A DNA stretch of 31,755 nucleotides from positions 1-31,755 of the forward strand of contig JABMQE010000106.1 of assembly GCA_013203415.1 (NCBI GenBank). The letters are read 5' to 3'. The notes beneath the pieces were generated by a model. The model had not been told where the DNA came from. It did not search any database and saw only the letters and a program-made list of their open reading frames with translations. The translations under genes were made by a program, and so were the position numbers. The stretch comes from Candidatus Falkowbacteria bacterium. GTDB taxonomy: Bacteria > Patescibacteriota > Patescibacteriia > UBA2591 > JABMQE01. Shown here one piece after another: positions 1-31,755 of this stretch; the first letter of the stretch is position 1, and each line of letters opens with the position of its first letter.

Positions 1-130
1 TTCTAATGGCGACATTAGGATGGGGTAAACTTCTGCTTAAGTGAAAGACCAAATTTGGTAGGTCGTTTAGATAGATGGTCATCGCCCTAAATTTTTGGGG
101 AACAGGATTCGGCTTATAGGTTTGCTTGGA
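1..130 (+). ncRNA. rnpB: RNase P RNA, 3' portion (truncated by window start)
   Basis: Conserved RNase P motifs in the correct order: GNRA hairpin TTCTAATG-GCGA-CATTAGGA (P14-like), GGTAAAC, GACCAAAT, TAGATAGATG and the terminal AACAGGATTCGGCTTATAG. Confidence 0.85.
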
Positions 131-134
131 CATT

Positions 135-163
135 AAAAAATCAAGGTTTTGCCTTGGTTTTTT
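135..163 (+). terminator. Intrinsic terminator after rnpB
   Basis: A6-TCAAGG-ttttg-CCTTGG-T6. Confidence 0.7.
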
Positions 164-186
164 AGTTTGGGTTGTTGATAAGTTAC

Positions 187-215
187 TTGACATTTACTAT
201 TTTGGCTTATATACT
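187..215 (+). promoter_or_regulatory. Sigma70-type promoter
   Basis: TTGACA(187-192)-N17-TATACT(210-215) upstream of the ORF at 293. Confidence 0.65.
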
Positions 216-292
216 ATAATAACTAATATAGTATATATTAGTATTTATAAATTAAGTTCCTTTTTGAAAAAAGGAAAAAGGGAGATTTTATT

Positions 293-1873
293 ATGACGAG
301 AAATAAAATTTTAACAAAAATTTTAACATTAACGCTTCTGGGCGTTTTTTTAGTTGTGCCTTTTAGTGCTGTTTATGGTGTGCAAGGAAATAATGGTAAT
401 GGTAATCCTAATCCTAAAGGAGATTTTGGGACTATGACGCCGCCCCTGCCTGCGGGGATAGTAATTGAAACTTTTTCTGTTAACTCACCGGTTAGGGACG
501 GGGTTTATACCCAGTTTTATGTTCTTGTTTCGGGAATACCAGAGGAGGCAGTAGAGGATTGGAGTTATTCTATGGATTTTGGTGATGGGAATACTGTTAC
601 TTATAATTTTGATTTAGCGGATGTTTATGGTGTCGACCAGGTAGAAGCCTGGATTTCTCACTTATACGGGGGGGTAGGCACTTATCAAACAATGCTTAGG
701 GTTTATAATCCTAGTGGAGAGCAGGTAGCAGAAGCAGGACCATTAGAAGCAGAAGTGATATGGGATACACAAGTAAAAACTTTTTCTGTTGGTTCGCCGG
801 TTTTAAATGGAATGCATGCTCAGTTTTTTGGTCATATTACGGGAATACCAGAGGATACAGTAGAGGATTGGAGTTATTCTTTGGAAACAGGGGACGGGAA
901 TACTCTTACTTTTAATTTTGATGAATTTGAAGCTTGGGATGATGAGTCGGAAATTGGAATTTCTTATTTATTTCCTGGGATAGGTACTTATCCAGGAAAT
1001 ATGCTTAAGATTTATAATCCAGATGGAGAATTAGTAGCAGAGGCAGGACCGTTAGAAGTTGAGGTAGTGTCTTCGGGTTTTGAGATTATTAAAATGTATT
1101 ATAAAAGTGGATATGCCGGAGCTTTTAATTATATGGATATTAGAGGTCTAAATCCTTACAGGGATTATGCAATCCATTTTTCTGGAGGTGGTAGCGAGGC
1201 AGATGCAGTAGTAGAAAAGACATATAGTGTGCAAGATTTTAAGAGATTTAAATTTATAATTCCAGATATTACATCTGGAGATTATGATGTTACAGTTAGG
1301 TATGTGGGCGAAGAATCTGTTGCCTTAAATTATCATATTAACGGGCCAAGGCTTTATATGCTGTATCCAAGAGATAAGGGAATGCCTGGTGATACTTTAG
1401 GAGTTACAGCGGTTGGTTTTGGAAGCAGTCCTAGGATATTGTTTAGAGGGGCTGGCGGAGATACCGACCTAACTTGTTCCAAAGTTACAAATTGGAAATA
1501 TAATTGTATTGTTCCAGTTTTAGATCCAGGAGATTACAATGTAGTGGTTGTTACTAATGCTGGTGAGAGTAATACAAAAAAGTTTACAATTGGCGGAGAG
1601 GAATTAAAGATGCCGGAAGTTACTCACATTAGAACTTATAAAGTTAGAGATGGTAGGTTGGGGGAAATGACCTTTCTTGGAGTTATGGGCCATAATCTTA
1701 AGAATGCTCAAGTAAGTGTGGTAGGATTTGCTGGGAATCTTCAAGTAAAGACCAGATGGCGTGATTTATATATTGGGTCGTATTTGTCGCCAAAGTTAGA
1801 TCCAGGAGTTTATACGCTAGAGGTTGTTGGTAATCCGCATGGTACTGTTACCAAAGAGTTTACAGTTAGGTAA
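293..1873 (+). CDS. Secreted/surface protein with two PKD-like repeats and three Ig/IPT-TIG-like domains
   Basis: N-terminal signal peptide. Two ~100-aa repeats carry (M/L)(D/E)(F/T)GDG and end in AEAGPLE. The C-terminal beta domains carry GDYDVTV, DPGDYNVVV and DPGVYTLEV. Confidence 0.7.
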   Translation: MTRNKILTKILTLTLLGVFLVVPFSAVYGVQGNNGNGNPNPKGDFGTMTPPLPAGIVIETFSVNSPVRDGVYTQFYVLVSGIPEEAVEDWSYSMDFGDGNTVTYNFDLADVYGVDQVEAWISHLYGGVGTYQTMLRVYNPSGEQVAEAGPLEAEVIWDTQVKTFSVGSPVLNGMHAQFFGHITGIPEDTVEDWSYSLETGDGNTLTFNFDEFEAWDDESEIGISYLFPGIGTYPGNMLKIYNPDGELVAEAGPLEVEVVSSGFEIIKMYYKSGYAGAFNYMDIRGLNPYRDYAIHFSGGGSEADAVVEKTYSVQDFKRFKFIIPDITSGDYDVTVRYVGEESVALNYHINGPRLYMLYPRDKGMPGDTLGVTAVGFGSSPRILFRGAGGDTDLTCSKVTNWKYNCIVPVLDPGDYNVVVVTNAGESNTKKFTIGGEELKMPEVTHIRTYKVRDGRLGEMTFLGVMGHNLKNAQVSVVGFAGNLQVKTRWRDLYIGSYLSPKLDPGVYTLEVVGNPHGTVTKEFTVR

Positions 1874-1888
1874 TAATATTAGAATACC

Positions 1889-1919
1889 AAAAAAGAGCTC
1901 CGCATGCGGGGCTCTTTTT
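1889..1919 (+). terminator. Intrinsic terminator
   Basis: AAAAAAGAGCTCCGCATGCGGGGCTCTTTTT, a GC stem with A and T tails. Confidence 0.8.
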
Positions 1920-1966
1920 GTATCTTTACAGAATAGGCGAAATGGGCTAAGATTTGAGCATGCGAA

Positions 1967-2008
1967 CCCCGCACTAATCCTCGCTACGCTCGGATAATGC
2001 GGGGCAAG
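1967..2008. repeat. CCCGC...GCGGG-CAAG palindromic element (intergenic copy)
   Basis: CCCCGCA...TGCGGGG stem with inner ATCC/GGAT, followed by CAAG. Confidence 0.65.
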
Positions 2009-2063
2009 TAGCCCGTTTAACTACCCAAAGATATAAATGGGCCCATGCGAATTATTTTTTACT

Positions 2064-3488
2064 ATGAAAAAGGCAGAAATAACATTCTCGGTGCTTCTGG
2101 TGCCGGTTGATTATTTAATGATAATATTGGCGGCTTTGTCTGCTTATTCTTTGCGTTTTTCGGACTTTTATCAATCAAGAATTAGGGAGATTGTTTTTGA
2201 GATGCCTTTTTCTGGCTATTTTCCAGTCGCTTTAGGAGTGGGAATAGTTTGGCTGGCAATATTCGGTTTGATGGGTTTATATACAATGGGCGGTAGGAAA
2301 AAGTTTATAGACGAGATTTCGAAAGTGATTGTTGGGTGCAGTGCGGGATTGGCTGTGATTACAATTTTGATATTTTTTAAGCGCGAACTTTTTGATTCGC
2401 GTTTTATTGTTTTAGGGGCCTTTGTTTTGGCGATAATTTATGTAAGTATTGGCAGGTTTATTGTTCGGAAAATTCAACAGCATTTTGTTAAGCGCGGGTA
2501 TGGGATAAATCGGTTGGTTGTTATTGGACAGGGTAAGAATGCTTTGGCTATTATTTCGGAAATTGAGAAACAGCCAGCGCTTGGTTATCGGGTGGTTAGA
2601 GTTTACGAGGAATTAAATGAGTCGGTTAGGGATAAAATCAGGAATACAGGAGGCGAGATTGATGAGTTGATTTTGGTTGATTCGGAGGTGTCACACGTGG
2701 AATCTATGAAACTTTTGGATATTTGTAATGAAAATCATATTATTTATAAATATGCGGCTGATGTTTTTAATGCGCCAATAGCGAATATCGAGATTACGAT
2801 GATGGATGCAACACCTGTGATAGAGATAAAAAGAACCCCGCTTGATGGCTGGGGCCGAGTGGTAAAAAGAATTTTTGATATTTTTGGGTCGTTGGTTTTG
2901 ATTGTGCTCTCTTCGCCGGTTATGATTATAACGGCGATTGCTATAAAGCTTGATTCCAGGGGGCCGGTGTTTTATTTAAACGAGCGGATAGGCGAGAAGG
3001 GCAGGAAGTTTGAAGCTATTAAGTTTAGGTCTATGAAGGTTGAGGATTGTGTTGGTTTTAGGTATAGTGATGAAGAAAAGGCCTTGGCTTTGGAAAAGGA
3101 ATTAATTAAGGAAAAAAATACTCGTACGGGTCCGCTTTATAAAATAAAAGAAGACCCAAGGGTAACGCGAGTGGGTCGTTTTATCCGCAAGACCTCGATA
3201 GACGAGTTGCCGCAATTTTTTAATGTTTTAAAAGGGAATATGAGTTTGGTTGGACCAAGGCCTCATCAGCCGCGAGAAGTGGATTTGTATCAAAGACATC
3301 ATAAAAATCTTCTTGGCATTAAGCCGGGAGTCAGCGGTTTGGCAGCGATTTCTGGGCGAAGTGATTTGGATTTTGAAGATGAGGCGAGATTGGATATTTA
3401 TTATGTTGAGAATTGGTCGATTAAAATAGATTTGCAAATTTTATTAAAAACACCGATGGCGGTTTTGAAAAAGAGGAAGGCGGAGTGA
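2064..3488 (+). CDS. Exopolysaccharide biosynthesis polyprenyl glycosylphosphotransferase (sugar transferase, WcaJ/WbaP-like)
   Basis: N-terminal TM helices. C-terminal KRIFDI...KFRSM...[37 protein letters not shown]. Start moved to MKKAE at 2064. Confidence 0.93.
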
Positions 3489-3507
3489 ACGTTCAAATGA
3501 ACGTTCA
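3486..3507. repeat. Two palindromic TGAACGTTCA units at 12-bp period, overlapping the stop codon
   Basis: TGAACGTTCA-AA-TGAACGTTCA. The first TGA is the stop of 2064..3488. Confidence 0.75.
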
Positions 3508-3518
3508 TTGGCGTGTTC

Positions 3519-3681
3519 AAGTTCTACCCGGCTTTAGCCGAGGGTCGCCTGCTTAAGTTCTACCCGGCTTTAGCCGAGGGTCGCCTGCTTAAGTTCTACC
3601 CGGCTTTAGCCGAGGGTCGGGTGGCTTTAGCCACATGTAGGCGACTAAAGTCGCCGAACCCTCCACTAAAGTGGGGTAGAA
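3519..3681. repeat. REP/REPIN-like cluster: 36-bp tandem x2.8 plus inverted GGCTTTAGCC-type palindromes
   Basis: AAGTTCTACCCGGCTTTAGCCGAGGGTCGCCTGCTT starts at 3519, 3555 and 3591 (third copy partial). It is followed by GTGGCTTTAGCCAC, GTAG-GCGACTAAAGTCGCC and CTCCACTAAAGTGGGGTAGAA. 3594-3681 forms an imperfect inverted repeat about ACATGT. Confidence 0.85.
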
Positions 3682-3741
3682 GGTTGTTTAATTTTCCACC
3701 CTCACGGGTGGTCAGCCGTGAGGCTGATAATTTTTGAAATT

Positions 3742-4473
3742 ATGGAAGGAGAAATAAAGAAGGAGGAAATAAAAGAGGAAATCGAGGAAGATGAGGTTTT
3801 GTTAAAAGATGACAAGGGAAAGCAAAAAGGAAAAAAGAAACCTTATAGAGAAATAATTGTTGCTATTGTTGCTATCTTAGCTTTAGTCGTTTCAATAAAA
3901 AGTTGTAAGGTATCGGAAAGGGCATTAGATAGGGCTGATGACAGTAACGAGATTTCAAAAAGAATGTTAGAGGTCAGTCAGAGGCCTTATTTGGATTTAA
4001 CTTTTAAAAAGTTTGAAGAAAATGATTCTTATTTTTTGATAGATGAAAGGAATCAAGTAATTAAAATGAAAGCTGAATTAATAAATATCGGTAATACTCC
4101 TGCGAAGAAAATTTGTGTTGGTAATGTCTATTACAACAAAGGGAATCCTGACGACCCTGAAAACGATAGGGTTATGACAGTCAAGAGGCATGGTGAGATT
4201 ACTGATTTATTGCCAAATAAGTCTATAGTTATTAACGACATAGAGCTTCCTCCATGTTGCGGTAAAAGTTTTCAAGACTTTGCTGAAGAAGTCAAAGAAC
4301 CGGGTAAATTAGAATTTGTTGTTTTTTATAATTCTGATTTAAACTCTCTTAGTCGGCCCTATAACACCGTGATAAGTCCAGATTTAGATGATGGTGAATT
4401 TTTTTATAAGCTGACGATAGACAAAGGGATAGAAATAGAGGAGAACAGTGTTTGTGGCGTATTAGATAAATAA
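3742..4473 (+). CDS. Hypothetical single-pass membrane protein
   Basis: Open frame with a charged N-terminus, one TM (IIVAIVAILALVVSI) and a soluble domain. No family recognised. Start likely MEGEIKK. Confidence 0.7.
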   Translation: MEGEIKKEEIKEEIEEDEVLLKDDKGKQKGKKKPYREIIVAIVAILALVVSIKSCKVSERALDRADDSNEISKRMLEVSQRPYLDLTFKKFEENDSYFLIDERNQVIKMKAELINIGNTPAKKICVGNVYYNKGNPDDPENDRVMTVKRHGEITDLLPNKSIVINDIELPPCCGKSFQDFAEEVKEPGKLEFVVFYNSDLNSLSRPYNTVISPDLDDGEFFYKLTIDKGIEIEENSVCGVLDK

Positions 4474-4480
4474 TAAATCG

Positions 4481-5587
4481 ATGAAAATTGCATTAGTCCA
4501 TGACCACTTAAATCAATTAGGAGGGGCAGAGAAGGTGCTTTTTGCTTTGAATGATATTTATAAAGAAGCGCCGGTTTTTACTTTGATTCATGATAAGGAG
4601 AGGAGTAATGGGATTTTTGAGAGGTTGCCTATCCAAACATCTTTTATCCAAAAAATGCCTTTTGGGGCTACGCATCTACGATGGTATTTAAGTTTGATGC
4701 CGACTGCTTTTGAGTCGTTTGATTTGGGGGGGTTTGATGTGGTTTTGTCTTCGACATCAGCTTTTTCTAAGGGAGTAATTGTGGGGCCAAATACTTTGCA
4801 TATTTGCTATTGCCATACGCCAACAAGATATCTTTGGCAGGATACGCACGAGTATGTTAGGGACTTAAAACAGAATTTTTTGATTAAGAAATTTTTGCCT
4901 TTGCTTTTAACTCGGCTTAGGCAATGGGATTTTGAGGCGGGGCAAAGGCCGGATGTTATGATAGCTAATTCTAGGAATGTTCAAAACAGAATAAAAAAAT
5001 ACTATCAAAGAGACAGCACGGTAATTTATCCGCCGGTTGAGATAGAGAATTTTGGGATTGCCGACGATCTTTCGGATTATTATTTAGCTGGGGGACGATT
5101 AGTTTCTTATAAAAGATTTGATTTGGTGGTAAAAGCATTTACTAAGACAGGAATAAAGCTAAAGATTTTTGGAACAGGGCCGGAAGAGGACAAATTAAGA
5201 AAGACGGCAGGGGAGAATGTTGAGTTTTTAGGGCATGTTTCGCAAGAAAAGAAAGCAGAATTATATAGCAAGTGCTTGGCTTTTATCCATCCGCAGGAAG
5301 AGGATTTTGGCATAACGCCGGTAGAGGCAATGGCTTCTGGCCGGCCTGTTATTGCTTATAACCGGGGCGGAGCTTTGGAAACTGTGGTAGAGGGAGTGAG
5401 CGGGACTTTTTTTGATGAGCAGATTTGGGAGGCATTGGCGGATTTGATTATTAGATTTGATCCTTATATATATAATCCTTTGGAGATTAGAAAAAGGGCA
5501 GAAAGGTTTGGAGTGGAGCGGTTTAAGCAAGAGATGCAGGAGTTTGTGGCTTTGAGGTGGAATGAGTTTGCGAGATGCGAATTGTAA
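4481..5587 (+). CDS. Glycosyltransferase family 4 (GT-B)
   Basis: MKIALVHDHL..GGAE, YCHTPTRYLW, EEDFGITPVEAMASGRPVIA. Confidence 0.93.
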   Translation: MKIALVHDHLNQLGGAEKVLFALNDIYKEAPVFTLIHDKERSNGIFERLPIQTSFIQKMPFGATHLRWYLSLMPTAFESFDLGGFDVVLSSTSAFSKGVIVGPNTLHICYCHTPTRYLWQDTHEYVRDLKQNFLIKKFLPLLLTRLRQWDFEAGQRPDVMIANSRNVQNRIKKYYQRDSTVIYPPVEIENFGIADDLSDYYLAGGRLVSYKRFDLVVKAFTKTGIKLKIFGTGPEEDKLRKTAGENVEFLGHVSQEKKAELYSKCLAFIHPQEEDFGITPVEAMASGRPVIAYNRGGALETVVEGVSGTFFDEQIWEALADLIIRFDPYIYNPLEIRKRAERFGVERFKQEMQEFVALRWNEFARCEL

Positions 5588-5626
5588 GCCTTAAGCCTTA
5601 GGCCGTAAGCTATAAGCCGTAAGCGT
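5585..5626 (+). repeat. Heptamer array (TAAGCNN)6, left flank of the four-helix-bundle gene
   Basis: TAAGCCT TAAGCCT TAGGCCG TAAGCTA TAAGCCG TAAGCGT. The first TAA is the upstream stop codon. Confidence 0.9.
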
Positions 5627-5676
5627 TTTTTAGATTTTTTGTAATATATAGTTAAAATTGGGAAGGAGGTGATATA

Positions 5677-6030
5677 ATGGAAAAGTTTCGTTCTCTTAAG
5701 GTGTGGCAAAAATCGCATTACTTAGTTTTGGAAGTTTATAAAGTTACCAGAGACTATCCGGATTTTGAGAAATTTGGTTTGGTGTCTCAGATGAGAAGAT
5801 CTTCTGTTTCTGTTGTGGCTAATATTGTTGAAGGTTCGAAGAAAGTTAGTATAAAGGATAGAAAACATTTTCATGTGATAGCCGATGCTTCATTAGAGGA
5901 GTTAAAATATTATTTTATTTTAAGTTATAATTTAAAGTATATTGATTCTGAGGTTGGGAAGAAACTTATGGAATGTGCAAGGGAGGTAGGTCGAATGCTT
6001 TCAGGATTAACTAAGTCTTTAAGTAAATAA
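5677..6030 (+). CDS. Four helix bundle protein (23S rRNA IVS protein / bAvd-like family)
   Basis: F.SLKVWQKSH.L..EVYK...YP..EKFGLVSQMRRSSVS...NIVEG signature, 117 aa, strong SD AAGGAGGTGA at 5663-5672. Confidence 0.9.
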   Translation: MEKFRSLKVWQKSHYLVLEVYKVTRDYPDFEKFGLVSQMRRSSVSVVANIVEGSKKVSIKDRKHFHVIADASLEELKYYFILSYNLKYIDSEVGKKLMECAREVGRMLSGLTKSLSK

Positions 6031-6043
6031 TTTGTCGTAAGGT

Positions 6044-6076
6044 ATGCTTACAGCTTACGGCTTATAGCTTATGGCT
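6044..6076 (-). repeat. Heptamer array (NNGCTTA)n, right flank, inverted relative to 5585-5626
   Basis: ATGCTTA CAGCTTA CGGCTTA TAGCTTA TGGCT. 6053-6071 is the exact reverse complement of 5606-5624. It overlaps the next ATG at 6071. Confidence 0.9.
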
Positions 6077-7258
6077 CGCATTGGTATAGATATTCGTTCT
6101 CTTCTTGAGGGGTATCGGACAGGGATAGGAGAGTATACGTATAATTTAATTAATGAGTTTTTGAAAAAGGATACTGAGAGTGAGTATCATCTTTTTTATA
6201 ATCAAAGGCATTCTATAAAAAAAGACCCGCCTAAGTTTGAGAGTCCTAATGTTAAAGTTTTTGATTATAAATATCCCAACAGGTGGTTTAATTTGTCGCT
6301 TAGATATTTTGGATGGCCGAGGTTGGAGAAGTTGGATGGTGAGCCTGATGTTATGTGGTATCCAAATTTTGGATTTATAAATTTTAATATTAAGGTACCG
6401 TATGTTTTAACTGTTCACGATTTGTCGTTTGAGAGGTATCCGGAGTTTTTTACCCGTCCTCATCGGTTATGGCATAAGCTTATAAATTGTCGGCGTATGG
6501 CTAGAGGCGCAACAAAGGTTATAGCTGTTTCTGAAAATACTAAGCGGGATTTGATTGAGTTGTATGGGGTGGATGAGGGAAAGATTGAGGTTGTATATGA
6601 AGGAATTGATGCGAAACTACGAAAAGAATGCGAAACTACCCGCCTCGCCAAGACGAGCTTGGCTCGTCGAGGCTGGGCGAAAATGCGAAAGGTTCAGGAA
6701 AAGTATAATTTGCCGGAGAAGTTTGTTTTGTTTTTAGGAACGATTGAGCCGAGGAAGAATATTGAGGCAGTCATTAGGGCTTTCGATAAGGCGAGTTACG
6801 AGTTCCCGAGTTACGAGTTACTATTAGCCGGTGGTAAGGGTTGGAATAATAAGGGGATTTATGAGATTCATAATAAATTGAAAAATAAAGACAAGATTCG
6901 GTTTTTAGGTTATGTAGAGCACGAGGAAAAGCCGGCTTTGTATAAATTGGCATCTTTGTTTGTTTTTCCGTCTATTTATGAAGGATTTGGTTTGCCGCCT
7001 TTGGAAGCAATGGCTTGCGGGACGCCGGTGATAACGAGTAATGCTTCGTCTTTACCCGAAGTGGTAGGGGATGCTGGTTTAATGGTTAATCCTTATAATA
7101 TAAACGAATTGGTGGAGGCGATGAAGGTGATGTTGTCTGACGCGGAGTTGAGACAGAGGTTTATAGAAAAGGGACTTGCGAGAGCGCAGAAATTTACATG
7201 GGAGAGGTGTGCGGAGAAGACGTTGGAATTAATACAGCAGATTAAAGCAGATTTTTAA
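6071..7258 (+). CDS. Glycosyltransferase family 4 (mannosyltransferase-like)
   Basis: [44 protein letters not shown]. Contains repeat-derived in-frame segments. Confidence 0.93.
6609..6694 (+). repeat. CGAAACTA-type dispersed repeat (copy 1) with nested 39-bp hairpin (6639-6677), in frame in CDS
   Basis: ATGCGAAACTACGAAAAGAATGCGAAACTA[CCCGCCTCGCCAAGACGAGCTTGGCTCGTCGAGGCTGGG]CGAAAATGCGAAAGGTT. Confidence 0.85.
6792..6820 (+). repeat. Heptamer array CGAGTT(A/C) x4 within CDS
   Basis: CGAGTTA CGAGTTC C CGAGTTA CGAGTTA, encoding SYEFPSYEL. Confidence 0.65.
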
Positions 7259-7267
7259 CGGATTTTT

Positions 7268-8392
7268 ATGAAGATAGTAATAGATGCCCGGCTTTATGGG
7301 GCAAGCAAAAATAGAGGTTTAGGCCGGTATGTGGAGCAACTGGTGAAGAACCTAGAAAAAGTGGACCATGAGAATGACTACACTGTTTTGTTGCGGCAGG
7401 AAAATTTTGATGATTATGAGCCGCAGAATTCGAGGTTTAAGAAAGTTTTGGCTGATTATCCTTGGTATTCATTTGCCGAACAGATTTTACTGCCTTGGAA
7501 ATTATGGCGGATGGATTGTGATTTAGTGCATTTTCCGCATTTTAATGTGCCAATTTTTTGCCCTCGTAAATTTGTGGTTACGATTCATGATTTAATAATG
7601 TATAAATTTCCAAACGATAAGGCGACGACTAGGAATAAGTTTTTTTATAGAACAAAATATTGGTTGCATAAATTTGTGATTAAGTCGGCGATTAGAAAGG
7701 CAAAGAAGATTATTGTTGATTGCGAGTTTACGAAACGGGATGTTATTCGAGAATTTGGAGTTGGCGAGGACAGGGTTAGAGTTATTTATTTGGGATTTGA
7801 GGTGGGTGACAAAGGCATGAGGGATGCGAATTACACGAATGTTTTAGAGAAGTATGGAATTAAGGGACAATATTTGTTGTATGTTGGGAGTGCGTATCCG
7901 CATAAGAATTTGGAAACGCTTATTAATGCTTTTGATAGGGTTAAAAAAGAGCATGGGGATTTACAATTGGTTTTGGTTGGTCGGCGGGATTATTTTTATG
8001 AGAAACTAAAAACTAGAGATGTGGTATTTACCGGTGACGTGTCGAATGGGGATTTAGCGGCGTTATATCGAAATGCATTGATTTACGTGTTTCCGTCTTT
8101 ATACGAGGGATTTGGGTTGCCAGGGCTGGAGGCGATGAGTTATGGGGTGCCGGTGATTGCGGCTAGGGCATCATGCTTGCCGGAGATTTACGGGGAGGCG
8201 GCTTTGTATTTTGAGCCAAAGAGTGGAAGTGATTTAGCAGGAAAGATCGGGCAAATTTTAGAGAGCAGTGATTTACGAGAGAATTTGGCGGCGCGAGGTT
8301 ACGATCAGATAAAAAAATATAGTTGGGAGAGTTGTGCTGTGCAAACGAAGGAAACTTATGCACATTTACGTAAGGATGAGGGTGGGGTATAA
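7268..8392 (+). CDS. Glycosyltransferase family 4
   Basis: MKIVIDAR, HFPHFNVP, TIHDL, YVGSAYPHKN, YEGFGLPGLEAMSYGVPVI. Confidence 0.93.
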   Translation: MKIVIDARLYGASKNRGLGRYVEQLVKNLEKVDHENDYTVLLRQENFDDYEPQNSRFKKVLADYPWYSFAEQILLPWKLWRMDCDLVHFPHFNVPIFCPRKFVVTIHDLIMYKFPNDKATTRNKFFYRTKYWLHKFVIKSAIRKAKKIIVDCEFTKRDVIREFGVGEDRVRVIYLGFEVGDKGMRDANYTNVLEKYGIKGQYLLYVGSAYPHKNLETLINAFDRVKKEHGDLQLVLVGRRDYFYEKLKTRDVVFTGDVSNGDLAALYRNALIYVFPSLYEGFGLPGLEAMSYGVPVIAARASCLPEIYGEAALYFEPKSGSDLAGKIGQILESSDLRENLAARGYDQIKKYSWESCAVQTKETYAHLRKDEGGV

Positions 8393-8451
8393 TTAAAATA
8401 AGAATTCATAAAATCATAAAATCACAGAATCAAATTGATTTATTGTTTTCT

Positions 8452-8488
8452 CCCGCCCGGCTTCGTTACGCGAAGCGTTGCGGGCAAG
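8452..8488. repeat. CCCGC...GCGGG-CAAG palindromic element (intergenic)
   Basis: CCCGCCCGGCTTCGTTACGCGAAGCGTTGCGGGCAAG. Confidence 0.75.
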
Positions 8489-8515
8489 TGTTTTATTGAT
8501 TTTTTGAAGTTTTCC

Positions 8516-11188
8516 ATGCCTAAAAAAACGATAGCGAAAAAAAAGAAGACCCAGGCAAAGAAAAGGCCTTCTAAAACAAAAAAAACATTAAGGCTAAAAA
8601 AGAAGAAGACAGCTTTAAGTTCGCGAGAAAAGGTTTCGGTTTCTTTCGGGCCTTCGAATGTTTTGGACAAAAAAGAAGAAAAGGAGCAGGAGTTTTTGGA
8701 AACCCGTGAAGAGCAGGCAGAGGTGCCGCAGTTTAGGGAATTAGTTTGGACTGATTTTTATAATCAAGAAAAACAGGTAGAGAGTACGAATCTTTTCCAA
8801 TCGGACAGCAGTTTGAATTTTATTTCCAGAAAAAATAAATCTTTTTCTTTTATAAATCTTTTGGCGAGTTTGCCTAAAGATTTTTTTGTTTTTTATGGGA
8901 AAAAAATAAAGATAGTATTAGGAATAACCCAGTGGACATTAGAAGAGATAGGGAAGCTTCCTTTTAGATTAATTTTGTGGATTTTAAGTTTTTTGGAGCT
9001 TTTTTTAGCACGGCCGATTTGGCATTTTCTTTTGATGATAGCAAAGAAGTTTTGGTTAAGCTTAAGGCATGTTCATGCTTATCTTTTTTGGATGATAAAA
9101 AACGGCATATTAACGATTTTTGGCTTGCCGGGGAAAACGGCCAAGTTCTTAAAACCAGCGCCAACAAATTATTGGAGCCGGGGATTAGTGTCTTTTGTTT
9201 TGGCTTGTTTGATAATTGTTTTGCCGTTTGGGACATATACTTATATAACCAAATTAAAAGATACGCAGGGCCTGGTTTTAGGGGCGGCAACACAGGCGTA
9301 TGAGCAGTTGCAAGCGGCGCAGGCGGCGACGAGCGAGCTTGATTTTGAAACAGCGGGTGAGGAATTTAGAAAGGCGGACGAAAGTTTTGGCATGGCCAAG
9401 GAGAGATTGGCGAATATTGATTTTTTGATTTCCGGGATAATTAATAATTTATCAAAAGGAAAGGCGGCAGGGAAGCTGCTTGAGACCGGAGAATTAATTT
9501 CCGAAGCAGGGGTAGAAATGAGTGAGGGGCTGGCGATTTTGAGCGAACATAATACGGATGATTTAGATGATGCCGTGTCTGGCGGCAGGCAGGTTGATAA
9601 TACAGATATGCCGATGCATGATATTGATTTGGGAGTGAGCGATAAGATTAAAATACTCGAAGACAAATTTTCTCGGGCTTACCCTAAAATAGTTTTGGCC
9701 AGGAAGAATATAGAAGAGATAGATCCAAAGATTTTGCCCGAGGCCAATCAAGATAATTTTTTTGAGATGAAGGCAAAGATTTTGGGGGTTGAGGCGGTAG
9801 CAAAAAAACTTTATTCTTTTTCAAAAATAATTTCGGAACTTTTTGCAATCGACACATCAAAAAGATATTTAGTGGTTTTCCAAAACGAGGACGAGCTTCG
9901 GCCGGCTGGAGGATTTATGGGAAGCTTTGCTTTATTAGATGTTTTGGATGGGAAAATCAGCCAGATAGAGATACCGGGCGGCGGGCCGTATGATTTTCAA
10001 GAATCTTTGGTAAAAAGAGTGGCGCCGCCAAAACCATTACAGCTAGTGAATAATCAATGGGAGATGCAGGATGCCAATTGGTTTGGCGATTTTGAAACTA
10101 CTGCAAAGAAGATAATGTGGTTTTACGAAAATTCCGGAGGCCCGACGGTCGACGGGGTTATAACAATTACTTCGGGCCTGATTCCGCCTCTTTTGGAGAT
10201 TACTGGTCCTATAGAAATGTTGGAATACGACAAAGTGATAACTGCAGATAATTTTCAAATAGAAACCCAGCTGGCTGTGGAATTGGAGTATGATAGGGAA
10301 GAGAATCGGCCAAAGCAGTTTATAGCAGATTTAACGCCTAGGTTGTTGGAAAAACTTATCAATCTAAAAAGCGACAAGCTTATAGACCTTTTAGGGGTTA
10401 TTGATTTAGGTTTGACCCGCAAAAAAATAATGTTTTATTTTGGGAATGACCAGGTGCAGGCAGAGGCGGTAGAAAATAATTGGGCCGGTAAAATTAAGCA
10501 AGTAGGGGAGGAGGATGATTTTCTTTTGGTTTTGAACGCGAATATCGGAGGGGGTAAAACAGATAACGTGATAACCCAGAAGATAGTCCACGAGACAGAG
10601 GTTTTGGAGAATGGCGAGGTAGTGGATACAGTAACAATTATTCGAACTCATGGCGGGGGGGCAGGATACTTTTTTGCCAACCGAAAGAATATTAATTATG
10701 CAAGGGTTTATGTGCCTCAAGGGAGTACTTTAATCGAGGCAAAAGGTTTTTATAATATGCCGGAAAGTTCTTTTAGGGAATTGGCTCCTGCTTTGGGCAA
10801 GGACAGCGAGTTAGAGAAAATCGAGGGACAGGTTTTGGTTGATGAGGTAACAGGGACAAGAATTACGACGGAGTTTGGGAAGACGGTTTTTGGCAACTGG
10901 ATGATTTTGAATCCAGGTGAGACAACAGTATCCAAGTTTAGATATCGTTTGCCTTATAAATTAAATTTAAGAATAGATGATGGGGAGAGATCTTTGATAT
11001 ATGCATTATTAATCCAGAAGCAGGCAGGAACAAAGGATGATGAAATAGAAAAAATAATAATTTTGCCTAAAAATTTTAATTCGGTTTGGAAATATCCAGA
11101 AGAAGATTATATAGGGGAATATGAGGGAATGGTTAAGTTTAAGTCCAATCTGGTGACAGATAGGTATTATGGGGTTGTTTTTAGGTGA
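8516..11188 (+). CDS. DUF4012-domain membrane protein
   Basis: RYLVVFQNEDELRPAGGFMGSF, DANWFGDF, DGVITI, NANIGGGKTD, NYARVYVP motifs, with a basic N-terminus and TM segment. Start reassigned to MPKKT at 8516, since the TTG extension crosses a repeat element. Confidence 0.85.
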   Translation: MPKKTIAKKKKTQAKKRPSKTKKTLRLKKKKTALSSREKVSVSFGPSNVLDKKEEKEQEFLETREEQAEVPQFRELVWTDFYNQEKQVESTNLFQSDSSLNFISRKNKSFSFINLLASLPKDFFVFYGKKIKIVLGITQWTLEEIGKLPFRLILWILSFLELFLARPIWHFLLMIAKKFWLSLRHVHAYLFWMIKNGILTIFGLPGKTAKFLKPAPTNYWSRGLVSFVLACLIIVLPFGTYTYITKLKDTQGLVLGAATQAYEQLQAAQAATSELDFETAGEEFRKADESFGMAKERLANIDFLISGIINNLSKGKAAGKLLETGELISEAGVEMSEGLAILSEHNTDDLDDAVSGGRQVDNTDMPMHDIDLGVSDKIKILEDKFSRAYPKIVLARKNIEEIDPKILPEANQDNFFEMKAKILGVEAVAKKLYSFSKIISELFAIDTSKRYLVVFQNEDELRPAGGFMGSFALLDVLDGKISQIEIPGGGPYDFQESLVKRVAPPKPLQLVNNQWEMQDANWFGDFETTAKKIMWFYENSGGPTVDGVITITSGLIPPLLEITGPIEMLEYDKVITADNFQIETQLAVELEYDREENRPKQFIADLTPRLLEKLINLKSDKLIDLLGVIDLGLTRKKIMFYFGNDQVQAEAVENNWAGKIKQVGEEDDFLLVLNANIGGGKTDNVITQKIVHETEVLENGEVVDTVTIIRTHGGGAGYFFANRKNINYARVYVPQGSTLIEAKGFYNMPESSFRELAPALGKDSELEKIEGQVLVDEVTGTRITTEFGKTVFGNWMILNPGETTVSKFRYRLPYKLNLRIDDGERSLIYALLIQKQAGTKDDEIEKIIILPKNFNSVWKYPEEDYIGEYEGMVKFKSNLVTDRYYGVVFR

Positions 11189-11246
11189 CGAGGCATTAGT
11201 GATTAGTAGATTATAAAAAAGCTTGTTTGGGGTTGTATTTAGAACC

Positions 11247-11275
11247 TTGACAGGTTTTTTTATTTATGCTATTAT
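11247..11275 (+). promoter_or_regulatory. Sigma70 promoter with extended -10
   Basis: TTGACA(11247-52)-N17-TATTAT(11270-75), with TG at 11267-68. No convincing CDS downstream. Confidence 0.7.
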
Positions 11276-11281
11276 TATGTA

Positions 11282-11398
11282 TTAGTAATCAGCCAATAAA
11301 TTGGAGGATTAGCAAGGGATATCCTCCTTTCTCTTGTTCTCCGCTTTTGCGGAGGTCCTGCTTTTGTAGGATTTCTAGTCCTCCGTTTTATTGGCTCT
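11282..11398 (+). ncRNA. Candidate small structured RNA (four-way junction on a ~22-bp basal stem)
   Basis: Pairings: 11291-11312 with 11375-11396, 11313-19/11330-36, 11338-44/11349-55 and 11356-61/11366-71. G-U pairs are compatible with the + strand. Confidence 0.6.
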
Positions 11399-11400
11399 TA

Positions 11401-11473
11401 ATGCGAAACTACGAAAATAATGCGAAACTACGAAAATGCGAAAGGTTGGTTAATGCGAATTTGTGAAAGGTTG
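11401..11473 (+). repeat. CGAAACTA-type dispersed repeat (copy 2, uninterrupted)
   Basis: ATGCGAAACTACGAAAATAATGCGAAACTACGAAAATGCGAAAGGTT plus a degenerate tail. Confidence 0.85.
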
Positions 11474-11494
11474 TTGTTGACTTTTTGAGAGGAT

Positions 11495-11524
11495 AAAAAG
11501 ATCCCGTTTTGAGGCGGGGTTTTT
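11495..11524. terminator. Probable bidirectional terminator between the sRNA unit and hicA
   Basis: AAAAAG-ATCCCGTT-ttga-GGCGGGGT-TTTT. Confidence 0.65.
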
Positions 11525-11526
11525 GT

Positions 11527-11742
11527 TTATATTAAATCTTTTTTTGTTAAACCAGATTGTTTGAGAATTGAGATGATTGTGCCTTTTGGTAAATCTTTAG
11601 TGTGAAAAGGGATAACAACTCTTTTTAAGGAAACGGGGTGTCTTAAGATGATGTGGCTGCCAGTGGTATGGTCGGTTAGAAATCCTTTTCTTTGAAGAAT
11701 TAGTAGCAACTTTTTAGGAGTGAGCACAGGGAGTTTAGGCAT
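11527..11742 (-). CDS. hicA: HicA-family toxin (mRNA interferase)
   Basis: 71 aa, MPKLP...GF......GSHIILRH.....VVIPFH.KDLPKGT..SILKQ with the catalytic His in GSH. Confidence 0.92.
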   Translation of the reverse strand: MPKLPVLTPKKLLLILQRKGFLTDHTTGSHIILRHPVSLKRVVIPFHTKDLPKGTIISILKQSGLTKKDLI

Positions 11743-11983
11743 GTTTTTGTTTTATTTTTGGCACTAATTGAATCGAGCTAATGAAACTTGTCTCATCAGA
11801 TGGAATTGCTTCATCATGTTTTTTTAAGCTTTCAATATAGCCCAAAATCGCATCTTTGGCCATTTCTTTTGCTTCGGCTAAATTTTTACCATAAGTAATG
11901 CAACCGGGCAGAGAGGGTACAATAACTGTAAACCCACCTTCGGGTTCTGGTTTGAAAATTAGATTGTAATTTAAGGTGTTCAT
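11735..11983 (-). CDS. hicB: HicB-family antitoxin (short form)
   Basis: EPEGGFTVIVPSLPGCITYGKNLAEAKEMAKDAI. Overlaps the hicA start by 8 nt. Start likely MNTL. Confidence 0.92.
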   Translation of the reverse strand: MNTLNYNLIFKPEPEGGFTVIVPSLPGCITYGKNLAEAKEMAKDAILGYIESLKKHDEAIPSDETSFISSIQLVPKIKQKHA

Positions 11984-12175
11984 ATTTTTATGATATAGCA
12001 TAAAAATGACTAAGTCAAGTTTATTAACTTTTGATTGGGGTGAGAGCGGGTTTTTGTGGGTTATTTTTTTGTTTGACTTTTGGGTTTTAGCATGTTTAGA
12101 TTAAGGCGGAGGCATGATCTTTGTAAAAGCCGAGAAGAGAACTCACATAGAGGTTTTACACTGGGAGGAAGAAAC

Positions 12176-13030
12176 ATGATTACCTTAAGTAATGGTCATC
12201 AGATGGATTTTTTAGTATCCAGCGGTGCTTTGGCTTATTCTGGTTATGGTTGGCCTTGGGATTGGCCGTTGGTGTGGTCTGGGGTTATTAAGCCAGAGGA
12301 GTTTACCATTGATACTAAGTCCTTTACCAGATATTATCGTGAGGGCAATTATCGGTGGTATCGGCCTTGGTCTGTGCTTAGGCCGCTAGCTGGTGGTTGC
12401 TGGGTGAATTCGTTTGGGCTTAGTAACCCAGGGTTGGCATGGGGACTTAGAAAGTTTAACCCTTATCCTTGGGAAGACCTGAACATCATTCTCTCCATCT
12501 TCCCAACCAGCCCCGAGGAGTGTTCGGAGATGTGTCAGATGGCCGAGGGGGCTAAGATTGTCGGTATTGAGGTCGATGTTTCTTGCCCCAATGTTGACTC
12601 TACGCGCGGGGTGGTCTCAATTTGTAGAGCAGCCAAAGAGTCCACAAGCATTCCTTTGATTGCCAAGTTTGGTTATCAACATCCTACTTGGTTGATTCGG
12701 GAGGTGGCTCCGTATTTTCAGGCACTGCATCTTATCAATGCTGTGCTCTGGGCAACAGTGTTTCCGCACAAGAAGTCGCCGCTTGCCAGATATGGCGGCG
12801 GCGGGGTTTCTGGTCCAATTATCCAGCCTTTTTGCGAGGATAAGCTGAAAGAACTCGCAGGGGTGGGTGTGCCTATCATCGCAGGAGGTGGGATTGACTC
12901 GATTGAGGTGGTGAAAAGGTATGCAGAACTGGGAGCTTCGGCTTTTAGTTTCGGTACCTTGTTTCTTAACCGTCCCTGGGAGCCGAATAGGATTGCCAGG
13001 AAGTGGCGGCAGAATTCTCTGTCACTATAA
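12176..13030 (+). CDS. pyrD: Dihydroorotate dehydrogenase, class 1-like
   Basis: TKS.T...REGN, NSFGLSNPG, catalytic VSCPN, GGVSG, IIAGGGI, GASAFSFGT. SD GGAGGA precedes MITL at 12176. Confidence 0.85.
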   Translation: MITLSNGHQMDFLVSSGALAYSGYGWPWDWPLVWSGVIKPEEFTIDTKSFTRYYREGNYRWYRPWSVLRPLAGGCWVNSFGLSNPGLAWGLRKFNPYPWEDLNIILSIFPTSPEECSEMCQMAEGAKIVGIEVDVSCPNVDSTRGVVSICRAAKESTSIPLIAKFGYQHPTWLIREVAPYFQALHLINAVLWATVFPHKKSPLARYGGGGVSGPIIQPFCEDKLKELAGVGVPIIAGGGIDSIEVVKRYAELGASAFSFGTLFLNRPWEPNRIARKWRQNSLSL

Positions 13031-13047
13031 CGACATGGAGGTGAGGT

Positions 13048-14094
13048 ATGGCTGATACGATTACTTTGCGTCGGTTCTTTGACGCACATGTTCATTTTCG
13101 GCAGGAGTGGCTTCTGGCTTTGATGTTGTCATTCATATCGCGGTATGCCAGGTACGGAGTGGCAATGCCGAATACTCGTCCTGCTATTTTGACCGCACAG
13201 AACGTTGTGCGGTATCGCGAACTGATTCAGCAGGTGTTTGTGACCCAGCCGATTCAACCTGCTTTTGAACCGTTAATGACCATCGAGATCAGGGATAACA
13301 CAACGCCCGAGATGGTTGTGGCGGCTTTCGAAGCTGGTGCAGTCGCGGGTAAGGTTTACCCGCTTGGCACCACTACGAATTCGGATGAGGGTCTGCGTGA
13401 CTTCTTTTCTCCGAGTATCGGGGAAACATTCCGAGCTATGGAGGAAATCGGGATGCTCCTTCTTATCCATGGCGAGTTGGATGGGGAGCGAGTTTTGGTA
13501 ACAGAGCGGGAGCATGTATTCTTGCCGACGTTGCCACTACTTCATCAGTCCTTTCCGGGTTTAAAGATTGTGCTTGAGCATGTTTCTACTAAGGAAGGGA
13601 TAGAGATGGTGGAGCAGCTCGGCGAGAATGTGGCCGCAACCTTAACCCCGCATCACTTGTGCACAACGCTTAACGATGCCATCGGGTATGGTGTCCGGCC
13701 GCACAATGTCTGGATGCCGATATCTAAGGGCTTCGATGATCTTGACGCTCTCTTGGCAGCGGCAACCAGCGGTAAGGGATATTGTTTTCTTGGCTCGGAC
13801 ATCGCAGCGCATCGGATAGGGGATAAGGAATGTGCTGTTGGTAAAACCGGCGGCTTTACAGGGTCTTTGGTTCCTTCGCTCCTGATGAAGATTTTCAAGG
13901 AGCAAGGGTGTCTTGATAAGATTGATGGCTTTGCCTCGGGTTTTGGTCCGAGGTTCTATGGCTTAGATCCTATTGTGGAGACAATGGAGATGGTCAGGGA
14001 ACTCTGTGTAGTGGAGGAGCAGTATGGCGAAGGGGACAATGTTGTCGTACCATTCATGGCAGGGCAGGAGTTTGAGTGGCAGTTGGCTGCGTAG
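13048..14094 (+). CDS. pyrC: Dihydroorotase, homodimeric (E. coli-like) type
   Basis: DAHVHFR, AMPN, KVYP, TTNS, HGE, LEHVST, TPHHL, LGSDIAAH. SD GGAGGTG. Confidence 0.92.
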   Translation: MADTITLRRFFDAHVHFRQEWLLALMLSFISRYARYGVAMPNTRPAILTAQNVVRYRELIQQVFVTQPIQPAFEPLMTIEIRDNTTPEMVVAAFEAGAVAGKVYPLGTTTNSDEGLRDFFSPSIGETFRAMEEIGMLLLIHGELDGERVLVTEREHVFLPTLPLLHQSFPGLKIVLEHVSTKEGIEMVEQLGENVAATLTPHHLCTTLNDAIGYGVRPHNVWMPISKGFDDLDALLAAATSGKGYCFLGSDIAAHRIGDKECAVGKTGGFTGSLVPSLLMKIFKEQGCLDKIDGFASGFGPRFYGLDPIVETMEMVRELCVVEEQYGEGDNVVVPFMAGQEFEWQLAA

Positions 14095-14136
14095 CTGCGC
14101 GGTAAGTTCGTGAGTTTGGGGGTACTCACACGATCG

Positions 14137-14180
14137 AAAGGTGGTTTATCTGAACAGCGATGTTCGGGAAGCCACCTTTT
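14137..14180 (+). terminator. Long terminator-like hairpin after pyrC
   Basis: AAAGGTGGTT..TCTGAACA-GCGA-TGTTCGG..AGCCACCTTTT. Confidence 0.55.
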
Positions 14181-14198
14181 AATATTGAGGTGATAAAA

Positions 14199-14251
14199 AA
14201 ATAGATGCCACTATAGTGGCATCTACAATGCCATCATGATGGCATCTATTT
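14199..14251. repeat. Tandem perfect palindromes ATGCCA-N6-TGGCAT x2
   Basis: TAGATGCCACTATAGTGGCATCTA (14202-25) and ATGCCATCATGATGGCAT (14228-45). Confidence 0.85.
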
Positions 14252-14560
14252 ATTTTCTTTGGTATCTTCTTGGGCTAATCGTTCATCAGGTGAATAAAGG
14301 CGGTTTTTTATGCGCCAACGGCTGGCGAACTGGCCGATTCCTTTTTTATGAAACTGGCCAGACCGGCGGGCTGATTTTTGGGACCAGGAAATTAAATCCT
14401 CAAAATTTATTTTGTAGCGTTCGCGGACTACAATATAACGAAGTTCTTTGCTGGTTATTGCTTTTCTAATAGTGGCAGTGGAAACCCCAAATAGTTTGGC
14501 TGCTTCGGATACTGATACTCTGATTGGTTTAATTTCTGGAGTCATTGGTGTATTTAACAT
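14246..14560 (-). CDS. Excisionase-like helix-turn-helix DNA-binding protein (HTH_17-like)
   Basis: VSVSEAAKLFGVSTATIRKAITSKELRY....RYKINFEDL. Confidence 0.85.
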   Translation of the reverse strand: MLNTPMTPEIKPIRVSVSEAAKLFGVSTATIRKAITSKELRYIVVRERYKINFEDLISWSQKSARRSGQFHKKGIGQFASRWRIKNRLYSPDERLAQEDTKENK

Positions 14561-14569
14561 TAAAATAGA

Positions 14570-14597
14570 TTAAGTTGTACAATATTGTATAACTTAA
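14570..14597. promoter_or_regulatory. 28-bp near-perfect palindrome, putative operator upstream of the HTH gene
   Basis: TTAAGTTGTACAATATTGTATAACTTAA, about 10 bp from the HTH start. Confidence 0.5.
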
Positions 14598-14649
14598 GTT
14601 GATTTTAACATAAAAGTGTTTAGTCGTCAAAAAGTTATGCACAGAGGTT

Positions 14650-14698
14650 GACAATTAACAATTAACAATTAACAATTGACAATTGATAATTGACAATT
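14650..14698 (+). repeat. Heptamer array (G/A)A(C/T)AATT x7
   Basis: GACAATT AACAATT AACAATT AACAATT GACAATT GATAATT GACAATT. Confidence 0.9.
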
Positions 14699-14700
14699 AG

Positions 14701-14729
14701 TTGATAGAATAACGCAGGTGAGGTATAAT
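14701..14729 (+). promoter_or_regulatory. Sigma70-type promoter for the ECF sigma gene
   Basis: TTGATA(14701-06)-N17-TATAAT(14724-29). Confidence 0.55.
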
Positions 14730-14791
14730 ATTAAGAGTTTAATACTTTTGTAATATTTTGTAACATTTTTTGATTTTTCACGTCTAATATA

Positions 14792-15334
14792 ATGAAATTG
14801 AAATTTTTAGAGAAACGTTTAATACGCAAAATTCAGAATGGGGATGCAGAAGCATTTGCCCAGGTTTATGACGCGTATATTGATAAGATCTATAAGTTTA
14901 TCTATTATAAGGTAAGAACGCAAGAACAGGCCGAGGATTTGACAAGCCAAGTTTTTACAAAACTTCTGGAATATATTCTTTCTGGCAAGGAGATAGAAAA
15001 CCTTCAGGCATTAATTTATCGAGTAGCTAGAAATCAAGTTGTTGATCATTATCGAAGTTCGAAAGTGGAAGTGCCAATCGAATTTGCAGTGCGGGAAACA
15101 GCAGTATCTTTCGAGGCAGAAATAGGCAAAAAAGAAGGATTGATGGAGATTGAAAAAGCACTTAGGAAATTAAAAGGGGAAATTAAAGAAGCAATGCTTC
15201 TTAGATATATAGATGATTATTCGATACGGGAAGTAGCAGAGATTTTAGGAAAAAGCGAGGGTTCGGTAAGAGTGATGATTCACCGGGCGAGGAAAGAGAT
15301 AAAAGGCAAGTTACTAAACAAGGATAAGGGCTAG
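14792..15334 (+). CDS. ECF-type RNA polymerase sigma factor
   Basis: GDAEAF..VY..Y.DKIY.FIY, AEDLTSQVF, IYRVARN..VDHYR, and region 4 YSIREVAEILGKSEGSVRVMIHRAR. Confidence 0.93.
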   Translation: MKLKFLEKRLIRKIQNGDAEAFAQVYDAYIDKIYKFIYYKVRTQEQAEDLTSQVFTKLLEYILSGKEIENLQALIYRVARNQVVDHYRSSKVEVPIEFAVRETAVSFEAEIGKKEGLMEIEKALRKLKGEIKEAMLLRYIDDYSIREVAEILGKSEGSVRVMIHRARKEIKGKLLNKDKG

Positions 15335-15358
15335 TTATTTAAAATTTTTCTTATGAAA

Positions 15359-15512
15359 AAAGAAAAGGGAAGGTGGCTTAACTAATTATTTAAGCATTCT
15401 CTTTAACTATTAATGAAGAGGGTCAGATCTTGGGGATTGCCATAGATGGCTTATACTTAATCCCCGACAAACATTTATCATCAAAGATTTGTCCTGCCAC
15501 CTCCTTTTCTTT
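15359..15512. other. Multibranch structured element between the sigma and anti-sigma-like genes
   Basis: 17-bp closing stem 15359-77/15496-15512 (2-nt bulge) enclosing hairpins 15397-15422, 15432-65 and 15466-93. Confidence 0.45.
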
Positions 15513-15548
15513 GAGCTAATTATTTTCTTAAATATTTAATTATTAATT

Positions 15549-16760
15549 GTGTCAGTTAAAATAGAGGACAATATAAAAGGATTAAAGAGGGTTGAAGCGA
15601 GAATAGAGTTTAAGAAGGATTTAAGGGAAGATTTGATGAGGAGAGTAGAATTACGCAAACCCGAAAAAGCAGGTGGTTTTTGGAGTTTTAATATATTTAA
15701 TTTTAGAATCTTAAAGCACGCCTATGTGCCAGTGGCATTAGGCGTTTTTATGCTTGTTTCAAGCAGTTTTTTGGCAGTAAAAGCGGCAGGAGACAGCTTG
15801 CCCGGTGATTTACTGTATCAAGTTAAAATGGCTTCGGAAAAGGCCCAAGTTGGTTTTGCGTTAAGCCAGACAAGCAAAGTACAAAAAGAAGTTGATTTTG
15901 CCGGAAAAAGGCTGGAGGAGCTAAATAAGCTAACAGGAGCAGTTGATAGCCAAGAAGATAATAGTGATCAAGAGGAGGAGAAAAAAGAACTTGAATCAGA
16001 AGCGATTGCCGGGGCAGTGCATAGTTTTAATAAGGAAATTAGCAAAGTAAAAAATAGATTAGATAATTTAGATAAAAATCAAGATGATAAAGCAGTGGAA
16101 GTGGCCAGAGTATTTGACGGGAAAGCAGGAGAATTTGCCACTGCCTTAAATCAGGTAGCAGAAAAAGAGGATTTGCCAGATGAGATAAAAGATAAAATAA
16201 TAATAGCTATTAATGCTTTAGACGAGGTAGCTAGCCAAGTTTTGGGAGTGATGATAAAAGACCAGGAAGGTATAGAGGGGTTAGAAAGAGAGGAGTTGGT
16301 TAAACGTTTGGAAGAGAAGATTTTGGCAACAGAGACGCGGGTGGCTAGTGTTGACGAAATAGTGGCTGGAAAAGGATTGTTGGATGATGAGCAGGGTATT
16401 TTATTATCGATTACTAAAAAAGTGGAATTAGCCAGAGTTATATTAAACGAAGCCAGAGAGTGTTTGGCAGATGAGAGGGATTTGGAAATGGTTTTAAGGA
16501 AAGTGAATGAAAGTAATGATTTGGCCAGTGAAGTGACAACAGAGCTGGCTAAGGAAGATGATGATGAGGATGTGATTGTGGATGTGGTCGATGGCGACGA
16601 AGAACTAGACGACGATAACGGTGATGACGTGGATGATGAGCAAGCTGAGCTCGATAGTGATGGGGATGTGGTTGATGACGGTGATGGCGAAGAAGGAGAA
16701 GAAGATCGAGCTGAGCTCGATGATGAGCAAGCTGAGCTCGATAGTGATAACGAAGAATAA
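15549..16760 (+). CDS. DUF5667-type membrane protein (putative anti-sigma factor) with acidic tail
   Basis: One TM followed by AAGDSLPGDLLYQVKMASEK. Helical C-terminal domain. Asp/Glu tail with a 30-bp exact duplication (16632-61, 16719-48). The GTG start is uncertain. Confidence 0.75.
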   Translation: MSVKIEDNIKGLKRVEARIEFKKDLREDLMRRVELRKPEKAGGFWSFNIFNFRILKHAYVPVALGVFMLVSSSFLAVKAAGDSLPGDLLYQVKMASEKAQVGFALSQTSKVQKEVDFAGKRLEELNKLTGAVDSQEDNSDQEEEKKELESEAIAGAVHSFNKEISKVKNRLDNLDKNQDDKAVEVARVFDGKAGEFATALNQVAEKEDLPDEIKDKIIIAINALDEVASQVLGVMIKDQEGIEGLEREELVKRLEEKILATETRVASVDEIVAGKGLLDDEQGILLSITKKVELARVILNEARECLADERDLEMVLRKVNESNDLASEVTTELAKEDDDEDVIVDVVDGDEELDDDNGDDVDDEQAELDSDGDVVDDGDGEEGEEDRAELDDEQAELDSDNEE

Positions 16761-16882
16761 TAAATTATAGCTTTGTAATATACTATTGTTGATAACTTTA
16801 TTTGACGCATAATACAGAAATGGGTTATAATCAGAGTGAGAGTTAGGGAATTGACAACTAACTTGTTTTATATTATTAATCA

Positions 16883-16911
16883 TTGACTTGATTTACAAGT
16901 TTTGATAGTAT
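16883..16911 (+). promoter_or_regulatory. Sigma70 promoter (extended -10) for the large surface protein
   Basis: TTGACT(16883-88)-N17-TAGTAT(16906-11), with TG at 16903-04. Implies a ~300-nt leader. Confidence 0.5.
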
Positions 16912-17225
16912 ATCTTATTACTATAAAACTAACTAATTAATTAAAAATATAGGCATTCTCTATAAAAAAGGTCGAGCTTTAGGGTAAAAACTTAGAGCTT
17001 TAGAATGTCGAAACTAATCCGCTAGTTATAGCTATTTAATAACTATAATTTAGCGGGATTCATCGAGCTTTTCTTGATAATTCGGGTTTGGTTCGATTCA
17101 TCTTAATTAGAAAAGTTTAGTTTGCTTTTAGTTAAACTATGGAAACCTTAGATGCCAATTAAGGCAGGGGCAACTATAGCAAGTACTTTAAGCGGTTTAA
17201 CTTTTCGTAAGGATATAATAAAATC

Positions 17226-20200
17226 ATGTTTAAAAAGATTTTATTTGCGAGTGTGGCTTTAACTCTTTCTTTGACAGCTTTGGCAGGCGTAGTGCAGACA
17301 GATGCTGCTACTTTAGCAGAGGGCGGACTTTATAAGACCGCTACTGATTCTGCTATCTACTTGATTCAGGGTTCGGAAAAGAGAGTTTTCCCACACGCAG
17401 CTGTATATAAATCTTGGGGTTACCCAGATGATTATAGTACAGTTGAAACCGTTAGTACTGCTGAATTAGCAGAATTTACTGACGGAACAGCGGTTCCTTT
17501 TCGTGACGGTTCTATGTTTAGAGGAAGCGCTGCAAGCATTCATGACAAAGATCAAACAGCGGTTTTCTTTGTTTCTGACAACAAAGTTAGAGACATAAAA
17601 TCCTCTGAGATTTATCACGCTTTATTCGACGACCCAAATTGGGAATATGTAACTTGGGTACCAGATGATCTTCTTACCAAGTTCGAATACGAACTAGGCA
17701 CCCAGATTGATTCTAGTGCTACTTATCCAAACGGCTCTTTGATCAGCAATGGCGGCAAAACATATTTGGTTGCAGACGGTGAACTTAGAGAGTTTGAGAC
17801 CGGTGCTCTGGCAGCAAACAGATATGATGTTAGCGCTGCTATTACTCCGGTTTATCCAGTAGCTTCTATTGATGATTATGTTGCCGGTGATGCAGTTGGC
17901 GGAGAAGAAACAGTTTTGGTAACTCCTGGCGTGGGACCAGACGCTCCTGATCCTGATCTTCCTGGTACTGGTTTAACTATTGCTTTGGCTAGTGATACGC
18001 CAATAAGCGATGTTGTTATCCAGAATGCAGCTAGGGTACCATTTACTAAGATAAAATTGACTGCTTCCAGCGATGGTGATGTTGAAGTTCAGCTAACAAT
18101 TAAGAGAACTGGTTTGGGACAGGACAGCAACTTGGCTTCCATTGTCTTTATTGATGCTGATACTAATCGCCAAATTGGCAATAGTAAATCCTTGAGTTCT
18201 TCCAACCACAGCTGTTTGTCTAATACAATGACAGTTGAAGCTGGTGAAACAAGGAACATTCTTATTGCTGCGAATATGGGTGATGATATTACCAGCGGCC
18301 AGGAAGTTTATCCTGGAGAATTGTTATCTCTTGATGTGATAGAAGTAATCACAGATGCAACTGTTAATGGTACTTTACCTATTGAAGGTAATGAAATGAC
18401 AGCTAATGACTCTATTATCCTTGGCACAGTAACTGTTAATAGAGGTTCAGATGATCCAAACTTAGGCGGTACAGCTACTACCAAGGAGATTGGAACCAAA
18501 AATCTTGAGCTTATTTCAGCTAAGATTTTAGCTGGCAGTGTTGAGGCCTTTTTCATCGAAGGAATTGAGTTTGAGAATTATAATGGTACGGCCGAAGACA
18601 CTGACTTAGAGAATCTAACGCTTTATGTTGACTCCGAGAGTTATGCAACAGGCCTCCTTGATGGCGGAATTATTTACTTTGATTTGACAGACAACCCAGT
18701 TGAAATCGCAAAAGGCAAGAAGAAAGAATTCATGCTTAAAGGCGATATTGTTGATGGCTCTGATAGAACCCTTGATTTTGATATCTACGACCAGATTGAT
18801 ATAATTGCTAAGGGCGAGGAGTTTAAGAGATACAGATTGCCAACTTACACAATCGACAGCACTGATTCTACAGCTGAACCATACTTTAATGCCGGTAATA
18901 CCTACACAATTGGCGTAGGTACTTTATCAGCATCAGCAAGTAATTTTACACCGGTTCAGAACATTGCCGAAGGGACTGATGGAATTGCGCTTGGTTCTTG
19001 GACTCTTAATGCTAAGGGCGAGCCGATTGAGATTAGCAAACTTAGAATTGACTTTGACTTTACTACTACATCGGGAGGAAGTGATGCTTATGGCTCTTCT
19101 ACCAACCTTACTAATGTTGCAATTTTTGATGAGAATGGTGACAGGAAAACCAGTATAACAGATATGACAGCGACCAGTACTTTTAGCACCGGCGGTAACC
19201 AAGATGGTTATATTTCTTGGACAGATACTTGGACAGTGCCAGTGGGTGAGCATGTTTATACGGTAAGGGGTGATTTGTCTAGTAACTTCCAGAACGCTGA
19301 TACTGTGGTTGCGTCTCTTATGTTTGCTAAGGTCAGTTTGCGTACTGTTAAGGGTGCAACCACTAACAGGACAACAACAGTTACTCCAGGAACTAATATT
19401 GCGGCAAATAAGCAAACAATCAAAGCCGGCGCTTTAGCTATTAGAACATCAACCGGTGTTCCAGCATCAGGCGCAGATATTGTAGAAGGTTCGGCAACAC
19501 AAAGCATATTAGCAGAGATTGAATATGATGCTAGTGATTCTGGCGAAGATGTTAAGATTAGGCAGATTAGGATAATTAATGATGCCGTGGGCGGAGCAAG
19601 TCCGCAATATGTGGATAACCTGCACTTATACTTCAAGAACGTTGATGGAACAACTGGCGCAGAGATTGTACCTGAATCTATTCCGGATTTTGATAACGCG
19701 ACAGTTAACGAGAGCGATACAGTTGACTTTAATTTGAGTGGTAATCCGATTATTGTTCCAAAGACAGATCTTGTGACTATTCAAGTAAAAGGTACTATAA
19801 ACAGCGCCGAGGTAAATGATGGCACTGCAAAACATCTTTTTGCTAGCGCCACATCAACCAGCGCTGCGCTTGCTAAGGGTGTGGATACTGGTGATGACAT
19901 CACAGAGACCTTTGGCACCACAGCGATGAATCAGGGATTGATAGTGCGGGCTAATGGTACCTTTACTGCTCGTTTCTCGTCTAAGACACCATCTACTAAT
20001 TTGATTCTTTCGAACACGGATGATTTGACAGTAGCGGTCTTTAACTTGGAAGCGCAGTACGAAGATATTGACTTAAGCCAATTAACTCTTGAGTTTGTTG
20101 GTGATAATGCTTCATCTTCGGCTGATGATATACAGACAATTTACTTGTATGACAAGGATGGATTAGTAGCGACTAAAGCTGTTGGTTCTGGTACTACAAC

Positions 20201-21104
20201 AACCTTTTATCAGCTTGACCAGGCGACTAATCCGCTGACAGTAAAAGCTGGCAGGATTGAAGAGCTGACAGTTAAGGTTAAGACAGCTCGAGTTGGCCAG
20301 GATGAATCAGGCACAACCGGTAATCAGATTGGATATAAGATTGAGATTGCTTCCAATGTTGCAGGTAGAGGGCATATTAGCGGCACTTCGAGTGCGGCAA
20401 TAGGCAGTGGTTCGGATGCACCAACTGGTAAGACCATGTATGTTAGACAAGCTATCCCAGAGTTTGTAGAGGCAAATTCAAGTGTTCTAGCTTCTTTGGA
20501 TGCTCTTGGCCAAGCTGGAACAGATATTGCTGTTTACCAGTTTACCCTTGGTCCAAAAGCTGACGGCGGTTCTATCGGCCTCTATAAGATGGTCTTTAGT
20601 ATTGTTACTTCTTCAGCTTCGGCAACCAACTTCTATCTATATGATGCAACAGATGGTTTGACAGTAAATGCTTCTAGTGGCAGCATAACGATTGCTGATA
20701 ATAGATCGGGTTATGCGGATAGCAACTATATTATGTTCTACTTTGATGCTAATGGCGACATCAGCGATGGATCCGCCGCCGATGAGGAGTATCAGCTTTC
20801 AGCAACTCATACCTTCCAGGTTAGAACTTCGGCTAAGGAAGATGGTTCTAATTTAGATGCGGTTAAAGATTCTATAGCTATGAAGGCATTGAGTGATGTT
20901 ACCATACAGTATGGACCATCTACTGCTCAGGAAATAGACACAGACAAAGATAACTCATACTTTGTTTGGACTGATAGAGCAGACAAGGATGGCCATTACA
21001 GCTCGTCTGACAGCACTAGTACTGATGAGGATTGGTATAATGGTTATAAAATACCTGGCTTGACTAATCCGTCAACGACTGGTATTACCTTGAGTGATCC
21101 ATAA
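17226..21104 (+). CDS. Large secreted S-layer-like / Ig-repeat surface protein
   Basis: Signal peptide, repeated N-terminal module (G.LYK...SAIY...G.KRVFP..AVY.SWG), and many Thr/Asp/Gly/Ser-rich beta-sandwich repeats; 1292 aa. Confidence 0.8.
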   Translation: MFKKILFASVALTLSLTALAGVVQTDAATLAEGGLYKTATDSAIYLIQGSEKRVFPHAAVYKSWGYPDDYSTVETVSTAELAEFTDGTAVPFRDGSMFRGSAASIHDKDQTAVFFVSDNKVRDIKSSEIYHALFDDPNWEYVTWVPDDLLTKFEYELGTQIDSSATYPNGSLISNGGKTYLVADGELREFETGALAANRYDVSAAITPVYPVASIDDYVAGDAVGGEETVLVTPGVGPDAPDPDLPGTGLTIALASDTPISDVVIQNAARVPFTKIKLTASSDGDVEVQLTIKRTGLGQDSNLASIVFIDADTNRQIGNSKSLSSSNHSCLSNTMTVEAGETRNILIAANMGDDITSGQEVYPGELLSLDVIEVITDATVNGTLPIEGNEMTANDSIILGTVTVNRGSDDPNLGGTATTKEIGTKNLELISAKILAGSVEAFFIEGIEFENYNGTAEDTDLENLTLYVDSESYATGLLDGGIIYFDLTDNPVEIAKGKKKEFMLKGDIVDGSDRTLDFDIYDQIDIIAKGEEFKRYRLPTYTIDSTDSTAEPYFNAGNTYTIGVGTLSASASNFTPVQNIAEGTDGIALGSWTLNAKGEPIEISKLRIDFDFTTTSGGSDAYGSSTNLTNVAIFDENGDRKTSITDMTATSTFSTGGNQDGYISWTDTWTVPVGEHVYTVRGDLSSNFQNADTVVASLMFAKVSLRTVKGATTNRTTTVTPGTNIAANKQTIKAGALAIRTSTGVPASGADIVEGSATQSILAEIEYDASDSGEDVKIRQIRIINDAVGGASPQYVDNLHLYFKNVDGTTGAEIVPESIPDFDNATVNESDTVDFNLSGNPIIVPKTDLVTIQVKGTINSAEVNDGTAKHLFASATSTSAALAKGVDTGDDITETFGTTAMNQGLIVRANGTFTARFSSKTPSTNLILSNTDDLTVAVFNLEAQYEDIDLSQLTLEFVGDNASSSADDIQTIYLYDKDGLVATKAVGSGTTTTFYQLDQATNPLTVKAGRIEELTVKVKTARVGQDESGTTGNQIGYKIEIASNVAGRGHISGTSSAAIGSGSDAPTGKTMYVRQAIPEFVEANSSVLASLDALGQAGTDIAVYQFTLGPKADGGSIGLYKMVFSIVTSSASATNFYLYDATDGLTVNASSGSITIADNRSGYADSNYIMFYFDANGDISDGSAADEEYQLSATHTFQVRTSAKEDGSNLDAVKDSIAMKALSDVTIQYGPSTAQEIDTDKDNSYFVWTDRADKDGHYSSSDSTSTDEDWYNGYKIPGLTNPSTTGITLSDP

Positions 21105-21137
21105 TGAACTGAATTGAATAGAAATGTAAGATATGTT

Positions 21138-21180
21138 GCAACCCCCTTCCCGCATTTGCGGGAGGGGGGTTGCTTTTTTT
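21138..21180 (+). terminator. Intrinsic terminator
   Basis: GCAACCCCCTTCCCGC-attt-GCGGGAGGGGGGTTGC-T7. Confidence 0.85.
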
Positions 21181-21204
21181 AGAGATTTTTCTTATAATGG
21201 GATT

Positions 21205-21960
21205 ATGAGTTTAGAGTATAATTCTCAAAATTTAGAAGGCCATAACAAAGGAGGGGTAAGCAAGGGAAAGATATTTTTAGGTGTTTTTTTGGCATTGGTT
21301 TTTATTTTTTTAATTTATTTTTTCTTAAACCAAGGTGTTTTGGTGCCCCAAGATCAAAGAATAGCAGAGATTGAAAAAGAGTTTAAGGTTGATTTTTCTG
21401 GTATTGATGTTGATGAGGCGGATAGGGAAGAGGTTCTTGCGAGATATGAAAGGAGTTTGCAAGAGTATAAAGAGTTGGCGGAAAGTGAGCTTGATACGGA
21501 CCAATTAAAGGGATGGATGGGTTTGGGCGGCCTTAGGAAGATAGCTTATGATTACGAGGGGGCGGAAAAGGCTTTAATTAAAGCCGGAGAGATTTATCCG
21601 GGCAGTGGTTTGGCTTTTTGCAATTTAGCTAATCTTTATAATTTTATGCTAAACAAACCAGAGCTGGCTGTAGAGAAATACAAGATATGCATAAAAAATT
21701 ATTCAATACATACTCAGGCCTATAACGATTTGGCGGATTTGTATATTAAATTGGATAATTATGAAAAAGCCAAGGAGGTAATAGAGCTAGGTTTAAGCAA
21801 TAATCCTGGCGAGCCAAATATGTTAATTTACGCCGCTTATTTTTATAAGGATAATGGACCCAAGGATAAAGCCATAGAGTATTTTTATAAAGCAAAGGAA
21901 GCTTTGCCAGAGAGGGCGGAATATTATCAGAAGGAGATAGACGAACTTAATAATTTATAA
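21205..21960 (+). CDS. Membrane-anchored TPR-repeat protein
   Basis: N-terminal TM, then TPR-like helices (YEGAEKALIKA.EIYP, AYNDLADLY..L..YEKA..VIE.GL). Start likely MSLEY. Confidence 0.8.
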   Translation: MSLEYNSQNLEGHNKGGVSKGKIFLGVFLALVFIFLIYFFLNQGVLVPQDQRIAEIEKEFKVDFSGIDVDEADREEVLARYERSLQEYKELAESELDTDQLKGWMGLGGLRKIAYDYEGAEKALIKAGEIYPGSGLAFCNLANLYNFMLNKPELAVEKYKICIKNYSIHTQAYNDLADLYIKLDNYEKAKEVIELGLSNNPGEPNMLIYAAYFYKDNGPKDKAIEYFYKAKEALPERAEYYQKEIDELNNL

Positions 21961-21994
21961 TTTCAGAATAATTAATAATTAATAAAGAAAGATT

Positions 21995-22168
21995 ATGGAA
22001 GAGACAACAAACAATCAAACACCGACCACAGAAGAACCACCACAAGCAGAGAACGAGCAGACACCAACTCCAGAACCAGCGAGCGAAGGAGGGAAGTCGA
22101 AGAAAGTATGGATAATCGCAGTGGTAGTTATTGTAGTTTTGATAATTTTAGGAATTGTGATTTTTTAG
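21995..22168 (+). CDS. 57-aa small tail-anchored membrane protein (absent from the ORF track)
   Basis: MEETTNNQTPTTEEPPQAENEQTPTPEPASEGGKSKKVWIIAVVVIVVLIILGIVIF*, followed by a terminator. Confidence 0.8.
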   Translation: MEETTNNQTPTTEEPPQAENEQTPTPEPASEGGKSKKVWIIAVVVIVVLIILGIVIF

Positions 22169-22173
22169 AGAAT

Positions 22174-22224
22174 TCAAAAATCCCTACAAAGTTGTAATAG
22201 ATACGATTTGGTAGGGATTTTTGA
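22174..22224. terminator. Bidirectional terminator-like inverted repeat
   Basis: TCAAAAATCCCTAC / GTAGGGATTTTTGA, 14-bp arms between convergent genes. Confidence 0.7.
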
Positions 22225-22240
22225 TTTTATTTTGGAATTG

Positions 22241-23386
22241 TTAGTGGTAGAGTTTTTCGGTTTTTTGGACCATGTTTTGGATTGTAAATTTTTGTTCTAA
22301 AGTGTTTTTGGCGTTCTTGGAAAGGTCTTGGGCGATTTCAGGGTTTTCAATAAGATGTTCTATTTTACTGGCAATTGCTTTTGGGTCTTTTGGATTAACA
22401 AGAAGACCAGATTTATTGTTCTCTATCATTTCGGGAATAGCAGCGATATTGGTAGCAATAATAGGGGTTTTAGAAGCCATGGCTTCTAAAACAGCCCAGG
22501 GCTGGCCTTCTTTAATCGAGGGAAGGACAAAAATATCAAAAGCTTTAAGATATTGCCAAGCATCTTTTATTTTACCGGGGAGGATAACTTGGTTTTCGAG
22601 ATTTGACTCTTTTATGAGTTTTTCTAAATTTTGACGTTCAATGCCGTCGCCGATAATAACCATTGACCATTGAACATTGAGCTTTGATTTTAGTTTAGAA
22701 GCAGCTTGGATGAGGTATTCGAGTCCTTTGTTTTTATAGAAGTTGGCGATGGTGCCAATTATCATTGAACTTTGATCATTGATCATTAGTTTTTGACGGG
22801 CTTGTTCGCGGGGGAGGAAGTTGAGTTTTTCTAAATCAAGGCCATTGTAGATGGTTATTATTTTTGAAGCAGGAGCAATGCCAAATTTTATAGCGAGCTG
22901 GCGTTGGGCTTCGCAATTGTTGATGATGATATCTTTGTATTTACTAGTCCATTTTTCAGCTTTGATGTACAGCCATTTTTTCCAAAAGGGGATATCTTCG
23001 GCAAAAGCCCAGCCGCCGATGCGGTATATGACTTTCATTGACCATTGACCATTGACCATTGATCTTTTTTTTACGGCGAGGGAGCCGAGGACTCCGGTCT
23101 TGGTGGAATGGAGTTGCAAGATATCTGGTTTTGTGGTGTTTATAAGGGTTTTTAGCTCTAAATAAGCTTTTATATCTTTAACAGGATTGATGGACCTAGA
23201 TAGGTGTTTTAAGCGCCAGATATTGAAATTTTGAGCTTTAACGCGGCCTAAAAAATCACCACCAGGTCCAGCTGCTACTGTGATATCATATTTCTCTGGA
23301 TTAAGGTGAGTAATCAGCTCTAAAATATAGCGTTGGGCCCCGCCAAATTCGCTTTGAGTAATGATGTAAAGTATTTTCTTTTTCAT
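22241..23386 (-). CDS. Glycosyltransferase family 4
   Basis: KKILYIITQSEFGGAQ, LQLHSTK, FDIFVLPSIKEGQPWAVLEAMA. Start likely MKKKIL. Carries three in-frame heptamer arrays. Confidence 0.92.
   Translation of the reverse strand: MKKKILYIITQSEFGGAQRYILELITHLNPEKYDITVAAGPGGDFLGRVKAQNFNIWRLKHLSRSINPVKDIKAYLELKTLINTTKPDILQLHSTKTGVLGSLAVKKRSMVNGQWSMKVIYRIGGWAFAEDIPFWKKWLYIKAEKWTSKYKDIIINNCEAQRQLAIKFGIAPASKIITIYNGLDLEKLNFLPREQARQKLMINDQSSMIIGTIANFYKNKGLEYLIQAASKLKSKLNVQWSMVIIGDGIERQNLEKLIKESNLENQVILPGKIKDAWQYLKAFDIFVLPSIKEGQPWAVLEAMASKTPIIATNIAAIPEMIENNKSGLLVNPKDPKAIASKIEHLIENPEIAQDLSKNAKNTLEQKFTIQNMVQKTEKLYH
22659..22679 (-). repeat. In-CDS heptamer array (ACCATTG type) x3
   Basis: ACCATTG ACCATTG AACATTG, encoding NVQWSMV. 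Confidence 0.7.
22761..22788 (-). repeat. In-CDS heptamer array (ATCATTG type) x4
   Basis: ATCATTG AACTTTG ATCATTG ATCATTA, encoding LMINDQSSMI. Confidence 0.7.
23034..23061 (-). repeat. In-CDS heptamer array (ACCATTG type) x4
   Basis: TTCATTG ACCATTG ACCATTG ACCATTG, encoding SMVNGQWSM. Confidence 0.85.
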
Positions 23387-23392
23387 GAGTTT

Positions 23393-23452
23393 ATTAAACA
23401 CTAACAAGGTAATTTTGTCAATATTGACTTTTTTATACCTTTGTGCTAATTT
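23393..23452. promoter_or_regulatory. Back-to-back divergent sigma70 promoters
   Basis: GTCAATATTGAC palindrome supplies -35 TTGACA (minus, 23416-21) and TTGACT (plus, 23424-29). The -10 candidates are TTTAAT (minus) and TGcTAATTT (plus). Confidence 0.45.
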
Positions 23453-23495
23453 TTAGTAATGTTTTAAGGGGGCGAAACCTCTTATTTTTATTATT

Positions 23496-24470
23496 ATGAT
23501 TAAGAACAATTGTACAATTTTAGTCACTGGTGGAGCGGGTTTTATCGGCTATCATGTGGCAAAGAAATTACTCGACTTGGGCAACCGTGTTATTATAGTT
23601 GATAATTTTAATAATTATTATAATCCAAAATTAAAAAAGGATAGGGCAAAGCGGCTGGCAATTTATCCGAATTGTAAAATTTACAGAACAGATATCAGGG
23701 ATATCGAAGAGATGAGGAAGGTGTTTTTGGTAAACAAGATTGATAAGATAATCCATTTGGCGGCGCAAGCCGGAGTAAGATATTCTCTTAAAAATCCTTT
23801 GTTTTACGGAACGAATAATGTTCAGGCAACATTAAATTTATTGGATTTGGCAAAACAGTATAGAATTAAAAATTTTGTTTTAGCTTCGAGCTCTTCGGTT
23901 TACGGCAAACTCGAAGAGTTTCCGTCGCAAGAGGATTTTAACTTAAAAACGCCAACTTCTTTGTATGCGGCAAGTAAACAGGCCTGCGAGTTGATGGCTC
24001 ATGTTTATAATCATTTGTATGGACTTAAGATAACGGTTTTAAGATTTTTTAATGCTTACGGGCCTTGGGGCCGGCCGGATTCTGCTTTGTATATTTTTAC
24101 AGACAAGATTAGCAAGGGCGAGCCGATCGAGGTTTATAACTTTGGCAAGGCGGAAAAGGATTTTACTTATGTTGATGATATTGCAAATGGAGTGGTCTTA
24201 GCAGTGGGAAAAGAACATGATTACGAGATAATTAATTTAGGCAACGACAGGCCGATTCATTTGATGCGATATATAGAGCTGATAGAGAATGAATTAGGCA
24301 GAAAAGTAGAAAAGAAGATGATGCCGGCGATTCCAGGGGATGTGCAAAAGTCGTGTGCTGATATTACGAAGGCAAGGGAACTTTTAGGATATGAACCGAG
24401 GGTAGGTATCGAGGAAGGGATAAAGAGATTTGTAGAGTGGTATAAGAGTTATCACAAAATAAAATATTAA
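23496..24470 (+). CDS. NAD-dependent epimerase, UDP-glucuronate 4-epimerase-like
   Basis: VTGGAGFIG, HLAAQAGVRYSL, ASSSSVYG, YAASK, RFFNAYGPWGRPD, DFTYVDDI. Confidence 0.9.
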   Translation: MIKNNCTILVTGGAGFIGYHVAKKLLDLGNRVIIVDNFNNYYNPKLKKDRAKRLAIYPNCKIYRTDIRDIEEMRKVFLVNKIDKIIHLAAQAGVRYSLKNPLFYGTNNVQATLNLLDLAKQYRIKNFVLASSSSVYGKLEEFPSQEDFNLKTPTSLYAASKQACELMAHVYNHLYGLKITVLRFFNAYGPWGRPDSALYIFTDKISKGEPIEVYNFGKAEKDFTYVDDIANGVVLAVGKEHDYEIINLGNDRPIHLMRYIELIENELGRKVEKKMMPAIPGDVQKSCADITKARELLGYEPRVGIEEGIKRFVEWYKSYHKIKY

Positions 24471-24524
24471 ATATAAAAAATGAAAAACACAAACTAAAAA
24501 TAAAAAATAGTTTTTTATATTTTA

Positions 24525-24561
24525 CCCGCCTGCCAAAGCTATGCTTTGCATTGCGGGCAGG
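24525..24561. repeat. CCCGC...GCGGG-CAGG palindromic element (intergenic)
   Basis: CCCGCCTGCCAAAGCTATGCTTTGCATTGCGGGCAGG. Confidence 0.75.
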
Positions 24562-24605
24562 TATGTGTATTTCGTATTTTATCTTTCATTTTTAATTTTT
24601 AGCAG

Positions 24606-25892
24606 ATGTCTAATCAAAAAATATGCATTGTCGGCCTTGGTTATGTGGGTTTGCCTTTGGCAGCCTTGTTTTCGACAACTTATGATGTTTGTGGCTTTGA
24701 TATTAACGAAAAAAGAATAGAGGAATTAAAAAATAACAAAGATTTTACCGGCGAGGTAGAAGATTTAGAAAATTTGAATATCGAATTTACTTGCGATCCG
24801 CATAAGATTTCTCATGCGGATTTTGTGATTATAGCAGTACCAACACCGATTGATAAAGCAAAAAATCCGGATTTAGGTCCGTTAGAAAGCGCCAGCAAGA
24901 TTGTTGGAGCGAACTTGAAGGACGGAGCGGTCGTAGTTTATGAATCAACTGTTTATCCGGGCTGTACCGAGGAGATTTGTGTGCCGATTTTGGAGAGGGA
25001 GTCGGGTAAGAAATGCGGGGTTGGTTTTAAGGTTGGGTATTCACCGGAACGAGTAAATCCGGCTGATAAAGAGCATACGATCGATAAGATTATTAAAGTA
25101 GTTTCCGGGAGCGATAATGATACTTTGGAGAAACTCGCGGATTTGTATGGTTCGGTGGTAACGGCTGGTGTCCATAAAGCATCAAGCATAAAAGTGGCAG
25201 AAGCGGCAAAAATTATAGAAAATGTAAAAAGAGATTTAAATATCGCTTTGGTGAACGAGCTGGCTTTGATTTTTGAAAAGTTAGGGATTAACACCAGAGA
25301 GGTTTTGGCAGCGGCTGGGACAAAATGGAATTTTAATTCCGGAGAATATCATCCGGGAATGGTTGGCGGGCATTGCATTGGAATAGACCCGTATTATTTA
25401 ACTAGCAAGGCCTTGGAAGTTGGATATCATCCGCAGGTAATATTGGCCGGCAGGGCTATTAACGAATATATGGCGCGGCATGTGGCAGAGACGGTTGTAA
25501 AAGAATTAGGGGCTTTAGGCAAAGTTCTAAAGGATTCTTGTGTTCTTATTATGGGCTTAACATTTAAGGCGAATGTGCCGGACACAAGAAACAGCCAATC
25601 CAAGCGAGTGATAGAGTATTTGCGCGAGTTTGGTTTAGGTGTTTTGGCTTTTGAGCCGCTTCTCCCAAATGATGCCGTAGAAGAGGGATTTGGAGTGAAA
25701 AATATTGATTTAGAGAAGGCGGGCAAGGAATTTGATGCAATGATTATTTTTAGTCCGCATGATAAGTTTAAGAAATATGATTTAGGAGTTTTGAAAAACA
25801 AGATGAAAGAGAATCCGGTGCTTATGGATATTTATGAATTTTATTCGAAAAAGGAGGCCGAAGACAAAGGTTTTATTTACAGATGTCTATAA
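24606..25892 (+). CDS. Nucleotide-sugar (UDP-GlcNAc/GalNAc) dehydrogenase, WbpO/TviB-like
   Basis: VGLGYVGLP, AVPTP, YESTVYPG, YSPER.NP, GMVGGHCIGIDP, MGLTFKANVPD.RNS. Confidence 0.92.
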   Translation: MSNQKICIVGLGYVGLPLAALFSTTYDVCGFDINEKRIEELKNNKDFTGEVEDLENLNIEFTCDPHKISHADFVIIAVPTPIDKAKNPDLGPLESASKIVGANLKDGAVVVYESTVYPGCTEEICVPILERESGKKCGVGFKVGYSPERVNPADKEHTIDKIIKVVSGSDNDTLEKLADLYGSVVTAGVHKASSIKVAEAAKIIENVKRDLNIALVNELALIFEKLGINTREVLAAAGTKWNFNSGEYHPGMVGGHCIGIDPYYLTSKALEVGYHPQVILAGRAINEYMARHVAETVVKELGALGKVLKDSCVLIMGLTFKANVPDTRNSQSKRVIEYLREFGLGVLAFEPLLPNDAVEEGFGVKNIDLEKAGKEFDAMIIFSPHDKFKKYDLGVLKNKMKENPVLMDIYEFYSKKEAEDKGFIYRCL

Positions 25893-26017
25893 TGTTTTTT
25901 ACTTGACTTTTGATAAAGATAGTAGTAACATATAAGTATAATTTAGATTACTTTTTTAAATAAGACTTTTGCCAATTTTAGAAGAATGTGGTGTGGTCTT
26001 ATTTTTTATTTATATTA

Positions 26018-26064
26018 ATACGAAACTACGAAAAGCATGCGAAACTACGAACATGCGAAAGGTT
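26018..26064 (+). repeat. CGAAACTA-type dispersed repeat (copy 3)
   Basis: ATACGAAACTACGAAAAGCATGCGAAACTACGAACATGCGAAAGGTT. Confidence 0.85.
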
Positions 26065-26169
26065 TTTTCTGCTAGTTTTAGTGTAAAGTATAATAAAACC
26101 AAGATCCACGAATGATATCCTAATCTACAAATGCTACGAATTTTGCGAGTGGATATGATAATTATTTAT

Positions 26170-27123
26170 ATGACTAATACAAAAAAAACAATTTTAGTTA
26201 CTGGAGGGGCGGGGTTTGTGGGGTCGCATTTGTGCGAGAGATTGCTTTCTTGTGGAAATGAGGTTATTTGCCTTGATAATTTTTATACTGGTTCAAAAGA
26301 GAATATAAAGCATCTTTTAGAAAACAAGAATTTTGAGTTGATTAGGCATAATATTAATTTTCCGATTTCTTTGGAAGTAGACCAGATTTATAACTTGGCT
26401 TGTCCAGCGGCTCCGCCTCATTATCAAAACGATCCGATAGAGACCACAAAAACGTGCGTGACTGGAGTAATTAATATGTTGGGGCTGGCTAAGAGGACAG
26501 GGGCTAGGATTTTGCAGGCCTCGACTTCGGAAATTTACGGCGATCCAAAAGAGCATCCGCAAAAAGAAAATTATTTTGGGAATGTTAATTCTTTGGGACC
26601 AAGGGCTTGTTACGACGAAGGAAAAAGATGCGCCGAGACATTATTTATGGATTACTCGCGGCAGCATGATTTAGATATAAGGATTGTTAGGATTTTTAAT
26701 ACTTTTGGGCCGAGGATGGCTCTTAATGACGGGAGGGTGGTTTCGAATTTTATTATCGCGGCTTTGAAGGGCGAACCAATAACGATTTACGGCGAGGGGA
26801 ACCAGACAAGGAGTTTTCAGTATGTTGATGATTTAATAGAAGGGATGATAAAGATGATGGAGCAGGATGATTTTATCGGGCCGGTTAATCTTGGCAATCC
26901 GAATGAGAAAAGCATTCGGGAGTTGGCTGGAAAAATTATCGGTTTAACTGATTCCCATTCAAAAGTGGTATTTAAGGAATTGCCAAAAGATGATCCAATA
27001 AGAAGAAAGCCGGATATTAGTTTGGCTTGGGAAAAATTAGCTTGGGAGCCGAAGATAGGACTCGAGCAGGGACTTGGCAGGACTATTGAGTATTTTCGAA
27101 ATAAAATCACTAATTTACACTAA
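26170..27123 (+). CDS. UDP-glucuronate decarboxylase (UDP-xylose synthase)
   Basis: [57 protein letters not shown]. Start likely MTNTK. Confidence 0.93.
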
Positions 27124-27144
27124 TCTACCACTAATTTCACTAAT
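27108..27144 (+). repeat. CACTAAT array (4 units, 9-11-bp period) overlapping the stop codon
   Basis: CACTAAT at 27108, 27118, 27129 and 27138. Confidence 0.75.
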
Positions 27145-27174
27145 CACGAATAGTTTTGGGGTTTTAATAAAATT

Positions 27175-28398
27175 ATGAATGAAATAAAACGACTAAAAAT
27201 ATTAATATTCTCAATTGCATATTTTCCACATGTGGGCGGAGCAGAAGTGGCGATACGGGAAATAACTGACAGGATTAGAGACATGGAGTTCGACATGGTG
27301 ACTTTAAGGTTGGATAAAAATGACGCCCGCCCAGATTCGCCTGACGGCGAAATTGATGGCGGGCAGGCGAAAAGCGAGAGAATCGGCAATGTTAATGTTT
27401 ATCGGATTGATTGTCCTAAGGTTTTGTTTCCGTTTTATGCGGCTAAAAAAGGCAAGGAATTGCATGGGGCTAGAGAATACGGGGTTGTTTGGAGTATGAT
27501 GGCGAATTTGGCTGGTTTGGCCGGGCTTTTGTTACGTAGCATGCTACGTAACAAGCTACGTAACAAACCCCGCCTACGCCAAGGCTTCGGCGGGCAGGCT
27601 AAGTTTTTGTTAACTTTGCAGACGGGTAATGATGATAAAAAGGTTTGGAAAAGAACTTGGTGGTGGCGGCCTATTTATAAAATGATATATAGGAAAGCGG
27701 ACTATATTCAGGCGATTAGTAATTATTTGGGTGAACGAGCTAGAAAGATGAAGGTGAAGTGCCCGATAGATTTGATTCCTAACGGCGTTGATTTAACTAA
27801 GTTTTATCCTGCAGACAATCGATTACAAATACGGTCAGAGTTGGGGATACCCAATATAACGTCTGACGATAAAATTGTGATTACCACCTCACGATTAGTA
27901 GAGAAGAATGGAGTTGAGTATTTAATACGGGCAATGGTTGATACATACACAAATACGAAACTGTTGATTTTGGGTTCTGGGGAGTTGGAGGGTCAGTTAA
28001 AGAGTTTGACAAAAGAGTTGGGATTAGAGAATAGAGTAATTTTTTTAGGTCAAGTTGATTATGACAATATCCCGAAGTATTTACGAGCTTCGGACGTATT
28101 TTGTCGCCCTTCACTAAGCGAGGGTTTGGGCAGCTCTTTTTTAGAGGCAATGGCTTGCGGTTTGCCAATAATCGGGACTAGGGTCGGTGGTATCCCCGAC
28201 ATCTTAAGCGACGGAATAAATGGTTTGTATTGCGAGGTGAAAAATCCAGAAAGCATTAACGATAAAATAAAAATGTTATTAAATAATAAACAGTTACACG
28301 AGAAATTGAGTTCTGCTGCAGCAAAACATGTTCAGGGAATTTATAACTGGGAATATATTGCTATAGAGATGAGTGAGATATTTAAAAAATTAGTTTAA
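27175..28398 (+). CDS. Glycosyltransferase family 4 with two in-frame palindromic insertions
   Basis: YFPHVGGAE, LIPNGVD, TSRLVEKNGV, RPSLSEGLGSSFLEAMACG. Confidence 0.92.
   Translation: MNEIKRLKILIFSIAYFPHVGGAEVAIREITDRIRDMEFDMVTLRLDKNDARPDSPDGEIDGGQAKSERIGNVNVYRIDCPKVLFPFYAAKKGKELHGAREYGVVWSMMANLAGLAGLLLRSMLRNKLRNKPRLRQGFGGQAKFLLTLQTGNDDKKVWKRTWWWRPIYKMIYRKADYIQAISNYLGERARKMKVKCPIDLIPNGVDLTKFYPADNRLQIRSELGIPNITSDDKIVITTSRLVEKNGVEYLIRAMVDTYTNTKLLILGSGELEGQLKSLTKELGLENRVIFLGQVDYDNIPKYLRASDVFCRPSLSEGLGSSFLEAMACGLPIIGTRVGGIPDILSDGINGLYCEVKNPESINDKIKMLLNNKQLHEKLSSAAAKHVQGIYNWEYIAIEMSEIFKKLV
27326..27367. repeat. 42-bp CCCGCC...GGCGGG-CAGG element, in frame
   Basis: Removal restores GAC GCG AAA AGC (KNDAKSERIG). 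Confidence 0.85.
27531..27564. repeat. 12-bp-period ACGT-centred palindromic array within CDS
   Basis: GTTACGTAGCATGCTACGTAAC (22-bp perfect palindrome) + AAGCTACGTAAC. Confidence 0.75.
27569..27598. repeat. 30-bp CCCGCC...GGCGGG-CAGG element, in frame
   Basis: CCCGCCTACGCCAAGGCTTCGGCGGGCAGG. Removal restores AAC AAA CCT AAG TTT (NKPKF). Confidence 0.85.
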
Positions 28399-28406
28399 GC
28401 GTTAAT

Positions 28407-28503
28407 TTACCCCCTCTTTAATTCTCCCCCTTGGTAAGGGGGAGATAGCGGTCAAATTCGTTATCCTCCCCTTTATAAGGGGAGGAAAGGAAGGAGGGGT
28501 AAA
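28407..28503. repeat. CCCCTT-NNN-AAGGGG palindrome doublet enclosed by an outer stem
   Basis: TCTCCCCCTTGGTAAGGGGGAGA (28423-45) and TCCTCCCCTTTATAAGGGGAGGA (28464-86), with outer TTTACCCC/GGGGTAAA. Confidence 0.8.
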
Positions 28504-28536
28504 AAAGATGATGGCTTAGGAAATGATACAAACATT

Positions 28537-29961
28537 ATGATTAGTTTAGTTAAAATAAATTATACCCAAGACCATTCACAGCATATTTTACCTTTGGGGA
28601 TTTTATCGGTTGGAAGCGCGTTAAAGCGGGCAGGTTTTAAGGTTAAGCTTTCTAATATAAACGAGAAGCAGATAAGCGCTTTGGTCCACGAGCTGGCTTT
28701 GATGAAACCTTTGTATGTTGGCTTGTCGGTGATGACAGGGATTCAGACAAAGCATGCAGTAGAGTTTTCGAAATTTTTGAAGGAAAAGGCGCCGGAGATA
28801 AAAATTGTTTGGGGCGGGATTCACCCTTCTTTACTTAGCGAGCAATGCTTAAGGGAAGATTATGTTGATTATGTGATGATAGGCGAGGGCGAGGTGACTT
28901 CGGTTGAGTTTGCGCAAGCTCTTTCTGGCGGTGATGATTTAAGCAAAGTGAAAGGATTAGGTTTTAAGCTGGATGGTGAATTAGTATTTAACGAAGAAAG
29001 ACCGTTTATTAACGATTTAGATGAGTATCCGATTGATTGGGGTTTGGTTGATTTGGAAAAATATATTTATCCGCTGGCAGGATACAAAAGGGTGATTGCC
29101 TATAAATCGAGCCGGGGCTGTCCGTTTGACTGCGGTTTCTGTTATAACCGGATTTTTAATAAAAATACCTGGCGGACTTGGTCGGTGGAACAGGTGGTGC
29201 GGGACATTAATTTTTTAAAAAAGGAATACAAGGTAGAGGCGATAAAGTTTTATGATGATAATTTTTTTGTAAATAAGGACAGGGCGTTAGAAATTCTTGA
29301 AGGAATAAAAATGCCGGCCCATTTTGAAGTGCGGATTGATGCTGTTACAGAGGAACTGGCCAGAAAGCTAAAAGAGTATCAGGCGTTCGACCTTTTGATT
29401 GGAGTTGAAAGCGGAAGCGATAGGATTCTTAAGATGCTAAACAAAAGAATAACAGTCGATGATATTAAAAAAGCAGCTAAGATTTTAGGTAAGTATGATT
29501 TGCGGGCGACTTATTCGACAATTGTCGGCGTGCCAACAGAAACAAAGGAAGAGTTCGAGAAAACCATTGATTTGATGTATGAGCTTTATAAAATCCATCC
29601 AAAAGCGGTTTTTACTCTTGGAGCATATATGCCGTATCCTGGAAGCAAGCTTTATGATTTTTGCCTAGAACATGGTTTTAGGCCGCCAAAGACAACAGAA
29701 GGATGGGGAAATATAGATAGGTTTCGGCCGGATTTTAAGAACCCATGGGCTGATGGGAAAAGGGTTTGGATTATTCGGGAATATTTTAAGCTTCTAAAGT
29801 TTAGGTTGGGGCCGGTTAACAGATGGTTTGAGTGGCGGATAAAACATAGATTTTTTGCTTTGCCTTTGGATATATATGTAATTGAGTATTTAAGCGGGTT
29901 GGGGATTGAAGGAAAGGGGCCATTAGGGAAATTAATTAGAAAAGTTTATAAAAAAAGTTAA
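28537..29961 (+). CDS. B12-binding domain radical SAM protein
   Basis: PLGILSVGS, VGLSVMTG, VWGGIHPS, GEGE, SRGCPFDCGFC (CX3CX2C), DDNF, GVESGS. Confidence 0.92.
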   Translation: MISLVKINYTQDHSQHILPLGILSVGSALKRAGFKVKLSNINEKQISALVHELALMKPLYVGLSVMTGIQTKHAVEFSKFLKEKAPEIKIVWGGIHPSLLSEQCLREDYVDYVMIGEGEVTSVEFAQALSGGDDLSKVKGLGFKLDGELVFNEERPFINDLDEYPIDWGLVDLEKYIYPLAGYKRVIAYKSSRGCPFDCGFCYNRIFNKNTWRTWSVEQVVRDINFLKKEYKVEAIKFYDDNFFVNKDRALEILEGIKMPAHFEVRIDAVTEELARKLKEYQAFDLLIGVESGSDRILKMLNKRITVDDIKKAAKILGKYDLRATYSTIVGVPTETKEEFEKTIDLMYELYKIHPKAVFTLGAYMPYPGSKLYDFCLEHGFRPPKTTEGWGNIDRFRPDFKNPWADGKRVWIIREYFKLLKFRLGPVNRWFEWRIKHRFFALPLDIYVIEYLSGLGIEGKGPLGKLIRKVYKKS

Positions 29962-30018
29962 TACGAAACTACCCGCCTCGACGAGTCAAGACTCGTCTTG
30001 GCGAGGCGGGCGAAAATT

Positions 30019-30045
<27 letters not shown>
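29961..30045 (+). repeat. CGAAACTA-type dispersed repeat (copy 4) with nested 39-bp hairpin (29972-30010); supplies the ATG of the next gene
   Basis: ATACGAAACTA[CCCGCCTCGACGAGTCAAGACTCGTCTTGGCGAGGCGGG]CGAAAATTATGCGAAACTACAAAAATGCGAAAATT. Confidence 0.85.
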
Positions 30046-31174
<1,129 letters not shown>

Positions 31175-31185
<11 letters not shown>

Positions 31186-31234
31186 TTACGTATTTAAATA
31201 CGTATTTAAATACGTATTAAAATAAGTATTTATG
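31175..31234. repeat. 12-bp-period ACGT-centred array x5 spanning the stop and next start codon
   Basis: TACGTAATTAAT TACGTATTTAAA TACGTATTTAAA TACGTATTAAAA TAAGTATTTATG. Confidence 0.85.
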
Positions 31235-31755
31235 AAAATAATGATGCTAAGCGGAGATAGGAGTTTGGTCGCTGGAAAACGCGGAGCGTTTTATTATACT
31301 TTGGAGGAGTTGAGTAAGTATTGCGAGCGGATTGATGTGCTATGTCCATTGGAACAAGAAAACAAGAAAACAAGAAAACAAGAAAACAAGTTTTTTGATA
31401 ATGTTTATTTACATCCTGGTGAAGAGAGTAAGATTAGACAGATATTTTATTTAGCGAAAAAGGGAATAGAGCTTTGGGACAAGGAAAAGCATGATATTGT
31501 TTTGATTCATGAGTATCCGCCTTTTTATAATTCTTTAGGAGCAAGATTATTGTCTAAAAAGATTAATGCGAAATTTGTAGTGGAAATTCATCATATAATT
31601 GGTTATCCAAAGCAAGCGGACTTAAAAGAGAAGTTTCATTTTTTGTTGTCTAAGATTTTTATTCCAAGAGATTGCAGAAGATTTGAGGCAGTTCGGATTG
31701 TTAATAAAAAACAAGTGCCAGAGTTTTTAAGAGGTTTGGGAGTAAGCGAGGCAAA
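31232..31755 (+). CDS. Glycosyltransferase family 4, N-terminal part (runs off the window)
   Basis: Open frame MKIMMLSGDRSLVAGKRGAFYYTLEELSKY...HEYPPFYN...VEIHHIIGYP to the window end; GT-B N-terminal character. Confidence 0.8.
   Translation, partial: MKIMMLSGDRSLVAGKRGAFYYTLEELSKYCERIDVLCPLEQENKKTRKQENKFFDNVYLHPGEESKIRQIFYLAKKGIELWDKEKHDIVLIHEYPPFYNSLGARLLSKKINAKFVVEIHHIIGYPKQADLKEKFHFLLSKIFIPRDCRRFEAVRIVNKKQVPEFLRGLGVSEA
31353..31390 (+). repeat. Perfect octamer array (AACAAGAA)4.75 within CDS
   Basis: Encodes EQENKKTRKQENK. Confidence 0.95.

Follow-up and report, generated by a model that had tools for sequence, protein, structure and literature searches.

Short GC-rich hairpins with a 3' CARG tail form a REP/SDR-like family of miniature insertions in a Candidatus Falkowbacteria genome

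The seven hairpins in the analysed stretch of Candidatus Falkowbacteria DNA (31,755 nt, hereafter the window; all coordinates are given on its plus strand) are confirmed as real members of a family of insertion hairpins of 30 to 42 bases. The element is a REP/SDR-like miniature mobile hairpin whose tail tag is new, and the whole unit, tail included, enters at one phosphodiester bond without target duplication. On balance we consider it probable that these hairpins belong to a superfamily of miniature (20 to 42 nt), nonautonomous hairpin insertion elements that are GC-rich within a small, AT-rich genome. A published description of the element was not found in the literature, searched by sequence string and by topic.

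All seven copies listed in the earlier note were located at the positions it gave, and every one folds into a hairpin, as it had proposed (-14 to -26 kcal/mol, z -1.2 to -4.0). The CCCGC/GCGGG arms that it described as constant match exactly in six copies; departures from strict constancy are the CCCCGCA/TGCGGGG arms of the copy at 1967 and an extra T in the 3' arm of the copy at 6639-6677, because of which the latter was missed by the exact pattern CCCGC-N15-40-GCGGG (six occurrences in the window, versus 0.13 expected from shuffles). A CAGG or CAAG foot is present, as previously noted, on the five copies at 1967, 8452, 24525, 27326, and 27569, and absent from those at 6639 and 29972. Three copies are intergenic and carry a tail. 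The copy at 1967-2008 lies between open reading frames (ORFs) at 293-1873 and 2037-3488 and consists of a stem at 1967-2004, with the central loop GCTACGC (dG -15.2), and a CAAG tail at 2005-2008. The copies at 8452-8488 (loop TTACG; dG -19.6, z -3.2) and 24525-24561 (loop CTATG; dG -16.8, z -2.9) are 33-nt hairpins followed by CAAG and CAGG, respectively, and thus have the 37-nt length reported earlier. These three share a central GCTAYGC loop.

The genic copies, at 39, 42, and 30 nt, also have the lengths first assigned to them. A 39-nt hairpin of type D, in minus orientation and without a tail, occupies 6639-6677 in frame in a GT4 glycosyltransferase gene (6071-7258). It interrupts the dispersed ATGCGAAACTA repeat at ACTA^CGAAA, and the same insert occurs at the same point on two other contigs (C112 and C135). 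The dispersed ATGCGAAACTACGAAAA repeat is present in two units immediately upstream (6610-6638); the second is the insertion target, and the repeat continues from 6678. A second GT4 gene (27175-28398) carries two copies in frame, both of them counted with their CAGG tails: the 42-nt copy of type B at 27326-27367, in a region that varies among orthologues, and the 30-nt copy of type A at 27569-27598, which adds about 10 residues. Type B recurs on five contigs of this genome (C20, C110, C138, C82, and C116) and once in the related genome G001. The remaining copy, at 29972-30010, is a tailless 39-nt hairpin of type D in plus orientation, with the same ACTA^CGAAA target as the copy at 6639 and with identical inserts on C4 and C18. 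It is intergenic, the next gene most likely starting at ATG 30019; this codon keeps the frame of the ORF and yields a full glycosyltransferase match.

The earlier note suggested counting copies beyond the window, and many more were found. The strict pattern with a CARG tail has 20 copies in the 1.03-Mb genome (reversed control, 0) and is present in 18 of 41 genomes of the same order. Genomes of this order span 0.5 to 1.3 Mb. A looser census of hairpins followed by CARG returned 169 matches versus 62 to 135 with control tails and was too noisy, so the strict pattern was retained. The words GCGGGCAGG and GCGGGCAAG occur 50 and 26 times, respectively, versus 3 to 12 times for sibling 9-mers. In each unit, a constant CCCGCC/GGCGGG clamp goes with an inner hairpin specific to the subfamily; most subfamilies add the 3' CARG tail. 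The interiors had been taken as unrelated apart from the pair at 6639 and 29972, a view that does not stand: the copies group by interior into subfamilies, and these are found repeatedly here and elsewhere in other genomes. Within the 30-mer, position 12 covaries with position 15 (C-G in 101 and T-A in 37 of 152), and the stems of the 42-nt type show compensatory changes. Across 124 aligned copies, the tag proves to be CARG at the 3' foot (CYTG on the opposite strand), and the 5' flank is unconserved. The conservation of a tag in larger alignments, on which the earlier interpretation depended, was upheld, with CARG followed by C in 97 of the 124 copies and by CCCGC in 12. Some copies have common flanks and represent nonindependent events.

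Insertion is recorded at a repeated target. The sequence TGCGAAACTA occurs at 52 sites in the genome, 16 of which are filled and the remainder empty; the filled sites are interrupted at a single bond, ATGCGAAACTA^CGAAA, by at least six different hairpins, with target duplication absent and with units in both orientations at one target. Insertion is mostly directly 5' of a C, in this genome often at TA^CG. Nesting gives a second view of the unit boundaries: on C12, C50, and C84, a 39-nt unit together with its CAGG tail lies inside a 42-nt unit, and the tail moves together with the hairpin. Comparison with orthologues provides a third: those in G001 and G012 lack the copy at 27569, which stands out as a clean insertion of 10 residues. 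In uvrC, there is an insert of 14 residues (contig C67:1685-1726), along with three other GC-hairpin peptides; the G001 orthologue (65% identical) is without all four inserts and has inserts of its own. Landing places are intergenic, within other repeats, within other hairpin units, and in frame in genes. The genic copies observed are all a multiple of three in length, and translation passes through them to give short loop peptides.

In 41 cases in this genome, the tail is on the G-rich strand, and in 4 it is on the opposite one; orientation tracks skew and not gene strand (12:3), a possible hint of movement as a single strand. The strength of this bias depends on the composition null (57.6% or 86.5%): it is significant against the CARG-word null (P = 8e-7) but not against permuted G-rich 9-mers, 86.5% of which lie on the G-rich strand. 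The bias was not reproduced in relatives (16:20), and the ratio across phyla is weak (43:21).

The 30-nt subfamily, represented in the window by the copy at 27569, is found almost unchanged in at least 120 genomic DNA stretches from more than 10 phyla, with host GC contents of 31 to 75%, and in 27 viral contigs. No cyanobacterium is among the 30-mer matches listed. A recurrent neighbour gene was absent around the 120 copies from other phyla, the largest cluster comprising 8 loci. The near-identity of this subfamily across phyla is unlike lineage-bound REPINs, and a REPIN assignment is not supported on this point.

In tagged REPs and REPINs, a conserved tetranucleotide (GTAG or CGTC) stands beside the stem of a short, imperfect palindrome that is rich in GC (Di Nocera 2013, PMC3733652; Bertels and Rainey 2011, PMC3116915). 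The earlier placement of the hairpins in a REP-like class survives as far as architecture goes, since an imperfect palindrome adjoins a tetranucleotide in many dispersed copies, some of them genic; its link to a RAYT does not, as no adjacency was found. We consider it unlikely that the hairpins form a classical REP/REPIN-RAYT system, in which the repeats are dispersed by a domesticated, genome-encoded RAYT that recognises both tag and hairpin. A transposase outside the window had been predicted, and five Y1 (PF01797) ORFs do exist elsewhere in the genome, on contigs C71, C43, C50, C103, and C111, all matching the NCBIfam model for REP-associated tyrosine transposases (the one on C71 at 93.8 bits, above the cut-off of 80; NF047646); in addition, a Y1 gene is present in each of the seven genomes of the order that have at least four copies. 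These ORFs are nevertheless not flanked by the hairpin family, and the proposed search for an HUH gene bordered by the elements ended with a related CCTG-CCCGCC hairpin 80 nt downstream of one of the five, on C103. The RAYT-like genes of relatives (12 loci) are flanked by their own, different palindromes and never by the CARG-tailed family; the positive control was GGGGACWGTCCCC, which borders the genes of one RAYT clade and is multicopy in those genomes. Copies are present and a Y1 gene is absent in G003 (2 contigs) and G031 (3 contigs), while G009 and G038 have four to five Y1 genes and zero copies; over 41 genomes, the co-occurrence of Y1 genes and elements is weak (Fisher, P = 0.06), and genome size is the better correlate. 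The units also differ from REPINs in being chiefly singlets or head-to-tail tandems, in a CARG foot that is neither GTAG nor CGTC (CARG and CYTG are absent as words from PMC3733652), and in a cross-phylum subfamily, whose near-identical copies misfit vertical inheritance. A C103/C111-type Y1 protein was considered as partner and rejected, having no close homologue in 40 relatives. Searches of this genome gave no match to TnpB and none to a Y2 transposase, the latter being a weak negative as the Y2 control matched nowhere.

Small GIY-YIG nucleases of the Ssn type, which recognise NTS/SRM hairpins as single-stranded DNA (Chenal 2025, PMC11893778), would offer another enzyme. It is improbable, in our estimation, that the hairpins are recognition sites of such nucleases, spread by cutting and host repair as proposed for NTS/SRM. 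The Neisseria NTS does share the CCCGC/GCGGG stem and a 3' CYRG tail, and this order is rich in small GIY-YIG genes, with up to 17 in relatives and, in this genome, two ORFs (84 and 88 amino acids; contigs C20 and C81) adjoining tRNA genes. The hairpins neighbouring these two genes are of other kinds, however, and the SRM consensus requires a 5' GTC (HGTC) tag that is absent here. In relatives, a copy lies 40 to 250 nt from a small GIY-YIG gene in three independent cases, but this proximity is confounded because copies and genes are both located at tRNA genes; G017 has seven copies and no GIY-YIG query match, and in other phyla only 1 of 120 loci has a small GIY-YIG gene within 8 kb. A nuclease alone also does not explain precise insertion. 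More improbable still is that the hairpins are host functional sequences, such as terminators or mRNA-stabilising or -processing elements, kept by selection and not mobile. The stems covary, as such a role would have it, and the window's three copies whose lengths are not multiples of three lie 55 to 95 nt past a stop codon between codirectional genes, yet the same units occur in frame in genes and within other repeats, one target holds them in both orientations, and orthologous sites without copies exist. The terminator reading was rejected for the copies at 1967, 8452, and 24525, which have no T-run after the stem and no terminator-like call; near 1967, the upstream gene has its real terminator in a separate hairpin, at 1890-1919. 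No known RNA family was detected in the window with Rfam.

Insertion elements of the IS200/IS605 family (IS608, ISDra2) cause no target duplication, have hairpin ends and a short preferred flank, and may be biased toward the lagging-strand template. The units resemble them in being hairpins inserted without target duplication beside a short preferred sequence; they differ in that the unit is without an internal transposase, so that a single hairpin would serve as both ends, and in that the preferred flank, 5' of IS608, is 3' of the unit here. A counterpart of the strand bias is seen in this genome only. The small dispersed repeats (SDR) of Nostoc, reportedly described for cyanobacteria by Elhai et al. 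in 2008, are said to be very small and nested, with constant ends around a variable hairpin core and in-frame genic copies, and to insert into 7- to 8-nt tandem arrays. All of these features have a likeness here, although the SDR are cyanobacterial and the likeness is one of description. Rickettsia palindromic elements, which Ogata is said to have reported in 2000 as selfish palindromic DNA in frame within working genes, provide a parallel for the genic copies; reportedly they are 100 to 150 bp long and lineage-restricted, whereas the units here are 20 to 42 nt and occur in many phyla.

Returning to the mobile hairpin that we prefer, the unit would move as a folded single strand, which a strand-specific DNA enzyme encoded elsewhere would cut and rejoin in trans, and phages or other vectors may ferry units between lineages. 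Our guess at the enzyme, and it is a tentative one, is an IS200/RAYT-like HUH Y1 transposase acting in trans, not as one half of a classical REP-RAYT pair. No enzyme gene was linked to the family, Y1 genes not being flanked by it and the co-occurrence with Y1 or small GIY-YIG genes being weak. It is conceivable, though we would lean against it at present, that the units are pan-bacterial hairpin "nano-elements" of about 30 nt, near-identical in more than 10 phyla and in phages, whose precise, duplication-free insertion is due to an as yet unrecognised enzyme acting in trans on single-stranded DNA and distinct from both RAYT and Ssn. With the common target bond and the clean boundaries, a biochemical search for the enzyme has its substrates defined exactly. 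The hairpin elements also break assemblies, being enriched about fivefold at contig ends.

If the nano-element reading is true, few known mobile DNAs would be as small as these hairpins, and they would keep supplying in-frame loop insertions to the essential genes of ultra-small bacteria. If the units still move, mobile-element behaviour across phyla would be possible for DNA as short as 30 nt, and streamlined 1-Mb genomes would tolerate repeated in-frame insertions, as in uvrC. Part of the "low-complexity" peptides in the predicted proteins of uncultured bacteria would then be selfish DNA read by the ribosome.

All seven hairpins with CCCGC/GCGGG arms that an earlier note had placed in the window were found there (starting at 1967, 6639, 8452, 24525, 27326, 27569, and 29972). 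The exact pattern CCCGC-N15-40-GCGGG gave six matches against 0.13 expected from dinucleotide shuffles, and the seventh copy (6639-6677) carries one additional T in its 3′ arm. A CAAG or CAGG (CARG) tail lies directly 3′ of the stem in five of the seven, as the note had it, and is absent from both 39-nt copies (6639 and 29972). All seven fold at -14 to -26 kcal/mol (z, -1.2 to -4.0). By crude ORF calls, the window is a polysaccharide gene cluster that includes several GT4 glycosyltransferases; almost every gene is on the + strand, and the GC skew is about +0.3. The gene at 293-1873 has its own canonical intrinsic terminator (1890-1919; 13-bp stem and T-run), a different hairpin from the element at 1967.

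A count across the study genome, in which the window is contig C100 (1.03 Mb, 142 contigs, 40.5% GC), proposed in the same note, returned 20 tailed copies of the strict pattern versus none for the reversed control. GCGGGCAGG occurs 50 times, GCGGGCAAG 26 times, and seven sibling 9-mers 3 to 12 times each. Nine copies fall within 100 nt of contig ends, compared with 1.65 expected; given this approximately five-fold enrichment, every copy count for this genome is a lower bound. Not all copies are independent, as some have flanks in common. The interiors, thought to be unrelated apart from the 6639/29972 pair, instead sort the copies into subfamilies: a 30-nt type (27569-27598), a 42-nt type (27326-27367), a 39-nt type nested within the latter, an untailed 39-nt type (6639 and 29972), and a 37- to 41-nt type with GCTAYGC as its central loop (1967, 8452, and 24525). 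Further hairpins whose stems differ carry the CARG tail as well. A distinct family, roughly 72 nt long and with ACCCCGCACC...GGTGCGGGGT arms, is present at C8:3814, C62:2696, C64:2291, and C71:11142 (contig:position), and shorter relatives of it lie upstream of Y1 transposase ORFs on contigs C50 and C43.

The hairpin structure of the family is conserved. Positions 12 and 15 of the 30-nt type are C-G in 101, T-A in 37, T.G in 6, and C.A in 3 of 152 copies, with the C-G and T-A pairings each found in both high- and low-GC hosts, and the three-helix hairpin of the 42-nt type is kept through compensatory changes.

The hairpin copies are insertions. Aligned with orthologues in related genomes (47 to 62% identity), the glycosyltransferase at 27175-28398 carries copy 27569 as a clean 10-residue insertion; copy 27326 is located where the orthologues differ among themselves. 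Directly 5′ of copy 27569, an array with a 12-nt period centred on ACGT (27530-27568) adds about six residues relative to the orthologues. In uvrC (C67:1319-3187, locus L189), a 14-residue insert corresponds exactly to a single 42-nt unit, another unit lies within a variable linker, and three more GC-hairpin peptides bring the total to at least five short segments, four of five being cleanly absent from the orthologue in the related genome G001 (65% identity), which has its own, different inserts. On contigs C12, C50, and C84, a 42-nt unit is interrupted by a 39-nt unit carrying its CAGG tail.

The most telling evidence comes from a dispersed repeat of ATGCGAAACTACGAAAA units, found at 52 sites, 16 of which are filled at one shared bond, ACTA^CGAAA, without duplication. 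At least six different inserts occupy this bond: the untailed 39-nt type in either orientation, the same type plus a 21-nt nested insert, the 42-nt type, a 20-nt perfect palindrome, a CAGG-tailed 24-nt hairpin, and a 30-nt hairpin. Every insert starts with CC and ends with GG, which fixes the boundaries and assigns the tail to the inserted unit. In the window, the ATGCGAAACTACGAAAA(TGCGAAA) repeat lies at 6610-6638, 11402-11445, 26038-26060, and 30020-30045. It is frequent at gene starts or ends, is a hot spot of hairpin insertion, and runs with the G-rich strand 42:7, yet has equal G and C counts. A reading of the hairpins purely as functional host sequences cannot account for genic copies being in frame, for nested units, or for orthologous sites being empty. 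No terminator-like signal was found at the intergenic copies (1967, 8452, and 24525), nor any Rfam match in the window.

The 5′ flank shows no conservation. After the tail, 97 of 124 copies continue with C and 12 of 124 with CCCGC, and many copies interrupt 7- to 8-nt tandem arrays. Head-to-tail tandems exist; a Saprospiraceae MAG (locus L072) holds at least seven 30-nt copies with a constant 8-nt spacer. Several copies adjoin tRNA-Gly or tRNA-Pro genes on the 5′ side (L030, L080, L095, L071, L102, and L149). There the GCGGG arm of the unit provides the first tRNA bases and another GCGGG is found upstream, a pattern suggestive of insertion at GCGGG.

Of 45 scorable copies from three tailed families in the study genome, 41 carry the tail on the G-rich strand, and where skew and gene strand disagree, skew is followed 12:3. 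Against the CARG word alone, the null for symmetric hairpins (57.6% on the G-rich strand), this bias has a P value of 8e-7. Since permuted G-rich 9-mers, an alternative null, reach 86.5%, and the orientation is 16:20 in relatives and 43:21 at loci from other phyla, a replication-coupled single-strand step is only hinted at. Contigs above 5 kb fall into two classes, with the coding strand strongly G-rich (skew, 0.3 to 0.4) or C-rich (-0.1 to -0.25), reflecting either long lagging-strand gene blocks under strong replication skew or a mixed bin.

The earlier note had inferred a REP-like class whose transposase lies outside the window, and had suggested a search for a Y1 HUH transposase flanked by the elements. 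All five PF01797 ORFs of the study genome are nearer to REP-associated tyrosine transposases (RAYTs) than to IS200, and the one on C71 exceeds the curated RAYT cut-off. A related hairpin lies near only one of the five (C103), and the 40 relatives lack a close homologue of that protein type. In relatives, twelve RAYT-like loci each have palindromes of their own on both sides, never the CARG-tailed family. A true REP-RAYT pair of the order is the GGGGACWGTCCCC palindrome with a clade of 204- to 208-aa RAYTs (G017, G020, G035, and G036; L193, L195, L201, and L202): GGGGACWGTCCCC brackets these genes, has 2 to 14 copies in exactly those four genomes, and is absent from the study genome. Other RAYT clades of relatives have other cognate palindromes.

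Small GIY-YIG genes are of the kind whose products Chenal et al. (PMC11893778) showed to be hairpin-specific single-strand nucleases. The study genome has two such genes and relatives up to 17, mostly beside tRNA genes. These genes (about 85 to 120 aa) are multicopy in G003, G006, G020, and others (L142-L161), reaching at most 17 per 1-Mb genome, and most in relatives adjoin tRNA genes or lie within duplicated ones. Other hairpins flank those of the study genome, and the few close cases in relatives are confounded, as both features sit at tRNA genes. Neither gene class convincingly tracks copy number across 41 genomes (Fisher P, 0.06 for Y1 and 0.075 for small GIY-YIG); genome size does so better (rho, 0.48).

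The strict pattern occurs in 18 of 41 genomes of the order, all of 0.5 to 1.3 Mb. A scan for the 30-nt type (one genome per species, six free positions) found at least 120 stretches; the matches listed include many Patescibacteria, Acidobacteriota, Verrucomicrobiota, Planctomycetota, Bacteroidota (including the isolate Niastella soli), Chloroflexia, Proteobacteria, Nitrospirae, Armatimonadota, and others, with host GC of 31 to 75%. In large genomes the unit is present just once or a few times, and 27 IMG/VR viral contigs carry it. No recurrent gene family was found near the 120 copies listed from other phyla.

The REP-like proposal holds for architecture, in which tagged REPs are the nearest known system; the family differs from the REP-RAYT system in tag, RAYT adjacency, and lineage specificity. 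By behaviour, the small dispersed repeats of Nostoc are nearest. A literature search by sequence strings and topic found no published description of a CARG-tailed hairpin family.

Follow-up and report, generated by a model that had tools for sequence, protein, structure and literature searches.

A small gene enclosed by inverted arrays of tandem heptamers, inserted co-directionally at the junction of two GT4-family glycosyltransferase genes, is probably one copy of a single-gene cassette of the type described as rRNA intervening sequences (IVS). The cassette spans positions 5585-6076 of the window, the whole stretch of 31,755 nucleotides of Candidatus Falkowbacteria DNA that was analysed. PF05635 genes of the source genome and its order, of cyanobacteria and of one clade found across more than 12 phyla have this array-armed layout as a rule. 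Comparison of related loci indicates that the gene is copied, and replaced, together with its arms as a single unit, and that protein clade and heptamer are inherited together. The interpretation offered in an earlier note, a mobile or excisable unit with arms that pair in the operon mRNA or act as recombination ends, was partly supported. No general description of array-armed cassettes as a class was found in print.

A cassette with no slack between its neighbours

The coordinates of the cassette and its neighbours are collected in Table 1. The left-arm units were, in order, TAAGCCT, TAAGCCT, TAGGCCG, TAAGCTA, TAAGCCG and TAAGCGT. Tandem Repeats Finder reported period-7 arrays of 5.9 copies on the left (5584-5624) and 3.7 copies on the right (6046-6071), so that the placement of the gene between (TAAGCNN)6 and its reverse complement, claimed in the earlier note, was confirmed. 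A repeat search aligned 5587-5617 with 6046-6076 as an inverted repeat with 31 nt arms that are 84% complementary. Its 23 nt core (96%) has only one mismatch and contains the 19-bp exact match between 5606-5624 and 6053-6071 that had also been noted. When the region 5575-6090 was folded as RNA (z = -3.1), the arm stem was retained in the centroid structure. Like other IVS-type elements, the locus thus has terminal inverted repeats that are predicted to form a stem enclosing the ORF and, as in Coxiella, the stem is composed of tandem heptamers, six on the left and about four on the right.

Table 1. Features of the cassette and the flanking host genes in the window
Feature	Positions	Strand	Description and evidence
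Upstream host gene	4481..5587	+	GT4-family glycosyltransferase; Pfam Glycos_transf_1 E 6.6e-31
Left arm	5585..5626	+	Six tandem TAAGCNN heptamers; sequence reading and Tandem Repeats Finder
Inverted-repeat core, left side	5602..5624	+	Pairs with 6053-6075; 23 nt, 96%; kept in the centroid RNA structure
Shine-Dalgarno AAGGAGGTGA	5663..5672	+	4 nt upstream of the cassette ATG; sequence reading
Cargo gene	5677..6030	+	117-aa four-helix-bundle protein, PF05635/TIGR02436, Avd-like, NIxEG motif; Pfam, NCBIfam, PDB
Right arm	6044..6076	+	About four GCTTANN heptamers, the left unit reverse-complemented; Tandem Repeats Finder and repeat search
Downstream host gene	6071..7258	+	GT4-family glycosyltransferase; Pfam Glycos_transf_1 E 1.3e-42

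The fit between the flanking GT4 ORFs is as tight as first described. The left array opens with the upstream stop codon, TAA 5585-5587, the downstream start codon at 6071 falls within GCTTATGGCT, and the right arm extends through the second codon of the downstream gene. The full Shine-Dalgarno sequence credited to the cargo gene was likewise present, and no such motif precedes the ATGs of the neighbouring genes at 4481, 6071 and 7268. Promoter and terminator scans of 4400-7400 gave counts equal to the shuffled expectation; inside the cassette the promoter scan returned only one weak promoter-like site, 5629-5658.

The cargo protein matched PF05635 over profile positions 2-106 of 106 (E 1.5e-34; 118.8 bits, cut-off 33.8) and TIGR02436 (E 1.7e-31; 108.7 bits, cut-off 24), in agreement with the assignment in the earlier note, and it therefore belongs to the family by curated cut-offs across the full domain. 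The relationship to Avd was borne out by a match to PF22296 bAvd (E 1.5e-11), and a further match was to PDB entry 2gsc, which has five chains (E 2.9e-13). Structures have been solved for members of PF05635/TIGR02436, a very large family for which, to our knowledge, no function has been established. The gene is under purifying selection among close relatives (dN/dS 0.22-0.27), and the protein has the conserved R..S..NIxEG motif remarked on in PMC3936711.

Runs of TA[AG]GCNN longer than two units occur in the 1.03-Mb assembly only as the two arms (6 and 4 units); all remaining runs have exactly two units, and the assembly contains no second copy and no gene-less hairpin of the TAAGCNN family. 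The cassette is not in a 23S rRNA helix, since two GT4 ORFs flank it and an Rfam scan of 5300-6400 at E<=1 gave no family match; the 23S rRNA of the source genome is itself not in the assembly.

Array-armed PF05635 genes in the order and across phyla

The source genome, a 1.03-Mb member of the Patescibacteria, has 16 PF05635 matches corresponding to about 14 paralogues, nearly all with inverted period-7/8 arrays in their flanks and with a unit that differs from copy to copy. With a Smith-Waterman score above 30 as the threshold, complementary flanks were found for 8/13 PF05635 and 3/3 GxxExxY genes, as against 13/857 other genes (Fisher p 3e-11). Among the high-scoring genes, NusG, L5 and large ORFs are not cassettes, each being located between two separate junction hairpins. 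Across the order, about 35 genomes contributed 101 PF05635 genes, and 76 of these had complementary flanks, where about five were expected at a cut-off set to the 95th percentile of the local alignment scores of mismatched-partner controls, although these armed fractions may hold only for the lineages sampled. Direct-orientation matches exceeded the same cut-off for only 10/101 of the genes. The local alignment score replaced RNA duplex folding of 200-nt flanks, which was discarded because long interior loops inflated the energies, to about -52 kcal/mol in the controls. The cassettes are strongly co-oriented with their surroundings, both neighbours having the same orientation as the cassette in 70 cases and both the opposite orientation in one.

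Copy number and array density also vary together. The number of PF05635 copies per Mb correlated with period 7-8 arrays per 100 kb (rho 0.70, p 4e-4, a value overstated because related genomes are not independent) but not appreciably with arrays of period 9-11 (rho 0.12). The source genome alone has 369 period-7 arrays.

The enrichment of inverted arrays around homologues, proposed as a check on the original reading, extends to other phyla. On cyanobacterial plasmids, PF05635 genes with inverted heptamers were located between cas10 and cmr3 and between cas6 and cas4, and 8 of 11 chromosomal paralogues in Sphaerospermopsis and Calothrix have the layout. A cross-phylum clade of 77 loci, with proteins that are 68-95% identical, has related CAGRA-core heptamers in its upstream flanks, most commonly TCAGGAG, and period 7 was the best-scoring period in 71/75 scored flanks. 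A downstream run, mostly the complement CTCCTGA, was detectable at 29/76 loci. Members with an identical heptamer and 68-82% identical proteins span more than 12 phyla; since one heptamer is common to all members, the mismatched-partner control is uninformative for this clade.

Heptamer and protein clade are co-inherited. Proteins closest to that of the window (58-71% identity) retain a TAAG-core heptamer in other gene contexts, even though synonymous sites are saturated, and the unit is shared by 35-46% of pairs that are at least 50% identical versus 2% of pairs less than 40% identical. Gene-less hairpins are scattered at other gene junctions and have heptamers as in the gene-bearing copies; all 23 of them match the unit of some gene-bearing cassette within one mismatch, 61% of them exactly compared with 23% under the null.

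Copying and replacement at gene junctions

Two pairs of recent copies show the extent of the apparently mobile unit. Loci L095 and L096 of genome G003 are 98.5% identical along 458 bp and loci L103 and L104 of genome G017 are 98.8% identical along 434 bp; in both pairs the flanks are unrelated and the breakpoints fall where the arms end. TTTCTGA, which at L095 is the end of the host gene, is also carried by the L096 copy. Neither of the two recent copies is bounded by a direct repeat indicative of a target duplication. At one junction shared by congeners, the flanks are 86-94% identical and the PF05635 cassettes are different, with protein genes that give no DNA alignment. A second junction has, in one congener, a GxxExxY/PF13366 cassette in place of the PF05635 cassette. 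The small cargo, the inverted short-period arrays, the co-orientation and the copying or replacement of the whole unit in relatives together characterize an array-armed single-gene cassette.

The sister genus G001 retains the synteny of the two glycosyltransferases (69% identical for the upstream and 68% for the downstream orthologue) with no PF05635 gene between them, although other DNA is present at this junction, so it is not a clean empty site. The search for an empty-site allele suggested in the earlier note thus found a junction without the gene in a relative and none in the source metagenomes, where contigs gave the filled form in two runs and no cassette-skipping joint, a weak indication at a coverage of about 5-6x. 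The idea of a mobile or excisable unit stood insofar as a discrete unit was copied, replaced and absent at orthologous junctions; neither a target duplication nor a dedicated mobility enzyme for PF05635 cassettes was found, and for both these reasons a transposase route is disfavoured.

Mechanism, alternatives and related systems

The proposed explanation is that the cassette, a PF05635 gene with its own ribosome-binding site and probably no promoter inside inverted, clade-specific 7-nt arrays, would be transcribed within the glycosyltransferase operon, with its arms providing the upstream stop and the downstream start. In the transcript the arms would pair to form a 23-31-bp stem, bringing the upstream stop beside the downstream start. 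RNase III, the gene for which is encoded in the source genome (G000:C84), would then cut the stem, as it does in the Coxiella 23S IVS, so that the cassette mRNA is released and the insertion made tolerable. Operon transcription, arm pairing and RNase III cutting, taken jointly, have in our estimate an even chance of being correct. In arms across the order, G·U mismatches (36) were not in excess over A·C (31) on the sense strand and transversions dominated (113), a distribution that lends no support to selection on a sense-RNA stem.

How the unit spreads is a separate matter. Recombination or copying between like arms, into empty hairpins, might account for both spread and replacement with no transposase, a plausible route to which we give somewhat less than an even chance. 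More tentatively, the protein may bind the heptamer array of its own cassette, in RNA or DNA form. Avd is an accessory protein that binds nucleic acid and reverse transcriptase, and the cargo protein could reasonably be supposed to bind RNA or DNA as well. A broader proposal, which we regard as rather unlikely, is that each PF05635 clade recognizes its own 7-nt repeat, and that this recognition drives stem processing and homing into like-armed gene-less hairpins. If this were true, much of the unexplained, STRR-type heptamer excess in bacterial genomes would originate from PF05635 and GxxExxY cassettes, and the rRNA IVS would be just one landing site; the same low estimate covers these corollaries.

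It is improbable that the element functions only as DNA, with arrays that serve as recombination or transposition ends, or as cruciform targets of a host or trans-acting enzyme, and mRNA pairing as an irrelevant by-product. The GxxExxY PD-(D/E)XK nucleases found in sister cassettes are candidates for such an enzyme; all four full-length PF13366 genes of the five in the source genome are themselves array-armed, and a GxxExxY cassette can occupy the place of a PF05635 cassette. The breakpoints of duplicated and replaced units at the arm ends and the lack of a sense-strand G·U bias are also consistent with this reading. However, we know of no nuclease that acts on such arrays, a DNA-only element would not be expected to follow host transcription 70:1 unless expression of the cargo were selected, target duplications are absent, and for the prototype rRNA IVS processing of the RNA at the heptamers has been demonstrated (PMC4990558). 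A resident host regulator, in which an immobile PF05635 unit encodes an ordinary nucleic-acid-binding protein that uses the arrays as operators or RNA targets, could explain why gene-less hairpins and the gene-bearing copy of one genome have heptamers in common, why protein clade and heptamer co-vary and why the gene is under purifying selection; moreover, paired tandem heptanucleotides, MTYCTGA, were annotated in Geobacter as putative global regulator sites (PMC2700814). This is nevertheless very unlikely given the near-identical copies in unrelated contexts, the different cassettes at one junction among congeners, the syntenic G001 junction that lacks a cassette, the single heptamer of 68-82% identical proteins in more than 12 phyla and, for the window heptamer, the lack of any other site in the genome.

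That the arrays arose by polymerase slippage, with hairpins homogenized by template switching and the PF05635 gene there by chance, is already disfavoured and has only a slim chance of being right. Heptanucleotides are reported, in work cited in PMC4679880, to be the commonest class of 5-11-nt repeats in many prokaryotes, the heptamer copy number differs among Coxiella strains (PMC4990558) and the source genome is rich in period-7 arrays. A mutational origin does not account for the approximately 100-fold enrichment near PF05635 and GxxExxY genes relative to other genes, for complementarity that is specific to the inverted orientation, for array density that follows gene copy number at periods 7-8 only, or for conservation of the heptamer with the protein clade across phyla despite saturated synonymous divergence. 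The possibility that the gene is the Avd accessory of a diversity-generating retroelement is negligible. The match to PF22296 and a score of 42 bits with NF033474 point to Avd, but the latter is below the 80-bit cut-off, a search of the 94.8%-complete genome gave no RVT_1 reverse transcriptase and the neighbours are glycosyltransferases. This reading was rejected on the score and the missing reverse transcriptase. The homologous four-helix-bundle fold is shared with Avd, while template and variable repeats are lacking here.

The IVS-type cassette favoured here has its closest relatives in the ORF-bearing IVSs of 23S rRNA, which occur in Coxiella burnetii, at helix 45, and in Leptospira. In Coxiella, a 28-bp stem encloses the S23p ORF together with the 2-3 GACAGAT heptamers that precede it, and cleavage by RNase III takes place at the first of these repeats (PMC4990558). 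The PF05635 cargo and its position within stem-forming terminal inverted repeats, in Coxiella tandem heptamers, are common to both, and the 23S elements have been proposed as mobile, now or formerly. The present copy differs in being located between two operon protein genes, with arms that overlap a stop and a start codon, and its ORF, which has a strong Shine-Dalgarno sequence, is intact and subject to purifying selection; that of Coxiella, by contrast, is considered to be in decay. Gene-less hairpin derivatives belong to the cassette class as well, as do units with GxxExxY as the alternative cargo.

MITEs and REPIN/RAYT systems similarly combine a gene-bearing copy with many short gene-less intergenic hairpins that have its ends, and in one cassette family the gene-less copies, found in either orientation, are alike over their full length, loop included. 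The inverted ends notwithstanding, the cassettes are not DNA transposons or MITEs in that they encode neither a transposase nor a Y1 RAYT, no target-site duplication was seen and the ends are tandem 7-nt arrays that differ in sequence between families. The cassettes also resemble those of integrons, being compact units of one gene, probably without a promoter, that take the orientation of an external promoter, fit with no slack and can be swapped at one site. Unlike integron gene cassettes, the present ones have no integrase, attI or cassette array, have repeats on both sides of the gene rather than one attC, and occupy ordinary operon junctions across the genome.

Cyanobacterial STRRs are short tandemly repeated heptamers. 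Like the Geobacter metallireducens sites (PMC2700814), they are intergenic tandem 7-nt arrays, often in inverted pairs, and the consensus in Geobacter, MTYCTGA, is complementary to the arm sequence TCAGRAK of the cross-phylum clade. Those descriptions name no gene family, while the arrays considered here are tied to PF05635 and PF13366 cassettes. Intergenic heptamer arrays, including these two groups and the general 7-nt excess, have been catalogued for decades with no mechanism, and the link to PF05635 as a mobile IVS-like cassette would give both arrays and protein a testable role, in which the RNA or DNA ligand of the protein is its own heptamer array, RNase III processes the arms, and the unit is copied into, or replaced at, operon junctions. 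It would also explain spurious associations of PF05635 with CRISPR-cas and other operons. For annotation, an insert of this kind can supply the start or stop codons of neighbouring genes; the downstream glycosyltransferase begins M-A-R-I in the window and M-R-I in the G001 orthologue.

Architecture of the cassette

The cassette (window 5585-6076) was organized as the earlier note had described it from the sequence, and that observation was right in every detail. The gene was boxed by (TAAGCNN)6 and a reverse-complement array, both of which were detected by Tandem Repeats Finder and a second repeat finder, and the overlap of the arms with the stop codon of one glycosyltransferase (GT4) gene and the start codon of the next could be read directly in the sequence. 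The repeat finders gave an inverted repeat with a 23-nt core that was 96% complementary, nested in 31 nt at 84%. The ORF was a full-length match to PF05635 and TIGR02436, the four-helix-bundle "23S rRNA IVS protein" family (IVS, intervening sequence), with weaker matches to bAvd and to PDB 2gsc (an entry with five chains of the protein), in agreement with the proposed TIGR02436-type family and Avd relation. The cassette gene has a Shine-Dalgarno sequence, unlike the neighbouring genes, none of which was preceded by one.

Features of the cassette and its host genes (window coordinates)
Feature	Position	Size	Remarks
Upstream GT4 glycosyltransferase gene	4481-5587		Last codon TAA also forms the first bases of the left array
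Left array		six tandem heptamers	TAAGCCT TAAGCCT TAGGCCG TAAGCTA TAAGCCG TAAGCGT; begins at the upstream TAA
A/T-rich spacer		50 nt	Between left array and ORF; 3' end AAGGAGGTGA
Cassette ORF	5677-6030	117 codons	
Spacer		13 nt	Between ORF end and right array
Right array		~4 heptamers	GCTTACA GCTTACG GCTTATA GCTTATG; last unit holds the downstream ATG (6071)
Downstream GT4 gene	start ATG 6071		Start lies inside the last right-array heptamer

In the window cassette and its surroundings, sites resembling promoters or terminators were no more frequent than expected by chance. Among the 83 cassettes with callable neighbours, both neighbours lay on the cassette strand in 70 and both were opposed in one, and the cassette ATG followed the upstream stop at a median distance of 57 nt. 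The co-orientation with the hosts, the gap and the chance-level sites suggest that the cargo relies on host read-through transcription.

Occurrence in the genome, the order and other phyla

The window genome (1.03 Mb, 40.5% GC, 142 contigs) had 16 PF05635 matches, almost all of which proved, from their flanks, to be enclosed by inverted arrays, generally with a period of 7 and in a few cases of 8 or 12. The repeat unit varied among the copies (GTAACTC, ACTAGTC, CATTGAG, GTTATAN, ATAATTG, GAAGATG, AAGTTTT and others), and the TAAGCNN family of the window cassette was a singleton within this assembly. The flanks were strongly complementary in 8 of 13 PF05635 genes and 3 of 3 GxxExxY genes (PF13366, PD-(D/E)XK nuclease type), compared with 13 of 857 other genes in a control set that was a crude gene call, and the armed layout was enriched about 100-fold over other genes. 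The genome had five GxxExxY genes; all four full-length ones were array-armed.

Seven was the commonest array period (369 arrays), and the 57 inverted array pairs fell into two groups, one with a gap of 370-550 bp and a PF05635 gene inside and one with a gap of 1-80 bp, the gene-less hairpins. The units of all 23 clear gene-less heptamer hairpins differed by at most one mismatch from the unit of some gene-bearing cassette of their own genome, and exact matches amounted to 61% against 23% expected. Members of the ACTAGTC family had a common inner GGG/CCC stem and loop motif, in either orientation; they are therefore copies of entire elements and not arrays that grew up separately.

PF05635 was found in 31 of 41 genomes of the order, and the nearest relatives of the window protein came from Falkowbacteria and Magasanikbacteria MAGs (Patescibacteria). 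The enrichment of inverted arrays around homologues was borne out in a survey of 101 usable genes from about 35 genomes, with the 95th and 99th percentiles of mismatched-partner controls as thresholds: 76 exceeded the 95th and 31 the 99th percentile in inverted orientation, compared with just 10 and 3 in direct orientation, the high armed fractions reflecting chosen lineages and a comparatively loose score. In 21 genomes of the order, the number of PF05635 copies per Mb correlated with the density per 100 kb of period 7-8 arrays (rho 0.70, p 4e-4) and not with that of period 9-11 arrays (rho 0.12), a relationship that is indicative only since related genomes are not independent. GC content did not correlate with period 7-8 array density in these genomes (rho 0.10) and so does not explain the result.

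On cyanobacterial plasmids, a PF05635 gene occupied the cas10-cmr3 or the cas6-cas4 junction and was flanked by inverted heptamers, and 8 of 11 paralogues on Sphaerospermopsis and Calothrix chromosomes had the layout, each with its own heptamer. The clade of the Nostoc plasmid protein (68-95% identical) included Cyanobacteria, Nitrospirota, Acidobacteriota, Verrucomicrobiota, Ignavibacteriota, Chloroflexi, Planctomycetota, Bacillota, Deinococcota and others. Related CAGRA-core heptamers, most commonly TCAGGAG, preceded its genes; a downstream run, mostly the complement CTCCTGA, was detectable at 29 of 76 loci. Proteins 68-82% identical to the Nostoc protein, with CAGRA-core (TCAGGAG-type) arms, were seen in more than 12 bacterial phyla (loci L191-L270). 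For a functionally uncharacterized protein of 120 aa, such conservation is unusually high, and it implies a wide horizontal spread.

One cassette of the same design is described in the literature, and two further papers deal with single parts of it. In the Coxiella 23S IVS, which shares the build of the heptamer-armed PF05635 cassettes, a 28-bp stem encloses the S23p ORF, 2-3 GACAGAT heptamers precede that ORF, and the first repeat is the site of RNase III cleavage (PMC4990558). The Geobacter metallireducens genome paper listed the paired tandem heptanucleotide MTYCTGA, the complement of the Nostoc-plasmid clade arms, as putative regulator sites and named no gene (PMC2700814), and a survey of cas genes recorded 23S_rRNA_IVP genes inside cas loci (PMC3936711). 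Our literature search found no paper stating a general link between PF05635 cassettes and heptamer arrays.

Copying, replacement and a putative mechanism

The genomes G003 and G017 each contained two copies in unrelated surroundings (98.5% identical over 458 bp and 98.8% over 434 bp, respectively), the identity beginning and ending at the outer arm ends. No target duplication was seen at these recent duplicates. One G003 copy, L096, had TTTCTGA, which is the conserved host-gene end (NLRF-stop) at the other, L095, where a congener has ATTCTAA; L095 was thus the donor and 6-7 host bases were taken along. In the congener G027, the L096 junction had flanks 86-94% identical and a different PF05635 cassette encoding a highly divergent protein, with breakpoints (429/888) at most 5 nt from the duplicate-unit ends (435/892). 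In G027, the L095 junction instead contained an array-armed GxxExxY cassette (PF13366, E 3.7e-31). In the sister genus (G001), the two GT4 genes were still adjacent (69% and 68% identity); the space between them lacked a PF05635 gene and contained only a short ATAATTA array and, on the opposite strand, a small ORF.

The cassette is very likely mobile or exchangeable. The earlier note had proposed a mobile or excisable unit with arms that pair in the operon mRNA or act as recombination ends, and of this the mobility is supported by the whole-unit copies, the swapped cassettes and the absence in the sister genus. At the level of sequence, gene and arms constitute a discrete unit of cross-phylum design that is co-oriented with its hosts, copied or replaced whole, and has gene-less derivatives.

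The protein had a dN/dS of 0.22-0.27 where measurable. The nearest homologues of the window protein (58-71% identity) lay in quite different gene contexts and retained the TAAG-core heptamer, although synonymous sites were saturated (pS 0.83-0.91; pN 0.23-0.27). In the data set, 35-46% of protein pairs at least 50% identical had a common unit, compared with 2% of pairs below 40%. Retention of the core at saturation and sharing of units by identity show that the arm sequence, and not complementarity alone, is inherited with the protein, and the two are probably constrained together.

By analogy with the rRNA IVS, the arms would pair within the GT operon transcript and RNase III, which the genome encodes, would cut the paired stem. 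The RNA fold of the cassette region gave z = -3.1, with only the arm stem kept in the centroid. The upstream stop and the downstream start both lie at the base of the stem, so that pairing would place these codons side by side. The right arm would be opened by a terminating ribosome, and translational coupling across the 490-nt insert could, speculatively, be preserved. Among the arm mismatches, sense-strand G·U pairs were not in excess (36 vs 31), which counts against an RNA-only view. Movement may proceed by recombination or copying between like arms, or, for GxxExxY cassettes, by nuclease-triggered repair; both routes fit the replacement events and the lack of target duplications. The window cassette is a clear-cut representative of a widespread class of IVS-like cassettes outside rRNA, with a predicted behaviour at the RNA level.

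Other arrays and inserts

At one orthologous junction in two species of one genus, an array-armed PF05635 cassette in one took the place of an array-armed cassette with a GxxExxY PD-(D/E)XK gene in the other (L287 1053-1427, minus strand, against L286 1875-2332). At the syntenic GT-GT junction of the sister genus (L053 2690-3400, G001:C70), an (ATAATTA)x3 array followed immediately on the upstream stop codon. The junction also contained about 300 nt of non-coding sequence and a hydrophobic ORF of 93 aa on the opposite strand, and it may represent the remains of a different insert.

In the window genome, a GxxExxY (PF13366) gene (G000:C111:997-1338) was bracketed by inverted arms of ~8-nt period. 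The dispersed ATGCGAAACTACGAAA(A) repeats at window 11399-11443 and 26019-26060 belong to the same family and resemble solo arms, or relatives of that cassette type that lack a gene. Inverted AAGTTTT-type heptamer arrays (L273 117-616, G000:C68:616-1115), with the unit of a PF05635 cassette on C83, enclosed a tmRNA gene (RF00023, 102.6 bits, minus strand, L273 159-561). A 20-nt palindrome, CCTGCCTGCCGG(C/T)AGGCAGG, occurred inside the heptamer arms of two PF05635 cassettes and beside an L5 gene (G000:C121 about 4633-5408, C86 about 6088-6130, C135 about 1900-2640) and seems to be an independent, tiny dispersed element that nests in the arrays.

An unpaired run of seven (ACAATTA/ACAATTG) heptamers (window 14648-14699), with no inverted partner found nearby, lay in the intergenic region that separates two divergent genes, a minus-strand HTH gene (14246-14560) and an ECF sigma factor gene (14792-15334). 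ORFs without a Pfam match, of 177 aa (L271 231-764, G000:C24) and 89 aa (L272 314-583, G000:C89), lay between inverted heptamer arrays; they are candidates for additional cargo types, or may be ordinary genes with a junction hairpin on each side. Two perfect tracts of the same short-period type as the other arrays, (AATGGAA)x5 at window 30172-30206 and (AACAAGAA)x4.8 at 31353-31390, were translated in the 5' parts of two adjacent GT4 ORFs.

Follow-up and report, generated by a model that had tools for sequence, protein, structure and literature searches.

The locus lies in a window of 31,755 nucleotides (the window being the whole stretch of DNA that was analyzed) of a Candidatus Falkowbacteria bacterium, the genome of which (G000) amounts to 1.03 Mb in 142 contigs and is 95% complete. 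It is bounded upstream by a glycosyltransferase/DUF4012 cluster, with GT4 genes upstream of the DUF4012 gene, and downstream by a convergent hicBA pair, beyond which a pyrD/pyrC-like pair follows. The DUF4012 gene is the conserved upstream neighbor of the RNA described here and served as its synteny anchor. The nearest named relatives of its protein are found in Patescibacteria (e.g., Magasanik-, Buchanan-, and Kerfeldbacteria), and orthologs with 56-67% identity were found on other contigs. The comparison included G001, which is the genome of a sister genus and the only other member of the family, and L113, a Logan contig from a G001-like organism. The following features were identified:

8435-11188, + strand: DUF4012 gene (Pfam PF13196), last gene of the glycosyltransferase cluster
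11247-11275, + strand: sigma-70-type promoter, with TTGACA at 11247-11252, a 17-nt spacer, and TGc-TATTAT at 11270-11275
11291-11312, + strand: 5' strand of the basal stem (P1a 11291-11300, bulged U 11301, P1b 11302-11312), with a Shine-Dalgarno (SD)-like GGAGGA inside
11313-11336, + strand: hairpin 1, a 7-bp stem with the 10-nt loop UAUCCUCCUU at 11320-11329
11339-11354, + strand: hairpin 2, variable in length and here a 6-bp stem with a UUUU loop
11355-11372, + strand: hairpin 3, a 7-bp stem with a UUUU loop
11375-11396, + strand: 3' strand of the basal stem, with a second anti-SD-like stretch, GUCCUCC, inside
11399-11469, + strand: copy of a dispersed repeat, TAATGCGAAACTACGAAAA twice and then degenerate units (tandem repeat finder)
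11497-11524, both strands: intrinsic-terminator-like hairpin, 12 pairs and a T run, abutting the hicA stop
11527-11742, - strand: hicA (Pfam HicA_toxin), convergent, outside the RNA
11735-12001, - strand: hicB (Pfam HicB_lk_antitox), convergent, outside the RNA

The runs in which the RNA locus was found were four DNA runs, all from one freshwater study; no RNA run was among them, which does not count against expression. A 41-nt stretch of hicA (11582-11622) was matched, with four differences, by longer and deeper contigs in 4/4 metagenome runs, which points to a related hicA in a more abundant organism of the same community.

The original prediction had placed a TTGACA-N17-TGnTATTAT promoter in front of the RNA. 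This promoter was found, with a score of 11/12 and the TG extension in a promoter scan, and transcription is predicted to start near position 11282. Sites of such quality occur 34 times genome-wide vs. 2-4 times (about 3) in composition-preserving shuffles, an approximately 10-fold enrichment, so that, judged by its sequence, 11247-11275 is very likely a real promoter. In the local region the number of promoter-like sites was not above chance. The promoter core was also detected in G001/L113 and in L084, a contig with a 56% DUF4012 ortholog that ends 40 nt beyond the promoter. In both genera the promoter ends 7-16 nt upstream of the basal stem; the G001 homolog possesses two tandem promoters, the second of which ends about 9 nt before the stem. 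The core was rejected as a marker for the RNA, since it is a general consensus of the order and is also found at hrcA/CIRCE. In L034/L035 (genomes G024 and G025), an hrcA-like gene is preceded by the order-wide core TTGACA-N-T-rich-ATTTATGCTA and CIRCE-like inverted repeats, arranged in tandem. A member of a different family within the order (L036, G016:C17; minus strand, starting around position 1503) has the same consensus promoter, followed by an RNA-like region of about 150 nt with a long closing stem, UUUUCCCUG...CAGGGAAAA.

Downstream of the promoter, positions 11291-11396 of the + strand (106 nt) fold into a near-perfect four-way junction (-57.9 kcal/mol, z -9.9). The slightly longer segment 11288-11400 (113 nt) has a single dominant structure, and its MFE and centroid structures are the same. 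The basal stem of 21 bp (10 + 11, with one bulged U per side) closes three hairpins, and the junction linkers contain only 2 + 0 + 2 unpaired nucleotides. All of the elements that had been proposed from the sequence, i.e., the basal stem, two hairpins with UUUU loops, and one with a UAUCCUCCUU loop, were recovered. The minus strand of the junction is 16 kcal/mol worse (-42.0 kcal/mol, z -7.6). The claim that five G-U pairs work on the + strand only was borne out as well: the junction of the source genome has five G-U pairs and no A-C mismatch. In G001 there are three G-U pairs and one A-C, and that single C-A is C-G in L113. The G-U asymmetry and the better fold of the + strand agree with the proposal that a structured RNA is read from this strand.

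A bistable fold had also been suggested, in which GGAGGAU pairs with AUCCUCC. The complementarity exists, but the resulting fold reaches -41.8 vs. -57.9 kcal/mol, i.e., it is 16 kcal/mol worse. The hairpin-1 loop is at least 0.9 unpaired in the ensemble, and the RNA is thus not bistable at equilibrium; according to the folding model the alternative pairing may at most be a co-transcriptional intermediate. In the modeled structure the basal stem and the two UUUU-capped hairpins are a rigid scaffold. With near-perfect helices and almost no unpaired nucleotides at the junction, the modeled architecture would offer few possibilities for sensing a ligand.

Across the whole window, none of the Rfam 15 families reached its gathering score, in a comparison that included 6S, SRP, RNase P, tmRNA, riboswitches, epsC/EAR, twister-sister, and RsaE. 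At E<=10 nothing meaningful was detected in 11100-11650; the best model overlapping the junction was a miRNA model (14.7 bits, E 2.5). No tRNA or tmRNA genes were identified in the window by ARAGORN, and the Rfam search and ARAGORN together support the earlier statement that the RNA does not match tRNA, SRP, 6S, or tmRNA. Several other assignments were considered and rejected. An EAR-like antiterminator of polysaccharide operons was dismissed because there is no Rfam epsC match and because a terminator and a convergent operon follow. An RNA partner of hicAB was dismissed because the RNA does not overlap the hicA coding sequence and no hicAB is found near the G001/L113 homolog. A riboswitch or gene-specific leader was not accepted either: the downstream genes vary (convergent hicA, an orphan ORF, Fic), and the linkers leave only the few unpaired nucleotides given above.

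The original prediction had offered a mobile structured element as one possible identity, and this did not hold. The junction is single copy in the source genome, and no target-site duplication was found at the RNA ends, which are flanked by AATCA and TCTTA. For the same reasons (one copy, flanks not duplicated) a MITE or REP-like dispersed palindromic element was rejected. An integration site was rejected because no direct repeat of the RNA 3' end was found within 11200-16000.

A covariance model built from the source sequence alone identified one true match among the 55 species genomes of the order, on contig C70 of G001 (57.5 bits, E 1e-12). The homolog is syntenic, as it is located 3' of the orthologous DUF4012 gene, and 97.6% of cells are paired when it is aligned to the model. 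L113 carries the same RNA as G001 with one difference, the C-A mismatch mentioned above having become C-G. Between G000 and G001, eight pairs have changed on both sides (hairpin 1, four of the seven; hairpins 2 and 3, two each), vs. 0-3 in slid controls; this count rests on three distinct sequences and one partial variant from one family, too few for a statistical test. In the basal stem 16 of the 21 pairs are invariant, so that its sequence is conserved and shows no covariation. Hairpin 2 is about 70 nt long in G001, which indicates that the tip of hairpin 2 is dispensable.

A third variant, about 85% identical, was found on a 232-nt contig from run X2 of the source metagenome, which covers 11289-11396 and was compared apart from the outer 30 nt on each side. 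In its hairpin 2, U-A is replaced by C-G at 11340/11353, with a register shift that keeps the hairpin; in hairpin 3 a C>U change at 11357 gives a U-G pair. The hairpin-1 loop reads CCCUCCUCCU in G001 and UCAUCCUCCUU in the metagenome variant, and its core, CCUCCU, is the sole unpaired motif kept in G000, G001/L113, and the metagenome variant. The search for homologs that had been proposed as a check came out in favor of the fold, since a second genus keeps it by means of compensatory changes and also keeps the CCUCCU core. Taken as a whole, we consider it probable that this is a genuine structured RNA.

The remaining matches in the 55 genomes of the order were spurious (the one in G008 is a plain hairpin and the one in G010 is inside a coding sequence). 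A two-sequence model searched against 151 genomes of the class returned only AT-rich hairpins with E values expected by chance. The distribution of the RNA is thus 2/55 genomes of the order and 0/150 other genomes of the class. Exact-pattern scans with the 5' strand (genome, metagenome, and viral contigs) and with the 3' strand (genome contigs) gave matches that were all negative with the model. By these sequence searches, the element is a putative lineage-specific non-coding RNA gene, so far of one Patescibacteria family, previously undescribed and with no Rfam family. As nothing was found beyond the family, the RNA appears to have arisen, or to have been inserted, at the border of a variable region in this one family.

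The genes on the 3' side differ. In G001 the RNA is followed by an orphan gene and MurJ. The orphan, a 208-aa ORF of G001/L113, is led by an AAGGAGG site on the same strand and starts about 80 nt 3' of the junction; no relatives beyond itself were found for the G001 gene. The contigs of the 67% and 64% DUF4012 orthologs end 16 and 70 nt past the gene, and on a 10,727-nt ENA contig (sample ERZ24794676) with a 64% ortholog a gap of 355 nt precedes a co-directional Fic gene. In the 45-48% orthologs a large CLIPPER-like gene is located immediately 3', with no intergenic gap. The segment 11527-14560 of the window contains hicBA, a DHO_dh-like gene, a second gene without a Pfam match, and an HTH_17 (excisionase-like) gene on the minus strand. 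These genes, together with the CLIPPER-like gene directly 3' of the distant orthologs, suggest an insertion region that begins at the RNA. In L113, a gene with a weak Y1_Tnp match (IS200/RAYT-like, 6010-6627) lies some 3 kb 3' of the RNA and might have a bearing on the palindromic repeats seen in the family.

The 3' end of the transcript had been predicted at a T-tailed hairpin beside the hicA stop. This hairpin is present (12 pairs plus the T run), and on the minus strand it reads as a CCCG...CGGG hairpin and then UCUUUUU; judging by its sequence, transcription of the RNA and of the convergent hicBA operon could both stop here. No terminator was found in the window between the DUF4012 stop and the junction, and none is present in G001/L113 between the junction and the next ORF.

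The segment between the junction and the terminator is largely repeat DNA. The 19-mer TAATGCGAAACTACGAAAA and its relatives were found at about 30 loci in the source genome, with copies also in G001; the repeat is absent 3' of the G001 homolog. In the source metagenome, contigs break at 11399-11469, and the word depth rises from 7 to 143-200. Based on the number of loci, the contig breaks and depth jump, and the absence from the sister-genus homolog, these ~70 nt are a presumptive later insertion of a mobile repeat rather than a functional module. The single dedicated transcript of about 240 nt that had been envisaged could not be upheld: about 70 nt of it are a mobile repeat without a counterpart in the homolog, and the homolog has no terminator and runs into a gene.

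Further copies of the repeat family were observed in the window at 6606-6700, 26015-26064, and 30011-30042, and some copies are inside genes, e.g., a GT4 gene (6071-7258). The repeat is built of ATGCGAAA/CTACGAAA-type units, often with the GC-rich palindrome CCCGCCTCG...CGAGGCGGG.

Other structured sites were also noticed. A second multibranch fold (z -2.9) was observed in the window at 15335-15548, in the interval that separates an ECF sigma gene from the following gene. Its closing strands are GGAAGGUGGC/GCCACCUCCUUUUCU, and the 3' strand resembles the 16S 3' tail (CACCUCCUUU). On contig C125 of the source genome (L117:815-960, minus strand) a three-way junction is followed by a U run, with no Rfam match; one of its hairpins has a 13-nt loop, UCCCUCACCUCCU, with the 16S-tail core inside. 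Upstream of this junction come three copies of a CCTTCCAGAAGTCTGCGGCC unit and a long hairpin whose counterpart in G001:C45 is maintained by compensatory changes. At the G001:C45 site, no three-way junction was seen.

The loop core CCUCCU is the anti-SD sequence of 16S rRNA. An exposed anti-SD-like loop had been part of the original prediction, and both the predicted exposure (at least 0.9 unpaired) and the conservation of the core in all versions agree with it. The 16S 3' tail used for comparison was read from the sister genus G001. Its 3' end, GGAUCACCUCCUUUCU, matches the source RNA at 11317-11332 (GGAUAUCCUCCUUUCU) in 14/16 bases, and the metagenome variant reads GGAUCAUCCUCCUUUCU, which is the 16S tail with one extra U. 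The G001 RNA has only CCUCCU in common with the tail, and the extended likeness is absent. About 180 ORFs of the source genome have GGAGG 3-10 nt before the start codon. Neither Hfq nor CsrA was found in this 95%-complete genome.

Pairing with ribosome-binding sites is the best-supported mechanism, given that the sole exposed conserved loop is anti-SD, that Hfq and CsrA were not found, and that about 180 ORFs are led by GGAGG. The following scheme may be proposed. The promoter would start transcription about 9 nt before the 106-nt four-way junction, and the rigid scaffold would present the 10-nt pyrimidine loop in single-stranded form. The loop would then pair with GGAGG-type ribosome-binding sites and block 30S docking. 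This pairing would be Hfq-free, as in the sRNAs with C/U-rich loops of Gram-positive bacteria and alpha-proteobacteria. In the source genome the RNA would end at the terminator and act in trans; in the sister genus it would run into the orphan gene with its AAGGAGG site, and it could also act in cis.

As the mode of action of the RNA, anti-SD pairing is a tentative proposal, to which we give somewhat less than even chances. A duplex scan for targets returned generic GGAGG/SD sites only and no specific regulon, so that the target prediction suggested earlier ranks generic SD sites and does not discriminate. These generic targets, together with the absence of a terminator and the SD-led orphan gene in G001, help to hold the proposal at this level. 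Unless its level were kept under tight control, a loop able to match every SD would make for an unusual regulator with no selectivity. The small number of sequences precludes a statistical test of covariation, and the basal stem is conserved and never covaries. The missing likeness to the extended 16S tail in G001 also speaks against the proposal, and the SD-led ORF about 80 nt downstream of the unterminated G001/L113 junction fits a cis-acting leader equally well.

The latter alternative is that the element is the 5' leader of whichever gene follows, with the promoter and the junction together forming a portable platform for expression that borders a variable region. The stable structure at the 5' end would guard the mRNA from 5' decay and/or the CCUCCU loop would fold back on the downstream ribosome-binding site; the copy in the source genome would be an orphan, with its gene replaced by the repeat, the terminator, and hicBA. 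In addition to the same-strand orphan ORF of G001/L113, the Fic gene beyond the 355-nt gap is consistent with this, as is the stretch GAGAGGAUA at 11481-11489 of the source genome, which is complementary to the loop and lies just before the terminator. However, the downstream gene differs in each genome (none, orphan, Fic), which argues for no conserved gene-specific regulation. The source genome has a clean terminator and a convergent operon, and the junction offers almost no unpaired conserved nucleotides to sense a ligand. We therefore regard a cis-acting leader as unlikely.

It could also be argued that there is no dedicated RNA function. The element would then be a cluster of hairpins serving as 3' end or insulator of the DUF4012 operon, or a palindrome at the level of the DNA, next to a variable region, that one family has retained by descent. 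Such an explanation would account for the very narrow distribution (2/55 genomes of the order, 0/150 other genomes of the class) and for pattern scans of genome, metagenome, and viral collections that gave chance matches only. Palindromic repeats abound in the genome, a good fold is predicted for the minus strand too (z -7.6), and, without a terminator after the DUF4012 stop, read-through transcripts would end in the junction. On the other hand, both genera have a promoter just upstream of the stem, only the hairpins show compensatory changes, and the G-U pairs are asymmetric. The element is single copy, its ends lack target-site duplications, and the unpaired loop motif is conserved. A structure without an RNA function is thus distinctly unlikely.

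Two further readings start from the likeness to 16S rRNA. According to one of them, which we hold to be quite improbable, the RNA would imitate the structure of the 16S 3' tail from a rigid four-way scaffold and belong to a larger, undescribed group of such RNAs in Patescibacteria, competing with ribosomes for SD sites or for tail-binding factors. If this were true, it would amount to a global throttle on SD-led translation, e.g., of horizontally acquired genes, for reduced-genome bacteria without Hfq and CsrA. In the other reading the loop would not pair with mRNA but act as a decoy: a protein or nuclease whose usual role is to bind or process the 16S 3' end would recognize it, or the loop would contend with ribosomes for such a factor. 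The 14/16 matching bases, the one-U difference of the metagenome variant, and a scaffold more elaborate than a pairing sRNA needs are in line with this. It is nevertheless very doubtful, as G001 has only CCUCCU in common with the tail (extended mimicry of 16S is thus not conserved), the RNA is not linked to any candidate partner gene, and the flanks of the 16S look-alike are base-paired in the hairpin stem.

No regulatory RNA of the Candidate Phyla Radiation is known to have been characterized by experiment, and none was found in the literature searched. A promoter-driven RNA, conserved through compensatory changes, that displays the mRNA-docking sequence of the ribosome would give a concrete and testable entry into post-transcriptional control in uncultivated bacteria with reduced genomes. 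The weight of the present example is moderate, as it is confined to one family.

Pairing of an exposed loop with ribosome-binding sites has counterparts in well-studied bacteria. RsaE/RoxS (Rfam RF01820) and RNAIII of S. aureus come from bacteria that do not depend on Hfq and bind G-rich ribosome-binding sites through single-stranded loops rich in C. Their motif is CCCC/UCCC, whereas the loop described here contains the full CCUCC; theirs are simple hairpins in contrast to the four-way junction, and no match to RsaE/RoxS was detected in Rfam at E<=10. The csRNAs of streptococci, which are CiaR-dependent, carry unpaired anti-SD and anti-AUG stretches (PMC3091779). They are likewise small, promoter-driven, and Hfq-independent, with an unpaired stretch complementary to the SD (PMC3091779); for the RNA reported here these properties are predictions. 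In the csRNAs the anti-SD and anti-AUG stretches separate two stem-loops. The present RNA instead carries its anti-SD motif within the loop of a hairpin, has no evident anti-start codon, and is not homologous to them. In the alpha-r14 sRNAs, CCUCCUCCC aSD motifs are located in hairpin loops on variable stems and mRNAs are silenced at the RBS, and NfeR1 blocks the ribosome-binding sites of several mRNAs (PMC10746234). The alpha-r14/NfeR1 sRNAs (and the CcsR 'cuckoo' sRNAs) of alpha-proteobacteria likewise have unpaired CCUCCUCC-type anti-SD loops on stems that vary freely, and the G001 loop, CCCUCCUCCU, may be set beside this motif. No match to alpha-r14/NfeR1 was found by sequence or by model, and the phylum is a different one. 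They possess three aSD loops and the RNA described here has one, with its hairpins joined in a four-way junction by a 21-bp stem.
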